DNA from: an uncultured Candidatus Saccharibacteria bacterium
GTDB lineage: Bacteria; Patescibacteriota; Minisyncoccia; Phycocordibacterales; JACOZG01
Direction: 5' to 3'
Length of the DNA: 64,000 bases
Assembly: GCA_964448295.1 (NCBI GenBank)
Contig: CAYUVV010000001.1
Location: 144,065-208,064 of the forward strand
Shown: positions 1-64,000 of the stretch, piece by piece
Numbering within the stretch: the first letter of the stretch is position 1
Layout: every line of letters starts with the position of its first letter
The notes under the pieces: generated by a model
What the model was told of the DNA's origin: nothing
What the model saw: the letters and a program-made list of their open reading frames with translations, nothing else
The model's database searches: none
Made by a program: the position numbers and the translations under genes

Positions 1-253
1 TAACCCTGCGACCGTAATTCAGTTTGCGTTTTGCCTTCGCCGGTGTCGTCAAAAACAATTAATCCCTCCTTCCCAACCCAATCGAGCTCCCGACGCCAGT
101 CTTTGGTTTTTTCCACCAAGCCGTCAAAGTCGCTTTGGCCACGGTGTTCAGAAACAGGTAAATATAGTTTAACATGATGCCCTTCTTCCTTAAGCCGACG
201 CGCGAGGTCGGGTGCAATCATGTTGGGGGAGGAGACAAATAGGATATTCACCA
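1..253 (-). CDS. Partial CDS (N-terminal 84 aa; gene continues beyond window start). Rossmann-like N-terminus, GT-B glycosyltransferase-like or ATP-grasp pre-domain-like
   Basis: Reverse-strand ATG at 251-253 opens a frame reaching position 1: MVNILFVSSPNMIAPDLARRLKEEGHHVKLY...GLIVFDDTGEGKTQ. Not in ORF track because it is truncated. Confidence 0.3.
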
Positions 254-279
254 TAGTATGATATCATAAGCTTGGTTTT

Positions 280-1191
280 ATGGCATGGTTATTCATTTCT
301 TTGGTGCCGCCCTTTTTGTATGCGGCAACCAATCATATAGACAAATACTTGATTTCTCGCCAACTGGAGGGACGGGGAATTGGTGCTTTGATTATTTTTT
401 CTGGCTTATTCAGTGTTTTGGTTTTACCGATTATCTGGTTAATAGAGCCGGCGGCGGTGACACTTAATTGGCTAACCGCCTTGGCTCTCGCGGGCAGTGG
501 CTCGTTAACTGTTTTCAGCATCCTTTGCTACCTTTACGCGTTGGAGGATGATGAGACCTCGGTAGTCATCCCGTTTTACCAGACGATTCCTTTATTCAGT
601 TACGCCTTAGGGTTTTTAATTTTTGGGGAATGGTTGACGCGTGGCCAGCTTTTGGGTTCGGCGTTGGTTTTAATTGGCGCTTCCGTGCTCGCCTTTGATT
701 TGGAGAACGGAGCAAGGCGTTTTCGCAGGCGAGTGGTTTTTCTGATGCTGTTGGCATCTCTGCTTTACGCCGTCAACGGCGCTATCTTCAAATTTTTTGC
801 GCTAGATTTTGGTTTTTGGACCTCGCTTTTTTGGGATTTTGCGGGCAAGGTCGGCGTAGGATTGGCGTTTTTGTTTTTAGTCGCCAGTTATCGCCGCGAA
901 TTTTTAGCGGCGTTTCAACGGAGCCGTGGGGCCGTCTTTGCGCTTAATTCTACCAGCGAAGTTCTAACCATTATCGCTGACTCGCTCGCCGGTTATGCTT
1001 TCCTCTTGGCGCCCATTGCTCTGGTGTCCGTCGCGCTGTCTGGCTTCCAGCCGGTATTTGTTTTTGTTTTGGGGATTCTGTTCACTCTGTTTTTACCCCG
1101 CCTAGGCCGAGAAACGATTACGAGGCGCGCGGTGGTTCAACGTTTCTCGGCCATCGCGCTTATTCTCGCCGGCACGGCTTTTTTGGGTTAA
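280..1191 (+). CDS. DMT-superfamily (EamA-like) membrane transporter
   Basis: 303 aa, about 10 predicted TM helices in two EamA-like halves. Confidence 0.65.
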   Translation: MAWLFISLVPPFLYAATNHIDKYLISRQLEGRGIGALIIFSGLFSVLVLPIIWLIEPAAVTLNWLTALALAGSGSLTVFSILCYLYALEDDETSVVIPFYQTIPLFSYALGFLIFGEWLTRGQLLGSALVLIGASVLAFDLENGARRFRRRVVFLMLLASLLYAVNGAIFKFFALDFGFWTSLFWDFAGKVGVGLAFLFLVASYRREFLAAFQRSRGAVFALNSTSEVLTIIADSLAGYAFLLAPIALVSVALSGFQPVFVFVLGILFTLFLPRLGRETITRRAVVQRFSAIALILAGTAFLG

Positions 1192-1355
1192 AATTTTTGG
1201 TGTGAATCGTCAAACTAAAATTTTGTGGCTTTTGCTTTTGCTGGCAGTGATTGCTTCAATTTCCATTACTTTTTACCAAACGGTCATTCTAAAAAATTTC
1301 GACGTGATCGAGACCGGGGTGGAGGAGTAATGATCGACCGCGTCTAAAACCAGAT

Positions 1356-1553
1356 ATAATCCGAGGATTTAAGACGGCCGCTATCACGTATATTACCAAT
1401 CGTCGCACTTGCGTCTCGGCAAAGATTGGGGCGGATGGTAAAGTTCGTGTGAGAAACACGGAGGACCCCCACAAAACTGAATTGGTCTTTTCGATGGAGG
1501 AGTGGCGTACTTTTATCGCCGGTGTACGGAGTGGAGATTTTGATCCGGAATGA
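1356..1553 (+). CDS. DUF397-like small protein; start codon uncertain (non-canonical ATA/ATC start or disrupted gene)
   Basis: Open frame 1308-1553 translates to ...FKTAAITYITNRRTCVSAKIGADGKVRVRNTEDPHKTELVFSMEEWRTFIAGVRSGDFDPE. This matches the DUF397 pattern W-KSSYS..G.CVEVA...V.VRDSKDP.GP.L.F...W..F...V..G.FD. No in-frame ATG lies upstream of the conserved region. A strong terminator follows. Confidence 0.3.
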   Translation: MIRGFKTAAITYITNRRTCVSAKIGADGKVRVRNTEDPHKTELVFSMEEWRTFIAGVRSGDFDPE

Positions 1554-1578
1554 TTCGAGCGCGTTGCTTCAGATTCGA

Positions 1579-1624
1579 GCCCTTCTCCCAACCTTGTTGG
1601 GGGAGGGCTTTCTTTTTATTTTTG
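1579..1624 (+). terminator. Rho-independent terminator
   Basis: GCCCTTCTCCCAAC-cttg-TTGGGGGAGGGC stem followed by TTTCTTTTTATTTTT. Confidence 0.6.
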
Positions 1625-1762
1625 AACAATGGAGATAATCAGTTCTATAGGAATTAAAGGTTTGCTTAATCGGAGTGGCAAAAGCTCCGCTTTGGCGATC
1701 TTTTTGAGCGGCCTGACAGGAGACAAAGATTTTGAGCTTTTTCTTACGGCCGAGCATGTTTT

Positions 1763-2170
1763 TTGGGCCAAGAAATTTGCACAATGCGATTGAGTTTTGT
1801 TGTTGATGAGTCCAACGAGATGAGTTTGAAGAAATTCGTTAATGATTTTGGATGGAAGAAGATTTTAAATTTAATGAAAATAGCGGAGTTTATGTTTCTA
1901 ATCGCGGGGGAAATAATAAGTAAACGATTCTATGAAGAGTGTATAACCTCGCCCGATACTACATCCGAGCTTTCTGGTGCGTCTTACCCTGTGTTAGTTG
2001 TCGCTGCTGATGACGGCGGTTTGCCCGACGCGCAAGTGTATTGGAAATTATTGCAAAACAAGAACAGGTCCAAATTTTTGCACATACCGGGGGCGGACCA
2101 TGTTTTTTCTGGTGAAAAATTTAGAAAAGCGTTGTTTGAAAAAACTCTCGCTTTTATCAAAAACGTTTGA
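1763..2170 (+). CDS. Hypothetical protein resembling the C-terminal part of an alpha/beta hydrolase (dienelactone-hydrolase-like His region); N-terminal nucleophile region absent
   Basis: PVLVVAADDGG...HIPGADHVF motif; only 135 aa, no GxSxG region. Confidence 0.35.
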   Translation: MGQEICTMRLSFVVDESNEMSLKKFVNDFGWKKILNLMKIAEFMFLIAGEIISKRFYEECITSPDTTSELSGASYPVLVVAADDGGLPDAQVYWKLLQNKNRSKFLHIPGADHVFSGEKFRKALFEKTLAFIKNV

Positions 2171-2185
2171 TTTCGTTGTCTTAAC

Positions 2186-2737
2186 CTAACTCGTTCCGTT
2201 TTTCAATTTATTAATTTTCTCCTGCAAGTACCACTGGAAATACCCGTCGTATTTTTTCTGCAATTCTGGAATTTTCCATCCCTCTTCATCTATCATTTTT
2301 CTACAATTTCCTGATCCACACCGGCATTTCATTTTAAAATAGACAGTGCTTTTGGGATTTGAATGTATTATCATTGCATAATCATACAAAATCTCCTCTC
2401 CCGATATGATATCTCGCATTGCTACCATAAAAACTTGTCCCTTAAATCCGGCATTGGGGTTACAGCTGTGGTTTACATAATGCTGTGGCATCAGGGGTAT
2501 ATCAGATGGTGTTCTTGGCCCGATTGAATAGTTTTCTGATATTTCTATTGGCTTGTCGGACACCTCTCCGATCAAATTATTTTCATCATTTATATCTAAA
2601 ATGTATCCACCCATAACAAAAAGTATTTCGCCTTTTGCAATTTCTCTTTTGGCAAACACCCCCTTGCCATATTTATTTGTTTCCCGGATCTCTAATTTTT
2701 TGTTCACCCAAGAAAAAGGTCTTTTTCCTTCCCTCAT
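2186..2737 (-). CDS. SET-domain protein (putative protein-lysine methyltransferase)
   Basis: GKGVFA...KGE N-SET region, NHSCNPN motif, EEILYDY, post-SET Cys cluster CRCGSGNC. Confidence 0.65.
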   Translation of the reverse strand: MREGKRPFSWVNKKLEIRETNKYGKGVFAKREIAKGEILFVMGGYILDINDENNLIGEVSDKPIEISENYSIGPRTPSDIPLMPQHYVNHSCNPNAGFKGQVFMVAMRDIISGEEILYDYAMIIHSNPKSTVYFKMKCRCGSGNCRKMIDEEGWKIPELQKKYDGYFQWYLQEKINKLKNGTS

Positions 2738-2781
2738 ATTTAGAAAGATATTATATTGTATAATAAGTATATAATAGGATC

Positions 2782-4479
2782 ATGGGGATGTCTCTAACAG
2801 CCTGCCAAGACGCGCTCCCAAATCTTTTCGGGTTTGTCGATACATCTATTGCTCCACCTCTTTTGTTTTATTCATACGTACCCGCAATAATAGCGGCCTT
2901 ATTTTTTGGTTTTTTAGTTTTGTTTAAGGACTCTTTTTCAATTCGAGCTATCCTACTTGCTGCAATTTCTGTTTCTTTCTCGTTTTGGACAGTTAATGAG
3001 ATTTTGCAATGGCTAGTTGTCTACAACGAACTCATTTTTCTTTTTTGGGAGTTAAGCGCGATATTGGGAATCTCTTTATTTTATTTTTCCATCTTGTTTT
3101 TGAGATTTTTCGTGTGCGGAAAAAGTTTTTCGGGGCAGACTAATTTTGCTCTTTTTTTATCTGTGATTCCCGTGCTACTGTTTTCTTTTACCAAATACAA
3201 TATCGGGGCTTATGATTTAACAAACTGCGAAGGAGTCTATTTTGGTCCTCTGTGGATTTATATTTACTCTGTTGAGACGGTTATTACTCTGGCAATAATT
3301 TATCTTGGTTTGAAAAAAACTTTTGAGAAACGGCAACCAGTTGAAGAGCGACGAAAGGCGTTAATTGCCACCGTGGCCATAACGGCCTTCCTCGCCCTTT
3401 TTTCTTTTTCCGGCATTGTTTCTGATTTAACAGGCTGGTATGAGTTAACATTCCTTGGCCCCGCAGGGATGGTTATTTTCTTAGGGCTTCTGTCTTACAT
3501 GATGGTGCAATACCGCGTCTTTCGGGTTAAGGTTCTGGCCACGCAAGCGCTGGTTGGCGTTTTGTGGGTGATGATCGGCTCTTTGATTCTAGTCGCCCAG
3601 TCCGACCTCACCAAAACGGTGGCGCTGATTACCTGGTTGTTGTCCATTATTTTTGGGGTGATCCTTGTGCGGAGCGTGCGGCGCGAGGTTGCGCAGCGCG
3701 AACGGATTGAGGGGCTATTGAAGGAGCTGGGCAAGTCCAATGATCGGCTTTGGGTGGCCAACGCTCGCTTGAACGAACTTGATCGGCAAAAAACGGAGTT
3801 TGTGTCTATGGCCTCGCATCAGTTACGTAGCCCGCTTACCGCGATCAAGGGTTATTCTTCAATGTTGCTCGAGGGGTCGTTCGGCGAAGTGGGGGAAAAG
3901 GCGCGCGGGGCCGTCGAGCGGGTTTTTCAGTCGAGTCAAAATCTCGTTAACGTGATTGAGGACTTTTTGAACATTAGCCGGATCGAACTCGGTACCATGC
4001 ATTACGAGATGAGCAATTTTGATTTTTGCCAACTGGTGCGAGCGACGATTGACGAATTGCGCCCAGGAATTGAGAAGGAGGGCCTCCGGCTTAGTTTTGC
4101 TTGTGGGCCGGCGCATGCCGAGTTTCAGGTTAGCGGCGATTCCGGTAAACTCGGTCAGGTGGTAAGTAATCTCCTTGATAACGCGGCCAAATACACGCAG
4201 AAGGGTGGAGCAATTGACGTTCGATTAGACAAACGTGATGGCCTCATCCGCTTGACGGTCAAGGATACCGGCATTGGTATCGCTCCGGAAGTTATGCCCA
4301 AGCTGTTTAAAAAGTTTTCGCGCGCCGAGGAGGCGGGCAAGGTAAACATTCGTGGCACCGGCCTCGGCTTGTTTGTGGCCAAGCAGATTGTCGAGGCGCA
4401 TCAAGGTCGGATTTGGGCGGAGTCGGCCGGCGAAGGCAAGGGTAGCGCGTTTGTAGTGGAGTTGACGTCGGCGAAGTGA
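2782..4479 (+). CDS. Sensor histidine kinase with N-terminal multi-TM (7TM-like) sensor domain
   Basis: About 8 TM helices, then coiled coil, HisKA H-box SMASHQLRSPLTAIKGY, HATPase_c N/G boxes (DNAAKYT, DTGIGI, GTGLGL). Confidence 0.85.
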   Translation: MGMSLTACQDALPNLFGFVDTSIAPPLLFYSYVPAIIAALFFGFLVLFKDSFSIRAILLAAISVSFSFWTVNEILQWLVVYNELIFLFWELSAILGISLFYFSILFLRFFVCGKSFSGQTNFALFLSVIPVLLFSFTKYNIGAYDLTNCEGVYFGPLWIYIYSVETVITLAIIYLGLKKTFEKRQPVEERRKALIATVAITAFLALFSFSGIVSDLTGWYELTFLGPAGMVIFLGLLSYMMVQYRVFRVKVLATQALVGVLWVMIGSLILVAQSDLTKTVALITWLLSIIFGVILVRSVRREVAQRERIEGLLKELGKSNDRLWVANARLNELDRQKTEFVSMASHQLRSPLTAIKGYSSMLLEGSFGEVGEKARGAVERVFQSSQNLVNVIEDFLNISRIELGTMHYEMSNFDFCQLVRATIDELRPGIEKEGLRLSFACGPAHAEFQVSGDSGKLGQVVSNLLDNAAKYTQKGGAIDVRLDKRDGLIRLTVKDTGIGIAPEVMPKLFKKFSRAEEAGKVNIRGTGLGLFVAKQIVEAHQGRIWAESAGEGKGSAFVVELTSAK

Positions 4480-4492
4480 TACACTGCCACTA

Positions 4493-5737
4493 ATGCCATC
4501 GGTTTGTTTTTATTTCCAAGTCCATCAACCCTTGCGTGTTAAACGTTATCGGGTGTTTGACGTCGGTCGGCAAAAAGATTATTTCAACGAAAGCGGTGAG
4601 AACAATTTAAATAACGCGCGCATTTTACGGAAAGTAGCGGATAAGTGTTATCTGCCAGCGAACGCAGTTTTACTCGAGTTATTACAACGCCACCCAGAAT
4701 TTCGTTTTAGCTTTTCATTTTCTGGTTTGGTGTTAGAGCAGATGCATCGCTTTTATCCCGAGGCGCTCGATTCTTTTAAAAGGTTGATTGGCACTGGTCG
4801 GGTGAACGTTCTCGGTGAGACCTACTATCATTCGCTTGCCTTTTTTTATTCCGCTCCCGAGTTTGAGCGTCAAGTTAAAGCCCACGCCGACTTAGTTCGC
4901 CGCTTGTTCGGTGTTTCTCCTAGTGTATTCCGCAACACCGAGCTGGCTTACAACAACCATCTTGGCGCGTGGGCCGAACGGCGTGGTTACCGAGCAGTGC
5001 TCGCTGAGGGTTGGGATCATTATCTGGGTTGGCGGAGCCCCAATTTCGTTTATCGGCCGCCAGCGGCCAGAAAGATTAAATTGCTTTTAAAAAATTATCG
5101 TTTATCTGACGATATGGCCTTTCGTTTTTCGGAACGCACTTGGGCCGGTTGGCCGCTTGATGCTGACAAATTCGCCTCTTGGATTTCCGCCATCAACGGC
5201 AATGGAGAATTAGTTAATTTGTTTATGGATTACGAAACGCTCGGCGAGCACCAGTGGGCCGATACCGGTATTTTTGAGTTTGTCCGTCATCTGCCTGAGG
5301 CCATTTTTCGTCATCCTGACAATAATTTTTGCACAGTGGAAGAGGCGGCAGAACGCTATGTTGCCCGCGGAGAACTTGATGTGCCGCACGTGTTGACTTG
5401 GGCGGATACGGAGCGTGATCTCTCGGCTTGGCGAGGTAATGATATGCAAAAACACGCCCTGCAATATTTGTATTCTCTCGAGCCGTTGGTGTTGAAAATC
5501 GGCAATCCGGAATTATTAGAGGCCTGGCGCCGCTTACAGACTTCCGACCATTTCTATTACATGTGCACCAAATGGTTCGCAGATGGCGACGTCCACGCTT
5601 ATTTTAATCCCTACTCTTCTCCATACGAGGCCTTCATCTCTTACATGAACGCCTTAAATGATCTCGTTTTGCGTCTCGAATGTTTCCCCATCAACCGGCG
5701 ATCTGTTAAAATGAAGCGGACGGTCGTGCCGGTTTAG
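4493..5737 (+). CDS. Glycoside hydrolase family 57 (alpha-amylase / 4-alpha-glucanotransferase-like)
   Basis: N-terminal CFYFQVHQP motif typical of GH57; 414 aa. Confidence 0.7.
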   Translation: MPSVCFYFQVHQPLRVKRYRVFDVGRQKDYFNESGENNLNNARILRKVADKCYLPANAVLLELLQRHPEFRFSFSFSGLVLEQMHRFYPEALDSFKRLIGTGRVNVLGETYYHSLAFFYSAPEFERQVKAHADLVRRLFGVSPSVFRNTELAYNNHLGAWAERRGYRAVLAEGWDHYLGWRSPNFVYRPPAARKIKLLLKNYRLSDDMAFRFSERTWAGWPLDADKFASWISAINGNGELVNLFMDYETLGEHQWADTGIFEFVRHLPEAIFRHPDNNFCTVEEAAERYVARGELDVPHVLTWADTERDLSAWRGNDMQKHALQYLYSLEPLVLKIGNPELLEAWRRLQTSDHFYYMCTKWFADGDVHAYFNPYSSPYEAFISYMNALNDLVLRLECFPINRRSVKMKRTVVPV

Positions 5738-5758
5738 TAGTTTTATTTTCAATTTTTT

Positions 5759-6085
5759 ATGATGAAAAAGATTGTCGGTGTGAGAGGCGAACGCGTAAAT
5801 CGGAAAGCGACTCGCGCTCTCGCGGTGGCGAGTGAGAGTCAAGCGTTTTTCGTCAGTGGCGGGCCGGCCCTGCACACACTGGAAGAATTGGCTAATTTTT
5901 TTGAAGTTATCAGCAAGGAACAATATGATTATCACACCAAACGTGGCCAGAACGATTTTGCTTTGTGGGTGGAAAGCGTGCTTGGTGATTCTCTTGCCGC
6001 GGCGGGTTTGCGGCGGTCGCGAGCGGCCTCGAGCGCGCTCAAATTTTTGCGTCTTCATTTGAAGCGGCGCTATCAGTTAAATTGA
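5759..6085 (+). CDS. Hypothetical protein
   Basis: 108-aa ORF co-oriented between GH57 and GH15. The competing antisense ORF 5654-6058 is Arg-rich and low-complexity. Confidence 0.35.
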   Translation: MMKKIVGVRGERVNRKATRALAVASESQAFFVSGGPALHTLEELANFFEVISKEQYDYHTKRGQNDFALWVESVLGDSLAAAGLRRSRAASSALKFLRLHLKRRYQLN

Positions 6086-6101
6086 TGGCAACCATTAGTG
6101 T

Positions 6102-8099
6102 TTGATGGCCAAATCGCTCACTCTCGGCAACGGTAAAATACTTGTTAATTTTGACGAATTTGGTCTGGTGCGTGATTTTTATTTTCCGCGGGTGGGGTTG
6201 GAGAACCACGTCGGCGGGCAGTTTGTTCATCGAGTGGGGGTGTGGGCCGATGGTCGTCTGTCGTATTTGAATGACGGCAGTTGGCGCATCGAGGTGGATA
6301 GTGAGCCAGACACTCTGGCTGGGCGCGTAACGGCCCTTAATGCCGCGCTCGAGGTCGGCCTTCATTTTAGCGACGTGGTCTATAACGAGAAGAATATTTT
6401 TGTACGGAAAGTTACTCTGACCAATCTGGCCAACCGTTCGCGGTCGTTGCGTTTGTTTTTTGGTCAACAATTCGAAATCGGTGAGTCCCGCACCGCTCAT
6501 ACGGCCTACTATGATCCGATCCACCGCGTGATCATCCACTACCGTAATCAACGCGCCTTCCTTGTTGGTGCCCAGCTGGAAGGCAAAACCTTTGATGACT
6601 ATAGCACTGGCGTTTTTGCAGCGGAGGGCAAAGAGGGAACGCATCGCGATGCAGAAGATGGCCTGCTCGCCAAAAATAATATTGAACACGGTCAGGCCGA
6701 TTCCGTCATTGGTCTAACCGGCGAGTACTCGGTTGAAGAAACAAAAATTGGTTATTATTGGCTGGCCGCGGCTGAATCGCCACGCGCCGCGATTGCTCTC
6801 CATAACTATGTTTTAGGCAAGGGCCCCGGGCACCTTATTCAAACCACACGCAATTATTGGAAGGCTTGGGTGACGCGCCGCAATTTTTCCTTTCACGGCT
6901 TAAGCGCGCCGCAGGTGACCCTGTTTAACAAATCTCTTTTATTGATTCGCGCTCATGCTGACGAGGGCGGGGGAATCATCGCCTCGGGAGATTCCAATTC
7001 TTTGCAATTAGGCAAAGACACATATGCTTATGTGTGGCCGCGGGACGCCGCCTTCTCGGCTCTGGCGTTGGCGGAAGCGGGCGATAGCCATATTGCCAAA
7101 TCTTTTTTCCAATTTTGTAACCGGGTGATCAACGAAGGTGGTTACTTGATGCACAAGTATAGCCCGGATGGTTCGCTTGGCAGTTCTTGGCATCCTTGGA
7201 TTCGCGCCGGTCGGGTGGAATTGCCGATTCAAGAAGACGAAACCGCTTTGGTGATTTACGCCCTTTGGCGTTATTACGAGTTGAGCAAAGATCTGGAGTT
7301 TGTCGAGGAGGTTTATAACTCTCTCATCAAACGTGCCGCTGATTTTATGGTTTTGTATCGCGACGCCGAAACTGGTCTGCCGCGACCGAGTTATGATTTG
7401 TGGGAAGAAAAGTGGGGGGTAAGCACGTTCACGACCGCGGCCGTTTACGGGGCGTTAACAGCCGCCGCTCGCTTTGCCCGCCTGTTGGGAAAATTGAAAA
7501 GTGAAGATATTTATCGTCGGACGGCGGGCGAGATCCGTTCCGCCCTGCTTGAGACGCTCTACGACGGGCGGCGTGGCTCATTTGTTCGGTTGCTCGAAAC
7601 CGATGGCCGCCATGACCCGCAAGCCGTTTTTTTTGATCAAACAATAGATGCCTCCGGCGCTTATGGTGTTTGGGCCTTTGGGGTGTTGCCAGCTGAGGAT
7701 GGTCGTTTACGTCGGGCGATGGAGGTTGTGTTCGAGAGGCTCTGGTGTCGCGATGGGGTTGGGGGTATTGCCCGTTATGAGGGTGATGTCTATTATCGCG
7801 CGAGCGCCAAAGGTCCCGGCAATCCGTGGTTCGTGCCTACCCTGTGGTTAGCGCAATACCAACTAGCTCAAGCGCGGACGGAAGCGGAACTTACCCCCGC
7901 CAAAAACATTCTCGATTGGGCGGTAAAATATGCCAGCCACTCCGGAGTGCTGTCCGAACAGGTGCATCACGACAGCGGGCAGGCTCTCTCGGTGGCGCCT
8001 TTGGTGTGGAGTCACGCCGAGTACGTTCGCACCGTAATCCAATATCTCGATCGGTTAGAAATTTTGGGAATTTGCGACGCTTGCAATCCCGTGAGCTAA
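6102..8099 (+). CDS. Glycoside hydrolase family 15 (glucoamylase / glucodextranase-like)
   Basis: 665 aa with N-terminal beta-sandwich and (alpha/alpha)6 catalytic domain signatures, including YVWPRDAAF. Confidence 0.8.
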   Translation: MMAKSLTLGNGKILVNFDEFGLVRDFYFPRVGLENHVGGQFVHRVGVWADGRLSYLNDGSWRIEVDSEPDTLAGRVTALNAALEVGLHFSDVVYNEKNIFVRKVTLTNLANRSRSLRLFFGQQFEIGESRTAHTAYYDPIHRVIIHYRNQRAFLVGAQLEGKTFDDYSTGVFAAEGKEGTHRDAEDGLLAKNNIEHGQADSVIGLTGEYSVEETKIGYYWLAAAESPRAAIALHNYVLGKGPGHLIQTTRNYWKAWVTRRNFSFHGLSAPQVTLFNKSLLLIRAHADEGGGIIASGDSNSLQLGKDTYAYVWPRDAAFSALALAEAGDSHIAKSFFQFCNRVINEGGYLMHKYSPDGSLGSSWHPWIRAGRVELPIQEDETALVIYALWRYYELSKDLEFVEEVYNSLIKRAADFMVLYRDAETGLPRPSYDLWEEKWGVSTFTTAAVYGALTAAARFARLLGKLKSEDIYRRTAGEIRSALLETLYDGRRGSFVRLLETDGRHDPQAVFFDQTIDASGAYGVWAFGVLPAEDGRLRRAMEVVFERLWCRDGVGGIARYEGDVYYRASAKGPGNPWFVPTLWLAQYQLAQARTEAELTPAKNILDWAVKYASHSGVLSEQVHHDSGQALSVAPLVWSHAEYVRTVIQYLDRLEILGICDACNPVS

Positions 8100-8106
8100 T
8101 TGTTAG

Positions 8107-11359
<3,253 letters not shown>

Positions 11360-11400
11360 TTGCCGAGGCGATAATTAAATGCTAAAATAGTCTGCTAAAC

Positions 11401-13956
11401 ATGGCCGGAAAAGGACCACATGATTTTGGTGGTGGTAAAATTGTGATTCGGGGCGCCCGAACGCACAATCTTAAGGGCGTTGATTTGGAACTGCCACGCA
11501 ATCAACTGATCGTTTTCACCGGACTTTCTGGTTCGGGCAAATCCTCGCTGGCGTTCGACACAATTTTCGCCGAGGGTCAGCGGCGTTATGTGGAATCGCT
11601 ATCTTCTTACGCGCGTCAATTTTTGCGCCAAATGCAAAAGCCGGACGTGGACGAGATTTCCGGTTTAACGCCGGCAATTTCGATTGACCAGAAAACTCGT
11701 TCCAATAATCCTCGTTCGACAGTGGCAACGATTACCGAGATTTATGACTACTTGCGCGTGCTTTATGCCCGCGTTGGTCGCCCACACTGTCTTAAATGTG
11801 GACGACCAATCGAAAAACTTTCGCCGAGCGAGATTGTGGCTTTGGTCCGTCGGGCCGTCGGCGGCAAACGTCGGCACGGGAGTCAGGCTGGGGTGATCCG
11901 CATTTTGGCTCCGCTCGTGCGCGGCCGCAAGGGGGAGTATTATCAATTGCTCTATGATTTGCTCAACCGCGGTTACGAGACGGTCGTGGTCGATGGACGG
12001 CAATTCCGTCTGCGTGAGCGGATTGTGATTGATAAAAACAAAAAACACAACATCAGTTTATTGGTGGATGAGTTGAAACGGGGTGAGGTGGATGAACGTT
12101 TGGCGGAAGCTCTGGAGCGGGCCTTGGGCGAAACCGAAGGTCTGGTGGAAATCGAGTGGAACGGCAAAATGGAGTTGTATTCCACCAAATTTGCTTGTCC
12201 AGTGGACGGCTTTTCTTATCCGGAAGTGGAGCCGAGATTGTTTTCCTTCAATTCGCCTTATGGCGCCTGCGAGACCTGCCACGGCCTCGGCACCAAGCAT
12301 TTTTTGGGCGAAGAACCTTGCTTATCTTGTCGCGGTGAGCGCCTTCGACCGGAGGCGCTTGGCGTGCGTTTAGGGACGGAGCATTTGAATATTGCGGAAT
12401 TAGTTGCTCGCCCCGTCGGCGAAGTGAAAAAATTTTTTGACGAACTAGATTTAACCGAACGGGAAATAACGATCGCCGCACCCCTGCGTCGGGAAATCGG
12501 CGACCGACTACAGTTTTTGCTTGACGTGGGACTGGATTATTTAACGCTTAACCGCCGCGCCCACACCCTGTCTGGCGGCGAGTCACAGCGCATCCGTTTA
12601 GCTTCCCAGTTGGGTTCGCGCCTCGTGGGCACCCTTTATGTTTTAGATGAGCCGACGATCGGCTTGCATCCGCGCGACACCACTCGCCTAGTGAAAACCC
12701 TTGAAGAACTGCGCGATCTTGGCAACACGATTATTGTGGTGGAGCACGATGAAGAGACGATTCTCGCGAGCGATTATCTCGTGGATATCGGCCCCGGGGC
12801 CGGCGTGCACGGTGGTCGGGTAGTGGTGGCCGCACCAACGAGCGATCTTTTGAACGCCAAGCAAAATAAATTTGCTTCACTGACGGTTGATTATCTGCGG
12901 GGCGAACGTCTCGTGCCCCGTCCGCGCCAGCGTCGTGAGCGTGACCACGGACGTTTGGAGATCCGCGGCGGACAAATCTACAACCTAAAAGATCTCGATG
13001 TTAATGTTCCGTTGGGGCGCTTGGTGGCGGTAACGGGAGTTTCTGGCTCCGGCAAGTCGTCTTTTGTTTACGAAATAATTTATCGCAATTTGCGTGCCCG
13101 TCTTGAGCGTCGTTGGCGCGACAATCAAACCTATAATTGCCGTTCGTTTAGTGGTACGGAAAATTTAACGCGCGTTATTTTGATTGACCAGTCGCCGATC
13201 GGCCGGACGCCGCGCTCCAATCCCGTTACTTATACCGGCGCGTTTTCTTACATTCGCAATTTATTTGCCGCGACCGAAGAAGCGCGGGTGCGCGGTTGGA
13301 CGCCGAGGCGGTTTTCCTTTAACGTGCGCGGCGGGCGGTGCGAGACCTGTCAGGGTAACGGTCTCATCGCGGTGGAGATGAACTTTTTACCAACGGTGTA
13401 TGTGGAGTGCGACGTGTGCCGTGGCCGACGGTTCGATCGGGAAACGCTGAATGTTCGTTACCAAGGAAAAACGATTGCCGATGTTCTACGTTTGACTGTT
13501 GAAGAAGCCCGCGAATTTTTTGCCGATATTGCGCCGATTACCGATCGTTTGCGCACGTTGGAGGAGGTCGGTCTGGGGTATCTCGAATTGGGTCAATCGG
13601 CCACCACCCTTTCCGGCGGGGAAGCCCAGCGCATTAAGATTGCCGCCGAACTCTACCGGCCGCAAACTTATCGTACAATTTACCTGCTTGATGAACCAAC
13701 GGTTGGTTTGCATTACGAGGACGTGCGGCACCTGATGGAAATTTTGCACCGCTTGGTCGATCGTGGTAATTCCGTCTTGGTGATCGAGCATAACTTGGAT
13801 GTAATCAAAAACGCCGATTACATCATTGATTTGGGACCGGAAGGGGGTTCGGCTGGTGGCGAGATTGTGGTAGCTGGTGCGCCAGAAGCTGTGGCCAATC
13901 ACTCCCGTTCGCATACTGGTCACTTCTTAAAAACTGTTCTGAAAAAAAATGATTGA
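11401..13956 (+). CDS. uvrA: Excinuclease ABC subunit A (short form lacking the insertion domain)
   Basis: Two ABC modules (GLSGSGKSSLAFDT; GVSGSGKSS), zinc fingers. At 851 aa it is about 90 aa shorter than E. coli UvrA, with the gap after the CETCHGLG zinc finger. Confidence 0.95.
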   Translation: MAGKGPHDFGGGKIVIRGARTHNLKGVDLELPRNQLIVFTGLSGSGKSSLAFDTIFAEGQRRYVESLSSYARQFLRQMQKPDVDEISGLTPAISIDQKTRSNNPRSTVATITEIYDYLRVLYARVGRPHCLKCGRPIEKLSPSEIVALVRRAVGGKRRHGSQAGVIRILAPLVRGRKGEYYQLLYDLLNRGYETVVVDGRQFRLRERIVIDKNKKHNISLLVDELKRGEVDERLAEALERALGETEGLVEIEWNGKMELYSTKFACPVDGFSYPEVEPRLFSFNSPYGACETCHGLGTKHFLGEEPCLSCRGERLRPEALGVRLGTEHLNIAELVARPVGEVKKFFDELDLTEREITIAAPLRREIGDRLQFLLDVGLDYLTLNRRAHTLSGGESQRIRLASQLGSRLVGTLYVLDEPTIGLHPRDTTRLVKTLEELRDLGNTIIVVEHDEETILASDYLVDIGPGAGVHGGRVVVAAPTSDLLNAKQNKFASLTVDYLRGERLVPRPRQRRERDHGRLEIRGGQIYNLKDLDVNVPLGRLVAVTGVSGSGKSSFVYEIIYRNLRARLERRWRDNQTYNCRSFSGTENLTRVILIDQSPIGRTPRSNPVTYTGAFSYIRNLFAATEEARVRGWTPRRFSFNVRGGRCETCQGNGLIAVEMNFLPTVYVECDVCRGRRFDRETLNVRYQGKTIADVLRLTVEEAREFFADIAPITDRLRTLEEVGLGYLELGQSATTLSGGEAQRIKIAAELYRPQTYRTIYLLDEPTVGLHYEDVRHLMEILHRLVDRGNSVLVIEHNLDVIKNADYIIDLGPEGGSAGGEIVVAGAPEAVANHSRSHTGHFLKTVLKKND

Positions 13957-15157
13957 TCGGCGCGCGTTGTCTAAATTGCCATCTACGCCCGGGGTCTATT
14001 TTTTTAGACGAGGGCGCGAGATTTTATACATCGGCAAAGCCAGCTCACTTCGCGAGCGGGTGCGCAGTTATTTTAATCAGGATTTGCCCGCCACCCGCGG
14101 ACCGGTGTTAGCTAAAATTGTGGCTGACGCGACGCGGGTCACTTACCAGGAAACCGATTCGGTTTTGGAGGCATTGATTTTAGAATCAAGTCTGATCAAG
14201 CGTTATCAACCGGTTGGCAACGTGCGGGAGAAAGACGATAAAAGTTTTTGGTCAGTGGTGTTTACGCGTGAGGATTACCCGCGAGTGCTCGCAGTTCGCG
14301 GGCGAGCGATCGGATCTGACCAGGCGCGCGGTGTTTACCGTGCTGACGCGGTTTTTGGGCCTTTTCCGCATGCAAGCGAACTGCGGGCCGCGCTTCAGAT
14401 TATTCGCCGAATTTTCCCTTTTCGTGATCGTTGCCGGCCCGAATCCGGCCGTTTGTGTTTTAACGCGACCATTGGCTTGTGCCCGGGGGTGTGTGCGGGC
14501 CAGATGAGCATCTCAGCTTACCGTGCCCAGATCGCGCGGATCAAAAAAATATTTTCCGGACACAAACAGGATGTTATCCAAGGTTTGAAAACGGCAATGA
14601 ATCGGGCCGCTCGGCAAGAAGATTTTGAGGCCGCGGCCCGGTATCGCAACCAGGCCGCGGCCTTGCGCCACGTGGCCGACGTTTCGATGATCAGAAACGA
14701 GCCCGCGTCGTCTTCGGGCTATCGGATCGAAGCCTATGACGTCTCGCACAGTTTGGGCGAGGCCGCCGTTGGTGGCTTGATTGTGCTTAATGACGGCGAA
14801 CCGTCGCCGGCGGATTTTCGCCGTTTCCGTCTTCGCCGGAGCGCTCGCTCCGGCGACGTCGCCGCGCTTACGGAGCTTTTAGAGCGTCGTTTGGAACATC
14901 AGGATTGGCCTTGGCCGGCGATGGTGGTGGTAGATGGGGGGCGGGCGCAAGCCACGGCCGCGCACCGTGTTTTGGCCAGTTTTGGTTTGGAAGCTGCGGT
15001 GGTGAATGTGGTGAAGGATGAGCGCCATCAACCGGCGCGTTTGGAGGGGACGCGGGAATTAGTGAACGCTCACGAACGAGAAATTCTTTTAGCTAATCGT
15101 CTGGTGCACGATTTTGTTCTACGTTACCATAGGCGTTTGCGTCGGAAGCGGTTATAA
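13949..15157 (+). CDS. uvrC: Excinuclease ABC subunit C (short form lacking C-terminal HhH2)
   Basis: GIY-YIG (GVYFF...YIGKA), UVR domain (FEAAARYRNQAAALRHV), RNase H-like endonuclease region; ends at 402 aa. Confidence 0.8.
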   Translation: MIDRRALSKLPSTPGVYFFRRGREILYIGKASSLRERVRSYFNQDLPATRGPVLAKIVADATRVTYQETDSVLEALILESSLIKRYQPVGNVREKDDKSFWSVVFTREDYPRVLAVRGRAIGSDQARGVYRADAVFGPFPHASELRAALQIIRRIFPFRDRCRPESGRLCFNATIGLCPGVCAGQMSISAYRAQIARIKKIFSGHKQDVIQGLKTAMNRAARQEDFEAAARYRNQAAALRHVADVSMIRNEPASSSGYRIEAYDVSHSLGEAAVGGLIVLNDGEPSPADFRRFRLRRSARSGDVAALTELLERRLEHQDWPWPAMVVVDGGRAQATAAHRVLASFGLEAAVVNVVKDERHQPARLEGTRELVNAHEREILLANRLVHDFVLRYHRRLRRKRL

Positions 15158-15165
15158 TCGAGGGG

Positions 15166-16239
15166 ATGGCGGATGATCTCTGGCTCAAGCGCGAGCTCAA
15201 CCCAATGACATTTTGGGGGGTGGTGACGCTCGCTTTAACGATCGTTTTGGCCTTGATTTTACGAGCGATTGATGCCAGTTTTGAAATTTTTTTCTTGTTG
15301 TTGGTGCCGGTGGCGGCTTACCTTTTAATCATCGGCGCCTTTTTGGCTTACCTTACTCGTTTAGCGCGCGCCAGGGATCGTCTGTGGAAAAAAGAGGTGG
15401 AGCGCGAACAAGCGCGCGGCGAAGAATTGACGCGGCTGAATAAAGAGCTGGGGGAATATTCCAAACGTTTGTTTGATAAAGACTTTGAATTAACACTCGC
15501 GAACCGTCGTCTGCAAGAACTTGAGCAGGCGAAATCAAAATTTGTGTCTGTTACCACACACCAACTGCGCACCCCACTTTCGGCAATCAAGTGGACGTTC
15601 CATATGCTGGCGCAAGGGTCGCTGGGGCCGATCACGGACGAACAAAGAAATTTTATTCAAAAGGGTTACAATAGTGCTCAACGGATGATTATCATCGTCA
15701 ACAATTTGTTAAATATTGATTATATCGAAGCGGACCGCGATGATTACAATTTTGTTTCCGTTAAGTTAGAAGATTTGATCGAAGATTTAATTTTTGAGTT
15801 TACTAATCAATGCCAAAGCAAACAGACTAAGCTTATTTTTCATCGTCCCGCGGAAGCATTGCCGCCAGTTTCGGCCGATCCTGTTAAACTCGGGATGGTG
15901 TTTGAAAACCTGATTGATAACGCCATTAAATACACCCCCAGCGGCGGCCAGATCGAAATTTCTTTGAGGAGCGACCGGGTGAATACCGCGCGAGGGGTGG
16001 TAGAGGTTATTGTTAGCGATAGCGGAATCGGCATTCCCCCGGATGATCGGCATAAAATTTTCCATCGGTTTTTCCGAGCGCGCAATGCCGTCAAGGTGGA
16101 AACCGACGGTTCGGGTTTAGGTTTGTTTATTTCGCGCGATATTGTTCGCAAACATCAGGGAGAAATTTGGTTTGAAAGTCAAGAGGGGCGGGGGAGCATC
16201 TTCCACTTTACGGTGCCCGTTCGCCAAAGTGCCGGTTAG
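15166..16239 (+). CDS. Sensor histidine kinase (2 TM)
   Basis: H-box VTTHQLRTPLSAIKW, HATPase_c motifs. Confidence 0.85.
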   Translation: MADDLWLKRELNPMTFWGVVTLALTIVLALILRAIDASFEIFFLLLVPVAAYLLIIGAFLAYLTRLARARDRLWKKEVEREQARGEELTRLNKELGEYSKRLFDKDFELTLANRRLQELEQAKSKFVSVTTHQLRTPLSAIKWTFHMLAQGSLGPITDEQRNFIQKGYNSAQRMIIIVNNLLNIDYIEADRDDYNFVSVKLEDLIEDLIFEFTNQCQSKQTKLIFHRPAEALPPVSADPVKLGMVFENLIDNAIKYTPSGGQIEISLRSDRVNTARGVVEVIVSDSGIGIPPDDRHKIFHRFFRARNAVKVETDGSGLGLFISRDIVRKHQGEIWFESQEGRGSIFHFTVPVRQSAG

Positions 16240-16285
16240 TTTGCTATACTAAAATACGAAATTTATTGGCGATTACAAAATAATT

Positions 16286-16675
16286 ATGAATAACACAAAC
16301 AAGAAAATTCTGATTATCGAGGATGACGAATTTCTTCGTTCACTGACGGCCAAACGGTTGGAAAAGGATGGATATCCGATTGAAGCGGCGGTGGATGGAG
16401 AGACGGGGGTAGCCGCCTTGGATGCCGATCCCTCGCCCGCTCTCATTCTTCTCGATCTGCTTTTGCCTGGTCTCGACGGCTTTGAAGTCCTAAAACGGAT
16501 TCGTGCGCACACCAAAACCAAAAGTGTGCCGGTGATCATTTTCTCCAATTTGGGCCAAAAGGAAGATATCGAAAAAGCTAAGCAACTAGGCGCGAACGAT
16601 TTTTTGATTAAAGCCAACTTTACTTTAGACGACGTGGTGGCCAAAATTCATACCCTGCTCGGCGACAAGGAGTAA
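16286..16675 (+). CDS. Response regulator, stand-alone receiver (CheY-like) domain
   Basis: 129 aa, ILIIEDDE...LLDLLLPGLDG...KSVPVIIFSN; no output domain. Confidence 0.85.
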   Translation: MNNTNKKILIIEDDEFLRSLTAKRLEKDGYPIEAAVDGETGVAALDADPSPALILLDLLLPGLDGFEVLKRIRAHTKTKSVPVIIFSNLGQKEDIEKAKQLGANDFLIKANFTLDDVVAKIHTLLGDKE

Positions 16676-16682
16676 AAAACTT

Positions 16683-17645
16683 ATGCCCAAACTGCGGGTC
16701 GGCGTTTTGCGAGGGGGGCCGGGCCACGAGTACGAAGTTTCTTTGCGCACCGGTCAGAATGTTCTTCGCTATTTGCCGGAGGACGAGTTCCAGCCGCGCG
16801 ATATTTTGCTTGATCGTCAGGGGCGTTGGCATTTAAACGGACTGCCAACAATGCCCGAGCGTTTGCCCGGGCAGGTGGACGTTGTGTGGAATGCTCTTCA
16901 TGGCGAATATGGCGAAGACGGCCGCGTTCAGCAATTGTTTGAGAGTCTGGGTCTGCGTTATACCGGTTCGGGTCGGCTAGCTTCAGCCGTGGGGATGAAT
17001 AAGCAGTTGAGTAAAGAGTTTTTGCGTCAGGCCGGCATTCGTACACCTTTAGGGGTGGTGGTTGAGCCCGAAGAATCGGTTGATAGCGCCATACTCCGTA
17101 TCTTGCGAAAAATTGGCCCACCATGGATCGTCAAACCGCTAGATCGTGGCTCTTCTGTGGGAGTGAGCTACGCACCGCTCGCGGTGGCGCTCGCCGCTGC
17201 GATTACCGAAGCGCGACGTTATTCGCCGTCGGTTTTGGCGGAACAGTTTATCCGCGGCCGCGAAGCCACTTGCGGCGTGGTTAACGATTTTCGTGGCGTC
17301 CCTGTTTATTCTCTGCCGCCGGTTGAAATTCGTCGTCCCAGCAACGCGCCCGTTTGGGACTACCAAGATAAATACAGCGGCCAAACGGCCGAAATTTGCC
17401 CGGGAAATTTTAGTCCCGAGGAGAAGAGCGAAGTTGAACGCTTAAGCCGCTTGGCTCACGAGACGCTCAACCTGCGCCACTATTCCCGTTCCGATTTTAT
17501 CGTTGCTCCACGCGGCGTTTATTTGCTTGAAGTCAACACCTTGCCCGGTCTAACAAGTGAATCGCTTTTGCCTAAATCACTGGCCGCCGTTGGGTGTTCT
17601 TACCCAGATTTTTTGCGTCACGTCATCCATCTCACGTTGAATTAA
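16683..17645 (+). CDS. ddl: D-alanine--D-alanine ligase
   Basis: N-terminal VGVLRGGPGHEYEVSL, ATP-grasp core, 320 aa. Confidence 0.9.
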   Translation: MPKLRVGVLRGGPGHEYEVSLRTGQNVLRYLPEDEFQPRDILLDRQGRWHLNGLPTMPERLPGQVDVVWNALHGEYGEDGRVQQLFESLGLRYTGSGRLASAVGMNKQLSKEFLRQAGIRTPLGVVVEPEESVDSAILRILRKIGPPWIVKPLDRGSSVGVSYAPLAVALAAAITEARRYSPSVLAEQFIRGREATCGVVNDFRGVPVYSLPPVEIRRPSNAPVWDYQDKYSGQTAEICPGNFSPEEKSEVERLSRLAHETLNLRHYSRSDFIVAPRGVYLLEVNTLPGLTSESLLPKSLAAVGCSYPDFLRHVIHLTLN

Positions 17646-17685
17646 ACGTGTTTTTGGGCTAGGGTTTGTAGAGAGGGATGACGAT

Positions 17686-17762
17686 GGGCCTGTAGCTCAA
17701 TCGGCTAGAGCGCCACATTTGCAATGTGGAGGTTACCGGTTCGATTCCGGTCAGGTCCACCA
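17686..17762 (+). tRNA. tRNA-Ala (anticodon TGC), CCA encoded
   Basis: Cloverleaf folded by hand: acceptor GGGCCTG/CAGGTCC with G3:U70 Ala identity pair, D-stem GCTC/GAGC, anticodon loop TTTGCAA, T-arm ACCGG-TTCGATT-CCGGT, discriminator A + CCA. Confidence 0.9.
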
Positions 17763-17780
17763 AAGTTGATTAGTCGCCCC

Positions 17781-17865
17781 GCTCGGACGCGGCGGAATTC
17801 CTCCCACACCCCCCCCTTCCGCCGCGCCCTCGCTTGGACGGACGGAATTTTTGGCGGCGGCATTG
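17781..17865 (+). repeat. Structured ~85-bp repeat, copy 1 (20 bp after tRNA-Ala, about 80 bp upstream of the C-protein gene)
   Basis: GCTCGGACGCGGCGGAATTCC-TCCCACAC-C8-TTCCGCCGCG-CCCTCGCTTGGACGGACGGAATTTTTGGCGGCGG; 10-bp perfect inverted repeat CGCGGCGGAA/TTCCGCCGCG. Confidence 0.8.
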
Positions 17866-17946
17866 AGAAAAGAATGGAAAGTTGATATGATTGAAGTGCA
17901 AGTCATACGACCATTATATCACTTTCCATACATTATATAGTATAAT

Positions 17947-18147
17947 ATGTCCACAATAGGCAGAAACATCAAACGGCTTCGGCAAGAAAAAGGGCTTTCG
18001 CAAGATAAGCTATCTAAACTTGCCGATTTATCGCTCAATACTGTTGTTAAGATAGAATTGGACGACAGCCCTAACCCCACTATTGAGACAGTTCAAAGAA
18101 TTGCGAAAGCCCTTGAAGTGTCGGTTGATGACCTTTTGAAGAAATGA
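17947..18147 (+). CDS. XRE-family HTH protein, probable R-M controller (C) protein; likely leaderless
   Basis: 66-aa HTH_XRE; ATG directly abuts TATAAT; 4 bp upstream of the MTase. Confidence 0.8.
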   Translation: MSTIGRNIKRLRQEKGLSQDKLSKLADLSLNTVVKIELDDSPNPTIETVQRIAKALEVSVDDLLKK

Positions 18148-18150
18148 TTT

Positions 18151-18930
18151 ATGACAAAGACAGATTTTAAAAAGAAATATCTAAACAAGATCGTCTGCGG
18201 CTCTGCTGTTGATGTGATGAAAAATTTGCCGGACGGCTCGGTTGATTTGATTATCACTTCACCGCCTTACAATCTCAAAAATTCAACCGGGAACGGAATG
18301 AAAGACGGACGTGGTGGAAAATGGGCAAACGCCGCTCTACAAAAAGGCTATTCGCACCACAACGACTGTATGCCGCATGATGAGTATGTGAAGTGGCAAA
18401 GAGATTGCTTGACGGAAATGTTGCGGCTTATACCGGAAGACGGTGCGATTTTCTATAACCACAAATGGCGCGTGCAGGGCGGTTTATTGCAAGACCGCCA
18501 AGACATTGTGAGTGGTTTTCCCGTCCGGCAAATTATTATTTGGAAGCGGAAAGGCGGCCTCAATTTCAACCCCGGATATTTTTTGCCGACTTATGAAGTT
18601 ATTTACCTCATCGCCAAACCAAAATTTAGCTTGAAAACAAAGGCCAACGCTCACGGCGATGTTTGGGAATTTACGCAAGAAATGAACAACGACCATCCAG
18701 CCGCCTTTCCGGTTAATTTGATTGATAGAATTGTCGGATCAACTGACGCAAAAATTGTTTTGGACCCGTTTATGGGCTCCGGCACAACGGCGATTTCTGC
18801 GCTAAACTTTGGACGAGATTACATCGGTATTGATATTTCACCAGAGTATTGCGAAATGGCCGAAAACCGCATAAAACAACATCAATCACAATCTAAACTT
18901 TTTCAACCAGTTTATGAAAAACACGCCTAA
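18151..18930 (+). CDS. DNA methyltransferase, beta-class amino-MTase (N4-cytosine or N6-adenine)
   Basis: Motif IV DLIITSPPYN precedes motif I FMGSGTT (beta permutation); the SPPY form is common in m4C MTases. Confidence 0.85.
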   Translation: MTKTDFKKKYLNKIVCGSAVDVMKNLPDGSVDLIITSPPYNLKNSTGNGMKDGRGGKWANAALQKGYSHHNDCMPHDEYVKWQRDCLTEMLRLIPEDGAIFYNHKWRVQGGLLQDRQDIVSGFPVRQIIIWKRKGGLNFNPGYFLPTYEVIYLIAKPKFSLKTKANAHGDVWEFTQEMNNDHPAAFPVNLIDRIVGSTDAKIVLDPFMGSGTTAISALNFGRDYIGIDISPEYCEMAENRIKQHQSQSKLFQPVYEKHA

Positions 18931-19711
18931 AACCTACACAAAGCCAGAACTTATCGCCAAGCTGAAAGAAATTTCGGCAATGGGTTTTGTACCGAACGCG
19001 CGGCGAGGCAACGCTGGCGGTATCGGTAATACTCTTGAAGATTTACTCGGTATCAAAGAGAACAATTTGCCAATTCCAAACGCCGCAGAATGGGAATTGA
19101 AAGCGCAACGCCTCAATTCCACTTCACTCACAACTCTTTTCCATATTGAGCCCTCGCCGCGCGCAATTCGTTTCGTGCCGCAAGTTCTGCTCCCAAAATA
19201 CGGGTGGGCACACCAAGAGGACGGCAAGAAATATCCGAAAGGAGAGATGAGTTTCCGACAAACAATCCACGGGCAATCACGAAGCGACCGAGGTTTCAAG
19301 GTCGTTATTGACCGGAAGGAGAAAAAGATTTTGATTTCGTTTGACGCAAAAAGTGTGGACTTGCGGCACAAGACATGGGTTGAGTCAGTAAAAAAGCGTG
19401 TTGGCCTTAGCGAGCTTGACCCACAGCCATATTGGGGATTTGACGATTTGGAACACAAGGCCGGAACAAAATTACTAAACGCTTTTTATGTTCAGGCCGA
19501 AGTGAAGATCGTAAGGAAGAAGGAATATTATCACTACACGAAAGTGATGATGTTACAGAAATTCAGTTTTGAAGGATTTTTGAAAGCGTTGGATGAAGGA
19601 AAAATCCTTGTGGATTTTGATGCTCGCACCGGACACAACCACGGCACGAAATTCCGCATGAGGCAGGATGCTTTGCCGATGTTGTATGAAAAACAAACGA
19701 TAATCATTTAG
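18914..19711 (+). CDS. Type II restriction endonuclease, MvaI/BcnI (MutH-like) family candidate
   Basis: Start overlaps the MTase stop by 17 bp. MutH/BcnI-like signature NAGGIGNTLEDLLGI...EWELK...LTTLFH and C-terminal GHNHG...LY segment. Confidence 0.5.
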   Translation: MKNTPKTYTKPELIAKLKEISAMGFVPNARRGNAGGIGNTLEDLLGIKENNLPIPNAAEWELKAQRLNSTSLTTLFHIEPSPRAIRFVPQVLLPKYGWAHQEDGKKYPKGEMSFRQTIHGQSRSDRGFKVVIDRKEKKILISFDAKSVDLRHKTWVESVKKRVGLSELDPQPYWGFDDLEHKAGTKLLNAFYVQAEVKIVRKKEYYHYTKVMMLQKFSFEGFLKALDEGKILVDFDARTGHNHGTKFRMRQDALPMLYEKQTIII

Positions 19712-19715
19712 TAAT

Positions 19716-21866
19716 ATGGCAACTCGTGGAGAAATGTTTAATCGAGTAATTAAAAAGCGAAAAGACGCTGAAGATTTAATCTTGTGCATGGAAGATGCTG
19801 TCAATAAGCTTTTACAAAAAGAAACCTCGTCACAAAATCCGGGAATACTACTTGGAAAAATTCAAAGCGGAAAGACGCGGGCATTTATTGGAATAATGGC
19901 CCTTTCGTTTGATAACGGATATGACGCGGCCATTATTCTCACAAAAGGCACAAAGGCATTACTAAAACAAACTGTGCAACGCATGGAGGGAGATTTCGCA
20001 GATTTTATACAGGAAGACAAGGCAGACGTTTTTGACGTTATGGTGATGCCAGACAATCTTACTGCGTATGAAAGAAATAAAAAGCTCATTATCATCGTGA
20101 AAAAAGAGGTGAATAATATGAAAAGAATTTTAGAGAAATTAGCCAGCGTATACCCCGATCTTCGCGAGAAAAAAATTCTGATAGTTGATGATGAGGCAGA
20201 TTACGCGAGTATCAGCTTCCGCAAGCACGCAGAGGCAATAGAAGTTGGCCGCATATCATCTCAAATTGATGAGTTGAGAAGCATTGTTAAAAAAGTAGAT
20301 TATCTTCAAGTTACAGCAACTCCATATTCGCTTTATCTTCAGCCAAGCATGGTCGAGGATAGAGTTGAATTCTTGCCAAAACGGCCAGCATTCACGGTTT
20401 TACTACCAAAGCACAGTGATTATATCGGTGGCGAATTCTATTTTAATGAAAGTGAGGATGAAAACTCCATTGCGCACTTTATTTTCGAGGAAGTTCCCGC
20501 TGATGAAAGAGATGTGCTGAAAGAACCTGATGCACGCCGATTAAAATTGGATGATGTTGTTTCGTCTAGTAAAATAAATGTTTTGAGAAAAGCGGTCGTA
20601 AATTTTTTGGTCGGCGCGATCATTAGACGCAAACAACAAATAGATAGCGGAGAACCCCAGCAGAAATATGCCTTTATTGCACATAGCGAAATTCACCGGA
20701 ATTCGCATGGATGGCAACTTGAAATAATCCGTGCCTTAATAGCCGAGCTAGCGAAAATAGCAAAGGATAGTCCACAGTCCTTAGATTCTCTCATTGAAGA
20801 ATCATATGAGGATATGAAAAAGTCCGTAGGTAAAATTGATTCCCTAAAAATGCCGGCAAAAGAAGAAGTGAGGGGTGGAGTAATAAAATCTCTACTGGAA
20901 GAGCACATAATGATAACAACGGTAAATTCTGATAAAGAAGTGGAGGAATTGTTGGATGATAAAGGACAGCTAAAATTGCGTAACCCAATGAATATTTTTA
21001 TTGGCGGACAGATTTTAGATCGCGGTGTTACAGTAAATAACTTAATTGGATTTTATTATGGTAGAAAACCAAAAAGATTTCAGCAGGACACAGTTTTACA
21101 ACACGCAAGGATGTATGGCGCGCGGCCACGTACCGATTTGGCCGTAACTCGTTTCTATACAACGAGGGACATTTATGAGGTTATGAGACGTATTCATGAG
21201 TTCGATTCCGCACTAAGGGAAGCGTTTGAAAAGGGAGACCATTCCAACGGAGTGTATTTCATACGAAAAGACGTTACTGGACGACTCGTCCCTTGTTCTC
21301 CAAACAAGCTTTTGCTTTCCTCTCTCGCAACATTACGACCGCATAAAAGATTGCTCCCAATTGGCTTTCAAACAGGATACAAAACAAATATCGGAGATGT
21401 TGTTGGACAAGTTGATTCAATTATTGACGAGTGGTTTTCCGGAAAAGATGAAAATGAGCCGGTACTTGTTGAGCTTAGTGATTGCATGAAAGTCGTTGAT
21501 TTAATTTCCAAGACACTTGAGCTCGACGAGTCCTATTCGTTCAACTGGAAAACTTTCAAAGCAAGTTTAGAACACCTATCTTTGCACTCTCGAAATAATT
21601 CAGAAACCGGGAAAGTATGGATTTTGATAAGGAAATCAAGAAATACAAAAAGGATTAGAGAGGGTGGGCGTATTGAAAATGCTCCGGATACTCCACAACG
21701 TGAAGGTGTTATTGCTAAGAGAGTTTCGATTGATACCCCTGTGCTTATGTTACTCCGCCAAAATGGCACAAAAGATGATGGGTGGAGAGATGCAGAGTTT
21801 TGGTGGCCTGTGCTGATGACACCACAAAATACAGAGGTTACTGTTTTTGCCGAGGAAACAGTATAA
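19716..21866 (+). CDS. SF2-like P-loop ATPase, Z1-domain-like protein (fourth gene of R-M operon)
   Basis: Walker A GKIQSGKT, Walker B ILIVDDEAD, 716 aa; starts 4 bp after the REase stop. Confidence 0.45.
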   Translation: MATRGEMFNRVIKKRKDAEDLILCMEDAVNKLLQKETSSQNPGILLGKIQSGKTRAFIGIMALSFDNGYDAAIILTKGTKALLKQTVQRMEGDFADFIQEDKADVFDVMVMPDNLTAYERNKKLIIIVKKEVNNMKRILEKLASVYPDLREKKILIVDDEADYASISFRKHAEAIEVGRISSQIDELRSIVKKVDYLQVTATPYSLYLQPSMVEDRVEFLPKRPAFTVLLPKHSDYIGGEFYFNESEDENSIAHFIFEEVPADERDVLKEPDARRLKLDDVVSSSKINVLRKAVVNFLVGAIIRRKQQIDSGEPQQKYAFIAHSEIHRNSHGWQLEIIRALIAELAKIAKDSPQSLDSLIEESYEDMKKSVGKIDSLKMPAKEEVRGGVIKSLLEEHIMITTVNSDKEVEELLDDKGQLKLRNPMNIFIGGQILDRGVTVNNLIGFYYGRKPKRFQQDTVLQHARMYGARPRTDLAVTRFYTTRDIYEVMRRIHEFDSALREAFEKGDHSNGVYFIRKDVTGRLVPCSPNKLLLSSLATLRPHKRLLPIGFQTGYKTNIGDVVGQVDSIIDEWFSGKDENEPVLVELSDCMKVVDLISKTLELDESYSFNWKTFKASLEHLSLHSRNNSETGKVWILIRKSRNTKRIREGGRIENAPDTPQREGVIAKRVSIDTPVLMLLRQNGTKDDGWRDAEFWWPVLMTPQNTEVTVFAEETV

Positions 21867-21871
21867 TATAG

Positions 21872-21958
21872 CAATGCCGCCGCCAAAAATTCCGTCCGTC
21901 CAAGCGAGGGCGTGGCGGAAGGAGGGGGTTGGGGGGAGGAATTCCGCGCCGTCCGAGC
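21872..21958 (-). repeat. Structured ~85-bp repeat, copy 2 (inverted relative to copy 1; 6 bp after the stop of the Z1-like gene)
   Basis: Reverse complement aligns with copy 1 over its whole length, with poly-C tract variation. Confidence 0.8.
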
Positions 21959-22186
21959 ACCGCATTGAACCCGCCACATTGCCTGAATACTTGGAGGGCA
22001 GAACCCCGAAAGAAAACACCCTTTCCCTTTTCAGAAAAAATTTCATCCCAGCCAAATCAGAAAAGCAAGGAGTGTTTTTTTCGGGGTTGCCGCCGAGTCC
22101 GCGAGGCGGTGTCAGCGGGTTAGTCAGTATTTTGTTGGAAGTAAGTCCGAACTTTTTGGTATAATGACCATAATCACGATAATTAA

Positions 22187-22747
22187 ATGAAGCCGCAGAA
22201 GCGTTGCGCTTGGGTAACGACTGATCCGCTCTATATTAAATATCACGACGAGGAGTGGGGTGTGCCAACGCGGGATGATCGAAAAATGTTTGAATTTTTA
22301 GTGCTGGAGAGCGCGCAGGCTGGCCTCTCCTGGCTGACGGTTTTACGCAAGCGGGAGAATTATCGTCGGGCTTTTGCTGATTTTGACCCGCGGGCGGTGG
22401 CCCAGTTTGGCGCGCGCGATGTCGCGCGTTTGCTTAAAAATCCCGGCCTGATTCGTAATCGGCAAAAAATTACGGCCGCGATTAACAACGCTCGCCATTT
22501 TTTAGAAGTGCAAAAAGAGTTTGGCTCGTTTTCTGAATATCTCTGGAATTTTGTGGGCAATCGGATTGAACGACATACTGTTCGCCATCTGCAGGATTAT
22601 CCGAAATTTACACCCGCAGCCGAAATGTTGGCCAAAGATTTAAAAAAACGCAGTTTTCGATTTCTTGGTCCCACCATCATTTACGCCCATATGCAGGCCG
22701 TGGGGATGGTCAATGATCATATGATTGGTTGCTTTCGTCGGCTATAA
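22187..22747 (+). CDS. tag: DNA-3-methyladenine glycosylase I
   Basis: Near-colinear with E. coli Tag: YHDEEWGVP...LSWLTVLRKRENYR...VNDHMIGC. Confidence 0.9.
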   Translation: MKPQKRCAWVTTDPLYIKYHDEEWGVPTRDDRKMFEFLVLESAQAGLSWLTVLRKRENYRRAFADFDPRAVAQFGARDVARLLKNPGLIRNRQKITAAINNARHFLEVQKEFGSFSEYLWNFVGNRIERHTVRHLQDYPKFTPAAEMLAKDLKKRSFRFLGPTIIYAHMQAVGMVNDHMIGCFRRL

Positions 22748-24563
22748 TTGTCTTGTGGAAGGTCCAAAATGGCACCGTCTGAGCGTGGCGGAAACGGCGC
22801 GACGCTTGCAAACTGATGTCTTGCGCGGGCTCGACGACCAAGCGGTTCTGGAGCGTAGACGTCTGACGTCGGGCATTCACGCGGCAAATTTTTTCTCGAC
22901 GACTGTTCAGATTTTGCGGGCAGAACTTGTTCGACCACCACTAATTTCTCTTGGTCTGGGTGTTTTGTTTGCCGCTTTTCTCCGCCATTGGCCGGCGTTT
23001 TTTGTTGGTTTGGTTCTGTTTGGCGCGGTTTTCGGCCTCGGTTGGTGGGGGAGAGTGGTTTGGTCGAAGATTCGGCAAATATCGAAGCGCGAACGGCAGG
23101 CTTCAGTCACCGTTATTCGTGGAGGCGAACGGCGGCAAATTCCTCCGGGCGAGTTGGTTGCGGGCGATCTTTTATTGCTTTCAGCTGGAGAAGTGGCGCC
23201 CGGTGAGGCACGAATTGTCTCGGCTCATTCTTTGAAGATATTTTTTGATGGTCGAACGGAACAAGCGCTTGTTTCGGCTGTGTCGACGTCGTCAGAGCCG
23301 CCGCGGAATATGTTGATGACGGGGGCGGCTGTGATTTCTGGCTCTGGTCAAGCGTTGATGGTGGCAGAAGCGGTGCGTGTTTGCCCGCCTGGTGTTGGTA
23401 ACGAGGGTTTGATTACTCCTCGAGGGCGACGTTACGCCGAACTGGCGATTTTGGCAAACGGCCTCTCTGTCTTGCTCTTGATTATTCTTTTTTTAGTTGG
23501 TTGGGGGACGGTTTGGTTGGTCCCGTTGGTGTTGGTTTTTCCGGCGGCGCTAGTACCCGCCTGGACGGCGATTCTCGTCTATTTGGCTAAGGTCATTACC
23601 CGGGAGGGCGGTTTGATAAACCAGTTGGCTGTGATTGAAAATTTAAGCCGCGTCCAAACATTAATTTTGGGGCGTGGTGGTTTGCAGGCCAATGAAGAAT
23701 TGTCGGTTGATTTGATTGTTCCGCGGAGCGATGCGGTGGGTGATCGAGAAGATGTGCTCTGGATGGGAATTATGACCGCAGAAGCTTGGTCGGACTCGCC
23801 CTTTACGACGTGGAGCAGGGTGGCTACGGTCCACGGCCGGCCAGTGGAGCGCGCCCTTATTCGTGCTGGTCTCGTAATCAAAATGTCGCCGGAGCGAATT
23901 TTTCCTCAAACTCCGCGTGTAGATTTTTTACCGTTTGATTCCGAACGTGGTTTTGCCGCCTCTCTCCACTGGGACCGCGCGGCCGAACGCCACTTTGTTT
24001 ATTTTGCCGGTACCCCAGAATTGCTTTTGGCGCGGGCTAAGTTTTTTTATCGGTCCGGTGCGCTAAGCCCGATGACGGTTGCAGATCAGGATTTTTTCTT
24101 GGCCGCAATCAAGCAGGGAACCGAGCGCGGGGTGAACTTTCTGGCCACGGGATTCGCGGTCGGCCGCGGCCCACGTTTATCAGCCGCTGAACCAATTAGT
24201 GACGAGTTGGTGTTTGGGGGCTTGATTGGCTTAACCGGAACGATGGTCGGAGAGAAAACTACGGTATCGGCTCCGGTTGCCGGAACAAACGAATTAAAAA
24301 TGATTGTAGTTAGCTCCCGTCTAGCCGACAAACTTTCAGCTCTAGTGGATTGTCGTCAGAAAAAAGAATCAGCGGCGATCATCGGCGCTCTTCCTCCCGA
24401 CTTATTATTGTTTAATCAAGCGGATTTGAGTTTGGCACCCGCCGATGCGCCCCCCGCCCTGCGGCAGGCGGCGCATCTTGTTTTACCCGGCCGCCTAAAC
24501 GCGTCTGATGTTTTGAACCGGTGGCACCTGTTAACGGCGCGATACCTACAAAAATTTCTCTAA
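22725..24563 (+). CDS. P-type ATPase-like protein, degenerate (lacks DKTGT and TGES)
   Basis: Cation_ATPase_N-like start, 2 TM, actuator-like VIRGGERRQIPPGELVAGDLLLL, 2 TM. Where ICSDKTGTLT is expected it reads LILGRGGLQ. No C-terminal TM bundle. Confidence 0.5.
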   Translation: MVAFVGYNCLVEGPKWHRLSVAETARRLQTDVLRGLDDQAVLERRRLTSGIHAANFFSTTVQILRAELVRPPLISLGLGVLFAAFLRHWPAFFVGLVLFGAVFGLGWWGRVVWSKIRQISKRERQASVTVIRGGERRQIPPGELVAGDLLLLSAGEVAPGEARIVSAHSLKIFFDGRTEQALVSAVSTSSEPPRNMLMTGAAVISGSGQALMVAEAVRVCPPGVGNEGLITPRGRRYAELAILANGLSVLLLIILFLVGWGTVWLVPLVLVFPAALVPAWTAILVYLAKVITREGGLINQLAVIENLSRVQTLILGRGGLQANEELSVDLIVPRSDAVGDREDVLWMGIMTAEAWSDSPFTTWSRVATVHGRPVERALIRAGLVIKMSPERIFPQTPRVDFLPFDSERGFAASLHWDRAAERHFVYFAGTPELLLARAKFFYRSGALSPMTVADQDFFLAAIKQGTERGVNFLATGFAVGRGPRLSAAEPISDELVFGGLIGLTGTMVGEKTTVSAPVAGTNELKMIVVSSRLADKLSALVDCRQKKESAAIIGALPPDLLLFNQADLSLAPADAPPALRQAAHLVLPGRLNASDVLNRWHLLTARYLQKFL

Positions 24564-24570
24564 ACTTGCT

Positions 24571-25635
24571 ATGCTCAACCCGATGCCTGAAGGCGTTTGG
24601 ATTTTAGCGGGGATTTTAGCCGGCGCCGCCGTCGCTTGGTTTATTCGACGCCACCAAACCCCCAACACCAACCCCAATTCTGATAGCTTGTTGTTGCTAC
24701 AGAATCAATTGCAGGAACTTATCAAGACTGTGGATGACAAACTGGGTCATTCCGGCAGAGAGATGATGCAGGCCATTCGGCACCAGTTTGGCGAGTCTCA
24801 AAAATTGATTCGCGATATTACGCAGGAAGTGACGAAGGTCGAACAATCAAGTCGCCAATTTCTTACCGTTGCGGACTCTCTGCAAAATTTGGAAAAAGTT
24901 TTGAAGCACCAAAAACAACGAGGCAATTTGGGCGAAGCCGGTCTGGAACTGATTTTGGGGAACATTTTGTCGCCCGCCCAGTTTAAAATGCAGTATCGTT
25001 TTCAAAACGGCGAGACGGTTGATGCGGTAATTTCAACCAAGGACGGCCTGATTCCGGTTGACGCCAAATTTTCTCTCGATAATTATAATCGGTTGGTTAG
25101 CGAGTCCGATGAGACTCGACGCCTGGTGTTAGAAAAAGAGTTTAAAAATGATTTGAAAAAAAGAATTGACGAGACTGCAAAATACATTCGGCCGGAAGAG
25201 GGGACTCTGCCCTTCGCTTTTATGTTTATTCCCGCGGAGGGGATTTATTATGATTTGCTGGTCAGCGAAACCGGCTCGGTGAAGGTTAATACACGCAATT
25301 TAATTGATTATGCCTATCGCGATAAAAATGTGATTATTGTGTCGCCAACCACCTTCTCAGCCTACCTGCAATCAGTGCTTTACGGTTTTCGGGCCTTTAA
25401 AATTGAAGAACGAGCCAAAGAGATTAGGCAAAGGGTCGGGGAATTGGGTAAACACCTCGCCGCCTACGATCACTTTATGCAAAAATTGGGCAATACTTTG
25501 GGCACCTCTGTTTCGCATTATAATGCCGCCTATAAAGAATTAAAGAAAATTGATCGTGACGTCGTGCGAATTGCCGATGCGCCAGCGAGCATCGAACCGC
25601 TCCAGTTAGAAAAACCGGTAGTGGACAAGGACTAG
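24571..25635 (+). CDS. rmuC: DNA recombination protein RmuC family
   Basis: N-terminal TM, coiled coil, conserved RGNLGEAGLELIL and C-terminal nuclease-like region. Confidence 0.6.
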   Translation: MLNPMPEGVWILAGILAGAAVAWFIRRHQTPNTNPNSDSLLLLQNQLQELIKTVDDKLGHSGREMMQAIRHQFGESQKLIRDITQEVTKVEQSSRQFLTVADSLQNLEKVLKHQKQRGNLGEAGLELILGNILSPAQFKMQYRFQNGETVDAVISTKDGLIPVDAKFSLDNYNRLVSESDETRRLVLEKEFKNDLKKRIDETAKYIRPEEGTLPFAFMFIPAEGIYYDLLVSETGSVKVNTRNLIDYAYRDKNVIIVSPTTFSAYLQSVLYGFRAFKIEERAKEIRQRVGELGKHLAAYDHFMQKLGNTLGTSVSHYNAAYKELKKIDRDVVRIADAPASIEPLQLEKPVVDKD

Positions 25636-25794
25636 CCCTTTTTTGCTAGAATATAACCATGGATAAAGAAGGAAAAATTTTTGGACTAGCGGAGTCAGAA
25701 GCAATGGCCGTCCTCCTCGTCTTGGCCGCTGTCTTTTTGGCTCAGGCCTTGATTTTTTAGAACCCTAGTATATAATGGTCGCCAATTCTAATTT

Positions 25795-26103
25795 ATGGTG
25801 GCTTTAGCGGTGGTCAGAACTGGCGGCAAACAGTATCTAATGAAAACTGGGGATGTTTTGCGGGTGGAAAAATTACCCGCCGAAAAAGCAGTTGTTTTTC
25901 AAGATGTTTTACTGATGACCGACGAAAACGGCCGAGTAGTTTTGGGTAAACCTTATTTGGCGGGAATGGCGATCGAAGCCAAAACCGAGCACACCGGTCA
26001 CCGTCCTAAGGTGCTAGTTATTAAATTTAAAGCCAAAACTCGTTACCGCGTTAAACGCGGGCACCGCCAACCCTATAGCCAAGTGAAAGTTGGCAAAATA
26101 TAA
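25795..26103 (+). CDS. rplU: 50S ribosomal protein L21
   Basis: AVVRTGGKQY...; 102 aa. Confidence 0.85.
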   Translation: MVALAVVRTGGKQYLMKTGDVLRVEKLPAEKAVVFQDVLLMTDENGRVVLGKPYLAGMAIEAKTEHTGHRPKVLVIKFKAKTRYRVKRGHRQPYSQVKVGKI

Positions 26104-26116
26104 AATTCCGGTTCCA

Positions 26117-26749
26117 TCAAGCCGCACCCTCGCGGTGCCGGATCGCCTGCCTAAGAGTTTCCTTGTCGGAATATTCTAACTCTGTTCCAGTCGAGAGGCC
26201 CCGTCCGAGCACAGTTATTTTGGGGATTGATTTAAACGATAATTGACGTAAAAAATCTTGCAGATACTCGGTCGTATGGTCGCCATCAGGTGAAGCCGAT
26301 AGGGCGATGATAATCTCGGTAAACGAACCGGTTTTTAGTCGTTCGGCTAGATGGGTGAGACGTGGCGTTAACGTCTTTTCTTGACCCGGGCGCAGAGACG
26401 GCACGAGAAAGCCGAGAACGAAGAACTGTCCTCGGTAAGCGCCGGAGCGTTGGATGTTGTCGAGATCCGCTTCTTTTTCTACCACCATTAGGGTGGTTTG
26501 ATCATGGTGGTGATCAGCGCACCAAGCGCAAATGGTTATCGGCTTAGAATTTTCCTTACTGATGGAAAAAAATCGCCCGCACTGAGAGCATTCTCCGGTT
26601 TTTTGCTTGATTGTTTGCAGTTCCGTAGCCAGCTTGGTCGCGAGGCCGTTATTTTGCCGGAGAAGAAAATAGACGAAACGCTGGGCTTGCCGTGGTCCGA
26701 TACCCGGCAGAAGTTGAAATAGGCCGATTAAACGCTCCAAGCTGTCCAT
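26117..26749 (-). CDS. recR: Recombination protein RecR
   Basis: HhH LPGIGPRQAQR, C4 zinc finger CSQCGRF...CAWC, Toprim. Confidence 0.9.
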   Translation of the reverse strand: MDSLERLIGLFQLLPGIGPRQAQRFVYFLLRQNNGLATKLATELQTIKQKTGECSQCGRFFSISKENSKPITICAWCADHHHDQTTLMVVEKEADLDNIQRSGAYRGQFFVLGFLVPSLRPGQEKTLTPRLTHLAERLKTGSFTEIIIALSASPDGDHTTEYLQDFLRQLSFKSIPKITVLGRGLSTGTELEYSDKETLRQAIRHREGAA

Positions 26750-26754
26750 TTTTG

Positions 26755-28113
26755 CTAAAAGCCTCCAAAATCTTCTTTGGCTAGTTCTTGGAAGCAGACG
26801 CGATCTTCATCAAAATAAAGCTCAATCTTGCCGGTCGGGCCGTTACGGTGCTTCTCAATTAGAATTTCCGCGATGTTTTTGCGTTCCGAGGCCTCATTGT
26901 ATTTATCTTCCCGGTGGATGAACATCACTACGTCGGCATCTTGTTCAATCGAGCCCGAATCGCGTAAGTCAGACAAACGTGGTCGACCGCCTCGTTGTTC
27001 CACTGAGCGATTCAGTTGGGAGAGAGCCAAGACCGGAACATCAAGTTCGCGCGCCAATCCTTTTAGAGAGCGGGAGATCTCGGTAACTTGTTGGACGAGA
27101 GAGTCGCTATCGCGACGAGGGACCATCAGTTGTAAATAGTCCACCACGATCAAGCCCAAACCGTGTTCGCTTTTCAAACGGCGAGCGACTGATTTCATTT
27201 TGGTAATATTGTTTGATGGCTCGTCGTCAATAAAAATTGGCGACTGCGATAAAACATCGAGGGCGTCGCGAATCTTCGAGAATTCTTCATCATCGCTAAT
27301 CCGGCCAGTGCGTAATTTCCAAGAATCAACAAAACTTTCCGCGGCAATTAGCCGATCTACCAACTGTTGGGCGCTCATTTCCAAAGAAAAAATACCAACC
27401 GGAATTTTGTGCGTACCGGCCACGCGGCGGGCGATGTCAAGGGCTAGCGCGGTTTTGCCCATTGAGGGTCTGGCGGCCAGAATGATCAAATCCGAAGGTT
27501 GCAGACCGGCTAGTTTATTATCAAGACCGTTAAAACCGGTCGGCACTCCCCTCAGACCGTCTTTGTTTTTATGAATCCGCTCAAAACGTTCCCAAGCCGT
27601 TGCCAGACTATCTTTGAGGGTGGTGAAGGTGCGTCGTGAAATATTCGCCAAACCGAAAATCAATTTTTCGGCTTGATCAATAACCTGTTCCACCTCTGCG
27701 GTTTCCTCGTAGCCCAGATCGGAGATTTGGTTGGCAGACTGGATGAGTCGTCGTCGAGCTGATTTCTTGGTAACAAGGTCGGCGTAGTGGCTAATGTTGC
27801 TAGCCGAAGGAACTTCGGCTGTCAAGCCGGCCAGATAGCTTCGTCCTCCGGCCGCGTCGAGTTTTTTCTTTTCTTTGAGAAGAGCTGTAAGGGTAATCAA
27901 ATCGATTGGCTCATGACGATCAAACAGATCAAGCGCAGCGCGATAAATTTCTTCATGCCGAGGCGAATAAAAATCCTCCGGCCGGACGCGGTCGGCCACT
28001 TCGTTTAGACCTTCCGGTTTGAGCATTAGCGAGCCGAGGAAGGCGCGCTCGGCTTCCAAATCTTGGGGTGGAATCCTCTGGTGAGCGTTTTCCATATTTA
28101 CCGATTTTAGCAC
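26755..28113 (-). CDS. dnaB: Replicative DNA helicase
   Basis: DnaB N-terminal domain, Walker A ARPSMGKTALALD, 452 aa. Confidence 0.9.
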   Translation of the reverse strand: MLKSVNMENAHQRIPPQDLEAERAFLGSLMLKPEGLNEVADRVRPEDFYSPRHEEIYRAALDLFDRHEPIDLITLTALLKEKKKLDAAGGRSYLAGLTAEVPSASNISHYADLVTKKSARRRLIQSANQISDLGYEETAEVEQVIDQAEKLIFGLANISRRTFTTLKDSLATAWERFERIHKNKDGLRGVPTGFNGLDNKLAGLQPSDLIILAARPSMGKTALALDIARRVAGTHKIPVGIFSLEMSAQQLVDRLIAAESFVDSWKLRTGRISDDEEFSKIRDALDVLSQSPIFIDDEPSNNITKMKSVARRLKSEHGLGLIVVDYLQLMVPRRDSDSLVQQVTEISRSLKGLARELDVPVLALSQLNRSVEQRGGRPRLSDLRDSGSIEQDADVVMFIHREDKYNEASERKNIAEILIEKHRNGPTGKIELYFDEDRVCFQELAKEDFGGF

Positions 28114-28192
28114 AAGATAGGTCTAGCGTAAGCTTTATGCCCAGCCTTTTTTATGCTTTAATTTTCTTGCTTTTCGGGCGTGGAATAAGAAA

Positions 28193-29317
28193 ATGAATCA
28201 GCCAGCAATTGCTGTTCGCAATTTTTTCAGCCAAGCGTTTTATCGCGGGTTGCTAAAGCCGGGCCTATTTATTTTTGATCCAGAAAATGTGCACGATTGC
28301 GCCAAAAGTTTTGGGAAAAAATTAGGACGCTACCGCTTAACTCGTTATCTAACACGGGCTGCTTGGGGTGCGCCTACCGATGGCCGATTGACTCAGATTA
28401 TTGACGGGATTACTTTTCCTAATCCGATCGGTTTGGCCGCTGGTTTCGATAAAAACGCCGAGCTTGTGTCTATTTTGCCATCCTTCGGTTTTGGGTTTAT
28501 GGAAGTCGGTTCGATTACTGGTCAACCCTGCGCCGGCAATCCACGCCCGCGTCTGTGGCGCTTACCCCGCTCCCAAGGGCTCGTTGTTTATTACGGTTTG
28601 GCCAATGAGGGAGTTTCCGTGATCAGCCAACGTCTGGCTGGGCGGGAATTTTCCATCCCGCTCGGAACGAATGTGGCGATGACCAACTGCCAAGCTAATT
28701 TGGATTTAGCGGCGGCGGTTGCCGATTATCGTTTCGCTTTTGAGCAATTAACGGTACGGGGTCAATATTTTACTGTCAACATCAGTTGCCCCAACGCTCG
28801 TGGCGGCCAACCGTTTTCGGAGCCAGACAATCTCGACCGTCTGTTATCCGCGCTTGATCGGGTGCCGACCGCCAAACCGGTGTGGATAAAATTATCACCC
28901 GATTTAAATCCTCGAGAGACCGATGGATTGCTTGCGGTTTTGAAACATCATCGTGTGCACGGGGTGGTCTGTAGCAATCTCACGAAATCTCGCCACAATC
29001 CGCGGCTACGAGAACGCCATGTTCCGGAGTGGGGAGGAATCAGTGGCCGACCGGTGCGCGGTTTGGCTGATCACCAGCTGGCTAGGGTCTATCGACGAGT
29101 GGGGCAAGAATTAACGATCGTTGGTGTCGGCGGCATTAGCTCGGCCGTTGATGCTTACCGTAAAATTCGCCTAGGCGCTTCTTTGGTGCAGGTTTTAACC
29201 GGCTTGATTTATCGCGGCCCTCAGTTGGTGAGCGAGATTAATCGTCGTTTGCTTGGTTATCTGGAGCGTGATGGTTTGCGCACGATCAGTGAGGCGGTGG
29301 GCATTGATAATTGCTAA
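28193..29317 (+). CDS. pyrD: Dihydroorotate dehydrogenase (quinone), class 2
   Basis: GLAAGFDKN, FGFMEVGSIT, 374 aa. Confidence 0.85.
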   Translation: MNQPAIAVRNFFSQAFYRGLLKPGLFIFDPENVHDCAKSFGKKLGRYRLTRYLTRAAWGAPTDGRLTQIIDGITFPNPIGLAAGFDKNAELVSILPSFGFGFMEVGSITGQPCAGNPRPRLWRLPRSQGLVVYYGLANEGVSVISQRLAGREFSIPLGTNVAMTNCQANLDLAAAVADYRFAFEQLTVRGQYFTVNISCPNARGGQPFSEPDNLDRLLSALDRVPTAKPVWIKLSPDLNPRETDGLLAVLKHHRVHGVVCSNLTKSRHNPRLRERHVPEWGGISGRPVRGLADHQLARVYRRVGQELTIVGVGGISSAVDAYRKIRLGASLVQVLTGLIYRGPQLVSEINRRLLGYLERDGLRTISEAVGIDNC

Positions 29318-29346
29318 AGTTCAAGCAATCTGCCAGAATATAAAGG

Positions 29347-30546
29347 ATGTTCAAACGGTCGCCATTGTCTTCTTGTTTCGGTTTTATCTTACTCGCCACA
29401 GTCATTTTGGGGTTGGTGTTTGTGGGTGGTTGGTTCAGCGGGGGAAGATCTCTTCCGGCTGTGGCGGAAACGGCTGCCACCGCGGACCTCACTCCTTTTT
29501 GGGAGGTTTGGCGTTTAATTGACGAACGCTATGCTACCACCACACCGCCGACGGAAGAACGGGTTTGGGCGGCAATCGGCGGGTTGGTGGATTCGCTTAA
29601 TGATCCGTACTCGGTTTTTTTCCCACCCACCGAACGGAAGTTGTTTGAAGATGATATTCGTGGCAACTTCGGCGGTTTGGGAATAGAAATTGGTGTTCGT
29701 GATAGCAAACTGGTGGTGATCGCCCCTCTGCCCGACACGCCAGCAAAAAGAGCCGGTATTCGTTCTGGCGATCAGATTATTCGAGTAGACGATAAATCAA
29801 CAGCCGATATGTCAGTATCAGAAGCGGTTGAGTTGATCCGGGGAGAAATTGGTACCAAAGTTAAATTAACAATTAGCCGAAAAGGAGAACGCGCGCCTTT
29901 GGTTTTTGACCTAACCAGACGGCGGATTGAAGTGCCGACCATCAAAACGGAAATTAGAGGCGAGGGGGAAGACAAAACTTTTGTTATTCGTTTGTTTAAT
30001 TTTAGCGCTAACGCCTCGAGCGATTTTCGAAACGCCTTACGTGAATTTATTAAAGCCAAGACGCCGCGTTTAATTGTTGATGTGCGTGGCAATCCCGGTG
30101 GTTATTTGGAGTCAGCGGTCGATATCGCCAGTTGGTTTTTGCCCCTTGGCGAGCCAATAGTTTATGAGAGTCGTGGGTCGGGGAAGGATCCCAAAGTCTA
30201 TCGTAGCCGTGGTTACAACATTTTTAGCCAAGAATTACGATTAGCAATTTTGGTCGACGGTGGTTCGGCCTCGGCCTCCGAGATTTTCGCCGCCGCTCTG
30301 TCCGAACACGGCCGCGCCAGACTAGTAGGCGAGAAGACTTTTGGCAAAGGATCGGTGCAAGAGCTTATCTCTCTGCCGGGGGATAGCGCGATCAAATTAA
30401 CTGTTGCGCATTGGCTCACACCCAATGGCCACGATATCTCGAGCGCCGGTTTAACTCCCCAAACGGTCGTGGAGTTAAGCGACGACGAGCGTCGCGATGA
30501 AAAATTTGATAAGCAACTTGAAGAAGCCGTGCGTCTCTTGAAATAA
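29347..30546 (+). CDS. ctpA: Carboxyl-terminal processing protease (S41) with PDZ domain
   Basis: Signal anchor, PDZ, GNPGGYL catalytic region. Confidence 0.85.
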   Translation: MFKRSPLSSCFGFILLATVILGLVFVGGWFSGGRSLPAVAETAATADLTPFWEVWRLIDERYATTTPPTEERVWAAIGGLVDSLNDPYSVFFPPTERKLFEDDIRGNFGGLGIEIGVRDSKLVVIAPLPDTPAKRAGIRSGDQIIRVDDKSTADMSVSEAVELIRGEIGTKVKLTISRKGERAPLVFDLTRRRIEVPTIKTEIRGEGEDKTFVIRLFNFSANASSDFRNALREFIKAKTPRLIVDVRGNPGGYLESAVDIASWFLPLGEPIVYESRGSGKDPKVYRSRGYNIFSQELRLAILVDGGSASASEIFAAALSEHGRARLVGEKTFGKGSVQELISLPGDSAIKLTVAHWLTPNGHDISSAGLTPQTVVELSDDERRDEKFDKQLEEAVRLLK

Positions 30547-30574
30547 GCTTGGTTTTCGGCTACAATCACTCCAA

Positions 30575-31015
30575 ATGAAGGTTATTTTGTTGCAAGACGT
30601 GCCCAAGGTGGGCAGAAAATATGAAATTCGAGAAGTCAAGCCCGGCTTTGGACGTAATTATCTTTTGCCCCGGGGTTTGGCCGAGATGGGTACGGAGGCG
30701 GCTTTGGCGCGGGCGGTTAGACATCAAGCGCAAGCTAAGGAAGAGGCCAAGCTGGCTAAGGCCCTCAAAAACCAAACATTGGCTTCAATTGATAAACAAC
30801 GTTTTACTATCAAATGCAAAGCAAACGAACAAGGTCACCTGTTTGTTGGTTTGTCGGCCGTCGCTATTTTGAAGAGTTTGGGCAAGTTAGCGGCCGGTCT
30901 TAAACCGGAATGGCTCCAATTAGAAAAGCCAATTAAAAAAACAGGAGAGCACGAGCTTATTATTACTGACGGCGAAGAAAACGCTTCTTTTACTCTCGCG
31001 GTAGAGGCGAAATAA
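30575..31015 (+). CDS. rplI: 50S ribosomal protein L9
   Basis: [30 protein letters not shown]. Confidence 0.85.
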
Positions 31016-31280
31016 CCGAAACTTCGTTGATCGTCCGGCGATTGCCGTCGTGACTGGTTTTTTGACGTTTGGAAAAGTTAACCAAACCTGCCCTTGTAGC
31101 AAAAATAGTGTGGTCTTTGCCGAGACCCACGTTGGCTCCAGCTGTAAAACGAGTGCCGCGTTGACGGACGATGATCATCCCAGGTTTTACTGCCCCGCCT
31201 TGCCCAACCTTAATTCCCAGATACTTGGGTTGGGAATCATGCAGGTTTTTAACTGTACCGCCAGCTTTACGATGTGCCAT
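30990..31280 (-). CDS. rpmA: 50S ribosomal protein L27
   Basis: [12 protein letters not shown]...GKDHTIFA. Confidence 0.9.
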
Positions 31281-31290
31281 AATTATTTAA

Positions 31291-31665
31291 GTGGTTTTTA
31301 GTCTAGCAACTTGGCGGGAAAATATCAAGCGCTCGGCCTTTTTTTTGCCCTCTATTATTATCTTGACGGCGACGTTAGGATTCGGTCTAGGAAAATTATC
31401 ATCCCTAGGGGAGGGGAGGGAGCCAGTGCGTTTTGATTGGCGCCCGGATGAAATTATGCCGTCTCAAACAGCGCCAGTGGCATCCAAGACGTTGGTTCCG
31501 TCATCAGCCGGTAAATTTGTCGCTTCTAAAAACAGCACCAAATACCATTTCCCGTGGTGTCCCGGAGCGACTCGTATTAAAGAGGAGAATAAAATTTGGT
31601 TTAACACGGCGGAAGAGGCAAAAAAGGCCGGCTATACGCCAGCCGCTAATTGCCCGGGTTTATAA
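31291..31665 (+). CDS. Membrane-anchored protein with C-terminal Ada-type zinc-binding-like motif
   Basis: N-terminal TM; C-terminal KYHFPWCPGATRIKEENKIWFNTAEEAKKAGYTPAANCPG resembles the Ada_Zn_binding pattern. Confidence 0.4.
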   Translation: MVFSLATWRENIKRSAFFLPSIIILTATLGFGLGKLSSLGEGREPVRFDWRPDEIMPSQTAPVASKTLVPSSAGKFVASKNSTKYHFPWCPGATRIKEENKIWFNTAEEAKKAGYTPAANCPGL

Positions 31666-31698
31666 CGTCGCACAATATATCTTTTGCGACCAACAATT

Positions 31699-32094
31699 TT
31701 ACTTTCCCCAACAGGGCTTGCTCCAGTGCCAATGGCGTAAGCCATCGCGCTTCATTAAACTGATGGCATATTCCACATTCCCATCCGCGGTGTAAATATC
31801 GAGGCCCAATTCTTGGCTTTGCTTCAGGTGGTAGCTTTCGTTGATTTGAAACAAACCGACGTCGTCTTTATTTTTGCGCCCACGTAAAACCTCGCCCGAT
31901 TCATTGTCTTTCCATTGGCGTAAATTGCTTTCGCAGTGCGCAATTTTGAGAGCCGCTTTATGATCAACTCCGTAAGACGTTGCCACACGCAAAATTAGCG
32001 CCTCAAAAGCGGCTGTGTCATTCTTGGGTGTAAAAGTTGCTGCCGTGGGTATTTCGGACGATCCGTTCGATCCGGTACCGGGAATAAACTGCAA
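31699..32094 (-). CDS. Transglycosylase-like (Rpf-like) domain protein
   Basis: AHCESN...GLFQI...W pattern. Confidence 0.45.
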   Translation of the reverse strand: MQFIPGTGSNGSSEIPTAATFTPKNDTAAFEALILRVATSYGVDHKAALKIAHCESNLRQWKDNESGEVLRGRKNKDDVGLFQINESYHLKQSQELGLDIYTADGNVEYAISLMKRDGLRHWHWSKPCWGK

Positions 32095-32251
32095 AGCGGA
32101 TATGAGGCTTGCCAGACCTATTTGTACAATTGGATGAATAAGCTAAAAACTGAAAAAAGCCATTAAAATAATGGCTTTGGCGGACATGGCTATCATAGCA
32201 CAAGCGTCCTGGGCCGTCCACTATTTCTCTCATAATAGCATAATATTATGC

Positions 32252-32446
32252 TTAGGTCAAGAGAGACTCAAACCATTCACTTATTGCTGTAAAAAGGTGT
32301 TGGAGCGCCACGAACGCCTGCTTCGCAAAAATGATTATCTGTGAAATAAGGTTTTGGAATGATTCAGATTCGATAATGTTTTTTACGTCCTCTCTAAAGT
32401 AGAGTAAACCAGCGGTTAGCAATATAATAGTTAATAGAATTTTCAT
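32252..32446 (-). CDS. Small membrane protein, hypothetical
   Basis: 64 aa, one TM, immediately upstream of the M23 peptidase on the same strand. Confidence 0.3.
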   Translation of the reverse strand: MKILLTIILLTAGLLYFREDVKNIIESESFQNLISQIIIFAKQAFVALQHLFTAISEWFESLLT

Positions 32447-32448
32447 TT

Positions 32449-33735
32449 TTATAAATAAATAAGCGGATCAAGATAAGCATTAGGCGGCGCCACAGGTAAA
32501 GTGTAAGTCCCCCGGCAGACTCGGCTTGCGTGTTTGATTATCTCCACACCTTGAGTGGCATAGACGGTAAAATGAAGATGGGGTCCTGTTGTGTAACCAG
32601 TATTGCCCGAATACCCAATCACATCGCCAGTATTCACGATCTGCCCCTCGGTAATTTTAATAAGTGAGAGGTGGGCGTAAAGGGTGGAAAGACCGTTGGG
32701 GTGCCGGATAAGTATCCAGCGCCCGTAAGACGCTTTCGGGCAGACGAGATCAGTATCCCCCACTCCGATCACCTGACCCTGCAGAGCGGCCTTAACCGGC
32801 GTGCCGACGGCCGCGCGAAAATCTACTCCATTGTGTGTGCCGGAGGCATAGAGCCGGCGCGCATCAACCGTTTTGCCGAACTGTTGAGTAATTGTGATAG
32901 ATTCAAGCGGCCAACGAAGAACTCCTTGGCCGGCCGCCGGTAAACTGTTGGGATTAATGATTACTCGCAGTTGCGATTCCAATTCGAACAGTTCGCGCTC
33001 AAATGCTTCCTTTTTTTGTTTCCGATCAGCTAAAATCTGACGGTAGTTGGCCTCTTCATTTTTGGTTTCTTGCAACAGGTCAGCGGTGTAGTTTTTATTG
33101 TTCTCAACGATTTTTCTTTGGTCGAATAACTGACTTTTGAGTTGGTCTAATCGTGCTTGTTCTAAAGTGGCCGATTTGTGATCGATTTGGAGCTCGCTAC
33201 GTTCGCTATCAAGGTGGGAAATTTCTGTTTCCAACTTGGCCTCGAGAGCAATCAGGTTATCGGTTTCGCGCCAAAAATCAGACCAGCGATCATAAGCTAG
33301 AGCTACCTCCACCGCGGCGAAACCATCGTAATGGCGAAAGGTTCGAAAGATACTCCGTAGCGCGCTTTCGTGTTGGATTATTTTTTTATCGCGCAAGCTG
33401 ATATCGTCAGCCAGTTCACGCAAGCGATTTTGCGAAGCGGCGATTTTTTCTTCCGTTAACGAAATGTCGGCTTGCAATTTTTTTCTTGTTAACTCTAAGC
33501 GGCTTAGCTCTCCTTTTAAGCCAACCGCTTCTGTGTTGACACTGGTTAATTTTTTTTCATACTCGGCTATCTCTTGTTCTAGGCGAATTATTTTTTGATT
33601 ATGGTCGGCGATTTTTTGCTCAAGTTCGATCTTGGTTTGCGCCTTGGCATTAATGACTAAGAAAAAACACCCGCTGACAAGGCAAAAAGCTCCTAAGGCG
33701 AGCCAATTTAAATTATTTCTCGATAAGCGCGGCAT
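32449..33735 (-). CDS. M23 family metallopeptidase with coiled-coil (EnvC-like)
   Basis: Long coiled coil, then HNGVDF and GPHLHF motifs. Start trimmed to the internal Met to reduce overlap with gltX. Confidence 0.8.
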   Translation of the reverse strand: MPRLSRNNLNWLALGAFCLVSGCFFLVINAKAQTKIELEQKIADHNQKIIRLEQEIAEYEKKLTSVNTEAVGLKGELSRLELTRKKLQADISLTEEKIAASQNRLRELADDISLRDKKIIQHESALRSIFRTFRHYDGFAAVEVALAYDRWSDFWRETDNLIALEAKLETEISHLDSERSELQIDHKSATLEQARLDQLKSQLFDQRKIVENNKNYTADLLQETKNEEANYRQILADRKQKKEAFERELFELESQLRVIINPNSLPAAGQGVLRWPLESITITQQFGKTVDARRLYASGTHNGVDFRAAVGTPVKAALQGQVIGVGDTDLVCPKASYGRWILIRHPNGLSTLYAHLSLIKITEGQIVNTGDVIGYSGNTGYTTGPHLHFTVYATQGVEIIKHASRVCRGTYTLPVAPPNAYLDPLIYL

Positions 33736-35014
33736 CGATTCTTCTAATTGTTTCCTCACGGCCGAGGATCGTCGATGTGGTAAATGGGTCGACCGATTTT
33801 TCACGTCCAGTCAAGGCCACTCGCCAAGGCCAAAGTACAGCGCGCCGTCCGCGCTGGTCGGCGTAGGGCATTATGGCCTTTCGCAACCCGGGAACGGTAA
33901 ATTCTTGAGCTGGCAGATTAAGCAAAATATTTTTTAACTCTAACAACTCTTTAGTCTCGCCGAGCAAGGCGGTGGTAATTTTCGGAGGCGTAAAAAAATA
34001 ATCATATTCTCCGGCCTCGGCCCAGGTTCGCAGTTCACCAAAATTGGCAATCCGCTCGCGCACCACCGGCAAAATTTTTTCTAGCTTAATTGTTGGGGGC
34101 ACAAAGGCTTGGCCAAGATTGATGAATTCTGCATCAGACAGTTGACGCAAGTGCTCTCGGTTTAACCAATTCAGTTTTTCCAGATTAAAGATCGCTCCAC
34201 CTTTTTGAATTCTCGAAAAATCAAAATTTATAATCAATTCTGATAGATTGAAGATCTCTCGATCATCGCGTGGGTGCCAGCCGAGAAGAGCCAAAAAATT
34301 AAGGATGGCCGAGGGCAAATAACCCTGATTCCGATAATCAGAAACAGAGACGGCCCCACGGCGTTTTGAGAGTTTGCTGCGGTCAGGAGCCAGAATCAGA
34401 GGCAGGTGGGCGTAATCGGGCGTTGGCGCATTGAGAGCGCGTTGGATTAAGATCTGCCTCGGCGTGTTTGCAATATGGTCATCGCCGCGGATGACGTGCG
34501 TAACGCCCATTTGGGCGTCGTCAGCCACGACGGCAAAATGATACAGCGGCTCGGTTAAACTTTTAGCGATGACGAAATCTCCGAGCTCTTGAGTTTTGAA
34601 AGTGATTGGACCACGGATTAAGTCGGTAAAATGAACCACTGACCCAGGGTTGCGAAAACGGATCAAATTTCTTTTTTGACCATCCTCCCCCACCTCGGCA
34701 GAAATGTAAGCTGAGTCTTTTTCAAGCAATTGTTCTAACTGTGCTTGATAAAAAGTTTTCCGCTCTGATTGCCGAATTAGATCGGAATTATCAAACTCAA
34801 GCCCTAACCAGGCTAAGCCGTCCAAGATATTTTGCTCAAATTCTCGCTTAGAGCGAGCGGTATCAGTATCCTCAATCCGCAAATAAAATTTTCCCTGACG
34901 TTGCCGAGTGAACAGAAAATTAAACAACGCTGTGCGTGCTCCCCCGACGTGGAGCGGCCCAGTGGGGCTCGGAGCAAATCTGGTGATGACTTTCTCCATT
35001 TTTTTATTGTTCAT
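33713..35014 (-). CDS. gltX: Glutamyl-tRNA synthetase
   Basis: HVGG (HIGH) motif, KLSKR (KMSKS); 433 aa. Confidence 0.9.
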   Translation of the reverse strand: MNNKKMEKVITRFAPSPTGPLHVGGARTALFNFLFTRQRQGKFYLRIEDTDTARSKREFEQNILDGLAWLGLEFDNSDLIRQSERKTFYQAQLEQLLEKDSAYISAEVGEDGQKRNLIRFRNPGSVVHFTDLIRGPITFKTQELGDFVIAKSLTEPLYHFAVVADDAQMGVTHVIRGDDHIANTPRQILIQRALNAPTPDYAHLPLILAPDRSKLSKRRGAVSVSDYRNQGYLPSAILNFLALLGWHPRDDREIFNLSELIINFDFSRIQKGGAIFNLEKLNWLNREHLRQLSDAEFINLGQAFVPPTIKLEKILPVVRERIANFGELRTWAEAGEYDYFFTPPKITTALLGETKELLELKNILLNLPAQEFTVPGLRKAIMPYADQRGRRAVLWPWRVALTGREKSVDPFTTSTILGREETIRRIDAALIEK

Positions 35015-36137
35015 GGGTCAAACCAAGCTTGATCAGCTCGTCAGCAATTAAACGCGCAGCGTTCGGTCGGGAAAAAGCCTTGGCGTTTCGCGACATTTCT
35101 GCTCGCAGATTCTTATCCCCCATCAGACGATCAATCTCGGTTATCAACACCGACGGCGTCAAATTTTTTTGCTCAATGACGCTCGCCGCGCCGGCTTTAG
35201 CGTAGACTCTGGCATTTTCCATTTGATCATGGCTTATCTCTATCGGCAACGGGATAACGATTGACGGCAATCCCCAAGCGGCAATTTCAAAGATGAAGGA
35301 GCCGGCGCGACAAATTACTAACTCCGCCGCTCCGGCCACCACCTGCATCGCTTCGGTGTTTAAATGAGAAAAACGTTTATAGCGTTTTTGTTGTTCGGTT
35401 GGGGCTTCGCGCAGAAAATAATTGATTCGTTTTTCAGCTTCTTCGATATTTTTTTCACCAAGCTGATGGATAATTTGATATTTAGTAAGCAGGCGGGGCA
35501 GGAGATCAATAATCGTATCATTGAGGAGGGCCGAGCCCTGTGATCCACCGGTTACAAAAATAATTGGTCGGTCGTCGATTAATTCTAAAAATTCCCGCGC
35601 CCCCTGATGGATGGGATGAAGCAGTCGGGCGCGGATTGGGTTACCAACAACCACAGTATTGCTACGAGGGAAATATTTTTCCGCTGACGCGTGCGCTAGA
35701 GCAATCAATCGAGCAAATTTTGCAGACCAAAGATTGACGCGTCCCGGGTGGGCGTCGGACTCATGAATAACCACCGGAATTCCTAACCAGCGGGCGGCGA
35801 GCACCACCGGAAAGCTGTTGGCTCCTCCCTTGCTGAAGACGGCGTCGGGATAGATGAGATACAGATGCCACAGGGCTTGCCCTAAACCGGATAGGGTTTT
35901 AAATAAATCAAAAAAGTTGGCCAAAGAAAAATAGCGCCTAATCTTACCAGCAGTCACGCGGCGGAACTTGATTTGATTTTCGAATAATAGATTTTCGTCA
36001 TAGGAGTGATCCGCCAGATAGAAAAGTTCTATGTCGACTAGGCGTTTCTCTTGAGCGAGAGAACGCAGGGCCTCAGCCACGGCAATTAAGGGATAAAAAT
36101 GCCCCCCTGTTCCTCCACCCGCTAAAACTATTTTCAT
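35004..36137 (-). CDS. murG: Undecaprenyldiphospho-muramoylpentapeptide beta-N-acetylglucosaminyltransferase
   Basis: GGTGGHFYP motif, GT28. Confidence 0.9.
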   Translation of the reverse strand: MKIVLAGGGTGGHFYPLIAVAEALRSLAQEKRLVDIELFYLADHSYDENLLFENQIKFRRVTAGKIRRYFSLANFFDLFKTLSGLGQALWHLYLIYPDAVFSKGGANSFPVVLAARWLGIPVVIHESDAHPGRVNLWSAKFARLIALAHASAEKYFPRSNTVVVGNPIRARLLHPIHQGAREFLELIDDRPIIFVTGGSQGSALLNDTIIDLLPRLLTKYQIIHQLGEKNIEEAEKRINYFLREAPTEQQKRYKRFSHLNTEAMQVVAGAAELVICRAGSFIFEIAAWGLPSIVIPLPIEISHDQMENARVYAKAGAASVIEQKNLTPSVLITEIDRLMGDKNLRAEMSRNAKAFSRPNAARLIADELIKLGLTHEQ

Positions 36138-36140
36138 ATT

Positions 36141-37238
36141 TTAACGCCGGCTACGCGCAATATTTAGTAAGATTCCGACCCCGATCAAGTTGAAAACCAA
36201 CGCTGTGCCGCCCTGACTGACGAATGGCAGGGTGGTGCCAGCTAAAGGAATCGCCCCCAGCATTGAACCAACGTTCGTAAACGCGCTCGCTACCACCATT
36301 ATAACTATTCCTGAACCAAGGAGTCTACCAAACGTCTCTGGCGCCCGGTTGGCGATTTTCAGACCCCAGAGCCCGAAAATAACAAACAATAGCACCAAAA
36401 CGCTGGCACCCATAAAACCAAATTCTTCGCCGACGACGGAAAAAATTGAATCGCCCACTGGCTCTGGTAGATATTTAAATTTTTGTAAACTCTGACCCGG
36501 GCCGCGTCCCCAAAGACCGCCTGATCCCAATGCCAGAAGCGATTGATCTAATTGATAGCCGATTCCCTGCCGATCTAGGATTTGTTCCGAACTGAAAAAA
36601 GCAACCACGCGATCTTTAACGTGTTGCTTCCGGTACCCTAGCCCAACACCGGCGAGAGATAAGATTAACAGTAAAAGCAAAATATGGCGCCAACGTACGC
36701 CGCGAATAATCAAGATTGCCAAACCGGCTGTAAACATAATCATCAGGGCGTCAAAATCTGGTTGGAGGAATAGCACAAGACCGGGCAAAACAAAGATTCC
36801 CAAAAACGGAGTGACGGCATAATGCAGAGAATCAAGCGGTGTTTGCCGACGCGAAAGCCAGGCCGCTAAATAAATGATTGTCGCCAATTTGAGAAATTCA
36901 ACCGGCTGGAAGGAGAGCGGTCCAAGCTTTAACCAACGTTGGGCGCCGCCGGAAGTTAAATTGAGACTGGGAACAAACACCAGCGCAGTTAGTGTGAGTG
37001 CCACAAGAAAAATCCATACACTGTATTTTTTCCAAAATGTGTGCGGGACGCGCGAGACAAGGAGCATGGCCAATAGACCACCGAGCAGATAAATAAATTG
37101 TTTGGCAACCACGGTAAAAAACGAGGCGCCGTTACGCGGTAGCAAACCCAGAGAGGAAGACAGAAAGACAAAAAATCCAACTGACACAAAAAATAAAGTG
37201 AAAGCAAAAAAAGTGCGGCCGGAACGACGAGCCAGCAT
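36141..37238 (-). CDS. ftsW: SEDS-family peptidoglycan glycosyltransferase FtsW/RodA
   Basis: 10 TM, SEDS signature; position between murG and mraY. Confidence 0.8.
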   Translation of the reverse strand: MLARRSGRTFFAFTLFFVSVGFFVFLSSSLGLLPRNGASFFTVVAKQFIYLLGGLLAMLLVSRVPHTFWKKYSVWIFLVALTLTALVFVPSLNLTSGGAQRWLKLGPLSFQPVEFLKLATIIYLAAWLSRRQTPLDSLHYAVTPFLGIFVLPGLVLFLQPDFDALMIMFTAGLAILIIRGVRWRHILLLLLILSLAGVGLGYRKQHVKDRVVAFFSSEQILDRQGIGYQLDQSLLALGSGGLWGRGPGQSLQKFKYLPEPVGDSIFSVVGEEFGFMGASVLVLLFVIFGLWGLKIANRAPETFGRLLGSGIVIMVVASAFTNVGSMLGAIPLAGTTLPFVSQGGTALVFNLIGVGILLNIARSRR

Positions 37239-37242
37239 ATGT

Positions 37243-38310
37243 TTAAGTTCCGATTAACAAAATAATCAATCCTAGCAGGGCGCAGATTATACCGATTACC
37301 CAGTAACGCATCACCACCTTGGCAGGCGGCCACCCCCGAGCTTCGAAATGATGATGAAGTGGAGCGACCAAAAAGACTTTTTTTCCGTGACGGAACTTTT
37401 TGGACGAGAGCTGGATTACCACCGACAGCGCTGTTACAAACAGAGGTAGGGCGATTAGGGGCAGAATTAAAATTGAATCGGTTAGGAAGGCAAAGACCGT
37501 CAAAGTCGTCGTCAGCCCAAGAATGCCGGTTTCGGACATATAAAAACGAGCTGGGGGGATATTGAACCACAAAAATGCTAAGGTGGCGCCGGCGATTACA
37601 GCGGCCAGGGCCGCGAGATCAATTTGGTGTTGGAAAAAAGCAACCGCGGCGTAGGCGGCAAAAATTATAGCCATCAAGCCGCCGGCTAATCCGTCTAAGC
37701 CGTCAATTACTCCACTACCGAAAAGCCAGAGCATTGTGATTACAAAAATCGGCATAATCAACCAGCCGACACTCCATTCGCCGATAAAAGGGATGATCAC
37801 TGAGGATTGCTCGAGCTTAAAATAAAACCACCAAGCGCCGATTAGGCCAATCGCGGTGACGATTATTAGACGGTGGCTGAAACGCAAACCGCCAGAAATA
37901 TAGCGTCCGCGTTCACTTACTTGAAACCAGTCGTCAACCAGGCCGACGAGCGAAGCGGTCACCAGAGTAAAAAGCGGTAGCCAGGTCTGATTTCGACTTA
38001 AAAAATTTAATTTTTGAAAAACTGTTTCCGGCCACCAACTACCAATGATCGAAAACAAGCCAACAGTGAAAATGACGCTTCCCCAAATAACCACACCGCC
38101 AAAACGCGGGGTGCCGACTTCTCTCGTTTCGTGGAGCTGATTAAAAATTTTGGCCTCGCGGCCGTCCGGGCTGATCTTGCCAGCTCGTTTTTTCCACAAA
38201 CGATGTTTGTAAAGATAATGAGTTAAAAGAGGCGTTCCTGCGACACCCAATGCAAAGGCGGTAGCGGCAGGCAGAAGGACCTTCAAAACGTTTAAGATTG
38301 TCGGAGTCAT
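37243..38310 (-). CDS. mraY: Phospho-N-acetylmuramoyl-pentapeptide-transferase
   Basis: Family 4 glycosyltransferase motifs, 355 aa. Confidence 0.9.
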   Translation of the reverse strand: MTPTILNVLKVLLPAATAFALGVAGTPLLTHYLYKHRLWKKRAGKISPDGREAKIFNQLHETREVGTPRFGGVVIWGSVIFTVGLFSIIGSWWPETVFQKLNFLSRNQTWLPLFTLVTASLVGLVDDWFQVSERGRYISGGLRFSHRLIIVTAIGLIGAWWFYFKLEQSSVIIPFIGEWSVGWLIMPIFVITMLWLFGSGVIDGLDGLAGGLMAIIFAAYAAVAFFQHQIDLAALAAVIAGATLAFLWFNIPPARFYMSETGILGLTTTLTVFAFLTDSILILPLIALPLFVTALSVVIQLSSKKFRHGKKVFLVAPLHHHFEARGWPPAKVVMRYWVIGIICALLGLIILLIGT

Positions 38311-39221
38311 GCGGCTGGTTGTTCGGTAAAATAATCAAACAAACCGTGATTTAATTCAAGCGCGTCGACAAACCGAGAATCACGATCAGCGCCCAAAATA
38401 ACCACTACGAGCGGTTGACCGAGGCCTCGGTCAACCGCAAAGACCAGATTGCCCGACGCGAGGTCGGTAAAACCGGTTTTGGAAGCCAGCAGACCAGAAA
38501 GATATTTGGAAAATTTGTTCGTATTTTCCCCGCGATGAATTATCTGTTGTTGGGAGCGACGAATAATTACTGGTCGATTGGTGAGCTCAAGTATTTCCGG
38601 ATGATAACGCCAAACATAGGCGAAAATTTTCGCGATATCGCGTGCCGAACTTTCAGCCCCGCTCTCTATGAGAGAAAGGTCGAGTCCGGTTGGATTACGA
38701 AAGACGGTGTTTTCTAAGCCGAGGGCTGCGGCCTTGGCGTTCATCAACTCTTCAAATTTTTGTTTTTGACTTGTCTCGACCGCGGTCGCAACAGCTACGG
38801 CGCCATCATTAGAAGAAGTGACGAGTGTGTAATCGAGTAAATCCTCCAAACGCCATTCTTCGTTGACGAGAAAGCCACTATCGCCTTCGGCGAGAAGGGC
38901 GACGGGCGTAATTGGCACAATCGTCGCGGGGGGCAACTCTTCACGAGTAACCAGCGCCGTCATTATTTTTGTGAGTGAGGCCAAAGGACGCGGAGTGCTT
39001 GCTTGACGCTCGTAAATAAAACGGTCGGTTGTCAGATCGTAAATTGCCACAGTCGGCGCGGTTTTGGCCAAACTGGAAAAATACTGATCAGGCGAGGTTG
39101 TTTCGAGCGCGAGTTGGGGTTTCCGGCTCACGCTTTCCAGTTGAATAGGCCAGCCCCAGGAAAAAAGGACGGCTCCAAAGGCCAATATCCACAAACTAAT
39201 TTTGAGATTCCACTGATTCAT
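38307..39221 (-). CDS. D-alanyl-D-alanine carboxypeptidase (S11, PBP5-like)
   Basis: SLTKIMT (SxxK), signal anchor; start trimmed to internal Met. Confidence 0.75.
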   Translation of the reverse strand: MNQWNLKISLWILAFGAVLFSWGWPIQLESVSRKPQLALETTSPDQYFSSLAKTAPTVAIYDLTTDRFIYERQASTPRPLASLTKIMTALVTREELPPATIVPITPVALLAEGDSGFLVNEEWRLEDLLDYTLVTSSNDGAVAVATAVETSQKQKFEELMNAKAAALGLENTVFRNPTGLDLSLIESGAESSARDIAKIFAYVWRYHPEILELTNRPVIIRRSQQQIIHRGENTNKFSKYLSGLLASKTGFTDLASGNLVFAVDRGLGQPLVVVILGADRDSRFVDALELNHGLFDYFTEQPAA

Positions 39222-39747
39222 TTTCACTCGGACAAATTTTCGCAATCTCTTGTCGGATGGAATTGTATTCCGGCAAAGCGCATACCTCCCCCACTCCTAA
39301 CTTAGCCAAAGCGTCGACCGTCGGGCGATACAGATAGCTCCGGCTATCGTTTGGGTCCGGGCTCCGTTCGATCAGACCACGCAGAGCAAGCAAGCGCAAG
39401 GTAAAAGCAGAATTGACTCCCCGCCAATATTCAATTTTGGCTCGGCTAATTGGACCCAGATATAAAACGATCGTCAGGGTTTCTAGGGCGGCCTGACTAA
39501 GATCACCGTTTCGCTCCGCGGCGAGCAAGGACTCAATTAGAGAGGCGGCTTCTGGCGTGGTGCCGAGAGCCAAATCTTCTCCTGTGTCGAGCAGATTCAG
39601 TCCCGCTTCTTGTAGACGCGATTGCGCTACGGGTAAGGCGTCCGCGAGTTCGGTTGCGGAAATTGCGAGCTTTGTAGTTAGCCACGCCCTTGGGCGCGGC
39701 TCGGCCTGTGTAAATAAGACAGCAATTAAACGACTAGGTAAATCCAT
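39196..39747 (-). CDS. scpB: Segregation and condensation protein B
   Basis: Tandem winged-helix-like 183 aa directly downstream of scpA. Confidence 0.65.
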   Translation of the reverse strand: MDLPSRLIAVLFTQAEPRPRAWLTTKLAISATELADALPVAQSRLQEAGLNLLDTGEDLALGTTPEAASLIESLLAAERNGDLSQAALETLTIVLYLGPISRAKIEYWRGVNSAFTLRLLALRGLIERSPDPNDSRSYLYRPTVDALAKLGVGEVCALPEYNSIRQEIAKICPSENESVESQN

Positions 39748-39787
39748 AAGCTAATAAATTGTAGGGCAAATCAGAACTTTTGTTAAT

Positions 39788-40513
39788 TTAATAACGAGGA
39801 GTAACGGGAGCCGTTGCTGTTTCGATTTCAATATTCGCAAATTGCCGTGCTTGCGTCGCAGTCACTGCGCCTCGCCGGACGAGCTCAAGCAAACCGAGAA
39901 AACTGACAATAATGTTCGCCTTATCCTTCGGATCTCCCACGTATTGTTGAAAATTTAACCGCAAGGCGCGGCCAATTCTTTCCGACAGTCTGGCGATCGC
40001 GGTTTCCAAATTGATTACTCGACGCACCGCGGCCGTGGGTAGCGTGTTAGTGGCGGGTATCGCTCGCAACAGGCCACGAATGATTGCCGGCCAATCTATT
40101 TGCGTTAGATTGGACGGCGGGGAAAAAATTGGTTGGGCGGGAATGGCTGGTCGCGAGAAAATTGGTCGAACGAGCCAGAGAGACCGCAGTTGAGCGGCGG
40201 CCGCAACGAGAATTTTATAACCCCGCAGGCGCCGTTCCAGTTCGTCCATATCGGTTATCTCGTTCTCGCTTAATTCTAATTTTGGGAGTAGCGAAGCTGA
40301 TTTGATAAGCATCAAGGTAGAAGCAACGAACAGGAAGTCGGCGAGAACGCCCGGTGTTTGCTCAGGGTGCTCTTGGAGGAAGGTGACGAAGTCGTCAGCG
40401 ACGGCGGCGAGGGCCACCCGGCTGATATGCAATTTACGCCGCTCGATCAGCTCAAGCAGGAGCTCGAGCGGCCCCTCGAAATCGGCCAATTTTACGGAAA
40501 AATTATCTGCCAT
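39788..40513 (-). CDS. scpA: Segregation and condensation protein A
   Basis: FEGPLELLLELI N-terminus typical of ScpA. Confidence 0.8.
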   Translation of the reverse strand: MADNFSVKLADFEGPLELLLELIERRKLHISRVALAAVADDFVTFLQEHPEQTPGVLADFLFVASTLMLIKSASLLPKLELSENEITDMDELERRLRGYKILVAAAAQLRSLWLVRPIFSRPAIPAQPIFSPPSNLTQIDWPAIIRGLLRAIPATNTLPTAAVRRVINLETAIARLSERIGRALRLNFQQYVGDPKDKANIIVSFLGLLELVRRGAVTATQARQFANIEIETATAPVTPRY

Positions 40514-40518
40514 TTCCC

Positions 40519-41487
40519 TTAATAAAGACCAACGAGTCGACGAACTTTGGCCATTTTACTCGCGGCTTGGTCATGAGCGGCATTTGCTCCGTTTTCCAAT
40601 GTTCTTTCAAGTAATTTTTGGTCGGTAGCTATTTCGGCCCGTTTGGCGCGAAGCGGTGCCGCAAATTTTTGGATTACGCTAATCAGGTTTTCCTTGAATT
40701 CTTGGTAACCAACGCCGCCACTCAAAAATTTTTCTCCCAACGTTCCATTTTCGACATTGTCGGCGGTAAAAAGTTTATAAATTTGGTAGAGGGAAGATTG
40801 TTCGTCTTTGGGCTCCCCCACCGCCCGCGAATCGGTGGGGATTTTCATCACCAAATTAGCGACCTCGTCGTCCGCGGCAAACAACGGGATGGTGTTGCCG
40901 TAGCTTTTACTCATTTTGCGACCATCGAGGCCGGGCACGGTTTCGACCTCCGGCATAATCAGTGGTTCGGGCAGACGGAACGTCTCTCCATAAATTCTAT
41001 TAAATTTTTCTGCCAAGTCGCGCGCAATTTCCAAATGCTGTTTTTGATCTTTACCCACGGGCACCAGATCAACATCGTAGAGCAGGATGTCGGCGGCCAT
41101 TAGCAAGGGGTAAGTAAAGAGGCCGGCGCTCGGTTCCCGGCCGTTGGCCAAGGCATCTTTGTACGCGTGAGCGCGGGTAAGATAAGGTGTTGTGGCGAGA
41201 CAAGCAAAAATCCATGCCAATTCGGTATGCTCGGGCACTGCCGATTGCCGAAAGATTATGACCTTCGCTGGATCGAGGCCAAGAGCAAGGTAATCAATAA
41301 GAAGGTTTTGAGTGTCGCGCCGGAGAGCGCTCGGATCAGTCGTGGTGGTGAGAGCGTGGAGATCGGCAATCATTACCCAGCCCGGATATTCGTTTTGCAA
41401 TTTTATAAATTGGCGGATCGCGCCGAAATAGTTGCCAAGATGTGGCTGGCCGGTCGGTTTAACGCCGGAAAGAAAGGTTTTAGACAT
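40519..41487 (-). CDS. trpS: Tryptophanyl-tRNA synthetase
   Basis: GVKPTGQPHLGNY, KMSKS; 322 aa. Confidence 0.9.
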   Translation of the reverse strand: MSKTFLSGVKPTGQPHLGNYFGAIRQFIKLQNEYPGWVMIADLHALTTTTDPSALRRDTQNLLIDYLALGLDPAKVIIFRQSAVPEHTELAWIFACLATTPYLTRAHAYKDALANGREPSAGLFTYPLLMAADILLYDVDLVPVGKDQKQHLEIARDLAEKFNRIYGETFRLPEPLIMPEVETVPGLDGRKMSKSYGNTIPLFAADDEVANLVMKIPTDSRAVGEPKDEQSSLYQIYKLFTADNVENGTLGEKFLSGGVGYQEFKENLISVIQKFAAPLRAKRAEIATDQKLLERTLENGANAAHDQAASKMAKVRRLVGLY

Positions 41488-41623
41488 TTGACTATTCTAA
41501 CAGAGCGCTCCTTCTCCACCTATTGACTAAAAAATATCTTTGTGCTAGCATAGCAAGAGGTAGGTTAAAACTGGCCGCGCGGCTGGCTTAACCAACAGTC
41601 CGCAAACCTAAGGAGAAACGCGG

Positions 41624-42325
41624 ATGAGAAAGACAAGTTCTTTGATTTTGACGATTTTGAGTGCGTGCGTGGTGATCACGACGACGGCGCGGGCGGAGCC
41701 CATCAGCATCTACACCGGAAACGGGGTTGGTGATGGGTATGATTGGATATCGGGTTGGGCCAACGGCGAAAACTGGGCTCCCATTCACACCTCGGCCGAT
41801 CTATGGTTTTTTGATCCAAAGGAAGGGGGTCCGCTCCAGTTTCAAATGCGTCTGGAGACGGAGTTTGCTCCCGTCGACGAAGTTCCAGAGAGACTCTGGA
41901 GCGAGCTCGTTGCCGGCAATACGTTGGGAGGGGGCACCCACTATCAGTTTTCCCAAATTGCCTGCGGAGAGTTAGTGTGTGAATTTAACACACCGTTTAC
42001 CCTTGACGGGAATGTTACGGCCGGTCTCTGGCCGGAAGACCAAACCGGCTGGATGAGCGTTTATGCTACCGCCAACGGCATCGCCCACATCAATGGTGTG
42101 AGCGGGAGCGTCTATGAGAATGAAAGCACCTTTTTTGGTGAGACTTTTCACCGAACGTTGGCCGGCGTAACCGTCAATGGTTACGTCGCCGCCGGCAACT
42201 TTCGCGTCGTTCCAGAGCCGGCTACGCTGGCTTTTCTCGGAATCGGCGCCCTGACGGCGTTCTTTGAACGCCGTCGTCGTAATCATGATCGTCAAATGTT
42301 CGAGCGCCGCCCGGCGCTCGGGTAA
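41624..42325 (+). CDS. Secreted protein with PEP-CTERM-like C-terminal sorting signal
   Basis: Signal peptide; C-terminal VPEPATLAFLGIGALTAFFERRRRN (PEP + TM + Arg cluster), 15 extra residues follow. Confidence 0.5.
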   Translation: MRKTSSLILTILSACVVITTTARAEPISIYTGNGVGDGYDWISGWANGENWAPIHTSADLWFFDPKEGGPLQFQMRLETEFAPVDEVPERLWSELVAGNTLGGGTHYQFSQIACGELVCEFNTPFTLDGNVTAGLWPEDQTGWMSVYATANGIAHINGVSGSVYENESTFFGETFHRTLAGVTVNGYVAAGNFRVVPEPATLAFLGIGALTAFFERRRRNHDRQMFERRPALG

Positions 42326-42360
42326 CGCGAGTTGGCTCCCCGCTAACTCGCAACGCGCAG

Positions 42361-42407
42361 CCGCCTCGGTCGTTGGGGTTTTCCCCACTTCCGAGGCGGT
42401 TTTTTGT
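42361..42407 (+). terminator. Rho-independent terminator
   Basis: CCGCCTCGG...CCGAGGCGG hairpin + TTTTTTG; preceded by a second hairpin GCGAGTT...AACTCGC. Confidence 0.6.
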
Positions 42408-42440
42408 TTGATTGACATTTTTAATGAGAGGTATATACTT
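42400..42440 (+). promoter_or_regulatory. Sigma70-like promoter for the 42560 gene
   Basis: TTGACA-17 nt-TATACT. Confidence 0.4.
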
Positions 42441-42559
42441 AAGACAGACAATCGGGTCTTTGACAAGGGATAAGTCAGAGGCCTGTTCGCTCATAGAAGT
42501 CCGTGGCGTCATAGCGTTTATGGCGCCTGTGTTCGTGGTCCAACGTCTGGAGAAAAGAG

Positions 42560-43756
42560 ATGAAGACTTTTCTGAACGCCTTGCGGTTTGCGGTGGCTTT
42601 TTCGACTACCGCCCTGTTCGTGCCGGTGGCATTGGCGGGCGAACGGCAGATGGTCGAAGCGGAGATTCGTGATGCGCTTGCCACCCCTCTCGCCTTTGGG
42701 GGGATGGAATTATGGCGGGTGCGGGACACGGCCATCGAGATCAAGATGCCAAACCAAGAGATTTTGGCAGTTTGGCTCGATGAAAAAGGATCGGTGTTTG
42801 TGGCCCTTGGCGACGATCCTTTTTGGGTAGAACTGGTGTTGGACAAGCCGATGATCAACGCCGGTTACGTTTGGCGTCAACCTGCGGTCGATGAAGATTT
42901 TTATCGGGTGCTGGTGGGGGATGTCAACTTCACCGGCACGATTCATGGACCGGAAGGCGAGATGCGGGAAGTGTCTTTTGTTGGCGAAGCAGAATTGGCC
43001 GAAGGGGTGAATGTGCCAACAGTGACCGGTGTTGTCGCGACTATTGATAAATCAGCGACACCCGTGTCCGTGTCTGTTGCAACGAGTACTGATTGGAACA
43101 ATTTAGCCGACCAAGTCACCAGGCTTTCTGTTGACGGCAACAAATGGTTTTGGTGGTTGGTCAGAGCCGTCGGCCTTCTCATTATTGTTATCGGATTTTT
43201 GGTGGCCGGTTGTTGTTACGTGTACAATCGGATAGTCACCTGGTGTGTTAATCTTCGAGCCCAAGGCAGGAAAAGGGGGCGGAACAAAGAGAACAACCTT
43301 AGAGTCTCGCAACAGCTTCGTCGATGGTGGCCAGAAATGTTAGCCGCTGTTGTTGGGGTATCAGGATGGATTGGCGGCGAGTGGCTTACTGGCGCCTGTT
43401 CCAACGACGGTTTGCCGTTTGCTTTCTGTGCGGCCATCGGCACGTTTATGGCCATCTCGACAGAATTGGCTATTCGCGGAACGCAATGGGTTGGTCTCGG
43501 GCGGTTTTTGGAATCGCCGTCAATGTTTTTTGACCAGGCGATTTGGTCTCTCGCTGTCACTACCGCCTCTTTGGTTGTTTGGGGGTGGGTTATATCGCGG
43601 TGGCTGTCGGCAAGCGGAATCATCGTCGACTGGGATCGAGCGGTAATTTCGATCATTGCTCCGGCGGTCGGTCTAACCCTGCTTTGTCTATTGGCGAAGA
43701 TGTTTAGATTCACCCTTCCAACAACCAAACAACAGGCGATCTCGTTTACCATGTAG
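42560..43756 (+). CDS. Hypothetical secreted/membrane protein (signal peptide, C-terminal 4-5 TM)
   Basis: 398 aa, no recognisable motifs. Confidence 0.5.
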   Translation: MKTFLNALRFAVAFSTTALFVPVALAGERQMVEAEIRDALATPLAFGGMELWRVRDTAIEIKMPNQEILAVWLDEKGSVFVALGDDPFWVELVLDKPMINAGYVWRQPAVDEDFYRVLVGDVNFTGTIHGPEGEMREVSFVGEAELAEGVNVPTVTGVVATIDKSATPVSVSVATSTDWNNLADQVTRLSVDGNKWFWWLVRAVGLLIIVIGFLVAGCCYVYNRIVTWCVNLRAQGRKRGRNKENNLRVSQQLRRWWPEMLAAVVGVSGWIGGEWLTGACSNDGLPFAFCAAIGTFMAISTELAIRGTQWVGLGRFLESPSMFFDQAIWSLAVTTASLVVWGWVISRWLSASGIIVDWDRAVISIIAPAVGLTLLCLLAKMFRFTLPTTKQQAISFTM

Positions 43757-43842
43757 CCGTTTCTTCATCGGCGGCTACTCCTTCCATCCCGCGCTGTATG
43801 GACACAGTGCGGGATGTTTTTTCTCAAAAATAGTTTATAAAA

Positions 43843-45066
43843 CTAAGTCGTCGCTGGTTGACCGAGAAGAATATTGTAAATCGCGCGGCACTTCTGAGCA
43901 GTTGCGCGCCAAGTAATGCTTTTTGTCTCGGCGTGGCCGTTGTGGCTCAAGGTTTGTCGCAGTGGGCGATAACGCAAAACCGAGATGATTTGATTGGCCA
44001 TTTCTTCAATATCCCAAAAATCAACTTTCAAGGCGTGGCGAAGTACTTCCGCCACGCCCGATTGTTTGGAAATTATAACGGGTGTACCGTAGGTTAGCGA
44101 TTCGAGCGGCGTCAAACCAAAGGGTTCTGAAATGGAGGGCAAAACGTAGACATCGGCGGCGCGGTAGAGTGCGGCCAGTTCGCGTCCGCGGACGAAGCCG
44201 GCAAACATCATTTTGTCGGCAATGCCGAGCGCGGCGGCTTGGCGGATAGTCTGGGCTTCCATGTCGCCCGAGCCAGCGACGACGAAATAAACCTTGGGAT
44301 TTAATTCCAGCACACGTTTCGCGGCGGCAACAAAATAATCCGGGCCTTTTTGTAAAGTAATTCGTCCCACAAACAAGACAACACCGTACCCGCGTTCGCG
44401 CCATCGGCAAAGCGCCGGCAAAGCCGGCGCGTCATCTTGGGGCCAATCAATGCCATTGTGGACCACCACGACCTTGCTTGAATCAATACCGTAGTGACGC
44501 ACCACTTGGTTGCGAGTGAGACGACTAATCGCCACGACTCGATCAGCTCGTTGCATCCCCTCTTTTTCGATTTCGTAGACCCGTTGATTGACGTTTGCGC
44601 CGCCGGTGCGGTCGAACTCGGTGGCGTGAACATGGACGACCAGAGGTTTACCCGAACGTTCTTTGGCTTTCCAGCCAGCCGGATATGCTAACCAGTCGTG
44701 GGCGTGGATTACATCAAAATCTGTTTCGTCGGCAATTATCGATGCTCGTTCGCCATATGAGAGAACTTCTCCCACTAAATCATCGCCGTAGAACGACGAA
44801 CCAGTTTGACGCCGCACTTGGGTATAAGCTTCACTCGTCACATAAGGATAGAGCAAACTGTTTACCGCTCGGGCTTTCAGATTAGGAATGTCGGCAAAAA
44901 AAATTGGAAACGGCGCGTTAACCACGCCCAAACGCTTAGGAAGAACAAAAGTTAATGCGAGCCCTTCTTCAACCATTGCCCGAGCCAATCCGAGGCAAGC
45001 GGTACCGAGCCCGCCGCTGTTATGGGGCGGGAATTCCCAACCGAACATTAGGACTCTCGGTAGCAT
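43843..45066 (-). CDS. Glycosyltransferase family 4 (GT-B)
   Basis: FGWEFPP...GGLG N-terminus, C-terminal E...FG..LE motif. Confidence 0.75.
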   Translation of the reverse strand: MLPRVLMFGWEFPPHNSGGLGTACLGLARAMVEEGLALTFVLPKRLGVVNAPFPIFFADIPNLKARAVNSLLYPYVTSEAYTQVRRQTGSSFYGDDLVGEVLSYGERASIIADETDFDVIHAHDWLAYPAGWKAKERSGKPLVVHVHATEFDRTGGANVNQRVYEIEKEGMQRADRVVAISRLTRNQVVRHYGIDSSKVVVVHNGIDWPQDDAPALPALCRWRERGYGVVLFVGRITLQKGPDYFVAAAKRVLELNPKVYFVVAGSGDMEAQTIRQAAALGIADKMMFAGFVRGRELAALYRAADVYVLPSISEPFGLTPLESLTYGTPVIISKQSGVAEVLRHALKVDFWDIEEMANQIISVLRYRPLRQTLSHNGHAETKSITWRATAQKCRAIYNILLGQPATT

Positions 45067-45124
45067 CAGAACATTGCAGGACTTACTCCAGGAATTATAA
45101 CATTAAATTTGTTACAATAATGAC

Positions 45125-46096
45125 GTGTTTGTTTTCCACAGCTGTTTATTACTAGCTGGTTTGCTGGCCCTTTATCCCGCCAGTCAGTGGCTGATTGACG
45201 GCTTGGTGCGTTTGGCCCGTTTTTTAAATTGGCGCGAATTCGTCGTCTCTTTTTTTGTTATCGCTCTCGCCTCTTCTCTACCAAATTTTGTGGTTGGTTT
45301 GGCGGCCATCCGGCAGGGTGTGCCGCAACTGTCTTTCGGCGACGTGACGGGCAACAACATGGGCGCGATCACTCTGGCCGTCGCATTAGCGGTTTTTTTG
45401 AGCCGACGAAAAGTGCTAGTTACCAACAGCCGTGTTACCCAAATCACCGCCCTGTTTACCACCCTTGCGGCCGTTTTACCCCTGCTTCTCGCTTGGGACA
45501 ATACCCTTTCGCGTGGTGATGGCTTAATGTTGTTGGCCCTTTTCTCACTTTATGTTGGCTGGCTGTTTTCTAAAAAAGAAAATTTCTCAAACAACTCTAG
45601 CGCGTCAAGAAATAATCCGGTTAGTGGCCCCCGACTCGGCGCAATTTTTGCCAATCTCGGTTGGATGTTTTTAGGATTGCTTTTACTCTTGGCCGCCGGT
45701 CAAGTGGTAGTTGTGGCCGCTTCTTTTTTTGCTCGCTCGTTCGATGTTCCCATTATCATGCTCGGTTTTCTCGTGACCGGTTTGGGTAGCGCCTTACCCG
45801 AAATTTATTTCGCCGCTGTTTCTGCCAAACGTGAAGAAAATTGGATCATCTTGGGCAATTTAATGGGGTCCGTCATCATTCCCTCCACTCTTGTTCTTGG
45901 TTTCGTTGCTGTGGCTAGCCCGTTTGATTTTCACCATCTGACCTCTTTTGCCTCGGTGCGTCTATGGGTCGCGGTGCCAGCGCTACTCTTCATCTGGTTT
46001 GTGCGTAGCGAACGACGGATTACTTGGTGGGAAGCGGCTATTCTCCTTATCCCCTACCTTGGCTTTATCAGCAGCCAGATGTTCTTGGTTTCCTAG
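45125..46096 (+). CDS. Na+/Ca2+ exchanger family (CaCA, YrbG-like) membrane protein
   Basis: Two alpha-repeats: ASSLPNFVVGLAAI...GNNMGAITLAV and GSALPEIYFAAVSAKRE...GNLMGSVII. Confidence 0.7.
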   Translation: MFVFHSCLLLAGLLALYPASQWLIDGLVRLARFLNWREFVVSFFVIALASSLPNFVVGLAAIRQGVPQLSFGDVTGNNMGAITLAVALAVFLSRRKVLVTNSRVTQITALFTTLAAVLPLLLAWDNTLSRGDGLMLLALFSLYVGWLFSKKENFSNNSSASRNNPVSGPRLGAIFANLGWMFLGLLLLLAAGQVVVVAASFFARSFDVPIIMLGFLVTGLGSALPEIYFAAVSAKREENWIILGNLMGSVIIPSTLVLGFVAVASPFDFHHLTSFASVRLWVAVPALLFIWFVRSERRITWWEAAILLIPYLGFISSQMFLVS

Positions 46097-46617
46097 AGGC
46101 GAGGAAAAACCGTCCAACCAAGCGGCACGGCACAACCATCAGAGAGTTCGCGAATCTCGCCGGTCAACGGATGACGAGCCGCGAGGGGCCCGGAGTTGGC
46201 GCAGTTGTTTTTGGTTAAAGCGGTTTTCCGACAAAGTGGTTCGAGCCCGGTTCGTTCATTAAGAAAATAGTATTCATCGCCTCTCATCTCACCCGCACGG
46301 GCAATAAGTAAACGGCTATCTGGTCGGTAATCCAAACCCGATTCAGACAAAAGGCCGGAAACGATAATAGTATCATCGCGTTGCCTGATGATTTTTGAAT
46401 TTTGGCAAGCGGATCCGCAGGGTTCCGACTCCACGCGATACCAACCGGCAAACCGGTCACTTGTCTCGCCGTCAGCCACTGCCGCTTGCGAATCAATTAC
46501 CGCAAAATCGCTGAAATTGTAATCACAGTTTACTCCGCGCCACCAACGCGGTAGAACTATCGCCACAAGAACGGCAATCGCGGCCACCAATACCGCCGCC
46601 AACCAACTTTTCATCAT
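46093..46617 (-). CDS. Hypothetical membrane-anchored protein
   Basis: 174 aa, N-terminal TM, Cys-containing ectodomain. Confidence 0.4.
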   Translation of the reverse strand: MMKSWLAAVLVAAIAVLVAIVLPRWWRGVNCDYNFSDFAVIDSQAAVADGETSDRFAGWYRVESEPCGSACQNSKIIRQRDDTIIVSGLLSESGLDYRPDSRLLIARAGEMRGDEYYFLNERTGLEPLCRKTALTKNNCANSGPLAARHPLTGEIRELSDGCAVPLGWTVFPRL

Positions 46618-46658
46618 TTGATTTTAGCACGGCAAAAAATTTATGGTATGTTACGCCT

Positions 46659-47297
46659 ATGGAGTCCTCGATGAAAACCCTAGTTAACGACCTAGTCGCC
46701 GCCGGCGCGCTCAAAAGCCAAAAACTGATTGACGCTTTCTTAGCTACCGATCGCCGGTGGTTTGTTCCGGCTCGTTTGCGTCATCGGGCTTACGATGATG
46801 TCGCTCTACCCCTTGGTTACGAGGTTACCATTTCTCAACCGTCTACTTTAGCTATCATGCTTGAATGGCTTGACCTGCGTCCAGGCCAGCGCGTGCTTGA
46901 CGTGGGTGCTGGTTCGGGTTGGTCAACCGTCCTTATTGCCCGCTCTGTTCGTCCGTTGGGACAAGTACATGGGGTGGAGTTGGTTCGACCACTACGCGAC
47001 GCCGCTAGTCGCCGTTTGCTACGATGTAGCATTGCTAATGCCAACATCCATCAAGCCGGGAAAGAGCTTGGTTGGCCGCGCCTCCGGCCTTACGATCGTA
47101 TTCTCGTTTCGGCCACGGCTTCCCAGATTCCAACCGCCCTGCTCGGCCAACTCATGCCCGGCGGCTTAATGGTTGCGCCGGTTGGTTATAATTTAGTGCG
47201 AGTTCGCAAGGATAGAGACAGCAAAATTACGACTGAAGAGAAACCCGGTTTCATCTTTAGCCCGCTCAAGAATCCTCGTACTGGCGCCTGGCTTTAG
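46659..47297 (+). CDS. pcm: Protein-L-isoaspartate O-methyltransferase
   Basis: VLDVGAGSGWSTVLIA, 212 aa. Confidence 0.85.
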   Translation: MESSMKTLVNDLVAAGALKSQKLIDAFLATDRRWFVPARLRHRAYDDVALPLGYEVTISQPSTLAIMLEWLDLRPGQRVLDVGAGSGWSTVLIARSVRPLGQVHGVELVRPLRDAASRRLLRCSIANANIHQAGKELGWPRLRPYDRILVSATASQIPTALLGQLMPGGLMVAPVGYNLVRVRKDRDSKITTEEKPGFIFSPLKNPRTGAWL

Positions 47298-49056
47298 AAC
47301 GAGCGGTTTCCGTCAAATATTTTTTTCGCAGACGAACGTGTTGTGGTGTAATTTCGAGATATTCGTCGTCTGACATAATTTCCAATCCTCGTTCAATCGT
47401 CATCCGCAGAGGCGGCGCAAGATAAATTTTTTCATCCGAGCCAGCGCTCCGCATGTTAGTCAACTGTTTGCCGCGGGTGGGATTAACCACCATTTCCTCA
47501 CCTTTGGCGGTGTTGCCAATCACCATTCCCTCGTACACATCCTCGCCCGGGCCAATGTAGAGCGTGCCTCGGTTTTGCAAATTGGCTAGTGAAAAACCGA
47601 GGGCTTTACCCGTCGCCATCGAGGTCATTGAACCTGTTAAACGTTTTTCAATCGCGCCAGCGTATGGGCGAAAACCGACTACGCGACTGGCGAGCAGGCC
47701 TTCGCCCTTGGTGTCGACAACGAACTGCCCGCGATAGCCAAGCAGGCCGCGCGTTGGACCCTCGAGGGTCAGACGAAGCAGGGGTGGCGCCGATTTCACA
47801 CTGGTGAGATGCACCCCGCGCCGTCCAAGCTTTTCAATCACTGGTCCCTGTGCCGACTCCGGAATTTCAATTATTACCTCTTCAAATGGCTCGGACTTTA
47901 CTCCGTCCAGTTCTTTAATAATCACTTGAGGTTGAGAAACCGAGAGCTCGAAACCCTCGCGGCGCATATTTTCGAGCAAAATCGCGATATGCAATTCGCC
48001 GCGACCGGCGACTCGCATCGTGTCGTTGCCAAATTCAACCCGCAAACCGACGTTTACCTCTAGCTCTTTTTCCAAACGTTCTCGAATTTGCCGGCCGGTA
48101 ACAAATTTGCCTTCCCGCCCACCAAAAGGTGAATCGTTGACAAGAAAATCGAGAGTAATAGTCGGATCGTCTACCCGAATAGTCGGCAACAAGGGGCTGT
48201 CGGGTTGAGCGCAAATTGTATCTCCAATATAAATTTCCGATACTCCGGCGAAAATCGCGATATCGCCCGCCATCACTTCCGCCACCGGCCGTCGGGTTAA
48301 ACCGTCGAAAGTGAAGAGTTTGCTCACTCGACCTTCACGCATCGTGCCGTCCGTTTTTTTTACAAAAACCCTGTCCCCGTCTTTTACAGTCCCTTCGTAA
48401 ACGCGGATTATCGCTAAACGTCCTAGAAAATTATCGTAAGCCAGATTAAACGGTTGGGCACGGAATGGTAGTGCCGTCGGTTGCGCGGCGGGTGGTACAC
48501 GCTCCAATATTAAATCTAAAAGTGGGGTGATGTTTTGCCGCTCGTCTTGTAAATTTTTGATGGCCACTCCGTCTTTGCCCACAGCATAAATAACGGGAAA
48601 ATTGAGCTGTTCTTCGTTTGCTCCCAATTCGAGAAATAACTCCAAAATTTCGTCGTGCGCGCGCGCTGGATTAGCCGCCGGTTTATCAATTTTATTTAAG
48701 ACCACGATCGGCCGATGGCCAATCTCCAAAGATTTTTTGAGCACAAAGCGTGTTTGCGGCATCGGCCCCTCTTGCGCGTCAACCACCAAGAGCACGGAAT
48801 CAATCGAGCGGAGAACGCGTTCCACCTCGGACCCAAAATCGGCATGACCCGGAGTGTCCACGATATTAATTTTTGTTCCTCGGTAATTAACCGAGGCGTT
48901 TTTGGAATAAATCGTGATGCCTCGCTCGCGCTCGAGCGCGTTTGAGTCCATAGAAACTCCGGATCCCACCATTCCAGTTTGGCGCAAAATAGCGTCGGTT
49001 AGAGCAGTTTTACCATGATCAACGTGAGCGATAATCGCAATATTCCTAACTTCCAT
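47266..49056 (-). CDS. typA: Translational GTPase TypA/BipA
   Basis: VRNIAIIAHVDHGKT, DSNALERERGITI, C-terminal LRKKYLTE; N-terminus trimmed to MEVRNIAII (track ORF began 48 codons upstream). Confidence 0.9.
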   Translation of the reverse strand: MEVRNIAIIAHVDHGKTALTDAILRQTGMVGSGVSMDSNALERERGITIYSKNASVNYRGTKINIVDTPGHADFGSEVERVLRSIDSVLLVVDAQEGPMPQTRFVLKKSLEIGHRPIVVLNKIDKPAANPARAHDEILELFLELGANEEQLNFPVIYAVGKDGVAIKNLQDERQNITPLLDLILERVPPAAQPTALPFRAQPFNLAYDNFLGRLAIIRVYEGTVKDGDRVFVKKTDGTMREGRVSKLFTFDGLTRRPVAEVMAGDIAIFAGVSEIYIGDTICAQPDSPLLPTIRVDDPTITLDFLVNDSPFGGREGKFVTGRQIRERLEKELEVNVGLRVEFGNDTMRVAGRGELHIAILLENMRREGFELSVSQPQVIIKELDGVKSEPFEEVIIEIPESAQGPVIEKLGRRGVHLTSVKSAPPLLRLTLEGPTRGLLGYRGQFVVDTKGEGLLASRVVGFRPYAGAIEKRLTGSMTSMATGKALGFSLANLQNRGTLYIGPGEDVYEGMVIGNTAKGEEMVVNPTRGKQLTNMRSAGSDEKIYLAPPLRMTIERGLEIMSDDEYLEITPQHVRLRKKYLTETARSKARRQYEDS

Positions 49057-49356
49057 TTGGTTAAAAAACCAGGGCTCTCGGCCCCAGATTTTTAAGATGA
49101 TACGGTAAAATAAAGACGGGGTCAAACGGGCCGACGCCAGATTGTTTCGATTGAGCGCTGACTGTCGAAAGTCCAATCGTGTTCGGCCGGTGCCAGCCAA
49201 ATATCGGGAAAATTTTGAGCGCGCGCTTAGAAATTGGGGGATGATTGCGTAAGAGAATGAATGATGTCTACCTCGAGGCCGAAGAATGAATCAAAAATTT
49301 TATTTATTGGTAACTTAGTTTCGCTGATTAAATTTGTATAATTGGGTTATCCATCA

Positions 49357-50055
49357 CTACTCTTTTAGCACAAAGGGATTGTAACTGATACCTCTGTCAT
49401 ACACATCAATTCCTTCTGCTCGTTTGAGTTTTTTTACAATCATGTATGTAACGGGCGTAAGAACCACTTCATACGCAACTTTTGCAAGATAGCCAGACAA
49501 TATAAGGGTAGTCAATCCGGAGAAAGGTATTGTTCCCGCGAATGCGATGATTCCAAAGATAACGCTATCCACTCCTTCACCAACAATTGTTGAGCCAATT
49601 GTCCTCATCCAAAGACGTCTTCCATTGCTCCAGATTTTCATTCGAGATAGCACATATGAGTTACTAAACTCTCCTACAAAGTAGGCAATAATTGATCCAA
49701 GAACGATTCGCGGTACGGTACCCAAAATAAGTTCGTAAGCCCCTTGATTCTGCCAAAAGACCGGGGACGGTAGAATTTGGACAAAGTAATAACAAAATGT
49801 CATGAGTACAAGAGCAGCAAAACCCGACCAGATTATTTTTCGGGAAGCCTTGTAGCCATACACTTCTGTCAGAATATCTCCAAAAATATAGCTTATTGGG
49901 AAAATGAAAATTGCTCCTGCAAACACAAACGGGCCAATCTGAACCAGTTTAACTGCGACCGTGTTCGAAATCATTAATACAGCAACAAAGAGAATTCCTA
50001 TGAAGAGAAAGTATTTGCTGTTTTTTGAAATATCGTGTGTTTGGTGGGATTCCAT
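49357..50055 (-). CDS. yhhQ: Queuosine-precursor transporter YhhQ/DUF165 (VUT family)
   Basis: FVFAGAIFIFPISYIFGDILTEVYGY motif; start trimmed to internal Met to remove overlap with the upstream MTase. Confidence 0.7.
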   Translation of the reverse strand: MESHQTHDISKNSKYFLFIGILFVAVLMISNTVAVKLVQIGPFVFAGAIFIFPISYIFGDILTEVYGYKASRKIIWSGFAALVLMTFCYYFVQILPSPVFWQNQGAYELILGTVPRIVLGSIIAYFVGEFSNSYVLSRMKIWSNGRRLWMRTIGSTIVGEGVDSVIFGIIAFAGTIPFSGLTTLILSGYLAKVAYEVVLTPVTYMIVKKLKRAEGIDVYDRGISYNPFVLKE

Positions 50056-50065
50056 GGTGATTAAA

Positions 50066-50764
50066 TTATAACACTTTAAGCTTGCTCCTGATAATCCGAT
50101 ACATTCTCCACTTGTAACCAATATCTTCAATTTCTATGTGCCTTTCTGGAACGTACCCATATTCTCCCAGCATTTCTTCGAACTCTGAAAAATCACTTTC
50201 TCCCTTAAAATTAACGTGGGTCATTATTATAATCCCCCCATCATTTAAATACTTACCAACCTCTTCGAAAAAAGTGTGATGAATTTTATATTCAGGATCA
50301 TAAAGAGCGGACTCCACTATTCCTTTAATCGGAAAATCTGTGATAGGAAGATTTGCAATAACGACATCAAACTTTTCTTCCCCTTTAAGACTGCTAAACA
50401 GGTCACTTTCAAAAACTGAGACCACGGCCTCTACACCATTGAGATGAATATTTTCTTTTGCACACAATACCGCTACGGGATTTATATCTAAAGCAATAAC
50501 ATTTTGAGCACCATCTTTTGCCGCCTGAATAGCTTGCACGCCCGTACCTGTCCCTATATCAAGAATCCGCTTCCCCTTAAGATTACCGAAAATCGTATGC
50601 AATTTCTCGGAAGTTCGTGAGAAATTACTTCGTGGAGGAAAGACATCCTTGCAAGTCTTTATTTTTAAACCCTCAATATCAATAATTTCGGATGCCTGGT
50701 TTTTAATTTCTTGTAGAAATTTTTTGGTTATATCGGGATTTACTTTAGCCATATAGATATTCAT
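50066..50764 (-). CDS. Class I SAM-dependent methyltransferase (small MTS domain, RsmC/PrmC-like) with degenerate motif IV
   Basis: ILDIGTGTGV motif I; motif IV reads ANLPI rather than NPPY/F. Confidence 0.65.
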   Translation of the reverse strand: MNIYMAKVNPDITKKFLQEIKNQASEIIDIEGLKIKTCKDVFPPRSNFSRTSEKLHTIFGNLKGKRILDIGTGTGVQAIQAAKDGAQNVIALDINPVAVLCAKENIHLNGVEAVVSVFESDLFSSLKGEEKFDVVIANLPITDFPIKGIVESALYDPEYKIHHTFFEEVGKYLNDGGIIIMTHVNFKGESDFSEFEEMLGEYGYVPERHIEIEDIGYKWRMYRIIRSKLKVL

Positions 50765-50909
50765 ATTTTACAATCTTTTCAACCTTTTTGATAGACTTTT
50801 GCAGTTTAGCTTCCTTCACCGAATTTGTGTAGTTGACTTCCCTCCGCTTCTGCTCTGTGTTGCGGTTGGGATCTGGACTTCGTAAGCGTTCGCGGTATGT
50901 TCGTGTCGT

Positions 50910-52208
50910 ATGGAAACAATGGCAATACCCCGCCGAAATACGGCGACTCCCGGCCTTCAAGAACAGGAGCCTATCCGCTATTGCCTCTACGCCCGCAAAT
51001 CGAGCGAAGCCGAAGAGAAACAAGCCTTGTCCATCGATTCTCAAATTAAGGAAATGCTGACCATTGCCCAGCGCGACGGTTTAAACATCATCGAGATGTA
51101 TCGTGAGTCGCACTCAGCCAAAGACTGCGGCCAACGGCCAGTTTTCAACAAATTGCTCATTGATATCCGCGAGGGCAAGTTTAACGGTATTCTCGTCTGG
51201 CATCCCGATCGGCTGAGCCGGAACGCCGGCGACCTTGGTACGGTTGTGGATCTGCTTGACCAGAAGAAATTAATCGAGATTCGCACTTACAGCCAGCGTT
51301 TTACCAACAACCCGAATGAGAAATTCCTGCTCATGATTCTCGGCTCTCAAGCCAAGTTGGAAAATGATAACAAGAGCGTCAATGTAAAGCGCGGCCTCAA
51401 GACCAAGTGCGAACTCGGGCTTTGGCCCTCGGTGGCGCCAACCGGATACCTGAACTCCAAGAACAAAGATCAGAAAGGCGTGGTGTTCGTGGATCCGGAT
51501 CGAGCGCCAATTATCAAAGAACTTTTCCGCAAAGTGGCTAATGAAGGCTGGAGCGGCCGAAAGATTTACCGATGGCTCAAGGAGATTAAATTTGTCACCC
51601 GCACCGGCAAGCCGCTCACCTTGAGCAATGTTTATGTGATTCTCAACAATCACTTCTACCACGGCTCGTTTGAGTATCCCAAACAGAGCGGTCGCTGGTT
51701 CCAAGGCAGGCATATGCCGCTAATCTCCAAAGACTTGTTCGATGAGGTCCAGAAACAGCTCCACCTGCAAATTAAGGCCCACAATCGTAACAAAGAATTC
51801 GCCTTCACTCGATTGCTTTTCTGCGGCGTCTGTGGCTCAGGCGTGACGGCGCAGGAAAAATTCAAGAGTTTGAAGGATGGCTCGATCGCCAAGTATATTT
51901 ACTACGGCTGTACCCGGGCCAAAAATATCAACTGCGAGAAAATTCTCATTGATCAGTTAACCAAAATCATTGACCAAATCGATCTCGATCGCTCGGGCAT
52001 CAAGAAAAAACTTGGAGCCGAGATCGAGCGGCATAAAAAATTTCACTCAGGGATTATGGGAAAAAGCGAAGAAGCCTATCGCGCGAAAGATGCCGATATC
52101 AGAAATTACGCGAAGTATCTGCTAATCGAAGGATCGATATTTGAGAAGCGGGATTTGCTGGGGTGTTTGAAGAGTAAGCTCTCTCTTAAGAATAAGATAA
52201 TCTACTAA
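50910..52208 (+). CDS. Large serine recombinase (resolvase N-domain + recombinase domain + Zn ribbon)
   Basis: YARKSS catalytic region, DRLSRN, C-terminal Cys cluster CGVCGSG...YYGC. Confidence 0.85.
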   Translation: METMAIPRRNTATPGLQEQEPIRYCLYARKSSEAEEKQALSIDSQIKEMLTIAQRDGLNIIEMYRESHSAKDCGQRPVFNKLLIDIREGKFNGILVWHPDRLSRNAGDLGTVVDLLDQKKLIEIRTYSQRFTNNPNEKFLLMILGSQAKLENDNKSVNVKRGLKTKCELGLWPSVAPTGYLNSKNKDQKGVVFVDPDRAPIIKELFRKVANEGWSGRKIYRWLKEIKFVTRTGKPLTLSNVYVILNNHFYHGSFEYPKQSGRWFQGRHMPLISKDLFDEVQKQLHLQIKAHNRNKEFAFTRLLFCGVCGSGVTAQEKFKSLKDGSIAKYIYYGCTRAKNINCEKILIDQLTKIIDQIDLDRSGIKKKLGAEIERHKKFHSGIMGKSEEAYRAKDADIRNYAKYLLIEGSIFEKRDLLGCLKSKLSLKNKIIY

Positions 52209-52963
52209 GATAGTAGCCCGGCCTGCTCTCGTGACATACCTTTTGCACCCTCATTTCTTATTTTCTTCCAGATTCTTTCAACTCCATCAATGTGCCCTTT
52301 TTCTCTTTCGCGATTGCGTTGTGCTTCTTCGATAACTTTTGACCATCTCAACATCATAAGGACTGCCCCTTCCCTAACTAAGTCAAAGAAGTCCTTAGGC
52401 CTAAGCATAATTGTTTTGTGTTCCCTTATGGCGAACTCAGCTTCCATCTTTTCCTTATTTTCGTCCGATAAGTCATTGGCTGCTAGCGCAATAAAAATAT
52501 CTTCCGTCGGCTCACCAAATCCAAAGAAGTGGACTAGGGCATTTCTAAATTTATATAGACGCTCACTACTAACTGCAGTAAAGAGACCTTTATAATATTG
52601 ATTCTCGGTATTTATACAGAATTCCTCATACCAAACCCTTGGTCTTTTATTGGTGGTACCCGTCTGATTTAAATAGCTAAACCAATAACTGGCTAATACA
52701 TCGATTAAACTGAAGGTCACGATCATTTGTATACGCTGGGGAATCGGAGTAATCTCTTTGTCATTTTTAAAGAAAACGGTGTTACATTCTTCAATTACAC
52801 TCATTAAGAAATCTACGACCTCCTTTTCTCTAGCTGTGTGCTGAGATATATATTGCTTCCTGTTATCATACATATAGAGGCTACAGTTAGGATCACCCGT
52901 CCCATAACAACGCTTATATTTCTTTCCGCTTCCACACGGGCATTTATCATTTCTTCCCGTCAT
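52205..52963 (-). CDS. SEC-C-motif protein with uncharacterised C-terminal domain
   Basis: N-terminal KCPCGSGKKYKRCYG; remaining 220 aa unknown. Confidence 0.5.
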   Translation of the reverse strand: MTGRNDKCPCGSGKKYKRCYGTGDPNCSLYMYDNRKQYISQHTAREKEVVDFLMSVIEECNTVFFKNDKEITPIPQRIQMIVTFSLIDVLASYWFSYLNQTGTTNKRPRVWYEEFCINTENQYYKGLFTAVSSERLYKFRNALVHFFGFGEPTEDIFIALAANDLSDENKEKMEAEFAIREHKTIMLRPKDFFDLVREGAVLMMLRWSKVIEEAQRNREREKGHIDGVERIWKKIRNEGAKGMSREQAGLLS

Positions 52964-53233
52964 AAAATTTCTCAGATAATTTTGACCCCTCTTGGTCCTT
53001 CGATACTTTTCTAGACTGCTGTCCCTCCTGAATGAAATCCGAACTTTTTACCAAACGAACCCTGACGAATGAAGCCGCCCCGCCGCCGCTCGCTGACGCT
53101 CGCCACCGAGCAAAACACTCTTTACATTTTCTGATTTGCGCGCGCCCCCGAAAAATTTTTCCAATTAAGGAAAAGAGTATTTTGCTCGGCTCTGCTCTGA
53201 ACGAGCAGGCGGCGGGGCTGGCCTCTATTTTTT

Positions 53234-53316
53234 GCTCGGGCGCGGCGGAATTCCCCCCACACCCTCCTTCCGCCGTGTTCTTGCGGGAACGGACGGAATT
53301 TTTGGCGGCGGTTATT
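53234..53316 (+). repeat. Structured ~85-bp repeat, copy 3 (overlaps stop of helicase gene)
   Basis: GCTCGGGCGCGGCGGAATTCCCCCCACACCCTCCTTCCGCCGTG...GGACGGAATTTTTGGCGGCGG. Confidence 0.8.
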
Positions 53317-56300
53317 TTGATTTTAGCATCTCCTTTATCTCCTGAACACACTGCTCCAAATCATTTTGGAGTTGATACACCCAAAATCGTTTGACTTGCC
53401 ATCCATGCATGATGAGATGCTGATCTCGTTTCAAATCCGAGAGCAAGCGACCTCCGTCAATGTCGCGATGCCACATCTCGCCGTCAATCTCAATATCAAT
53501 CGGGATTTCAGAATCAAGAACGGCAAGGTCAAGACGATATTGGTACAACGGATATTGCGAGATGGTTCTGATACCTTCCCGCGCGAGGGCGTCATACAAA
53601 ACTTCCTCCCACGGCGACTCAAATTTTCCTCCGCTTTTATTTTTATTTTCCGGTTCCAACTCCTCGACATACTTCACGAAATCCGAAAGATGCGAGATGC
53701 CGGATTGAGCGCAAGCAACCCTGTCGCCGACAATATGCAATTCCGCCCTCGCACGGGTAATCGCGACATTGAATAGATTTACCGTATTTCCCAAAAATCC
53801 TAACGAGCGTTGCTGGATTTTACGCGATACAACCGGAGAGAAAATCATAATGTCGCGTTGGTCGCCTTGATATTTATGCGCGGTATCAACTGTAAAATCC
53901 AGTTTTCGCAACTGCGCCGCGTCTATCTTTTGCTCTACCAAATCTCTGATTTTGTTCGCTTGCTCTCGGAAGGGCGTAACAACGCCGAGCGATACGGAGT
54001 AGTCGTCGCCGTGGGCGAAAATTCTTTTGATAATTTCTTCAATCAACGCAACAATCGCTTTCGCCTCGTCCAAATTGTATGCGCTTCCAGCAGATGGCCG
54101 AATAACCTCGCCGACGACATCGTGCCAAATGAGCGCGTCTGGATGTCCGGCGCCGCGCAACCTACGATAATCCGTCCAAACGCTCAATTTCCCGCCATAA
54201 AACTTTTTGTTGGAGAAACCGATAATTTCCGCGCGGCTCCTGTAGTGTTCGAGTAAGTGAACGAATTTTGCACCCGTTCCTACAACGCTTCGCGCAAGCT
54301 CAAAAAGAGAGTTTATGCTGTAAAGAAAGCGTTGGTCGTCGGTCGAGGTTAGGCCAATCTGCCGTTGCAACTGTTGATCGTCCGCGCGATGCAAAAGAGA
54401 GATGTGCGTGAGCTGATTTGGGTCGCCCACAATCACGGCTCGCTTCGCGCGATAAAGTAGCGGAATTGCGGACGCGATGTCGCATTGAGACGCTTCGTCA
54501 ATAATCACGACATCAACGGCTCCTGCGCTCAACGGGAGTGCGTGACGGACGGATAGATTTGTAACGGCCATCGCCGGAAACGCCCTTACTACGCTTTTGA
54601 ACATTCGCTTGCGCTCATTTCTCAACTCCTCCGCAAGTTCGCCTCCTGTTACATCACCCTCTAATCGGCGCACGATACTCACATAGTCCGCAATATCGCG
54701 CCGTTCCTTAGGGCCAAGCGACTTGAGACGACGCTTCATCAACGCATCAACATATATGACGCTAATATCTATCGCGCGTTCTTTGCTTTTTGTGATTCGC
54801 TCCCGCAAAACTTCTACGCGCGCTTCGTTCTCATTCTCTCGCACAATTCCTAGAAGTTCAGATTGATTATCAATCCACTTTTTCAAGGCGCGGCAAATTG
54901 TCAAAAGCTCTCGGCAGTTATGAACGGAATTGAGCGAGATATTGATGCCTTCGACTGGCGCAAGCAGAAGTAATGATTTTGCTGTTTCCAAAACTCGTTT
55001 TTCCAGCGTAGAACCGAAAAGCGCAAGAACGCGCGAAATAAAACCGGGTCCCTCGTCAATTTCCTTTACTAAGCGACCCAACGAAACAAGAGTGTTATAA
55101 AATTCCTGTTTCCCTTCGATTTTTTGATACGAGTTGAGGTTGCGAGAAATTGACGAAGGCAATTCCGCTCTGACAGATTCAAGCGCGGCATCAAGGCGAC
55201 TTATGCGATTCCTGCGATCAAGAATGCGGAATAGTGATTGTTGCGCCTCTTTTTCTTCCGAACGCACTACCTCAAGCTCTTTTTTGTATTCGCCAATTTC
55301 TCGCTCTAGCGATTGGCTGTTGTAGCTTGAGGCGCGTTCAATCGCGGACAAAAGTGCTTCCGCAAATTCAATCTCGCGTTCCTTCTGCCCATATTTGAGA
55401 ATGACCGGCTCGGATTGAAGTCGCAATAATCTTTCAATGACGACATCAACCGCTTTGTGGTTTTTACTTCCGAATAAAACGCTTTCGTTATGAAGTAGCG
55501 CGTTGGCAATAATATTAAGAACGATTTGCGACTTTCCGGTTCCGGGCGGTCCGGTAATGACACTAACCGTATTGTTGAATGCACTTTTGACCGCGCCTCT
55601 TTGTTCATCGTTCAGTCCGGTTATTTCCAGCAATCCATCGCCGTTGTCCTCTTTGACTTCTGCGTTTCTATCAAGAATTACGCGCCATACATCATTCGGA
55701 GCGGTGGTATCTCGTAATTCGCTCAATTCTTGCTCTAGCCCACCAGTGTATTTTGAATCCGCGCTCCGAAAAATAACGCCAAGAGGCAAAACACCGCCCT
55801 CCGCTTTTAATTCTGTTGTTTTGCCGCCTAGAATATCTTTTGAGAAAGGAACCTCTTGCGGCAAAAGCTCGGCGAACGCACCCAAAATAGTTTTGAGATT
55901 TTGCCCTCTGCTTTTCTCATCGTCCCATGATTCCAAAACCGCTTCGGCGATTTGCTTTCTTTCCTCAACGCTCGTCAGTAAACTTTTATCTGTGAGAAAA
56001 GCAGAGTTGATTCTCGGTCTATCAGATTGCAAAACGAAAGCGTGTCCGGTTTCTGTTTGAACGAGGTCTATACCGAAAATCAGGATGGGCTGGATTATTT
56101 GACCCGACCATCCTCGTCGCGATTGTTCAATATGTTTAATGTGGCAAGGAAAGCCATAGAAATACGAAAGTGGACTGCGGCTCCATCGGGGACCGCTGAT
56201 GAACGCTTGGATTTTTTCATTTTGACCCTCAAATTCCAGTTTTTCCTTGCCGGACGCAATCCACTCTTTTTCCATTGCAGGCACCTGCAAAAACTCCACT

Positions 56301-56500
56301 CCATCTTTTGACGAGTAGAGTGTGATTTCTCCGGAGTTCTCAACGGAAATGCATGAGCCGTAATATTTGAGGAGTTTTTGCCAGCGTGAGGATGTAGGGT
56401 CGGTGTGAACCACCGGAGTCTTGTTTTCTGTTTTTCGGGCGGTTGCCGTTCGCCTATATCCGCCTCGACCTCTGTATTTGTTGCGATAGTAGGTTGCCAT
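53312..56500 (-). CDS. SF1 (Upf1/DNA2-like) helicase fused to C-terminal DUF559/Vsr-like endonuclease domain; N-terminal about 300-aa DUF4011-like region
   Basis: Walker A ITGPPGTGKSQ, Walker B VVIIDEASQ, motif VI region TAHKYQGDQRD, C-terminal YRLDLAV...IEIDGEMWH...D...K nuclease-like core. Confidence 0.8.
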   Translation of the reverse strand: MATYYRNKYRGRGGYRRTATARKTENKTPVVHTDPTSSRWQKLLKYYGSCISVENSGEITLYSSKDGVEFLQVPAMEKEWIASGKEKLEFEGQNEKIQAFISGPRWSRSPLSYFYGFPCHIKHIEQSRRGWSGQIIQPILIFGIDLVQTETGHAFVLQSDRPRINSAFLTDKSLLTSVEERKQIAEAVLESWDDEKSRGQNLKTILGAFAELLPQEVPFSKDILGGKTTELKAEGGVLPLGVIFRSADSKYTGGLEQELSELRDTTAPNDVWRVILDRNAEVKEDNGDGLLEITGLNDEQRGAVKSAFNNTVSVITGPPGTGKSQIVLNIIANALLHNESVLFGSKNHKAVDVVIERLLRLQSEPVILKYGQKEREIEFAEALLSAIERASSYNSQSLEREIGEYKKELEVVRSEEKEAQQSLFRILDRRNRISRLDAALESVRAELPSSISRNLNSYQKIEGKQEFYNTLVSLGRLVKEIDEGPGFISRVLALFGSTLEKRVLETAKSLLLLAPVEGINISLNSVHNCRELLTICRALKKWIDNQSELLGIVRENENEARVEVLRERITKSKERAIDISVIYVDALMKRRLKSLGPKERRDIADYVSIVRRLEGDVTGGELAEELRNERKRMFKSVVRAFPAMAVTNLSVRHALPLSAGAVDVVIIDEASQCDIASAIPLLYRAKRAVIVGDPNQLTHISLLHRADDQQLQRQIGLTSTDDQRFLYSINSLFELARSVVGTGAKFVHLLEHYRSRAEIIGFSNKKFYGGKLSVWTDYRRLRGAGHPDALIWHDVVGEVIRPSAGSAYNLDEAKAIVALIEEIIKRIFAHGDDYSVSLGVVTPFREQANKIRDLVEQKIDAAQLRKLDFTVDTAHKYQGDQRDIMIFSPVVSRKIQQRSLGFLGNTVNLFNVAITRARAELHIVGDRVACAQSGISHLSDFVKYVEELEPENKNKSGGKFESPWEEVLYDALAREGIRTISQYPLYQYRLDLAVLDSEIPIDIEIDGEMWHRDIDGGRLLSDLKRDQHLIMHGWQVKRFWVYQLQNDLEQCVQEIKEMLKSK

Positions 56501-56502
56501 AA

Positions 56503-56709
56503 TTATGAAAGAAGATTGCGCGGATCAACGCCGAGGGCATCAGCCAATCTTTCGAGATTTTTAACTGTAGGATTTCTAATTCCGCGCTCTATTCCGCTAA
56601 TGTAGCTCCGGTGAACGGCAAGTTTCTTGGCGATGTCCCCTTGGGACATACCTTTTTGCAAGCGGATTTTTCGTAGTTGCTCTCCAAGTTTTTTAGTAAG
56701 TGGCTTCAT
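56503..56709 (-). CDS. XRE-family HTH regulator (immediately upstream of, and co-directional with, the helicase)
   Basis: HTH_XRE; start set to the internal ATG (MKPLTKKLGEQL). The longer track ORF uses a non-ATG start that runs into the repeat. Confidence 0.7.
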   Translation of the reverse strand: MKPLTKKLGEQLRKIRLQKGMSQGDIAKKLAVHRSYISGIERGIRNPTVKNLERLADALGVDPRNLLS

Positions 56710-56797
56710 AGTGTCTTGTTGATATGTTAGCACTTGTTGCACTATTGGTCTATAGAGTATTATAATACTCGTATGGTAATCGCCGCTCCCGCAAGAA

Positions 56798-56870
56798 CAC
56801 GGCGGAATTCCCCCCACACCCCCCCCCCTTCCGCCGCGCCCTCGCTTGGGCTGGCGAATTTTTTGGCGGT
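56798..56870 (+). repeat. Structured ~85-bp repeat, copy 4 (about 85 bp upstream of the HTH gene start)
   Basis: CACGGCGGAATTCCCCCCACAC-C10-TTCCGCCGCGCCCTCGCTTGGGCTGGCGAATTTTTTGGCGG; 5' end diverged. Confidence 0.75.
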
Positions 56871-57589
56871 TAACTAATCCTTACTATCTCCGCCAGCAAA
56901 ACATCCATATCATTTGAAAAATTTATCTGCGTTTTGTTTGGCAGAGATTCCTTATTCCTAATTTTTGTATGTAGGTATGAGTCAGCAATTTTTCGAGACG
57001 AGTTCTCCAAGTGAGACATTGAATCTTTAAAACTCTTTGTGCCGTAATTGTTCGCGACTTCCGTAAAGGTATTTAGATTAAAAATTGGCGGAACATGATC
57101 AAGTATGGCTCGCACCAATAAAATAACCGAAATATAGTTGCCCACAGAGTAGGCGTGATCCAACTCTGAAAGCATTTGAATCAACCTTGAAAAGTCGAGC
57201 CGTCCTTTTTTCTTTTTCAAAGCTTGAAAACGTTTTTTGTCTATGAATCCTCCATCGACGGTAACGAGCTTAATTTTACTATCCTTGAAGCACTGGTTGA
57301 GTTGAAAGTCTTTCTCTACCTCCGCCAATTTATCGCTCTTAAGCCGCCATTCATCCTTTGCCACTTTGGAAGTTCGCCGATCTTTCGCTATCGCTGAGCG
57401 TAGTTTTGTAATATTCGGACTTCCAAGGCCAGCGCTTTTAAAATCGGATATAACTTGTTTTAATGTTGCTCCGGTGTCTTTTTTGACTGCATAAAAATAC
57501 AAAAAGCAGACCGCTCTATCGGCAATTTTTGTAGCTCGTCGGCTCATGCAATGAGCAAAGGATTCAGTGATCGCGCTATTTTTCTTCAT
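56870..57589 (-). CDS. Hypothetical protein, paralog group member 3 (shared about 50-aa domain at N-terminus)
   Basis: 239 aa; ADRAVCFLYFYAVKKDTGATLKQVISDFKSAGLGSPNITKLRSAI aligns with segments of the two upstream proteins. Confidence 0.5.
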   Translation of the reverse strand: MKKNSAITESFAHCMSRRATKIADRAVCFLYFYAVKKDTGATLKQVISDFKSAGLGSPNITKLRSAIAKDRRTSKVAKDEWRLKSDKLAEVEKDFQLNQCFKDSKIKLVTVDGGFIDKKRFQALKKKKGRLDFSRLIQMLSELDHAYSVGNYISVILLVRAILDHVPPIFNLNTFTEVANNYGTKSFKDSMSHLENSSRKIADSYLHTKIRNKESLPNKTQINFSNDMDVLLAEIVRIS

Positions 57590-58067
57590 CTATTTTCAAA
57601 AGAGATTCAAAATATTTTGCTCCCTTTCTATTCAATTTATAAACTACCGCCTTACCTTTGACGCGAGTTGAATCTCCCTCCAGATATTTCTGTAGCGATT
57701 CTGTAATCGCTTTAGACACATTTGGCGTTTTAACTCCAACCCGTAGCTCAGAGGTAATCCTTGCAACATCACCGGTAGTAAGCCCTTGCCGGGGGAAGTA
57801 TTTATAGTAAATGTAGAATGGCAATAAGACTCTGCCGGGGATTGAAACTTTATCAAGTATTTTTTCCTCAATTTTGTCCGCATCTTCGCAATTCTTAATC
57901 TTGTTCACGATGGCTAAAATATGATCATTCGAATCATTGCTAATTTTAGCTGGCTTCTTGACTAAAGACTGTTTCTGTTTTGTCGGAGTATTAAACAACG
58001 CCGCAAGGCATTCGTCCGCTAAAGACTTTATCTCATTGAGCTTTGATACAAGTTTGTCGTTCGTCAT
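57576..58067 (-). CDS. Hypothetical protein, paralog group member 2
   Basis: 163 aa; coiled-coil N-terminus; shared domain PGRVLLPFYIYYKYFPRQGLTTGDVARITSELRVGVKTPNVSKAI...GKAVVYKLNRKG; Lys-rich. Confidence 0.5.
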   Translation of the reverse strand: MTNDKLVSKLNEIKSLADECLAALFNTPTKQKQSLVKKPAKISNDSNDHILAIVNKIKNCEDADKIEEKILDKVSIPGRVLLPFYIYYKYFPRQGLTTGDVARITSELRVGVKTPNVSKAITESLQKYLEGDSTRVKGKAVVYKLNRKGAKYFESLLKIDEEK

Positions 58068-58069
58068 AT

Positions 58070-58597
58070 TTATTTCGTCGTTTTATTCTTCTTGCGGCGA
58101 GTAGTACTTTTGTATTTGCTTTTCTTGACCATATCCTCGGGAAATCCACCCTGCAAAACTTTCATACCGGTATTAGTAATGTAAAAACTGCCTTTCTTTA
58201 CCGGATCCGGTGCTATCCAGCCACTGCTTATAGCCCACTTAAAATCGCGTGTCAGGTTTGCCGGAATCAGTTCTCCAGCGTCACGAAAAAGACTTTTAAT
58301 TTCGCCCTGCTGAAAGGAGTCTTTATTGTGAAATTCTTTAAGGAACCCCGCCAATGTAAGAATCTTGTCGGGATTGCGCTTAGGTGCGTGCCTGTTTAGA
58401 TACTCTGCCGCAGATTCCCTTTGTGAACCAGTGCGACGAATAGATACTGGCGGCGCTGTCTTCACGACGCCATGTTCTTCGCCCCCAGCCGAAAGACAAA
58501 GAGCCATTATTTGTCCTGCAGTGTTTTCGTCAATCAATTTCTCATAAGATAGCCCAGCACCCTTGATGGTTATCTTTATTTTTGCTTGCTTATCCAT
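58070..58597 (-). CDS. Hypothetical protein, paralog group member 1
   Basis: 175 aa; shared domain PDKILTLAGFLKEFHNKDSFQQGEIKSLFRDAGELIPANLTRDFKWAI...KGSFYITNTGMK; basic tail KKSKYKSTTRRKKNKTTK. Confidence 0.5.
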   Translation of the reverse strand: MDKQAKIKITIKGAGLSYEKLIDENTAGQIMALCLSAGGEEHGVVKTAPPVSIRRTGSQRESAAEYLNRHAPKRNPDKILTLAGFLKEFHNKDSFQQGEIKSLFRDAGELIPANLTRDFKWAISSGWIAPDPVKKGSFYITNTGMKVLQGGFPEDMVKKSKYKSTTRRKKNKTTK

Positions 58598-58599
58598 AA

Positions 58600-58680
58600 G
58601 TTAAATGGTTATATGGTTAATAATAATTTGTCAACTTGTCTACAAGTTAGCAAAAGTGGCCACAGTTGTCAAGATCAACC
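58600..58680 (-). promoter_or_regulatory. Candidate promoter/operator for the paralog trio
   Basis: Minus-strand TTGACA hexamers at two positions, weak -10s (TATAAC), and an imperfect palindrome TGTCAACTTGTCTACAAGTTAGCA. Confidence 0.35.
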
Positions 58681-58681
58681 G

Positions 58682-58706
58682 AAAAAGCGGCCGATAGCCG
58701 CTTTTT
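58682..58706. terminator. Bidirectional rho-independent terminator separating DUF262-HNH gene from the trio
   Basis: AAAAAGCGGC-cgat-AGCCGCTTTTT. Confidence 0.6.
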
Positions 58707-58721
58707 CAGAGAATAAAAGTT

Positions 58722-59831
58722 TTAAATCCCCGACTTTGTTCGATTATGTTCCCTGCATAGCATTTGGCAATTTTCTGCGGTTGTTTTACCGCCCTCGTGC
58801 CAAGGGGTAATATGGTCGGCTTCCATTTCCTCAATATCCCACTTTTGCTTTTCTTTCTTCTCTTTTTTGCACCACGGACAAATGCCATTTTGCCGCTCGT
58901 ACGCTTCGCGCTTCATTTTGTCGGTAAAAGCGCGGATTGAAAGATATTTTTCTTGTCTTGTTAAAACATACGGATAGATGCCGGATTTTTTGGTAACATC
59001 CTCGTCCTGCATCAATTCTTTGATTTCAGCTTCCAATTTCGCAGGATTTAATTTTTTGTCTTTGAATTTGTTGTAAAGTTCGCCCCAGTTCACATGCGCC
59101 ATCTCCTTGCGGTAATTAGGAAAAGTTTTGCGCACCCAAGCAATCACATCTTGAAAGTACTCCCAAAGCTCATCAGCATTTTTGTCGTGCTGATGGCGGG
59201 CCATATAGTCCTCAATTTTACCCTCGTTTATCCACGAAAGCGCAGTTTCGAGATATTCCTGACGGATCGGCGAACCGCTCAAAAGCGCACCGCCGTCATT
59301 GGCGAGCAGATACGCCGCGCAGTTTGATTTGCTGAATTTGAGTTTTGCGTCAGAAAGCCACGGGCCGGTATAAACCGCGTTGCGAATTTCTTGATCGGTC
59401 AATTTTTCTCCGGCAATGTTAATGATCCTGAACCAATCCAGCCGCTCTTTGTCTGTCCCTTCGCAGAAATAAATCATGAGTTCATAATCCAAAATCTGGT
59501 TTTGTTCTTCTTTGGTGAGATTGTGAAAATATCTTTCGTTCAGCGAGAAATCGCCGGTTACATACTGCCCGATGCTGATGGTGCGCTGTTGGCCGTCCAG
59601 CACTTCATAGCCGCCGTCTTCGCGCACCATCCAATACATCACATTGAGCGGAAAGTTGTTTTTGATGGTTTCAATTACGGCATTGCGCTGTTTTTCTTTA
59701 TAAACGAATTCACGCTGATATTTGGGACGGATATCCAGCTTGCCGTCATATGCCACAACGCCCTCCTCGGCGCTGTCCTTGTAGCCAGCAATCACTTTAC
59801 GGATCGGAATTTTGTGGAGTTCAATTTTCAT
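58722..59831 (-). CDS. DUF262 (ParB-like) + HNH nuclease (GmrSD/SspE-like architecture), candidate restriction component
   Basis: DGQQRTISIGQYV DUF262 motif; C-terminal CPWC...ADHITPWHEGGKTTAENCQMLCREHN HNH. Confidence 0.8.
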   Translation of the reverse strand: MKIELHKIPIRKVIAGYKDSAEEGVVAYDGKLDIRPKYQREFVYKEKQRNAVIETIKNNFPLNVMYWMVREDGGYEVLDGQQRTISIGQYVTGDFSLNERYFHNLTKEEQNQILDYELMIYFCEGTDKERLDWFRIINIAGEKLTDQEIRNAVYTGPWLSDAKLKFSKSNCAAYLLANDGGALLSGSPIRQEYLETALSWINEGKIEDYMARHQHDKNADELWEYFQDVIAWVRKTFPNYRKEMAHVNWGELYNKFKDKKLNPAKLEAEIKELMQDEDVTKKSGIYPYVLTRQEKYLSIRAFTDKMKREAYERQNGICPWCKKEKKEKQKWDIEEMEADHITPWHEGGKTTAENCQMLCREHNRTKSGI

Positions 59832-59832
59832 A

Positions 59833-60906
59833 TTATTTCTTTACTTTCTTATTTCTAATTACAACACGAACATAAGTTGGCTTACCATTTATTGCCCCTT
59901 CCTTATCCTTGATAAGGCCATGCTCTTTGTATGGAACATTGCTATTGCGTCTAATATCATTGGCACTTAATATCTCAAACTTGTCGGGATTGTATTTAGC
60001 AAGAAAAGTAATCGGCACTCCCATTGCACCGTCATAATCCATTGGAATATCAGAATATCTTGAAACCTCTATAGCATCATAATTGTCATATTTTGGGTAT
60101 TCTTTTGGGTTGTATTTTTTATATAAGGTGAGCTCCTCGTGTCTCTTTGTTGTATCTAAATTGGTGTACCAAAGTATTCTCCCCATACTGAAGTATTTAA
60201 TGCCATTTACAATTTTCTTTCTTGATTCTGTGGGTATGTCATAATCCATCGGCACCTGAAACCATTTTGTGCCACCATTGTCGTAGCCCAGCCATAATTT
60301 ATTGCTTTTTATAAGTTTAAAAATCTCTTTGTAGGTAGAGGCATTTTGATCGCCAAGAATAAGAAATTTTTTATTGTATTCCACAAGTTGGGCAACATAC
60401 TCGCGAAAAAGCGAAAACGGCGGATTCGTTACTACGATATCAGCCTGTTTCAGCAGTTCTATACACTCGTTGCTCCTAAAATCTCCATTGCCTTTAAGCG
60501 GTGTGGCGGCATTTTTATTGTATTTTAATAAATGTTTTACATCTTCAAGATCAATCGCTCCGTTTTTGTCAGAATCCGGCACTTCGTTAATTTCAATCTT
60601 CATTGGCTCTTTGCCTTTTGGCTTCAAGCCCGCTATTTCAAAGAGCGGCAGTTGATTGCCGACTATTGGAGACGGGCTGTAACTTGTGGTGATAAGTTTC
60701 TTTAATCCGAGTGCGTTGAAGTTGCCCGCGAAATATTTGAAAAAATTGCTCTCAAACGGGTCATCGCAATTGCAATACACAATCTTGCCGCGAAATTGAT
60801 TTTTGTAGTGTTTGAGCTCTTTCTCAATATCAACAAGCTGGGTGTAAAACTCGTCTGTTTTAGCGCTTCTCGCTGAATGTAAGTTTTTGTTTAATGATTT
60901 AGTCAT
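59833..60906 (-). CDS. DNA N6-adenine methyltransferase, gamma-class-like (NPPF)
   Basis: N-terminal DEFYTQ (motif X-like), VVTNPPF motif IV; 2 bp from the DUF262-HNH gene and 3 bp from the C-protein gene. Confidence 0.65.
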   Translation of the reverse strand: MTKSLNKNLHSARSAKTDEFYTQLVDIEKELKHYKNQFRGKIVYCNCDDPFESNFFKYFAGNFNALGLKKLITTSYSPSPIVGNQLPLFEIAGLKPKGKEPMKIEINEVPDSDKNGAIDLEDVKHLLKYNKNAATPLKGNGDFRSNECIELLKQADIVVTNPPFSLFREYVAQLVEYNKKFLILGDQNASTYKEIFKLIKSNKLWLGYDNGGTKWFQVPMDYDIPTESRKKIVNGIKYFSMGRILWYTNLDTTKRHEELTLYKKYNPKEYPKYDNYDAIEVSRYSDIPMDYDGAMGVPITFLAKYNPDKFEILSANDIRRNSNVPYKEHGLIKDKEGAINGKPTYVRVVIRNKKVKK

Positions 60907-60908
60907 AA

Positions 60909-61121
60909 TTACTTCTGTATTAAATCATCAACACCAACGCCGAGCGCATCCGCGATTTTGCGGAGCGTCTCAACGCGGGGGTCAGGTGTTGAACCGGTTT
61001 CTATCTTTGCAATGGTGTGTAAAGTAACACCGGCCAATTTGGACAGCTTATCTTGTGAAATACCGAGCTTGTCTCGATATTTCTTTATGTTCTTTGCTAT
61101 GGTGGATAATTCTTTTGCCAT
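60909..61121 (-). CDS. XRE-family HTH, probable controller (C) protein
   Basis: 70 aa; shares ISQDKLSKLA...LHT(V)..I...D....E(T)...IA.AL.V.VDDL with the 17947 HTH. Palindrome AGTAAAGTTTTACT 4 nt upstream of ATG. Confidence 0.8.
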   Translation of the reverse strand: MAKELSTIAKNIKKYRDKLGISQDKLSKLAGVTLHTIAKIETGSTPDPRVETLRKIADALGVGVDDLIQK

Positions 61122-61352
61122 ACCAGTAAAACTTTACTATAATGTGTTTAGCGTGGTATTATTATTGTATGAAAAATAATCCTTTTCGTCAATCTGTTTT
61201 AGGGAGTTCCCTAACCTTGCCCGCGCACTGGGCTGGTGGGGCAATGGCAAGAAAAAATAACTCCGCCAAAGCGAGACCAGCCCCGCCAATGGCGGGGCTG
61301 GGCGAGCGAACCCTCTCGTCTGAAAATTCGCGGTTTGTTTTGTCAGAAGCTG

Positions 61353-61423
61353 CTGCCAGACTTGGATTCGAACCAAGATTCACGGCTCCAAAGGCCGCTG
61401 TCCTACCATTAGACGATCTGGCA
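61353..61423 (-). tRNA. tRNA-Gln (anticodon TTG), no encoded CCA
   Basis: Hand-folded: acceptor TGCCAGA/TCTGGCA (U1-A72 as in bacterial tRNA-Gln), D-stem GTCT/GGAC, anticodon stem GCGGC/GCCGT with loop CTTTGGA, T-arm CTTGG-TTCGAAT-CCAAG. Confidence 0.8.
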
Positions 61424-61503
61424 AAACCACTAAGCAATCTTAGCAGAAACTCTCGCTATTGCAAAAAATTTCGAAGTGTAGCAAGATTACAGTTTGAAAC
61501 CAA

Positions 61504-62439
61504 ATGATTCTTGATTGGCAAAAATTACGTCCATTTTTCGGTTTGATCGTTATCGGAGCGAGCTTGGTAGTTTTGATAATTTGGAATTTTTACTTGACGG
61601 CCCAGATTGCCAACTTAACCAATGATTTTGCCTCATCTACTGCCGCCCTGACTTTGCGGCATCAGGAAAATGACGAAGATATTTCCGAGCTAAAAGAACG
61701 TTTAGGCGAAACCTCGAAATCTCTCTCTCAAACGGCTGCCGATTTGAAAAACGCGCAGGAGGATCTTGACTCGGCTCTCTCCCGCGCGGCCGAAGTAGAG
61801 GAACAAGTGGGAGAGATCACTGGCACTGTTTCTACTCTGGAAAAATTGAGCCAGACCGATCCCGAGCTTTTGCAAAAATACTCTAAGGTATTTTTCTTGA
61901 ATGAGCACTATGCTCCGCCGCGCCTAGTGGAAATTCCGTCCGAATATCGTTACAGCGCCAACAAGGTGGAAACTATTCATTACCGCGTTTGGCCATTTTT
62001 ACGTCGCTTGCTTGACCGAGCCAAACGGGACGGTGTGGAAATTTATGTGAAATCCGCTTACCGCTCATTTGAGGAACAACGTTCGACCAAATCATCTTTC
62101 AGCGTAACTTATGGAGCGGGCACGGCAAATACTTTTTCCGCTGATCAAGGTTACTCCGAGCATCAACTTGGCACGACGGTTGATTTCATTACCAAAGGAT
62201 TAAACGGTCAGCTTGATGGTTTTGAGAAAACGAATGCTTACCAATGGTTGATCGCCAACGCTCATAATTATGGCTTCACCCTTTCTTATCCGCCGAATAA
62301 CCAATACTATATTTTTGAACCTTGGCATTGGCGTTTTGTCGGCGAGGATTTGGCCGAAGACTTGCACGATGACGGCAAGTACTTTTACGATCTCGACCAA
62401 CGAGATATTGACAAATACCTAGTCAAAATTTTCGATTAG
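61504..62439 (+). CDS. M15-family D-Ala-D-Ala carboxypeptidase (VanY-like) with N-terminal TM and coiled coil
   Basis: VKSAYRSFEEQ, SEHQLGTTVDF, EPWHWRF metal-binding motifs. Confidence 0.75.
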   Translation: MILDWQKLRPFFGLIVIGASLVVLIIWNFYLTAQIANLTNDFASSTAALTLRHQENDEDISELKERLGETSKSLSQTAADLKNAQEDLDSALSRAAEVEEQVGEITGTVSTLEKLSQTDPELLQKYSKVFFLNEHYAPPRLVEIPSEYRYSANKVETIHYRVWPFLRRLLDRAKRDGVEIYVKSAYRSFEEQRSTKSSFSVTYGAGTANTFSADQGYSEHQLGTTVDFITKGLNGQLDGFEKTNAYQWLIANAHNYGFTLSYPPNNQYYIFEPWHWRFVGEDLAEDLHDDGKYFYDLDQRDIDKYLVKIFD

Positions 62440-62517
62440 TGTTAAACTAACAACCAGAGGATCACCAATGGATGGTGATCCATAAGGCCTTTGTCTTCCT
62501 AGAATTGGAGGTTGAAG

Positions 62518-62889
62518 ATGACGAAGGATGTCCTTTTCTTTCGTAGTCGGTCTGTTGCTCTACTGGCTAGGTTTGAAAGTAATGGAGTGGGAGCATTTGT
62601 AACTTTGCATTGCGAGCAACAGAAAGGCCGGGGGAAAATCACAATTCCCCAAGAACACTTTCCCCTTCTGATCGAGTGGCTGTCGGCTTTTGATTTTCGT
62701 GAGTGTCCGAAGACAAATGAGGAAATTGGTGTTTCTGTTGAATTGCTTGAGTGTGGTAACGTTGTGCGGTTGCACAACACGCAGAAGCCAGGAGACAAAG
62801 GATTGCTTCTCTCATCGACAGAAACTCGATGGTTGATTCTGTCGCCCGCGACAAATTCCCTTTGTCGTCAATTTGCCAGAACGGAGTAG
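62518..62889 (+). CDS. Hypothetical protein
   Basis: ATG with GGAGG 7 nt upstream (track ORF started at an upstream TTG). Confidence 0.4.
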   Translation: MTKDVLFFRSRSVALLARFESNGVGAFVTLHCEQQKGRGKITIPQEHFPLLIEWLSAFDFRECPKTNEEIGVSVELLECGNVVRLHNTQKPGDKGLLLSSTETRWLILSPATNSLCRQFARTE

Positions 62890-62912
62890 GGCAACGTTAA
62901 CCTCGAAATCAA

Positions 62913-62952
62913 TGCCGCCTCGTTGCCATCGCGCGACGAGGCGGTTCTTTTT
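62913..62952. terminator. Bidirectional rho-independent terminator between convergent genes
   Basis: GCCGCCTCGT...ACGAGGCGG + TTCTTTTTA. Confidence 0.6.
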
Positions 62953-63169
62953 ATAATTTTTGAATCTCTTTTAGGTCTTTATCCGGCAGATAGAGAACGA
63001 GGAAACCGAGTACAATCCCACCGATCGCCGTCCAAAAATGTTCACCCGCGAAAAACCAAAGATCAAGGCCGTCAAGCACATACCAAATCCCCCGCCAGAT
63101 AAGCACCAAGCCCAAAACGACGGCAAAACTTTGAGCAAAATAGCGAATCCGGTTAATTTTCTTTTTCAT
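62951..63169 (-). CDS. Small membrane protein, hypothetical
   Basis: 2 TM; overlaps dnaX 3' end; start uncertain. Confidence 0.3.
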   Translation of the reverse strand: MKKKINRIRYFAQSFAVVLGLVLIWRGIWYVLDGLDLWFFAGEHFWTAIGGIVLGFLVLYLPDKDLKEIQKL

Positions 63170-64000
63170 TCTCGCAAATTGTAACCACCGCGAGCTCAAG
63201 TGGCAACTGCGGTAGGTAAAAACGTCCAGTATCTTCAGCCGCCTCGAGCAGACGGCGCAGAATCATCACTAAACGCGCCGCCGCCGGATGGGTGCCGGCT
63301 TGCTTAACGATCGCGAAATCGGTCGGCGTCAATTCTTTCTCTAATTCCGTTTGTTGAGCGGGCGGAGTTAACCGATAAAGCAGGGCCAAGCGCGTCAGGC
63401 GAAGTAAGAGCCGTGTTAGAACCTTCATCTCTCGATTAAGTGTGGTGGCTTCTTTAATCACGGCCAAGGCCGCATCAACCTGCCTATCAAGTAAAGCAAG
63501 CAGGCAACGACCGACGAGAGCCGGCGTCGGAGCTTCTGTTACTTCTTCAACCACAGCGAGCGTAATTTTTTCGCCCGCGCGCACTAACACCAAGCATTTT
63601 TCCAGCCAACCGAGAGCGTCGCGGAAAGAGCCGTCGGCAATAATTCCCAGCAAATCAGCACCCGCCGGTTCCAATTTATAACCTTCTTTTTTAGCAACAG
63701 TGGCGAGCAGGGCCGCTGTAGTCTCGGGTGATGGCCGACGGAAATTAAAAATTTGGCAACGGGAAGAAACTGTTTCTGGTAGTTTGTGCGCTTCGGTGGT
63801 GGCAAGAATAAAAATAATGTGCGCCGGCGGCTCTTCTAGTGTTTTCAAAAGAGCATTAAAGGCCTCGCGCGTAAGCATGTGCGCCTCGTCTACAATATAG
63901 ACCTTGTATGGCGAGGCCACAGGCAAAGAACGCACCGCCTCCCGTAATTCGCGGATTTCGTCCACGCCACGGTTGGAGGCGGCATCAATTTCGTAAAGAT
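63153..64000 (-). CDS. dnaX: DNA polymerase III subunit gamma/tau, C-terminal part (gene continues beyond window end)
   Basis: VYIVDEAHMLT, LLKTLEEPP, sensor-2 region; frame stays open upstream to the window edge (…LYEIDAASNRGVDEIRELRE). Confidence 0.85.
   Translation of the reverse strand, partial: LYEIDAASNRGVDEIRELREAVRSLPVASPYKVYIVDEAHMLTREAFNALLKTLEEPPAHIIFILATTEAHKLPETVSSRCQIFNFRRPSPETTAALLATVAKKEGYKLEPAGADLLGIIADGSFRDALGWLEKCLVLVRAGEKITLAVVEEVTEAPTPALVGRCLLALLDRQVDAALAVIKEATTLNREMKVLTRLLLRLTRLALLYRLTPPAQQTELEKELTPTDFAIVKQAGTHPAAARLVMILRRLLEAAEDTGRFYLPQLPLELAVVTICENEKEN

Follow-up and report, generated by a model that had tools for sequence, protein, structure and literature searches.

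Integron cassettes are bounded by attC sites, imperfect hairpins whose structure is conserved over stem sequence, and adjacent cassettes share one hairpin; attI, Pc and an adjacent tyrosine recombinase gene, intI, belong to the system, and the cassettes are promoterless and lie in one orientation with attC as direct repeats. Large serine recombinases use attP, attB, attL and attR sites of about 50 bp with dyad symmetry, which form reciprocal hybrids and often have the recombinase nearby. In Neisseria, minimal mobile elements are alternative cassettes, often restriction-modification (R-M) systems, that are swapped by transformation between conserved flanks, i.e. housekeeping genes, and the inverted repeats of Correia/DUS terminators act as terminators. 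Rolling-circle (HUH Rep) origins and the stem-loops of CRESS viruses and geminiviruses combine an invariant loop with a co-varying stem and with recombination breakpoints clustered in the loop. REP/BIME and REPIN-RAYT sequences are GC-rich, hairpin-forming palindromes and known insertion targets or hotspots; REPs have a length of 20-40 nt, number in the hundreds per genome, where they lie between core genes, and are linked to a Y1 HUH transposase. Much of bacterial diversity belongs to the CPR/Patescibacteria; to our knowledge, their mobile DNA is almost uncharted.

In the window considered here, i.e. the whole stretch of 64 kb that was analyzed, the original prediction had described four copies of a structured repeat of about 85 bp that bracket two defense cassettes. 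The features are as follows (CM, covariance model of the module):

17686-17762, + strand: tRNA-Ala, immediately upstream of copy 1
17776-17870, + strand: copy 1, a short module S (CM 81.3 bits; nhmmer model positions 213-291; pattern match 17792-17823, +)
17947-21866, + strand: cassette 1, with XRE/C protein, N4/N6 methyltransferase, MvaI/BcnI endonuclease and Z1/ResIII helicase-like protein
21867-22171, - strand: copy 2, a full-length element E of about 295 nt (nhmmer 22169-21878, E-value 1.8e-57; CM 62.3 bits; pattern match 21914-21947, -)
50910-52208, + strand: large serine recombinase, a candidate enzyme; the 5' end of copy 3 follows about 0.8 kb downstream
53018-53321, + strand: copy 3, a full-length element E (nhmmer 53025-53310, E-value 6.9e-66; CM 80.9 bits; pattern match 53245-53274, +)
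53312-56709, - strand: cassette 2, with XRE protein and a 1062-aa SF1 helicase with DUF559/MTES_1575 nuclease domain
56786-56882, + strand: copy 4, a short module (CM 66.5 bits on +; 24.4 bits, fully paired, on -; pattern match 56802-56835, +)
56870-61109, - strand: cassette 3, with XRE protein, EcoRI-family methyltransferase, type II endonuclease (GmrSD_N+HNH) and three more proteins
61234-61312, - strand: degenerate S-like fifth member (CM 21.1 bits, E-value 1.4e-4, weak)
61352-61423, - strand: tRNA-Gln, immediately upstream of the degenerate hairpin; island boundary

All four copies are real at the places and in the orientations first reported: the pattern GCGGAATTCCNCCCN{5,20}TTCCGCC has exactly four matches in the window and none in 100 shuffles of the sequence, which puts the copies far above chance, and the CM scores them at 62-81 bits (E-values 3e-24 to 5e-18). 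Their location relative to the genes is likewise as described, with copy 1 starting 18 nt after tRNA-Ala and the tail of copy 2 adjoining the Z1 stop codon at 5-6 nt. Scans of the 64 kb with nhmmer and the CM place none of them in the window's housekeeping intergenic regions, again as claimed; the four to five copies all lie within low-GC accessory DNA. To the predicted four we add the weak fifth member, which reads GCTCG-stem-ATTG-stem-CTCGCTTTGGCGG-T run, has a 4-nt loop in place of the C-rich loop, lies directly downstream of tRNA-Gln and closes cassette 3 at its XRE side. The unit of about 85 bp is too short for copies 2 and 3 (CM spans 21867-21963, -, and 53229-53321, +), which are the 3' ends of elements of about 295 nt at 21876-22171 (-) and 53018-53312 (+). 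The perfect 10-bp inverted repeat ascribed to every copy exists in copy 1 only; the stem is disrupted at two positions in copy 2, includes a G.T pair in copy 3 and contains an A.C mismatch in copy 4.

The stem bases are GCTCGG ... CCTCGC in all copies. Copy 1 consists of a 13+2 bp stem, a C-rich loop and a tail ending in GGCGGCGGCATTG, 82 nt before the start of the XRE gene. According to an alignment of elements, copy 2 begins with a 5' extension, in which three helices co-vary, and continues with the hairpin and the tail, and its 5' end adjoins the tag promoter; it is 98% identical to copy 1 over the right arm and tail, and differs from it in the loop and left arm. Copy 3 adjoins the helicase stop codon, and copy 4 has the XRE promoter on one side and the stop of the next gene on the other. 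The latter is a double-faced hairpin common to the helicase cassette (left) and the EcoRI-like R-M cassette (right), with a vestigial tail, GGTAATCG, on the helicase-cassette side. The helicase is Mokosh MkoC/MkoA-like, and homologs of its cassette are found on contigs of 3.4-4 kb. No function is assigned to the remaining proteins of cassette 3 (175, 163 and 239 aa), of which the 163/239-aa pair also adjoins a hairpin tail in locus L127.

Scanning one genome per species, we obtained at least 120 matches and at least 100 loci with the repeat in Patescibacteria MAGs that represent over 20 named lineages; hairpins with the C-rich loop are present in 101 fetched loci, nearly all of them from Patescibacteria MAGs, with over 20 named candidate lineages among them. 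Different CPR classes share elements that are nearly identical, and assemblies frequently break at the modules. Module S (about 90 nt) is a GC-rich hairpin with an asymmetric, near-invariant C-rich loop, which opens with GGAATTCC, and a tail of about 35 nt with an A/T run; it often forms the 3' end of element E, which adds three conserved helices. The loop core of about 30 nt is near-invariant; the stem and the three upstream helices co-vary. The stem measures exactly 13 bp in 68 of 128 hairpins and at least 11 bp in about 85%, despite varying arm sequences (CGCG, CGAG, CATG, CGTG, AAGAACACG and others). Loop length ranges from 13 to 22 nt across family members, and the arm-loop-arm unit comprises 51 bp. 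For 45 pairs in 29 full-length elements, 96.1% are paired, compared to 48-57% with slid partners, and 25 pairs show changes on both sides, compared to 3-7; none of 500 shuffles matches the observed pairing and covariation values. The stem sequence appears free to change provided that pairing is kept. It is this covariation across homologs, not thermodynamics, that constitutes the evidence for structure: the single-sequence folding energies of the window copies are no better than those of shuffled sequences (z -0.5 to +1.0).

In Rfam 15, no family reaches its gathering threshold in the window except two tRNAs, and the best sub-threshold matches over copy 3 are to unrelated families. The repeat family has no match in Rfam, phage collections, plasmid collections or the literature, which fits the original view that it is previously undescribed. 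It was unexpected that a 30-nt sequence invariant across phylum-level lineages should nevertheless reside in accessory DNA, and that an element of about 295 nt with strong covariation should be absent from Rfam.

The predicted role as cassette boundaries gains support from the arrangement of neighboring hairpins in the window and in other genomes: out of 27 pairs, 24 are convergent (+-), two divergent (-+) and one direct (++), and the convergent pairs, tails inward, enclose 1.3-6.8 kb of accessory genes. R-M systems are found in more than half of the enclosed cargo (L010, L013, L022, L026, L052, L108, L127 and two window cassettes), other accessory genes elsewhere. In 23-25 of 31 cases an XRE gene, oriented like the tail, starts 88-232 nt beyond it; modules and genes usually come in the order S, XRE gene, payload, inverted S. 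A -35-like TTGAGA box is located at the tail end, and the cassettes begin with a promoter and an XRE gene of their own.

Two lines of evidence locate a DNA breakpoint within the loop, which supports the interpretation of the repeats as cassette boundaries or recombination sites. First, the arms are swapped reciprocally between copies 3 and 4: copy 3 joins a type A left arm to a type B right arm and tail, copy 4 a type B left arm to a type A right arm and tail. The type A left arm of copy 3 and the type A right arm of copy 4 together give the canonical 13+2 bp stem. The type B arms at 53268-53292 (+; right arm, helicase-side terminal repeat) and 56783-56807 (+; left arm, XRE-side terminal repeat, which aligns with the cassette end of L222) are reverse complements, with 96% complementarity over 25 nt. 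Because of this reciprocal swap, we infer that the Mokosh-like helicase cassette entered a resident element at its loop; in copy 3, the left arm, of type A, would belong to the resident, and the type B right arm and tail would have been brought by the cassette. Implied by these arms is a helicase cassette that could exist as a circle with one complete hairpin. The geometry is that of an excisable insertion, as anticipated; searches recovered neither an empty site nor an excised circle. Second, locus L222 from another metagenome contains a homologous cassette (helicase 94% identical) whose junction falls inside the loop: its distal repeat equals the proximal one from CCCTCC-TTCCGCC inward and is unrelated outward. 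Together with the change from near-identity to divergence between copies 1 and 2 at the loop, and with chimeric arms in six further loci (L080, L096-L098, L103, L116), these cases agree with the original prediction of DNA exchange at the repeats. Other mosaic joints lie between extension and hairpin (L032, L048) or between hairpin and tail (L003, L004, L029, L065). Hence, exchange also takes place outside the loop, and much of the pattern could stem from ordinary homologous recombination.

The reading that we favor, with a probability of roughly 45%, is that the repeats are junction modules of an accessory-DNA cassette system specific to the ultra-small CPR/Patescibacteria, in which cassettes of mostly anti-phage genes join or swap inside the hairpin loop. 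One module would stand at each end of an accessory operon, tails toward the cargo, and cassettes would be inserted or exchanged via breakage and joining in the loop. In the window, the helicase cassette, equipped with its own hairpin with a 25-bp stem, would have entered the loop of a resident full-length element and so created two hybrid hairpins, copies 3 and 4. The module may be active in folded form, its loop being recognized or cut by a putative enzyme. A loop length of 13-22 nt favors a folded hairpin, because a hairpin tolerates such variation; against this reading weigh the strand comparison in pairs, which with 38 G.U and 21 A.C cells singles out no functional strand, and the unremarkable folding energies of the window copies. 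Convergent repeats also speak against simple insertion of a circle into one site, because such insertion gives direct repeats, a form represented only by window copies 3 and 4. Inversion of the R-M cassette, as first suggested, is conceivable and would have no obvious effect on expression. The pattern of invariant loop, variable stem and loop breakpoints resembles HUH Rep origins; those have a Rep/HUH gene in cis, whereas no Rep or HUH gene is seen in or near the cassettes here, no HUH domain is present among the annotated ORFs of window or cargo, and the ends carry the hairpin on opposite strands.

A serious rival, and a quite possible one, combines an RNA-level insulator with ordinary homologous exchange. 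Element E would be a small structured transcript or terminator-like insulator that shields an XRE-led cassette from outside transcription on both sides, and cassettes would spread among CPR cells capable of natural transformation through RecA-dependent double crossovers within the conserved modules, with chimeras as by-products. The modules face inward, so each would stop incoming transcripts, a likeness to Correia/DUS terminators; the XRE gene at a fixed distance past the tail and the TTGAGA box fit as well, and co-varying helices span the whole 295 nt in the manner of a structured RNA. However, an intrinsic terminator has a short loop and a U tract immediately after its GC-rich stem, whereas here the loop has 17 nt and 18-25 nt separate the stem from the T run, and a consensus scan does not call one; the G.U and A.C cells favor neither strand. 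As for homologous exchange, the swapping of R-M cassettes recalls the Neisseria minimal mobile elements, although the flanks here are portable structured repeats across phylum-level lineages. Mosaic joints at several module boundaries, in the loop and elsewhere, and the near-identity of elements across CPR classes are in line with it, and the 30-nt core is the longest identity among divergent copies, so that homologous crossovers would concentrate there. Yet in L222 the loop is joined to unrelated DNA, a junction that homologous recombination is unable to make, and the invariance of the core across phylum-level lineages calls for a specific partner, beyond a mere hairpin.

Rather doubtful is an integron-like mode of gene capture in CPR that relies on a different chemistry: resident hairpin platforms, often located next to a tRNA gene and a large serine recombinase, would take up or exchange circular, XRE-led cassettes with one folded hairpin each at their invariant loop, and defense-cassette arrays with shared hairpins would accumulate there. 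Copy 4 is such a shared hairpin, and structure is conserved over stem sequence as in attC. The earlier suggestion of attC-like sites proper is rejected: R''/R' cores of the RYYYAAC/GTTRRRY type are absent from the hairpin base, the stem bases being GCTCGG ... CCTCGC, the repeats are convergent and not direct, IntI is lacking, with only a serine recombinase nearby in the window, and the multigene cassettes have their own promoter and XRE gene. Moreover, in contrast to integrons, attI and Pc are missing, the loop instead of the stem base is conserved and serves as exchange point, and the host range is CPR.

We consider it unlikely that the repeats are double-stranded att sites of the associated large serine recombinases, with a dimer binding the arms, exchange at a central dinucleotide of the loop, and copies 3 and 4 as attL and attR. 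Arms and loop, at about 51 bp with dyad symmetry, have the size of such sites, and hybrid reciprocal sites in direct orientation flank the helicase cassette. One recombinase family has a member in 17 of about 105 8-kb blocks; as a rule, this gene is separated from the 5' side of the module by 130-250 bp and points away from it, and the element lies directly upstream in 9-12 of 80 loci fetched with a recombinase query. By contrast, the arms are spaced by 13-22 nt where a fixed half-site spacing is expected, and this variable loop length argues against a rigid double-stranded site, as do the co-varying stems; arms differ even inside a close recombinase clade (L022 CATG, L013 CGCG, L108 CGAG). 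Furthermore, recombinase units in five loci are bounded by their own inverted repeats (85-148 bp, 100% identical), which run from the 5' end of element E to the CCA end of a tRNA gene; because the unit's repeats end at the tRNA CCA, and seemingly not in the loop, the recombinase probably has a different target. The enzymes most similar to that of the window (56-83% identity) lie beside tRNA-Gln without the repeat, and most pairs are convergent, so that a serine recombinase could only invert them. The 3' ends of tRNAs seem to be the sites at which the co-located enzymes act; that the island's recombinase targets the repeats, as proposed, appears doubtful.

It is improbable that the repeats are the inverted termini of a cargo-bearing transposon, MITE-like or composite, that is non-autonomous and moved by a transposase encoded elsewhere, even though the convergent bias is strong, pair members share private sequence variants, the repeat arms of L022 are 100% identical over 299 bp, contigs L102 and L127 are bounded by the repeat at both ends, and a 5' terminal motif, TGGYGGTGTG...TTCGAA, recurs at outer ends. 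No target-site duplications were found at the outer boundaries of 18 checked pairs, and these boundaries vary (model positions 2, 20, 30, 47, 76, 176, 213), whereas the hairpin inside is constant; the cargo yielded no transposase, and co-varying stems point to a folded form instead of a protein-bound duplex end. A generic REP-like repeat without a link to gene mobility is strongly disfavored: the repeats are GC-rich, palindromic, multicopy and sometimes directly after tRNA genes, but they number four to five in 64 kb of which none lies between housekeeping genes, are convergent, cargo-enclosing and XRE-linked in other genomes, and show neither the size, copy number and location of REPs proper nor their transposase link.

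If the modules are joints for swapping R-M and other defense operons, they would account for the renewal of immunity in such tiny genomes. They would further provide a sequence tag for variable islands in fragmented MAGs, explain many of the contig breaks, and offer a concrete substrate for an enzyme search, possibly a new tool for hairpin-directed recombination. Should the integron-like reading be true, this would be the first integron-analogous cassette platform without IntI and attC, and a main route of defense-gene exchange across Patescibacteria.

Four copies of the repeat lie in the window where the original prediction had placed them. The pattern GCGGAATTCCNCCCN{5,20}TTCCGCC has exactly four matches there, at 17792 (+), 21947 (-), 53245 (+) and 56802 (+), and none in 100 shuffles. 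The same copies are recovered by a repeat finder and score 62-81 bits with a covariance model (CM) derived from 40 homologues from other genomes; with filters off, this model detects nothing comparable in the rest of the 64 kb. The description of the unit needs revision: a length of about 85 bp does not hold for copies 2 and 3, which are the 3' ends of elements of ~295 nt, and the perfect 10-bp stem attributed to every copy is present in copy 1 only. Below, S denotes the ~90-nt module of hairpin, C-rich loop and tail, E the long element ending in S, and L-numbers the loci fetched from other genomes or contigs.

17776-17870 (+): copy 1
21867-22171 (-): copy 2, with its E (~295 nt) at 21876-22171 (-)
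53018-53321 (+): copy 3, with its E (~295 nt) at 53018-53312 (+)
56786-56882 (+): copy 4
61234-61312 (-): fifth member, degenerate, with a 4-nt loop, just downstream of tRNA-Gln

The gene context that had been claimed for the copies is borne out. The first order is ddl, tRNA-Ala, copy 1, XRE, N4/N6 methyltransferase, MvaI/BcnI endonuclease, Z1 protein, copy 2 (inverted) and tag; the second is serine recombinase, SEC-C protein, copy 3, a Mokosh-like SF1 helicase-nuclease with its XRE (both on the minus strand) and copy 4. A further cassette, the third, is encoded on the minus strand and extends up to tRNA-Gln; it comprises proteins of 239, 163 and 175 aa, a type II endonuclease, an EcoRI-family methyltransferase and an XRE. 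Its 163- and 239-aa proteins, without a match in Pfam or PADLOC, form a conserved pair that abuts the hairpin tail both in the window (56870-58067 (-)) and in L127:3082-4279 (+), with 60% and 76% identity, respectively. The methyltransferase and endonuclease of this cassette, which adjoins copy 4, lie at 59833-60906 (-); GAATTC is found inside GGAATTCC, in the invariant core of every family member, which may be a coincidence. The outer (5') tip of copy 2 reads, on the opposite strand, like an extended -10 promoter TGGTATAAT (22150-22186 (+)), with the start codon of tag about 25 nt downstream, and similar outward TGnTAnAAT boxes are present at element tips in L053, L056, L002 and L006. At 44030-44060, GGCGTGGCGAA-GTAC-TTCCGCCACGCC forms a perfect 11-bp hairpin similar to the repeat arms, though with a loop of 4 nt; this hairpin sits within a 407-aa ORF (43843-45066 (-)) and scores 18 bits with the CM (E-value ~1e-3).

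A search of one genome per species returned at least 120 rows, and hairpins with a C-rich loop occur in at least 101 fetched loci. Among the matches listed, carriers are nearly all Patescibacteria MAGs (Falkow-, Vogel-, Harrison-, Giovannoni-, Kaiser-, Taylor-, Doudna-, Peregrini-, Davies-, Levyi-, Saccharibacteria and many more); the few carrier bins labelled otherwise may be mis-binned. Near-identical long elements in different candidate classes imply horizontal spread. The IMG/VR scan gave four true matches only, one of them a 4.4-kb restriction-modification (R-M) contig with both repeats at its bounds, and phage and plasmid collections contain no match to the family. Nothing relevant was found in Rfam at gathering and permissive thresholds, or in the literature covered on the core sequence and on CPR recombinases, R-M or cassettes. 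The rarity of the copies and their restriction to islands led to rejection of a role as DNA uptake signal.

The core, GGCGGAATTCC-C(n)ACAC(n)-TTCCGCC, is near-invariant. Outside it the stem changes in pairs: GGGCGCG/CGCGCCC, GGGCGAG/CTCGCCC, GGGCATG/CATGCCC, AAGAACACG/CGTGTTCTT and others. It measures exactly 13 bp in 68 of 128 hairpins and is interrupted in ~12% of them; loops are 13-22 nt long. A short motif, CTTGCC(ATTG)CCCCACC / TTCTTTTCCTTGCCCCACCCTCC, directly follows the tail in the window (61235-61260 (-)) and in L032, L056, L102 and L116. In a subfamily with GGGCGG arms (L010, L026, L036, L120 and others), pair members differ in their conserved continuation beyond the shared part, one continuing with GACGATTTCAAGTTTTT and its partner with AAACTGCCAAAGAACCTGAAAAAATATCGG; hence these pairs are polar.

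That the repeats bracket cassettes is supported: 24 of 27 neighbouring pairs are convergent, with tails inward, 1.3-6.8 kb apart and around accessory cargo that varies by locus; copies 3 and 4 are the sole direct pair. The cargo includes R-M systems (CfrBI-, TaqI-, TdeIII- and HinP1I-type, C5 methyltransferases, one type I system) as well as an aminotransferase with a SIS protein, a metal ATPase, an MFS transporter and a radical-SAM protein. In 23-25 of 31 cases an XRE gene starts 88-232 nt past one tail in matching orientation, which gives a recurring unit of S, XRE, payload and inverted S. The module directly follows a tRNA gene in ~10-15% of the examined loci, and on many contigs it lies at the contig end. 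Contigs with identical proteins of the same strain, or its 80% relatives, were sought for empty sites and variants; all stop at or beside the repeats. Short-read assemblies of such strains (L121-L124, L211, L216, L217) all break at repeats or beside adjacent tRNA genes. The islands are systematically fragmented in MAGs.

Some joints lie in the loop. The right arm of copy 3 (53268-53292) and the left arm of copy 4 (56783-56807) are 96% complementary, and the left arm of copy 3 with the right arm of copy 4 yields the canonical 13+2 bp stem of the family; swapping the arms back thus gives two proper hairpins again. The first is a full-length resident element with type A (resident) arms; the second, type B, has a 24/25-bp stem and belongs to the 3.5-kb helicase cassette. 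These arms are the footprint of a reciprocal exchange inside the shared core. The nearest helicase homologues (84-97% identity) are on 3.4-5.5 kb contigs. One of them, L222, carries S(+), XRE, helicase and an inverted copy that is identical inward from the last six loop bases and unrelated outward, which makes a second, independent junction within the loop. Copies 1 and 2, with 98% identity over right arm and tail and with different loops and left arms, fit the same picture, and chimeric arms are also present in L080, L096-L098, L103 and L116. Furthermore, copy 4 pairs perfectly on the opposite strand, with a vestigial tail toward the helicase cassette; one hairpin is thus common to two adjacent cassettes, in an array-like manner. 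The proposal that the repeats are sites of DNA exchange is strengthened by these joints.

An alignment of 29 full-length elements from ~25 genomes supports four helices in E: a long-range one (CCC.GCCGC/GCGGC.GGG), an AT-rich hairpin of ~22 bp with TTTGCGCGCGCC in its loop, a short hairpin formed by CUGCUC/GAGCAG, and the terminal hairpin. RNAalifold predicts 45 pairs; compensatory double changes are present in 25. In an independent count, 96.1% of cells are paired, against 48-57% with partners slid, and changes on both sides are seen in 25 pairs, against 3-7; neither observed value is reached in any of 500 shuffles. The strand test gave 38 G.U and 21 A.C cells, which does not single out a functional strand. 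Folding, suggested earlier as a check, gave energies for single window copies no better than for shuffled sequence. The case for structure is therefore an evolutionary one, and the folded form could be RNA, or single-stranded or extruded DNA. The 5' tip of E, TGGYGG...TTCGAA, looks like a reverse-complemented tRNA 3' end and is possibly a recombinase half-site; derivation from a tRNA was rejected, the spacing being unfit for a real T-arm and acceptor stem. In ~10% of the family (L005, L008, L037, L050, L055, L117) the asymmetric loop is inverted relative to its flanks. Since mutation commonly inverts loops between stem arms, these cases are not diagnostic of a telomere-like flip/flop hairpin, and that candidate was dropped.

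The best-supported reading, to which we assign a probability of about 0.45, is that of cassette-junction modules: the module would act folded at the junction, and DNA would be exchanged in the loop, either by some putative enzyme or through processing of the extruded hairpin. Its main rival, possible at lower odds, casts the element as an insulator or regulator, at the RNA level, of cassettes led by an XRE gene that are moved by ordinary homologous recombination after transformation. Mosaic joints also occur at the extension/hairpin and hairpin/tail boundaries, and the convergent layout is predicted by insulation, not by single-site insertion; both points favour this rival.

For the loop reaction of a cassette-junction module, a serine recombinase is a candidate. 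Large serine recombinases of one family are present in 17 of ~105 blocks, usually divergent from the module and at a distance of 130-250 bp from its 5' side; of 80 loci fetched by recombinase query, 9-12 have an element directly upstream. At five loci the gene lies within its own inverted repeats (85-148 bp, 100% identical):

L022:4994-5117 and 6597-6720
L205:5693-5805 and 7381-7493
L200:5704-5850 and 7344-7490
L189:5683-5830 and 7343-7490
L142:5531-5615 and 7100-7184

The left arm begins exactly at the 5' end of E; the right arm consists of the gene's 3' coding end and lies directly against the CCA end of a tRNA gene in convergent orientation (Ala, Glu, Asn). The arrangement resembles an IS-like or invertible recombinase unit aimed at tRNA 3' ends. 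Close relatives of the window recombinase (50910-52208 (+), upstream of copy 3) are located 1.6-1.9 kb away from tRNA-Gln, next to other cargo and without the repeat; in L132 (3258-4845) and L134, DUF262/GmrSD-like and 156-aa proteins occupy the interval, which lacks hairpin repeats. Because recombinase units at five loci have their own repeats at tRNA ends and the window enzyme has repeat-less relatives, and because loops span 13-22 nt and arms vary inside a single recombinase clade, we treat the recombinase as a tRNA-end-targeting co-resident, and the suggestion that the repeats are its targets is not upheld. A true serine-recombinase att site, of which the module has only some features, is an unlikely explanation. 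Transposon terminal repeats are less likely still, as the outer ends of pairs are variable and target-site duplications were not found there. A generic REP element is scarcely credible. On the tests applied, the module does not qualify as a REP/REPIN element, nor as a MITE, an intrinsic terminator or a member of any Rfam family.

In its working, the cassette-junction module would come closest to integron attC, as both are folded cassette boundaries with hairpins common to neighbours in arrays. The earlier likening to attC sites nevertheless fails on every defining test: core sites are absent, IntI has no counterpart, the repeats are convergent, the cassettes have their own promoters, and conservation lies in the loop, not at the base of the stem. 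The module would belong with the structured repeats known to delimit mobile cassettes, here in a superphylum that is little explored.

What the first reader, a model, noticed from the sequence alone, without database searches (positions are those of the whole stretch)
49200..61423. Mosaic accessory island ending at the 3' end of tRNA-Gln
Between typA (start at 49056) and tRNA-Gln (61353-61423, minus strand) lies an AT-richer block of at least five modules in mixed orientation. The modules are yhhQ plus a small MTase, a divergent large serine recombinase, a SEC-C protein, the repeat-flanked HTH-helicase cassette, the paralog trio, and a DUF262-HNH/MTase/C-protein R-M. Like island A it abuts the 3' end of a tRNA, the classic integration hotspot. 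The only recombinase is a serine recombinase, not a tyrosine integrase, and I could find no duplicated tRNA 3' segment at the far border. That suggests either ancient integration with decay or accretion of modules mediated by the repeats.
Basis: partly seen in the sequence, partly recalled or inferred. Interest (0 to 1): 0.5.

Follow-up and report, generated by a model that had tools for sequence, protein, structure and literature searches.

The report
Defence island stacked beside tRNA-Gln
A 12.2-kb block of foreign, mostly anti-phage genes sits exactly between typA and the 3' end of tRNA-Gln in this small-genome (CPR) bacterium. It looks like two mobile elements stacked at that tRNA, the older one carrying a serine integrase whose relatives in many other CPR genomes also face tRNA 3' ends.

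Summary
The island is real. The closest relative available (L166, TypA 84% identical) is syntenic on both flanks but has tRNA-Gln only 87 bp upstream of typA. The window therefore carries a 12.2-kb insertion (about 49152-61352) that ends at the tRNA discriminator base. GC is 0.44 against 0.50 in the flanks, and per-gene GC3 ranges from 0.33 to 0.62.

The gene calls are confirmed, but the "paralog trio" is not. The serine recombinase is not an oddity. It belongs to a very large, highly conserved CPR family (75-86% identity). In 15 of 15 informative loci this family faces the 3' end of a tRNA across a conserved att-like arm.

That arm, followed by a decayed tRNA 3' fragment, lies inside the island at 52984-53045. 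A second degenerate tRNA-Gln 3' copy lies at the left border (49136-51).

My best reading is a tandem array. E1 (49.15-53.05 kb) holds yhhQ, a methyltransferase, the recombinase and a SEC-C protein. A newer, integrase-less E2 (53.05-61.35 kb) holds a helicase-nuclease cassette, three unknown genes and a C-M-R restriction system.

The helicase cassette sits between reciprocally chimeric copies of an ~85-nt hairpin repeat that also brackets the tRNA-Ala island.

This is a known kind of feature with an uncommon integrase type. Interest is moderate.

The parts
49097..49126 (-). typA promoter (TTGACC-17-TATCAT). Last stretch homologous to the empty-site relative on the left side.
49136..49151 (-). 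Degenerate copy of the tRNA-Gln 3' end (GCCAGATTGTTTCGA), cut at the T-loop. Left border of the island and candidate attL remnant. It may be orthologous to the 13-nt spacer in L166.
   Evidence: top 0.5-0.7% of windows
49357..50055 (-). YhhQ/Vut_1 queuosine-precursor transporter. GC 0.40. Cargo of unit E1.
50066..50764 (-). HemK2/Mtq2/PrmA-like small methyltransferase. GC 0.37.
50806..50909 (+). Conserved leader upstream of the recombinase gene. Homologous in L258, and the motif CTrGACT...GCG.T..TATGGAAA recurs in other loci. Possibly the other att arm or a regulatory region.
50910..52208 (+). Large serine recombinase, 432 aa, with Resolvase, Recombinase and Zn-ribbon domains. Aligns to SPbeta SprA over residues 29-405.
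52205..52963 (-). SEC-C-motif protein. Occupies the variable slot convergent with the recombinase gene.
52984..53021 (+). att-like arm of the recombinase element (GACCCCTCTTGGTCCTTCGATACTTTTCTAGACTGCTG). It is 96.7% identical over 30 nt to L258. In L260 the same arm lies 10 nt from an intact tRNA-Gln 3' end.
53019..53045 (-). Decayed tRNA 3' fragment ending at the T-loop (..ATCCGAAC|TTT). Proposed boundary between unit E1 and unit E2.
   Evidence: not significant on its own
53072..53225 (.). Long imperfect hairpin followed by a T-run.
   Evidence: z = -3.3
53234..53311 (+). Repeat B: canonical 5' arm, hairpin core, 'type-2' spacer TGTTCTTGCGGGAACGG, then tail.
53312..56500 (-). SF1 helicase with a C-terminal MTES_1575/DUF559 nuclease. 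Resembles the helicase-nuclease part of MkoC, ProA and Hhe.
56503..56709 (-). XRE-type HTH regulator at the head of the helicase operon.
56783..56870 (+). Repeat C: 'type-2' 5' arm (reverse complement of the repeat B spacer, 16/17), hairpin core, canonical spacer, then tail.
56870..58597 (-). Three ORFs of unknown function (239, 163 and 175 aa), not detectably paralogous. The C-terminal domain of the 239-aa protein is a widespread uncharacterised domain.
58679..58709 (-). Terminator-like hairpin after the restriction gene.
58722..61121 (-). C-M-R operon: HTH C protein 60909-61121, EcoRI-like methylase 59833-60906, DUF262-HNH endonuclease 58722-59831. A palindrome AGTAAAACTTTACT lies at 61125-61138 and a promoter-like site at 61164-61192.
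61278..61302 (-). 11-bp-stem hairpin between tRNA-Gln and the R-M operon.
   Evidence: z = -3.4
61353..61423 (-). tRNA-Gln(ttg), 71/71 identical to that of L166. Homology to the empty site resumes exactly at its discriminator base.

Best explanation
The 12.2 kb between typA and tRNA-Gln is a composite integrative island built by successive insertions at the 3' end (T-loop to acceptor end) of tRNA-Gln.

Unit E1 (about 49152-53048) holds yhhQ, a protein methyltransferase, a large serine recombinase, a SEC-C protein, a conserved att arm and a leftover tRNA 3' fragment. It is a stripped-down member of a very abundant CPR family of serine-recombinase elements. These elements insert with the 3' end of the recombinase gene pointing at a tRNA 3' end, and they usually carry DNA methylases or R-M systems.

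Unit E2 (about 53049-61352) has no integrase. It entered later between E1 and the tRNA, so the old tRNA 3' piece stayed attached to E1 and then decayed. E2 is a string of three self-regulated operons: XRE plus helicase-nuclease, three unknown genes, and a C-protein-controlled type II R-M.

The helicase operon was probably itself dropped into a pre-existing ~85-nt hairpin repeat by a reciprocal exchange in the hairpin core.

Shown: the insertion, its borders, the recombinase family's tRNA geometry, the att-arm homology, and the chimeric repeats.

Inferred: the order of events, that the recombinase did the inserting, and that the cargo is anti-phage defence.
For: - Empty site. L166 is syntenic from GT4 to typA and from VanY to DnaX, but its tRNA-Gln lies 87 bp upstream of typA. 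Homology stops at window 49126-49151 and resumes at 61353. tRNA-Gln directly upstream of typA also occurs in L039 and L075.
- Composition. GC is 0.439 against 0.50, and GC3 ranges 0.33-0.62 between genes.
- Recombinase family size. At least 8000 relatives score E<1e-60, and the top 120 are 75-86% identical.
- Recombinase family geometry. Across 53 loci there are no tRNAs in 334 kb upstream. A tRNA lies downstream in 15 loci, always on the opposite strand. A GGTC motif lies 16-33 nt beyond the tRNA end in 12/15, against 4/89 control tRNAs.
- att arm. Window 52984-53021 matches L258 (score 74) and the L260 arm plus tRNA-Gln (score 57), against a null of 17 +/- 3.4.
- Truncated tRNA 3' fragments followed by TTT recur in L258, L189, L207 and L172.
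- Left-border tRNA-like repeat has p about 0.005-0.007.
- Variable cargo lies between recombinase and tRNA in other loci: a helicase, a methylase fusion, RelA/SpoT, an SMC-like ATPase, and the same DUF262-HNH plus EcoRI-like R-M in L195.
- 51/53 loci carry methylase or R-M homologues nearby.
- Reciprocal arms of repeats B and C.
- The helicase gene occurs elsewhere at 81% DNA identity in an unrelated context.
Against: - The fragment at 53019-53045 is not significantly similar to this genome's own tRNA-Gln. Its status rests on homology to the L258 and L260 sites.
- The junction at the intact tRNA (61305-61352) resembles the att arm only weakly (p = 0.05) and lacks GGTC.
- E2 has no recombinase and no significant flanking repeat.
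- No second att arm, direct or inverted, was found.
- The left-border repeat could simply be the orthologue of the L166 spacer CAGAGTTGTTTGA.
- The nearest relative is only 84% identical in TypA, so the number and order of events cannot be resolved.
- No read-level evidence of excision exists. Logan contig breaks fall in GC-rich or poly-C stretches and in the conserved tRNA, so they may be technical.
Confidence: 0.6

Rival explanations
1. One element, not two. The whole 12.2 kb is a single serine-recombinase island (SCC-like) that moves or moved as a unit. The internal arm plus tRNA-like fragment would be part of the element's own att region, or a relic carried along.
For: L258 has the same arm plus truncated fragment plus TTT, again followed by more defence genes and not by an intact tRNA. 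The same R-M pair travels with this recombinase family in L195 and L258. There is only one recombinase in the block.
Against: In L260 and 14 other loci the arm abuts an intact tRNA. Composition differs sharply between modules. The helicase gene and the R-M occur separately elsewhere.
Confidence: 0.2
2. Hotspot capture without site-specific integration. The typA/tRNA-Gln gap is a defence hotspot filled piecemeal by homologous recombination through conserved flanks and repeats. The recombinase would be a passenger or have another role, such as inversion or resolution.
For: No intact att pair is present. VanY-adjacent R-M occurs in distant CPR without a tRNA or recombinase (L111, L125). The recombinase is more conserved than TypA, which could also mean a host function.
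Against: The strict geometry between recombinase and tRNA, and the fixed-distance motif across six different tRNA species, are hard to explain without site-specific insertion. Truncated tRNA fragments are the usual footprint of integration (10.1101/2020.12.28.424599).
Confidence: 0.15
3. The block is ancestral and L166 lost it by deletion, so it is not an insertion in the window's lineage.
For: Only one close relative is available. L166 has a tRNA-like 13-mer abutting its tRNA, which could be a deletion scar.
Against: tRNA-Gln immediately upstream of typA also occurs in Spechtbacteria- and Wolfebacteria-labelled MAGs. The block's GC is 6 points below both flanks and it is made of mobile or defence genes with much closer relatives in unrelated CPR than the flanks have.
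Confidence: 0.05

Closest known systems
tRNA-linked genomic/defence islands built by tandem integration (tycheposons of Prochlorococcus; 10.1101/2020.12.28.424599)
   Same: Streamlined genome. The island lies next to a tRNA 3' end. Newer elements push older ones inward, with partial tRNA copies between units. Cargo includes defence genes. A minority of tycheposons (27 of 937) use large serine recombinases.
   Different: Here the integrase is a serine recombinase family that seems to be the rule rather than the exception. No replication module (primase or helicase-primase) is present. The partial tRNAs are badly decayed. The host is a CPR bacterium.
SCC elements (SCCmec; CcrA/B/C large serine recombinases)
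   Same: Serine-recombinase islands at the 3' end of a conserved gene, with mosaic cargo including R-M, and composite or tandem arrays. The best NCBIfam hit of the recombinase is CcrB.
   Different: The score is 133 bits against a cut-off of 900, so it is not a Ccr orthologue. The target is a tRNA, not rlmH. There is a single recombinase gene. No clear ISS-type direct repeats are present.
Temperate-phage large serine integrases (SPbeta SprA, A118, TP901-1)
   Same: Full domain set and alignment over residues 29-405 to SprA. PHROG 95 integrase.
   Different: Under 30% identity to any GenBank phage integrase. No phage structural genes are in the island. Characterised serine integrases mostly target protein-coding or intergenic sites rather than tRNA ends (my own knowledge, not tested here).
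C-protein-controlled type II R-M systems and mobile R-M units
   Same: HTH, methylase and endonuclease in one tight operon, with a palindrome just upstream of the C gene. Full-length matches to PADLOC MTase_II and REase_II models.
   Different: The endonuclease is a DUF262(GmrSD_N)-HNH fusion, a fold better known from modification-dependent enzymes. Its specificity is unknown.
Integron cassettes/attC or other hairpin-site insertion
   Same: The helicase cassette lies between hairpin-forming sites with variable loops. Their outer arms have been exchanged reciprocally, as in attL/attR.
   Different: No IntI-type tyrosine recombinase is in the window. The cassette is 3.5 kb with its own regulator and promoter. 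The tRNA-Ala island is bracketed by inverted, not direct, copies.

Membership tests
Integrative genomic island at a tRNA gene | Present/absent polymorphism: an empty site in a related genome | tested here: met
   L166 has tRNA-Gln 87 bp from typA with both flanks syntenic. L039 and L075 show the same adjacency.
Integrative genomic island at a tRNA gene | [quoted passage not shown] | tested here: met
   Homology to the empty site resumes at the discriminator base, 61353.
Integrative genomic island at a tRNA gene | Flanking direct repeats derived from the tRNA 3' part | tested here: inconclusive
   There is no exact repeat. A degenerate 14/17 copy lies at the left junction, p about 0.005-0.007. 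An internal fragment is supported only through homology to L258 and L260.
Integrative genomic island at a tRNA gene | Own integrase gene | tested here: met
   An intact 432-aa large serine recombinase is present. It lies in E1 only; E2 has none.
Integrative genomic island at a tRNA gene | Composition deviating from the flanks | tested here: met
   GC 0.439 against 0.50.
Large serine recombinase | N-terminal resolvase catalytic domain with the YxRxS..Q serine motif | tested here: met
   PF00239 at 1.8e-23, residues 26-168. The motif YARKSSEAEEKQALSIDSQ is read from the translation.
Large serine recombinase | Recombinase domain plus zinc ribbon and coiled-coil C-terminal part | tested here: met
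   PF07508 at 2.8e-17. PF13408 is weak (23.4 bits against a cut-off of 25.3). The alignment to SprA runs to residue 405.
Large serine recombinase | attP x attB recombination at a 2-bp core | not testable with these tools
   Only comparative att-arm evidence is available.
SCC/Ccr recombinase | Reaches the CcrA/B/C equivalog score | tested here: not met
   CcrB 133 bits against a cut-off of 900.
Tycheposon | Integrase, tRNA site and tandem arrays with partial tRNAs | tested here: inconclusive
   The geometry fits, but the partial tRNAs are decayed.
Tycheposon | Replication module (primase, polymerase or replicative helicase) in many members | tested here: not met
   None was found in Pfam, PHROG or NCBIfam scans of all island ORFs.
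Prophage | Structural, packaging or lysis genes | tested here: not met
   PHROG hits were limited to the integrase and generic methyltransferase or transporter families. The island DNA has no match in GenBank phages.
Type II R-M with C protein | Methylase plus endonuclease plus HTH regulator in one operon | tested here: met
   EcoRI_methylase 4.6e-141. PADLOC REase_II PDLC03418 at 6.6e-131 over the full length. HTH_3 at 1e-15.
Type II R-M with C protein | C-box operator | tested here: inconclusive
   A palindrome AGTAAAACTTTACT lies 4 nt upstream of the C start codon. No comparative support was sought.
Mokosh / Hhe / ProA helicase-nuclease defence proteins | Full-length match to the family model | tested here: not met
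   Only the helicase and nuclease parts match. ProA scores 214 bits against a cut-off of 1500, and Hhe 127 against 2000. The MkoC match covers model positions 423-963 of 1136.
Integron | IntI integrase with attI and an array of attC-bounded cassettes in one orientation | tested here: not met
   No tyrosine recombinase lies in or next to the island. Repeat copies A and A' are inverted.

The most novel reading that the evidence does not exclude
A single, highly conserved serine-recombinase family serves much of the CPR as a general vehicle for defence genes. It would use the near-universal tRNA T-loop/3' end as its landing site, which would explain Gln, Ser, Asp, Glu, Trp and Asn targets. It would build tandem arrays and also serve integrase-less units in trans. 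In addition, the ~85-nt hairpin repeats would be secondary docking sites where XRE-led defence cassettes are swapped in and out by reciprocal exchange in the hairpin core.
Probability: 0.2. Interest if true: 0.75.

Novelty: new variant of a known kind. Interest (0 to 1): 0.5.

Why it matters
CPR bacteria have tiny genomes but a high density of defence systems (PMC12259885). How they acquire and exchange these systems is poorly described.

If this abundant serine-recombinase family really targets tRNA 3' ends and carries variable R-M or defence cargo, it would be a main route of defence-gene flow in a large part of the bacterial tree.

It would also be a source of compact (~430 aa) serine integrases with predictable, conserved landing sites. 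The island itself is otherwise an ordinary tRNA-linked accessory island.

Tried and rejected
- Synteny around typA. In 80 GTDB representative genomes none is closer than 72% TypA identity and no synteny is kept.
- VanY relatives in JGI metagenomes. All are <=63% identical. They were useful only for showing typA|VanY and VanY-tRNA-Gln-DnaX arrangements and the VanY-adjacent R-M in L111 and L125.
- Exact or near-exact tRNA-Gln duplications, end-to-end direct or inverted repeats, a second att arm, and a repeat flanking E2. None exceeded chance.
- A 13-nt match, TTCGCGGTATGTT (50889) against TTCGCGGTTTGTT (61327). I judged it chance-level. The first copy lies in the conserved recombinase leader.
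- Logan contig breaks at 53093/53104, 56817, 56958, 59827 and 61382-61405 as evidence of population polymorphism. I rejected this. The tRNA is identical in the sister species, and the other breaks lie in GC-rich or poly-C sequence.
- The ~85-nt repeats as structured RNAs. Their folding is no better than shuffles, and there is no Rfam hit.
- The repeats in IMG/VR and in all fetched loci. Only chance 17-19-mers were found.
- Paralogy of the trio. Rejected.
- AlphaFold of the 239-aa protein without an alignment. pLDDT was 37, so it is unusable.
- Profile searches of that protein's family against PDB and Pfam. Nothing was found.
- Look-up of the source record through P0241. It is not on record.


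Full report
**What is there**

The window comes from a Patescibacteria (Paceibacteria-like CPR) genome. The best TypA matches are MAGs of that group.

ARAGORN and Rfam place tRNA-Gln(ttg) at 61352/3-61423 on the minus strand, with its 3' end pointing left. The following genes lie between typA (47266-49056, minus) and the tRNA:

| Coordinates | Strand | Gene |
|---|---|---|
| 49357-50055 | - | YhhQ/Vut_1 |
| 50066-50764 | - | HemK2/PrmA-like small methyltransferase |
| 50910-52208 | + | large serine recombinase (the only plus-strand gene) |
| 52205-52963 | - | SEC-C-motif protein |
| 53312-56500 | - | SF1 helicase fused to an MTES_1575/DUF559 nuclease |
| 56503-56709 | - | XRE regulator heading the helicase operon |
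| 56870-58597 | - | three ORFs with no family match |
| 58722-61121 | - | operon of HTH C protein, EcoRI-like methylase and DUF262-HNH endonuclease |

The three unknown ORFs are not detectably paralogous (blastp E>0.5, Smith-Waterman z<1).

GC is 0.439 in the block, against 0.50 on both sides. Per-gene GC3 runs from 0.33 to 0.62.

**Is it an insertion?**

Yes. The closest relative I could reach is L166 (GCA_964461325.1, TypA 84% identical). On the left it shares GT4, a Na/Ca exchanger, a hypothetical gene, PCMT and typA. On the right it shares VanY, a hypothetical gene, DnaX, Dus, an amidase and YkuD. Its tRNA-Gln, 71/71 identical to the window's, lies only 87 bp upstream of typA.

Left-side homology covers the typA promoter and ends at 49126-49151. 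Right-side homology resumes exactly at the tRNA discriminator base, 61353. The inserted block is therefore about 49152-61352, or 12.2 kb.

tRNA-Gln directly upstream of typA, in the same orientation, also occurs in two more distant lineages (L039, L075). The adjacency is therefore the older state.

L166 in turn has 1.6 kb of small ORFs on the other side of the tRNA that the window lacks. Both sides of this tRNA are variable.

**The recombinase is not a mismatch for a tRNA site**

The recombinase has the full domain set of a large serine recombinase, including the serine motif YARKSS..Q. It aligns to SPbeta SprA over residues 29-405.

It belongs to a very large CPR family. Essentially all 8000 scored candidates have E<1e-60, and the best 120 are 75-86% identical. 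That is more conserved than TypA is between the same kinds of genomes. No GenBank phage integrase exceeds 30% identity.

I examined 53 loci encoding relatives: 51 IMG/VR contigs plus L258 and L260. The results were as follows:
- No tRNA gene lies in the 334 kb upstream of the recombinase gene.
- Fifteen loci have a tRNA downstream.
- In all fifteen the tRNA is on the opposite strand, with its 3' end facing the recombinase.
- The targets are Gln (six counting the window), Ser, Asp, Glu, Trp and Asn.
- A GGTC motif lies 16-33 nt beyond the tRNA end in 12 of 15 cases, against 4 of 89 control tRNAs.

The gap between recombinase and tRNA ranges from about 130 nt to 4.7 kb. It holds varied cargo: an SF1 helicase, a methylase fusion, a RelA/SpoT-like protein, an SMC-like ATPase, and in L195 the same DUF262-HNH plus EcoRI-like methylase pair as here.

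In 51 of the 53 loci, DNA methylase or R-M homologues lie within 8 kb, mostly upstream.

**Remnants inside the island**

Window 52984-53021 lies just past the SEC-C gene. It is 96.7% identical over 30 nt to a site in L258/L259. It also matches L260 at the point where that sequence sits 10 nt from an intact tRNA-Gln(ctg) 3' end.

Alignments of window 52973-53048 to those sites score 74 and 57, against a shuffle null of 17 +/- 3.4. They run on into the tRNA part.

In the window and in L258 the arm is followed not by a whole tRNA but by a fragment that stops at the T-loop (..CGAAC|TTT). Similar truncated fragments lie 60-90 nt from the intact tRNA in L189, L207 and L172. On its own, the window's fragment is too decayed to be significant against its own tRNA-Gln.

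At the left border, GCCAGATTGTTTCGA (49136-49151) matches the tRNA 3' end 14/17 with two gaps, in the right orientation. It scores in the top 0.5-0.7% of all 45-nt windows. It may equally be the orthologue of the L166 13-nt spacer, which itself looks tRNA-like.

I found no exact att repeats, no second arm, and no repeat flanking the right-hand part.

**Reading**

The simplest account is a tandem array of the kind described for tycheposons, where newer elements push older ones inward and partial tRNAs mark the seams (10.1101/2020.12.28.424599).
- E1 (49152-53048) carries the recombinase and ends in its att arm plus the displaced tRNA piece.
- E2 (53049-61352) came later, has no integrase, and is now fused to the working tRNA.

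It is not shown whether E2 used the E1 recombinase in trans, lost its own, or arrived by other means.

**The repeats**

An ~85-nt element occurs four times in the window:
- A, 17781-17868 (+), 18 nt after tRNA-Ala
- A', 21868-21958 (-)
- B, 53234-53311 (+)
- C, 56800-56870 (+)

Each copy has a hairpin CGGCGGAA / C-rich loop / TTCCGCCG containing GAATTC, then a 17-nt spacer, then a tail GGAATTTTTGGCGG.

A and A' are 92% identical inverted copies. They bracket the tRNA-Ala island, which holds XRE, a type II methylase, an endonuclease and a helicase.

B and C are reciprocal chimeras:
- B has the canonical 5' arm but a different spacer, TGTTCTTGCGGGAACGG.
- C has the canonical spacer but a 5' arm that is the reverse complement of the B spacer (16/17).

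This is what an exchange in the hairpin core between a canonical copy and a palindromic site on a circular 3.5-kb cassette would leave. A 25-bp terminal-inverted-repeat transposon that duplicated the loop is an alternative.

The repeats fold no better than shuffles and match no Rfam family. I treat them as DNA sites.

A 97%-identical helicase from another sample sits on a 3367-nt contig that ends inside a diverged copy of the repeat. An 88%-identical one (81% DNA identity) sits alone in an unrelated context, without XRE or repeats.

**Limits**

- Only one close relative was reachable.
- Logan contigs of the same strain break at 53093/53104, 56817, 56958, 59827 and 61382-61405. These points lie in GC-rich or poly-C sequence, or in the tRNA, which is identical in the sister species. 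I do not read them as polymorphism.
- The defence roles are inferred from family matches only. The helicase-nuclease matches only the helicase and nuclease parts of MkoC, ProA and Hhe, far below their curated cut-offs.

**Verdict**

It is a known kind of feature, a tRNA-linked mosaic defence island. The less common aspects are the abundant serine-recombinase family tied to tRNA 3' ends in CPR genomes and the hairpin-repeat-bounded cassettes.

Noticed in passing
window 17781-21958: The island next to tRNA-Ala is bracketed by 92%-identical inverted copies of the same ~85-nt hairpin repeat. It encodes XRE plus a type II methylase, an endonuclease and a helicase. No recombinase and no target duplication were seen.
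   Followed up: partly
window 58722-60906; L111 7502-9752; L125: The DUF262-HNH endonuclease is 88-92% identical to copies in distant CPR contigs, whose TypA is only 43-47% identical. The adjacent methylase is only 68% identical. GC3 also differs (0.53 against 0.40), which suggests the two genes of the operon have different histories.
   Followed up: partly
window 56870-57589 (residues ~110-238): The C-terminal ~125 aa of the 239-aa protein is a widespread domain with no Pfam or PDB match. It has 1645 representative clusters at 55-64% identity, fused to variable N-termini. Invariant residues include R120, D132, E142, R160, D164-H165, H207 and R211.
   Followed up: partly
window 50910-52208 versus 47266-49056: The recombinase (75-86% identity to more than 100 clusters) is more conserved across CPR MAGs than the translational GTPase TypA (84%, then <=78%). 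This fits recent spread of the element or strong constraint.
   Followed up: partly
window 17795, 21939, 53248, 56805: Every copy of the hairpin repeat carries GAATTC in its stem, and the island encodes an EcoRI-like methylase. GAATTC occurs 18 times in the window against 32 +/- 6 expected.
   Followed up: no
window 53072-53225: A long imperfect hairpin (z = -3.3) with a T-run lies between the tRNA-like fragment and repeat B. Two independent Logan assemblies stop inside its left arm.
   Followed up: no
L166 8224-9840: The sister genome has 1.6 kb with three small ORFs (72, 195 and 84 aa) between tRNA-Gln and VanY. The window has only 80 bp there.
   Followed up: no
L122, L123, L124, L143, L149, L158, L159, L163, L165: In more distant relatives tRNA-Gln lies between VanY and dnaX rather than between typA and VanY. 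The tRNA's position relative to VanY has therefore changed within the group.
   Followed up: no
L255 19968-21596; L172 12419-13774; L185: Several related loci carry a second, different large serine recombinase or two copies of the family close together.
   Followed up: no

What the first reader, a model, noticed from the sequence alone, without database searches (positions are those of the whole stretch)
53234..56870. Compact HTH + helicase-nuclease cassette flanked by direct repeats, a candidate single-effector defence module
A 68-aa XRE HTH (56503-56709) lies 2 bp upstream of a 1062-aa protein (53312-56500) on the same strand. The large protein has an about 300-aa DUF4011-like N-terminus, an SF1 Upf1/DNA2-type helicase core (GPPGTGKSQ; VVIIDEASQ) and a C-terminal DUF559/Vsr-like endonuclease fold. 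The pair is bounded on both sides by direct copies of the repeat, which gives an excisable unit. Helicase-nuclease fusions of this kind are enriched in defence islands but have no assigned system name. The tight pairing with a controller-like HTH and the repeat-delimited boundaries make it a testable autonomous anti-phage or anti-plasmid module.
Basis: partly seen in the sequence, partly recalled or inferred. Interest (0 to 1): 0.7.

Follow-up and report, generated by a model that had tools for sequence, protein, structure and literature searches.

The report
Repeat-bounded helicase-nuclease defence-like cassette
A small regulator gene and a large helicase-nuclease gene, a half-size relative of the anti-phage protein Hhe, form a 3.6-kb unit bounded by copies of a hairpin repeat that also brackets restriction-modification gene blocks in related genomes, which suggests that defence genes in these tiny-genome bacteria are shuffled as repeat-bounded cassettes.

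Summary
A 68-aa XRE regulator gene (56503-56709, minus strand) lies 2 nt upstream of a 1062-aa protein gene (53312-56500, minus strand). The large protein has an Upf1-like SF1B helicase core and a C-terminal Vsr/DUF559 nuclease; both are confirmed by profile searches, and the nuclease also by fold. The "DUF4011-like" N-terminus is not supported by Pfam. It is an unannotated domain with no fold match in the PDB and only weak profile similarity to DUF4011.

The protein belongs to a large stand-alone family (about 660 clusters at 50% identity). It is related to the anti-phage proteins Hhe, ProA and MkoC but falls far below their cut-offs. The regulator accompanies it only in this lineage (probably Parcubacteria), so it is an add-on.

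The flanking repeat is real and more informative than described:
- The two copies around the helicase unit are reciprocal hybrids of two repeat subtypes, so DNA was exchanged inside the hairpin.
- In five cassettes from four contigs, the two inward-facing arms match each other almost perfectly but differ between cassettes.
- In one relative, an IS110-family element sits in the hairpin loop.

A defence function is likely but inferred. How the cassette moves is unknown.

The parts
53042..53232 (+). 'S' segment: a long imperfect palindrome that forms the outer part of the long (about 270-nt) form of the repeat
   Evidence: It aligns with window 21867-22144 (-) and with L095 5455-5730. RNAalifold predicts a long hairpin in which 13 pairs change on both sides, though only 3 sequences are available.
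53233..53314 (+). Repeat copy next to the helicase stop codon. It is a hybrid of a subtype-X outer arm (GCTCGGGCG), the stem CGGCGGAA, a C-rich loop, the stem TTCCGCCG, a subtype-Y inner arm (TGTTCTTGCGGGAACGG) and a tail that abuts the stop codon.
53315..53644 (-). C-terminal Vsr/DUF559 (MTES_1575) nuclease domain, residues about 953-1062
53711..55615 (-). SF1B Upf1-like helicase core (residues 296-930), with an insertion of about 200 aa between motifs I and II
   Evidence: Pfam AAA_11 and AAA_12. A profile search of the PDB finds a 5'-3' RNA helicase-like protein (8ftm) at 2.6e-35, plus IGHMBP2, Sen1, Upf1 and DNA2. Walker A, DEASQ, GDxxQ and TRAR are invariant.
55625..56500 (-). N-terminal domain (residues 1-292) with no annotation
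56503..56709 (-). XRE-type HTH regulator, 68 aa, resembling an RM controller (C) protein
   Evidence: Pfam HTH_3 2.9e-19. PADLOC Control_protein 1.7e-18. A 91%-identical copy lies in front of the helicase in L095.
56750..56775 (-). Putative promoter/operator. The perfect 16-bp palindrome GAGTATTATAATACTC (56755-56770) contains TATAAT and is conserved in L095 and L115.
   Evidence: Read directly from the sequence. Its function is inferred.
56783..56807 (-). Inward-facing subtype-Y arm on the HTH side. It is the reverse complement of 53268-53292 (24 of 25 positions), but lacks about 15 nt of the tail.
   Evidence: Inverted repeat I1. The hairpin reconstructed from the two arms has dG -29.6 kcal/mol and z -10.9, whereas the two copies as they stand have z -0.3 and +1.6.
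56791..56870 (+). Repeat copy shared with the neighbouring cassette: loop, subtype-X arm and a tail that abuts the stop codon of ORF 56870-57589
50910..52208 (+). Large serine recombinase at the edge of the island. It is a possible, unproven mobiliser of the larger island.
   Evidence: Pfam Resolvase + Recombinase + Zn_ribbon_recom. It is 59% identical to the recombinase adjacent to the helicase homologue in L099.

Best explanation
The 1062-aa protein is a stand-alone, horizontally mobile helicase-nuclease. It is a compact relative of the single-gene anti-phage protein Hhe and most likely acts as a defence effector.

Proposed mechanism (inferred):
- The unannotated N-terminal domain senses or binds a feature of invading nucleic acid or a replication intermediate.
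- The Upf1-like SF1B motor translocates 5'->3' using ATP.
- The C-terminal Vsr/DUF559-type endonuclease cuts the substrate.

In this lineage (probably Parcubacteria) the gene has acquired a small XRE regulator of the RM-controller type. This regulator probably represses its own promoter through a palindrome that overlaps the -10 box and so limits expression of a dangerous nuclease.

The two genes form a cassette of about 3.56 kb whose ends are inverted, near-identical arms of a hairpin repeat. The cassette sits in an array of such cassettes (RM + three unknown ORFs, then HTH-helicase) next to a large serine recombinase and a tRNA-Gln gene. It entered or was rearranged by DNA exchange within the hairpin stem-loop.

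Shown here: the domain identities, the breadth of the family, the lack of a conserved partner, the repeat anatomy, the hybrid arms, and recurrence of the cassette. Inferred: the defence role, the substrate, the regulation, and the enzyme that moves the cassette.
For: Domains:
- Pfam hits AAA_11, AAA_12, MTES_1575 and DUF559.
- PDB profile hits to Upf1, IGHMBP2, Sen1 and DNA2.

Kinship to defence proteins:
- PADLOC: MkoC 1.9e-63, PDC-S37 6e-56 (covering helicase half 2 plus the nuclease) and Hhe 9e-28.
- NCBIfam: ProA 2.6e-63 and Hhe 4.5e-37.
- Hhe is described as a single gene with helicase and nuclease domains that defends E. coli (10.1101/2024.10.10.617714).

Stand-alone and mobile:
- Relatives of 76-94% identity sit in unrelated surroundings.
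- The helicases of L001 and L099 are 69% identical while their neighbouring XseA proteins are only 41% identical.
- Taxonomic distribution is patchy, spanning Omnitrophota to Nanoarchaeota.

Defence neighbourhoods:
- RM on both sides in the window.
- RM in L095, and a Dcm-type methylase in L088.
- A methylase plus HNH in L100, type I RM plus SIR2 plus Schlafen in L102, and ThsB-TIR in L099.

Regulator: PADLOC Control_protein 1.7e-18. The palindrome is conserved in L095 and L115.

Cassette:
- Repeat statistics.
- Hybrid X/Y arms and the reconstructed hairpin with z -10.9.
- A pure-Y copy pair in L108.
- Inward arms identical within a cassette (48/50, 47/47, 45/45, 29/29) but only 30-40/45 between cassettes.
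- Many contigs carrying close relatives are only 3.4-4.1 kb long.
Against: - No experiment links this family to defence, and all matches to named defence families are partial and far below curated cut-offs (214 vs 1500 bits for ProA; 127 vs 2000 bits for Hhe).
- About half of the sampled neighbourhoods hold no defence gene. L101 is metabolic, L117 is Planctomycete PSCyt/DUF1501, L119 lies directly after rplL, L090-093 lie next to lepA, and L001 and L099 lie next to xseA.
- The cassette encodes no recombinase or transposase, so its mobility is inferred from footprints only.
- The repeat was found only in this lineage. The helicase gene therefore moves without it elsewhere.
Confidence: 0.5

Rival explanations
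1. The repeats are an ordinary lineage-specific intergenic repeat (REP/MITE-like, perhaps a structured 3'/5' UTR element). They happen to lie at gene-block borders. The HTH-helicase unit is not mobilised through them, and exchange is by generic homologous recombination after horizontal transfer.
For: - The cassettes contain no recombinase.
- The long form of the repeat also precedes housekeeping tag (22187) and follows tRNA-Ala.
- Homologues of the helicase in other lineages lack the repeat.
- There is no Rfam or attC-like signature.
Against: - All four copies in 64 kb, and all copies in L095, L108 and L115, border accessory defence-type blocks.
- The inward arms are homogenised within each cassette but diverged between cassettes.
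- The two copies in the window are reciprocal X/Y hybrids.
- The same cassette occurs in both orientations relative to the S segment.
- An IS110-family element targets the loop.
Confidence: 0.3
2. The protein is a housekeeping DNA repair or replication helicase-nuclease (DNA2/AddAB-like), not a defence gene.
For: - The helicase core resembles DNA2.
- Two relatives lie next to xseA/xseB, which encode exonuclease VII.
- Other relatives sit in housekeeping or metabolic surroundings.
Against: - No operon partner is conserved across about 15 contexts.
- Taxonomic distribution is patchy.
- The protein is much better conserved than the adjacent XseA (69% vs 41%), which indicates transfer.
- The gene is bounded by a multi-copy repeat and adjoined by RM systems in this lineage.
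- The nuclease is of the Vsr/DUF559 type, not the DNA2/RecB type.
Confidence: 0.1
3. It acts on RNA in a Mokosh-like manner. The Upf1-type motor would unwind phage transcripts or RNA-DNA hybrids, and the C-terminal domain would bind or cut RNA.
For: - The best PADLOC match is MkoC, and MkoA also matches.
- The closest solved helicases are RNA helicases (8ftm, IGHMBP2, Sen1, Upf1).
Against: - The MkoC match covers only the helicase core (residues 398-945), and there is no PLD nuclease.
- The best fold matches are DNA endonucleases (I-Bth0305I, DUF559, Vsr).
- The matches that extend into the nuclease are to Hhe, ProA and PDC-S37.
Confidence: 0.1

Closest known systems
Hhe (single-gene helicase + Vsr-type nuclease anti-phage system; NCBIfam NF042953, PADLOC Hhe) and the similar NCBIfam 'anti-phage protein ProA' (NF058533)
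   Same: All are single polypeptides with an SF1 AAA_11/AAA_12 helicase followed by an MTES_1575/DUF559 nuclease. The profile matches run through helicase half 2 and the nuclease. A motif-level resemblance to the end of DUF4011 exists (IQPILIFGIDL...PRINSAFL vs YRAPLILVPVTL...PRFNPTLI).
   Different: This protein is about half the size (1062 aa vs about 1800-2250 aa). It scores 127 bits against a cut-off of 2000, and 214 against 1500. It has no Pfam DUF4011, lacks the long N-terminal extension, and has no C-terminal DUF3320 (compare the Paracoccus protein). Its N-domain forms its own family of about 660 clusters.
Mokosh type II (MkoC) and MkoA
   Same: The helicase core is Upf1-like (COG1112-type). 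MkoC is the strongest PADLOC hit at 1.9e-63.
   Different: The match is to the helicase core only. Mokosh carries a PLD-family nuclease (my own knowledge), whereas this protein carries a Vsr/DUF559 nuclease.
Nhi and DNA2-type nuclease-helicases
   Same: Both fuse an SF1B helicase and a nuclease in one protein.
   Different: PADLOC Nhi reaches only E 0.0032, on the Walker A region. The domain order and the nuclease family differ.
C (controller) proteins of restriction-modification systems
   Same: The HTH is a small XRE-type protein encoded immediately upstream of a nuclease gene. It matches PADLOC Control_protein at 1.7e-18. A palindrome overlaps the -10 box. The RM systems of the same island and of L095 and L108 each have their own XRE C-like gene.
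   Different: It controls a helicase-nuclease with no methyltransferase partner. It is absent from almost all other members of the helicase family.
Integron gene cassettes (attC) and the IS1111-attC insertion sequences that target them; pdif modules
   Same: Gene blocks lacking their own recombinase are bounded by imperfect palindromic sites. Neighbouring cassettes share a site, and cassettes carry defence genes. An IS110/IS1111-family element is inserted in the hairpin (target specificity of that family in PMC11187229 and PMC11208160).
   Different: No IntI tyrosine recombinase was seen near the array, and the sites have no GTTRRRY/RYYYAAC cores. Most cassettes here are flanked by inverted, not direct, sites with 45-50-nt matched arms. 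The spacer is a 17-21-nt C-rich loop, too long for a Xer/dif site. The only recombinase nearby is a large serine recombinase.

Membership tests
Hhe (NCBIfam NF042953 / PADLOC Hhe) | Whole-protein match at or above the curated cut-off (2000 bits) | tested here: not met
   The score is 127.1 bits, and only profile positions 1248-1676 of 1797 are covered. PADLOC Hhe gives 9e-28, covering 1351-1764 of 1911.
Hhe (NCBIfam NF042953 / PADLOC Hhe) | N-terminal DUF4011 domain (PF13195) | tested here: inconclusive
   There is no Pfam hit at E<=1. hhalign against DUF4011-bearing N-termini gives Prob 19%, E 0.0012 over 118 columns. Against one sequence it gives Prob 1.1%. Only a shared motif supports the link.
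Hhe (NCBIfam NF042953 / PADLOC Hhe) | SF1 helicase followed by a Vsr/DUF559-type nuclease in one polypeptide | tested here: met
Hhe (NCBIfam NF042953 / PADLOC Hhe) | Protection against phage | not testable with these tools
   This needs cloning and phage challenge.
ProA (NCBIfam NF058533) | Whole-protein match at or above the cut-off (1500 bits) | tested here: not met
   The score is 214.1 bits, covering profile positions 1276-1704 of 1903.
Mokosh type II (MkoC) | COG1112/Upf1-like helicase | tested here: met
   PADLOC MkoC 1.9e-63 over residues 398-945.
Mokosh type II (MkoC) | PLD-family nuclease domain | tested here: not met
   No PLD family appears among the Pfam hits. The C-terminus is MTES_1575/DUF559.
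Upf1-like SF1B helicases | AAA_11 + AAA_12 with Walker A, DExx, and motifs III, V and VI | tested here: met
   Pfam gives 7.8e-28 and 1.8e-30. The PDB profile search hits 8ftm, IGHMBP2, Sen1, Upf1 and DNA2. The motifs are invariant.
Vsr/DUF559 endonuclease fold | Sequence profile above gathering score and matching fold | tested here: met
   [not shown]
RM controller (C) protein | Small XRE HTH upstream of the nuclease gene, with a palindromic operator at its own promoter | tested here: met
   HTH_3 and PADLOC Control_protein match. The palindrome GAGTATTATAATACTC is conserved in L095 and L115. Regulatory activity was not tested.
Integron cassette / attC | IntI-type tyrosine recombinase and attC sites with R''/R' cores (RYYYAAC ... 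GTTRRRY) | tested here: not met
   Read by eye, the ends carry no matching cores. The only recombinase found near the array is a large serine recombinase. The other ORFs of the window were not all scanned.
TIR-bounded mobile unit (MITE-flanked or composite element) | Matched terminal inverted repeats, a target duplication, and a transposase in cis or trans | tested here: inconclusive
   The arms match at 45-48 nt in 4 cassettes and 21/22 nt here. The loop (17-21 nt) is duplicated on both sides. No transposase was identified for them.

The most novel reading that the evidence does not exclude
The hairpin repeat is the recombination site of a previously undescribed cassette system in Parcubacteria (Patescibacteria). 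Defence modules (RM systems, an RM-linked three-ORF set, the HTH + helicase-nuclease) would be units with matched inverted arms that insert at, invert between, and are exchanged through the stem-loop. That would build integron-like defence arrays without an integron integrase. The system could be driven by a trans-acting enzyme, such as the neighbouring large serine recombinase or another host enzyme. The sites are also exploited by IS110-family elements.
Probability: 0.3. Interest if true: 0.8.

Novelty: new variant of a known kind. Interest (0 to 1): 0.55.

Why it matters
Protein: it defines a compact branch of about 1000-1200 aa of the Hhe-like helicase + Vsr-nuclease proteins, with its own unannotated N-terminal domain (about 660 clusters at 50% identity). 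Current defence finders do not name this branch. It is a small, single-gene candidate that is easy to test.

Genome: bacteria of the Patescibacteria group have tiny genomes and few known mobile-element mechanisms. A repeat that brackets several different defence modules would give a concrete, testable route by which such organisms shuffle immunity genes. The supporting features are the matched arms, the hybrid footprints and an IS110-family element in the loop.

Tried and rejected
- DUF4011 assignment. Pfam at E<=1 finds nothing. A word-indexed profile search with the N-domain returned only 5 proteins. The exhaustive profile search lists only the best 150 hits, all short-form proteins, so it could not show whether DUF4011 giants appear in the tail.
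- Known RNA family for the repeat. Nothing was found at the Rfam gathering threshold, and the only E-value hits are chance-level.
- Intrinsic terminator reading of the repeat. The scan gives only weak sites at about the chance rate. On the coding strand the hairpin is followed by an A-run, not a T-run.
- attC reading. There are no GTTRRRY/RYYYAAC cores.
- Exact-sequence look-up of the window protein found nothing on record.
- Literature on 'ProA' and 'PDC-S37' was not found in the held library.
- A repeat copy at the tRNA-Gln end of the island shows only weak, ambiguous similarity (61200-61300).
- Phage and plasmid records contain no full-length relative.
- Simple models for the hybrid arms were considered: circle integration, loop-duplicating insertion, and two inverted-site cassettes followed by a deletion. 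All fit the data and none could be chosen.


Full report
OBSERVATION. The 1062-aa ORF is at 53312-56500 (-). A 68-aa ORF is at 56503-56709 (-), 2 nt upstream on the same strand. Pfam gives HTH_3 (2.9e-19) for the small protein. For the large one it gives AAA_11 (296-446), AAA_12 (731-927), MTES_1575 (965-1059; 42.5 bits, cut-off 38.2) and DUF559 (27.3 bits, cut-off 20.6). The flanking repeat is real. Its 21-nt core occurs three times in the window against 0 expected from shuffles. A profile built from the copies finds four copies of about 85 nt: 17780-17863 (+), 21874-21959 (-), 53233-53314 (+) and 56791-56870 (+).

THE LARGE PROTEIN. A profile of 32 full-length relatives hits solved Upf1-like SF1B helicases: 8ftm at 2.6e-35, then IGHMBP2, Sen1, Upf1 and DNA2. 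Walker A (GPPGTGKSQ), DEASQ, GDxxQ and the QGD...TRAR motifs are invariant.
- Test of the DUF4011 idea. I took a Paracoccus plasmid protein that does contain DUF4011 and 18 giant relatives from the fetched loci. Profile-profile comparison gives only Prob 19%, E 0.0012 over 118 columns. The aligned stretch is nevertheless suggestive: IQPILIFGIDL...FVLQSDRPRINSAFL against YRAPLILVPVTL...FSLTLHDDEPRFNPTLI. I rate the DUF4011 kinship as possible but unproven.
- Family size. An exhaustive profile search finds this N-domain in 663 representative clusters (349 at E<=1e-10). Nearly all are at the N-terminus of proteins of about 1000-1200 aa. This is a coherent, unannotated family.

RELATION TO NAMED SYSTEMS. 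PADLOC gives partial matches to MkoC (1.9e-63, helicase core only), PDC-S37 (6e-56, helicase half 2 plus nuclease), MkoA and Hhe (9e-28). NCBIfam gives ProA at 214 bits (cut-off 1500) and Hhe at 127 bits (cut-off 2000). Hhe is described as a single gene with helicase and nuclease domains that protects E. coli (10.1101/2024.10.10.617714). The window protein is half the size of Hhe and ProA and lacks their long N-terminal region and DUF3320. It is a relative, not a member.

THE HTH. It matches RM controller-protein models (PADLOC Control_protein 1.7e-18). Its upstream region carries a perfect 16-bp palindrome, GAGTATTATAATACTC, that contains a TATAAT. The palindrome is conserved in L095 and L115. 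The RM systems of the same island and of L095 and L108 have their own XRE C-like genes. The pairing is not a family trait. Among relatives of 76-94% identity, only L095 has the HTH. L084, L001/L085/L089, L086/L087, L088 and L090-L093 do not. A small HTH profile finds one only in L095 among 32 family loci. L099 instead has an HTH_17 gene. Two further short contigs of the same lineage (L115, L116) do carry the XRE HTH. The helicase-nuclease is therefore an autonomous single-gene unit, and the regulator is a lineage-specific add-on.

THE REPEAT AND THE CASSETTE. Each copy has an outer arm, the stem CGGCGGAA, a 17-21-nt C-rich loop, the stem TTCCGCCG, an inner arm and a tail (...GGAATTTTTGGCGGCGG). 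The tail abuts the first or last gene of the adjoining block.
- Long form. A form of about 270 nt adds a long palindrome, S. It occurs at 53042-53315 (+), 21867-22144 (-) and in L095.
- Subtypes. Two arm subtypes exist. X has GCTCGGACG ... CGCCCTCGC. Y has GCAAGAACA ... TGTTCTTGC. Pure X copies are at 17.8 kb, at 21.9 kb and in L095 and L115. Pure Y copies are at both ends of L108.
- Hybrids around the helicase unit. The 53.2-kb copy is outer-X + inner-Y. The 56.8-kb copy is Y + X. The two Y arms are reverse complements of each other (24/25; I1). Joined across one loop they give a hairpin of -29.6 kcal/mol (z -10.9), while the copies as they stand are unremarkable. This is the footprint of DNA exchange inside the stem-loop between an X site and a Y site.
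- Recurrence and orientation. The same HTH-helicase cassette bounded by the repeat is found in L095 (next to a different RM system), L115 and L116. Relative to the S segment it has the opposite orientation in L095 and L115 compared with the window.
- IS element in the loop. In L115 the distal repeat stops 6 nt into the loop. There the 3' end of an IS110-family transposase gene begins (Transposase_20, 41.9 bits). That family is known for sequence-specific targets, including attC hairpins (PMC11187229, PMC11208160).
- Contig lengths. Many metagenomic contigs carrying close relatives are only 3.4-4.1 kb long, as expected if assemblies break at a flanking multi-copy repeat.
- Scope. The repeat is absent from all other loci fetched, so it is a feature of this host lineage. 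The >=90% protein cluster is annotated Parcubacteria group / Candidatus Yonathbacteria.

NEIGHBOURHOODS OF RELATIVES. No partner gene is conserved.
- Defence-type neighbours. These occur in the window and in L095 (RM), L088 (Dcm-type methylase), L100 (methylase + HNH), L102 (type I RM, SIR2, Schlafen-AlbA) and L099 (ThsB-TIR).
- Weaker cases. L118 and L120 have toxin-antitoxin-like neighbours.
- No defence neighbours. L001 and L099 lie beside xseA, L090-093 beside lepA, L101 among metabolic genes, L117 among Planctomycete PSCyt/DUF1501 genes, and L119 directly after rplL.
- Evidence for transfer. The helicases of L001 and L099 are 69% identical while their XseA proteins are 41% identical.
- Recombinase link. 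The window's large serine recombinase (50910-52208) is 59% identical to the one adjacent to the helicase gene in L099. This hints that the gene often rides on serine-recombinase islands.

INTERPRETATION. The best reading (confidence about 0.5) is a compact Hhe-like single-gene defence effector. It would combine a sensor-like N-domain, a 5'->3' SF1B motor and a Vsr-type nuclease, here under a C-protein-like autoregulator, packaged as a hairpin-repeat-bounded cassette in a defence array. The domain identities, family breadth, lack of a partner, repeat anatomy and recombination footprints are shown. The defence role, the substrate, the regulation and the mobilising enzyme are inferred. The rivals are an ordinary intergenic repeat with generic recombination (0.3, concerning mobility only), a housekeeping repair enzyme (0.1) and an RNA-targeting Mokosh-like action (0.1).

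NOVELTY. The protein is a new variant of a known kind (the Hhe/ProA-like helicase + Vsr nucleases). The cassette architecture resembles integron cassettes, pdif modules and MITE-flanked units but meets the defining features of none of them. If the hairpins prove to be recombination sites, this would be a new cassette system in Patescibacteria (probability about 0.3).

Noticed in passing
[not shown]
   Followed up: partly
window 56870-58597 (-); L108 2739-4279: Three co-directional ORFs (175, 163 and 239 aa) have no Pfam, PADLOC, NCBIfam or PHROG hit. They recur in L108, where the 239-aa protein is 76% identical, next to a different RM system and again ending at the repeat. They may be an RM-associated or independent defence module.
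   Followed up: partly
window 58722-61121 (-): A type II RM operon with its own controller: an XRE C-like gene (60909-61121, 70 aa), an EcoRI-family adenine methylase (59833-60906) and a DUF262/GmrSD_N + HNH endonuclease (58722-59831; PADLOC REase_II 6.6e-131). It lies next to tRNA-Gln (61352-61423).
   Followed up: partly
window 50910-52963: A large serine recombinase (50910-52208, +) converges on a 252-aa protein with an N-terminal SEC-C motif (52205-52963, -). The recombinase is 59% identical to the one beside the helicase homologue in L099. The low-GC island spans about 49-61 kb.
   Followed up: partly
L115 3587-3972: The 3' part of an IS110-family transposase gene (Transposase_20) lies 11 nt from the point where the repeat is cut off, 6 nt into its loop. 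An IS110-type element appears to target the hairpin loop.
   Followed up: partly
window 53042-53232, 21960-22144; L095 5455-5640: The 'S' part of the long repeat is itself a palindrome of about 165 nt, with compensatory changes among the three copies. In each case it lies just upstream of a co-directional gene (the SEC-C protein gene, tag, or an RM C-protein gene). It could be a portable promoter/5' UTR element or a structured RNA. No Rfam family matches.
   Followed up: partly
L001 6211-11243; L099 3241-7885: Two helicase homologues (88% and 69% identical to the window protein) lie directly beside xseA (exonuclease VII large subunit), on opposite sides of it, in hosts whose XseA proteins are only 41% identical. 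This may be a shared integration hot spot or a functional link.
   Followed up: no
window 61200-61300 (-): Weak similarity (GGCGGGGCTGGTCTC...) to the S/outer-arm part of the repeat, between the RM C-protein promoter and tRNA-Gln. It may be a decayed copy marking the far border of the RM cassette.
   Followed up: partly
L119 7001-9979: A 49%-identical family member is inserted immediately after rplL in the secE-nusG-rplKAJL cluster of a 2.4-Mb genome. This is an unusual site for an accessory gene.
   Followed up: no

Follow-up and report, generated by a model that had tools for sequence, protein, structure and literature searches.

Does a nuclease that joins an N-terminal DUF262 domain to a C-terminal HNH domain, and that is encoded directly behind a DNA adenine methylase and a small regulator, restrict the DNA that the methylase leaves unmarked, or does it belong with the enzymes that attack or sense modified DNA? 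The three genes, here called C, M and R in the order of their transcription, lie near one end of the window, by which we mean the whole stretch of 64,000 nucleotides that was analysed. They are a real three-gene restriction-modification (R-M) unit from a widespread and already catalogued family. In our best reading, to which we give a probability of roughly 0.78, they form one operon encoding a Type II-like R-M module of the BanLI kind, in which modification blocks cleavage. A conserved NTP pocket in the nuclease probably serves as a switch.

Operon layout and the candidate operator

The features on which the argument rests are the following, in the direction of transcription.

61164-61192, minus strand: predicted sigma-70-type promoter, TTGACG-17-TACAAT, 5′ of C (consensus scan, 10/12 matches)
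61125-61138, minus strand: inverted repeat AGTAAA-GT-TTTACT (AGTAAAGTTTTACT), candidate C operator, read from the sequence
60909-61121, minus strand: C gene (ORF call), 70-aa XRE/HTH_3 regulator, a controller-type protein
59833-60906, minus strand: M gene (ORF call), 357-aa N6-adenine DNA methyltransferase of the M.EcoRI family
58722-59831, minus strand: R gene, 369-aa nuclease that begins with a DUF262 domain (ParB/Srx-like NTP-binding fold), continues through a helical middle region and ends in a Zn-finger HNH domain
58679-58709, minus strand: terminator-like hairpin (terminator scan), a stem of 14 pairs with a T run after it, directly 3′ of the R stop codon

A preliminary description of this DNA had reported three co-directional genes with junctions of 2-3 bp. 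The common direction and the tight packing stand, but, read from the sequence, the M ATG follows the C stop after 2 nt (60907-60908), and the R ATG follows the M stop after a single nucleotide (59832). The methyltransferase and the nuclease are therefore adjacent and separate genes, as expected of a Type II system. The predicted promoter and the terminator-like hairpin bracket all three genes, and transcription of C-M-R is predicted to end at the hairpin. Because promoter matches of the 10/12 grade are no more frequent here than in shuffled sequence, we count this promoter as predicted only; the same sequence is also conserved in two related loci (L011 and L061).

The 70-aa XRE protein of the preliminary description was recovered, with matches to Pfam HTH_3 (E 1e-15) and to the PADLOC Control_protein model (E 1.2e-7), and its gene stands at the head of the system, as in controller-regulated R-M systems. 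The palindrome described in front of it is real as an inverted repeat with 6-nt arms and a 2-nt spacer, but it is not a perfect 14-mer and it ends 3 nt, rather than 4, before the C ATG. The repeat overlaps a -10-like TATAGT (61136-61141) and occurs as a single copy within the window. At least one such site appeared in 18 of 100 shuffles, so that taken alone the repeat is weak. The candidate operator gains support from homologous C genes, because comparable repeats with AGT/ACT half-sites lie at the same position, 0-6 nt before their starts, in eight related loci (L011, L061, L014, L065, L069, L075, L017 and L030).

The nature of the control that C may exert is less simple than the preliminary description supposed. 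In the classical systems PvuII, AhdI and Esp1396I, C is co-transcribed with R, which it first activates and then represses from two upstream C-boxes, and M is transcribed from a promoter of its own. The present operon resembles these systems in its small XRE regulator at the head and in a start-proximal inverted repeat over a -10-like box, but it differs in the order C-M-R and in having one repeat in the window instead of paired C-boxes. Moreover, the predicted distal -35/-10 promoter lies upstream of this repeat, an arrangement that implies auto-repression of C-M-R and not the classical delayed activation of R. Of 63 related loci, only 17 have a homologue of C 5′ of M; about three quarters of the relatives are without it, and the regulator is optional in the family. 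On this reading, the XRE protein would bind the repeat, covering the proximal -10-like box and its own gene start, and would thereby repress the whole operon. The junctions of 1-2 nt, which have no clear ribosome-binding sites, would couple translation and may keep R low relative to M. The single operon provides no obvious delay of R behind M, and this counts against the proposal.

Methylase and nuclease families

The sequence of M identifies it as a true N6-adenine DNA methylase of the M.EcoRI family, and not as an RNA or protein methyltransferase. The EcoRI_methylase family (PF13651) covers the whole of M (E 4.6e-141), PADLOC MTase_II matches it as well (E 5e-127), and the protein is 46% identical to M.EcoRI from end to end (E 3e-102). 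The DEFYTQ and NPPF motifs noted in the preliminary description are both present in the 357-aa protein and align with the same motifs of M.EcoRI, which upholds its view of the locus as an R-M unit and of M as a DNA adenine methylase. The likeness to EcoRI ends with the methylase. On pU90-3, the gene beside M.EcoRI is annotated as "type-2 restriction enzyme EcoRI" and shows no similarity to the DUF262-HNH protein; the order there is R then M, and the EcoRI system has no C protein. NCBIfam has no model covering M or R. A search for the recognition motif by site avoidance (Markov observed/expected ratios for palindromic 4- and 6-mers) gave general avoidance of palindromes only, with no single motif prominent, both in the window and in 664 kb (the window and 80 related loci); the ratios were 0.75 for GAATTC and 0.68 for CAATTG.

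The nuclease has the two domains that had been described. Residues 34-154 match GmrSD_N/DUF262 (E 2.4e-16), with DGQQR at residues 79-83 as in the GmrSD family, and residues 318-366 match HNH PF01844 (E 3e-9), with DH at 339-340. The residues of the HNH site and of the ParB-like NTP pocket are intact: QR, DGQQR, QExxN, DH, N and four Cys are invariant or nearly so among relatives at 37-58% identity. Both catalytic centres are under purifying selection. The whole protein also matches the PADLOC "Type II REase" model REase_II PDLC03418 over its full length (E 6.6e-131). In structural comparison, the best matches overall are GmrSD, BrxU and SspE, and the nearest relatives of the N-domain are SspE and BrxU; the PDB holds no sequence relative of the whole protein. 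We found no biochemical description of a nuclease of this family in the literature, and the architecture of a methylase with a DUF262-HNH protein is absent from reviews on Type II, Type IV and DUF262 enzymes.

The preliminary description is imprecise where it equates DUF262-HNH proteins in general with the GmrSD/SspE kind. R shares with GmrSD, BrxU and SspE the N-terminal ParB/Srx-like domain with QR and DGQQR and a C-terminal His-Me-finger nuclease. However, those enzymes have about 560-590 aa with a large linker and carry DUF1524, whereas R has 369 aa and only an HNH domain (PF01844/PF14279). Furthermore, they stand alone, without a cognate methylase gene, and act on or sense modified DNA, whereas M adjoins R in all 76 related genome loci that could be assessed, a linkage that fits a nuclease dangerous without its methylase. 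These facts bear directly on the view that R is a Type IV nuclease like GmrSD, dependent on modification, and that its position beside an unrelated or orphan methylase is incidental. R has no DUF1524 domain, and the adjacency persists through several gene orders and replicon types and is reduced to a 1-nt junction in the present locus. Moreover, if R cut the DNA marked by the methylase with which it is co-translated, the result would be lethal. We therefore consider this explanation highly improbable.

Self-protection and the alternatives

The organisation had been called uncommon, and this does not hold. The family comprises several hundred clusters at 50% identity across many phyla; the M-R pair was found on plasmids of Firmicutes, Actinobacteria and Proteobacteria and in a Flavobacterium phage, and the order of the two genes is reversed in Ornithobacterium. 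Databases already count it as Type II R-M, the PADLOC profile being one instance. One methylase per system is the norm among the related loci. In some relatives, T5orf172 or RhuM genes are inserted between M and R.

BanLI of Bifidobacterium animalis subsp. lactis (in REBASE M.BanLI, BALAC2494_1402, and R.BanLI, BALAC2494_1401; Ban8145ORF124P) is an apparent member of the same family, likened here by published description and not by sequence. Behind its M.EcoRI-like methylase comes a protein of 43.5 kDa, now annotated as a DUF262 domain protein (PMC3990576; PMC13091528). This is the architecture of the M and R described here, and BanLI, classed as Type II, restricts unmethylated DNA (PMC3990576). 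M.BanLI methylates RTC(m6A)GG on one strand only, the system restricts P1vir about 10-fold in E. coli (EOP about 0.1), and plasmid methylated by M.BanLI transforms 1.8-fold better, so that methylation protects incoming DNA (PMC3990576; PMC13091528). BanLI differs from the present operon in having no C gene and a phage-type integrase upstream. Its authors read the single methylase of the RTCAGG system as the loss of a second, whereas our comparison of related loci gives one methylase as the norm. On the side of sequence, the membership of BanLI is backed by a truncated relative from Bifidobacterium choerinum (41% identity to R over residues 108-366), although a protein search with this fragment returned no entry named B. 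animalis; on a Bifidobacterium plasmid, a truncated member of the R family adjoins an EcoRI-family methylase.

[quoted passage not shown] The weak restriction and one-strand methylation of BanLI do not follow from a simple orthodox Type II scheme, and the conserved NTP pocket suggests that the "Mg2+ only" criterion of Type II enzymes may fail for R.

R is more conserved than M. Among relatives, median identity is 82% for R versus 63% for M; dN of R is about 0.10, and synonymous sites are saturated. We rejected recent spread as the cause of the high identity of R because of this saturation. The divergences of M and R are poorly correlated (r = 0.22), which would be odd if both proteins had to read exactly the same motif. 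This poor correlation and the stronger conservation of R favour a sensing mechanism of the SspE type, in which M marks the host DNA, DUF262 reads m6A as "self" and tunes the NTPase, and HNH nicks or cuts invaders without a strict sequence-specific, methylation-blocked site. The structural kinship of the N-domain with SspE and BrxU, and the one-strand methylation and weak restriction of BanLI, can be added to its credit, and two papers describe SspE as needing the host's own modification (PMC9646914; PMC10952713). However, the C-terminal domain of R is a PF01844 HNH and not DUF1524, the protein falls far short of the approximately 560 aa of SspE, the family is classed as Type II in REBASE and PADLOC, and the improved transformation after M.BanLI pre-methylation is the behaviour of a methylation-blocked enzyme. 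Taken together, we judge SspE-type sensing to be quite improbable.

A further proposal is that a ParB-type switch, with NTP-dependent dimerisation, clamping or sliding, lets the DUF262-HNH nuclease communicate between sites, which would make it a distinct mechanistic class of restriction enzyme. We offer this proposal as a speculative one that is rather unlikely as it stands. If true, it would account for three facts: that a one-strand methylase of an asymmetric site suffices for the self-protection of BanLI, that R is kept at about 82% identity across phyla while M drifts, and that systems in thousands of genomes normally have just one methylase. Such an enzyme would parallel the logic of Type III systems, built from unrelated parts. 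The value of the family for study lies in this fusion of a ParB-like NTP pocket to HNH in a methylase-linked enzyme, together with a nuclease more conserved than its single methylase, and work on the nuclease could show by what means a single methylase protects the host of a BanLI-type system.

The surrounding cassette

56783-56869, plus strand: conserved hairpin/inverted-repeat element (repeat families D1/D2, inverted pairs I2/I8, covarying stem) that closes the C-M-R cassette and is not part of the R-M mechanism

The cassette closed by this element holds C-M-R and, downstream of R, three ORFs without known function (56870-58597). The ORFs match no Pfam family, have no homologue in the 80 related loci and are not part of the R-M module. 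The M-R pair might serve mainly for selfish post-segregational killing that stabilises a cassette, plasmid or phage, with phage defence as a minor by-product. The pair does occur on plasmids, in a phage and in cassettes with inverted repeats at their ends, and large serine recombinases are often nearby; the genes inserted between M and R look selfish, BanLI restricts only about 10-fold, and across phyla the nuclease experiences very strong purifying selection. Nevertheless, an addiction module of this kind concerns the selective benefit alone and is compatible with the R-M mechanism, and other genes of the defence type are found in the adjoining cassettes, in agreement with a defence island. 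As an explanation in place of the modification-blocked module, addiction appears improbable.

The same hairpin element lies downstream of R in seven related loci (L005, L007, L010, L013, L026, L038 and L075). The window also encodes a large serine recombinase (50910-52208). As for the hairpin element, it has no Rfam match at gathering thresholds, and we did not find it in the literature. The core sites of integron attC elements follow the consensus RYYYAAC/GTTRRRY; none was present in the copies examined, which occur as long terminal inverted repeats, and we rejected an attC identity. For Patescibacteria, the locus is an example of defence genes packaged in cassettes that are headed by a regulator and bounded by a conserved hairpin element. 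The element also recurs in metagenomes, where it lies on the flanks of many cassettes led by a regulator, and several of these carry defence or R-M genes.

Organisation and proposed control of the C-M-R operon

Three co-directional open reading frames on the minus strand encode an XRE regulator (C), an adenine methylase (M) and a DUF262-HNH nuclease (R), and a predicted promoter and terminator flank them on either side.

Features of the C-M-R operon and repeats before the other two XRE genes of the window
61352-61423: tRNA-Gln, immediately upstream of C-M-R
61192-61164, minus: predicted promoter, TTGACG-17-TACAAT (consensus scan)
61125-61138: inverted repeat, 6+2+6, before the C ATG (sequence)
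60909-61121, minus: C gene, 70 aa (Pfam HTH_3, E 1e-15)
59833-60906, minus: M gene, 357 aa (PF13651 EcoRI_methylase, full-length, E 4.6e-141)
58722-59831, minus: R gene, 369 aa (Pfam GmrSD_N/DUF262 and HNH)
58709-58679, minus: terminator hairpin, 14-pair stem (consensus scan)
before 17947: repeat ATTATA-TAG-TATAAT of an XRE gene (by eye)
upstream of the ATG at 56709: repeat GAGTATTATAATACTC of an XRE gene (by eye)

The preliminary description gave junctions of 2-3 bp; counted from stop codon to start codon, this holds for C-M (2 nt) but not for M-R (1 nt). The palindrome that it placed before the C ATG is present but takes the form of a 6+2+6 inverted repeat whose end lies 3 nt from the ATG. 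This repeat occurs once in the window, and such a site arises in 18 of 100 shuffles. In related C genes the start codon is preceded, at a distance of 0-6 nt, by an inverted repeat with half-sites AGT/ACT, which in most cases overlaps a TATAAT-like box, and the same arrangement was seen by eye at the other two XRE genes of the window. Because the C repeat lies downstream of the predicted distal promoter and shares nucleotides with a proximal TATAGT, C would repress on binding; considering also the gene order, the likeliest role of C would be negative feedback on the whole operon rather than the classical delayed switch-on of R. According to the mechanism that we propose, C would repress its own synthesis, and translational coupling would hold R low. 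Of 63 assessable loci, 17 have a co-directional C homologue upstream of M, as located with a profile built from all three XRE proteins of the window; these 17 represent at least two lineages.

Two further sites were observed near the C start. On the plus strand, a promoter-like TTGCCA-17-TATAAT (61115-61143; 11/12, near consensus) holds the inverted repeat within its spacer, with its -35 box overlapping the start codon of C; transcription from it would lead away from the operon and run antisense to tRNA-Gln. The site may be either a chance occurrence or a divergent promoter controlled by C. At 61203-61225 (minus), a conserved motif, GGGCAAC-N5-6-GGAACTCCC, precedes the -35 box of the predicted C promoter by about 10 nt; in the window it takes the form TTAGGGA-AC-TCCCTAA. 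It recurs in the compared loci L011, L013, L017, L030 and L065 and partly in L061, L069 and L075, where the C proteins are only 56-91% identical, and it may mark the edge of a cassette or serve as an additional operator.

A methylase-linked nuclease and its relatives

M aligns end to end with plasmid M.EcoRI at 46% identity (E 3e-102); both DEFYTQ and DIVVTNPPFSLFREY are conserved, and PADLOC labels M as MTase_II (E 5e-127). In small E. coli plasmids, the M-matching gene adjoins one annotated 'type-2 restriction enzyme EcoRI'. Judged by this alignment and by the full-length PF13651 match, M is a DNA methylase, as originally claimed, and not an RNA or protein methyltransferase.

In R, Pfam identifies GmrSD_N/DUF262 at residues 34-154 (E 2.4e-16) and HNH at residues 318-366 (E 3e-9). 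No matching model was found in NCBIfam and no whole-protein relative among PDB chains. In the AlphaFold model (42 input sequences, mean pLDDT 86.8), Foldseek relates the predicted N-domain to ParB/Noc CTP-binding domains and sulfiredoxin, and the predicted C-domain to the Gme HNH nickase. Across 41 homologues of 37-58% identity, the DUF262 pocket (Q39, R40, D79, G80, Q81, Q82, R83, N138, Q147, E148, N151) and the HNH residues C318, D339, H340, N354 and C359 are invariant or at least 90% conserved, so both centres look functional. We propose that M would mark a specific motif, that the HNH domain would cut DNA without this mark, and that, on the model of the reviewed enzymes BrxU, SspE and GmrSD (PMC10952713), the ParB-like domain would serve as an NTP switch. 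A requirement for NTP is an even bet; the conserved pocket, in a methylase-linked restriction enzyme, makes it directly testable. The DUF262 domain would also suit an SspE-like mode, in which R senses modification; we consider this improbable for a protein covered over residues 1-367 of 369 by PADLOC model PDLC03418, labelled Type II REase (E 6.6e-131).

A word-indexed search found at least 8000 proteins related to R, and an exhaustive search of 50%-identity representatives gave 5535 clusters with E <= 1e-3, of which 509 reach E <= 1e-30. Among the matches listed by the word-indexed search, the best (85-93% identical) belong to Patescibacteria, Omnitrophota and Chloroflexota. An R relative is encoded in 389 stretches of species-representative genomes, and the best 80 of these span many phyla; in 76 of the 80, R has an EcoRI-family methylase upstream, and in the remaining four R is at a contig end. 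Plasmids of Firmicutes, Actinobacteria and Proteobacteria (38-61% identity) also carry the M-R pair, as do Flavobacterium phage laban6-1 and, in reversed order, Ornithobacterium rhinotracheale. The organisation, previously described as uncommon, is therefore common, and C-M-R belongs to a known, widespread and catalogued kind. Such strict linkage argues that R cannot be maintained without M, and a Type IV enzyme that happens to stand beside an orphan methylase is hardly credible. The preliminary finding is real and its core reading correct, and we consider C-M-R to be a methylation-blocked restriction-modification module with a probability of approximately 0.78. A mainly addictive role appears unlikely.

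BanLI, from Bifidobacterium animalis subsp. lactis, is likened to the window unit through published descriptions. R.BanLI (43.5 kDa) is encoded downstream of M.BanLI, which was aligned with M.EcoRI in the original study and methylates one strand, RTC(m6A)GG; RM.BanLI expressed in E. coli gave an EOP of ~0.1 on P1vir, and transformation rose 1.8-fold after pre-methylation (PMC3990576). According to a 2026 paper (PMC13091528), the REBASE Type II REase Ban8145ORF124P (RTCAGG) corresponds to the B. animalis gene that carries the annotation 'DUF262 domain-containing protein'. The authors of the BanLI study put one-strand methylation down to loss of a second methylase (PMC3990576). In the loci compared here, a single methylase is the norm for the family. 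A B. choerinum plasmid encodes a truncated member of the R family, 41% identical to window R residues 108-366, beside an EcoRI-family methylase. The enzyme class of R is biochemically unexplored.

In about 15 relatives (L006, L013, L014, L019, L024, L031, L032, L041, L043, L067, L076, L079, L080, L081) the module is interrupted by extra genes, at either the M-R or the C-M junction, including a recurring 200-aa T5orf172/MUG113 protein, DUF2130, RhuM, an AAA_21/AAA_15 ATPase and Hypoth_Ymh; the module junctions are insertion hot spots.

Divergence of R and M

Restriction enzymes are generally expected to diverge faster than their methylases, and the pattern here is the opposite. Relative to the window, median amino-acid identity is 86% for R (dN ~0.10) and 69% for M (dN ~0.24), with synonymous differences saturated in both (pS 0.77-0.81). 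Because the loci were picked by R similarity, the comparison was redone all against all: across 68 loci the medians are 82% for R and 63% for M, and R identity exceeds M identity in 99% of 2278 locus pairs, with an R-M correlation of r = 0.22. This excess indicates that R is under markedly stronger constraint than M within this clade, where R-M partners seem to have been reshuffled. At longer range, among plasmids, the two diverge about equally.

Hairpin-bounded cassettes

A GC-rich hairpin element of ~90 nt is present in four copies in the window and bounds gene blocks headed by a small XRE (C-like) gene.

Hairpin element copies and associated features
17778-17865, plus: hairpin element copy
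21872-21958, minus (inverted): hairpin element copy
50910-52208, plus: large serine recombinase (Resolvase + Recombinase + Zn ribbon)
53231-53311, plus: hairpin element copy
53312-56817, minus: block (c), XRE gene and SF1 helicase fused to MTES_1575/DUF559 nuclease
56783-56869, plus: hairpin element copy
56870-58597, minus: three ORFs (175, 163, 239 aa) between R and the element; with C-M-R, block (b)

The core of the element, GCGGAATTCCCCCC-N3-6-CCCCCCTTCCGC, is invariant, and the stem shows covariation, with compensatory changes in 7 of 15 pairs; every window copy abuts the stop codon of a block's last gene. It had no Rfam match, and its sequence was not found in a literature search. It also occurs in L005, L007, L008, L010, L013, L026, L038 and L075 and in the metagenome loci L091-L170. 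The three ORFs of block (b) have a promoter-like site of their own, no Pfam family and no homologue in the 80 related loci; an identical R gene followed by the same trio is present in two other public contigs.

In block (c), the start of the helicase-nuclease gene is overlapped by the XRE gene (PADLOC Control_protein, E 5e-18). The 1062-aa helicase-nuclease (SF1, AAA_11/AAA_12, plus MTES_1575/DUF559) is partially similar to the anti-phage proteins MkoC, Hhe and ProA. Block (c) probably represents a second defence gene led by a regulator. The element copies at 53231 and 56783 (inverted pair I8) have swapped outer stem arms, A-core-B' versus B-core-A', and 25 nt at 53268-53292 are 96% complementary to 56783-56807. 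Entry of block (c) through recombination inside the core would produce such swapping, which is the attL/attR pattern expected after a circular XRE and helicase-nuclease cassette recombined into a resident element. The serine recombinase lies ~1 kb from the cassette array, and in 8 of 80 related loci (L050, L045, L013, L040, L008, L023, L025, L061) its homologues (29-81% identity) lie within 4 kb of M-R, a proximity which suggests that it mobilises these cassettes.

A metagenome scan found the core in at least 120 stretches, with many 2-6 kb segments flanked by inverted copies whose terminal repeats are identical or nearly so over the compared ~100 nt. The cargo includes restriction-modification and defence-like genes, such as XRE + T5orf172 + Tsp45I REase + N6_N4 methylase + AAA_15, but also, for example, a permease. 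A C-like ORF was present in 42 of the 80 loci in the core scan; 24 of these ORFs start 84-327 nt downstream of a core, 22 in the same orientation.
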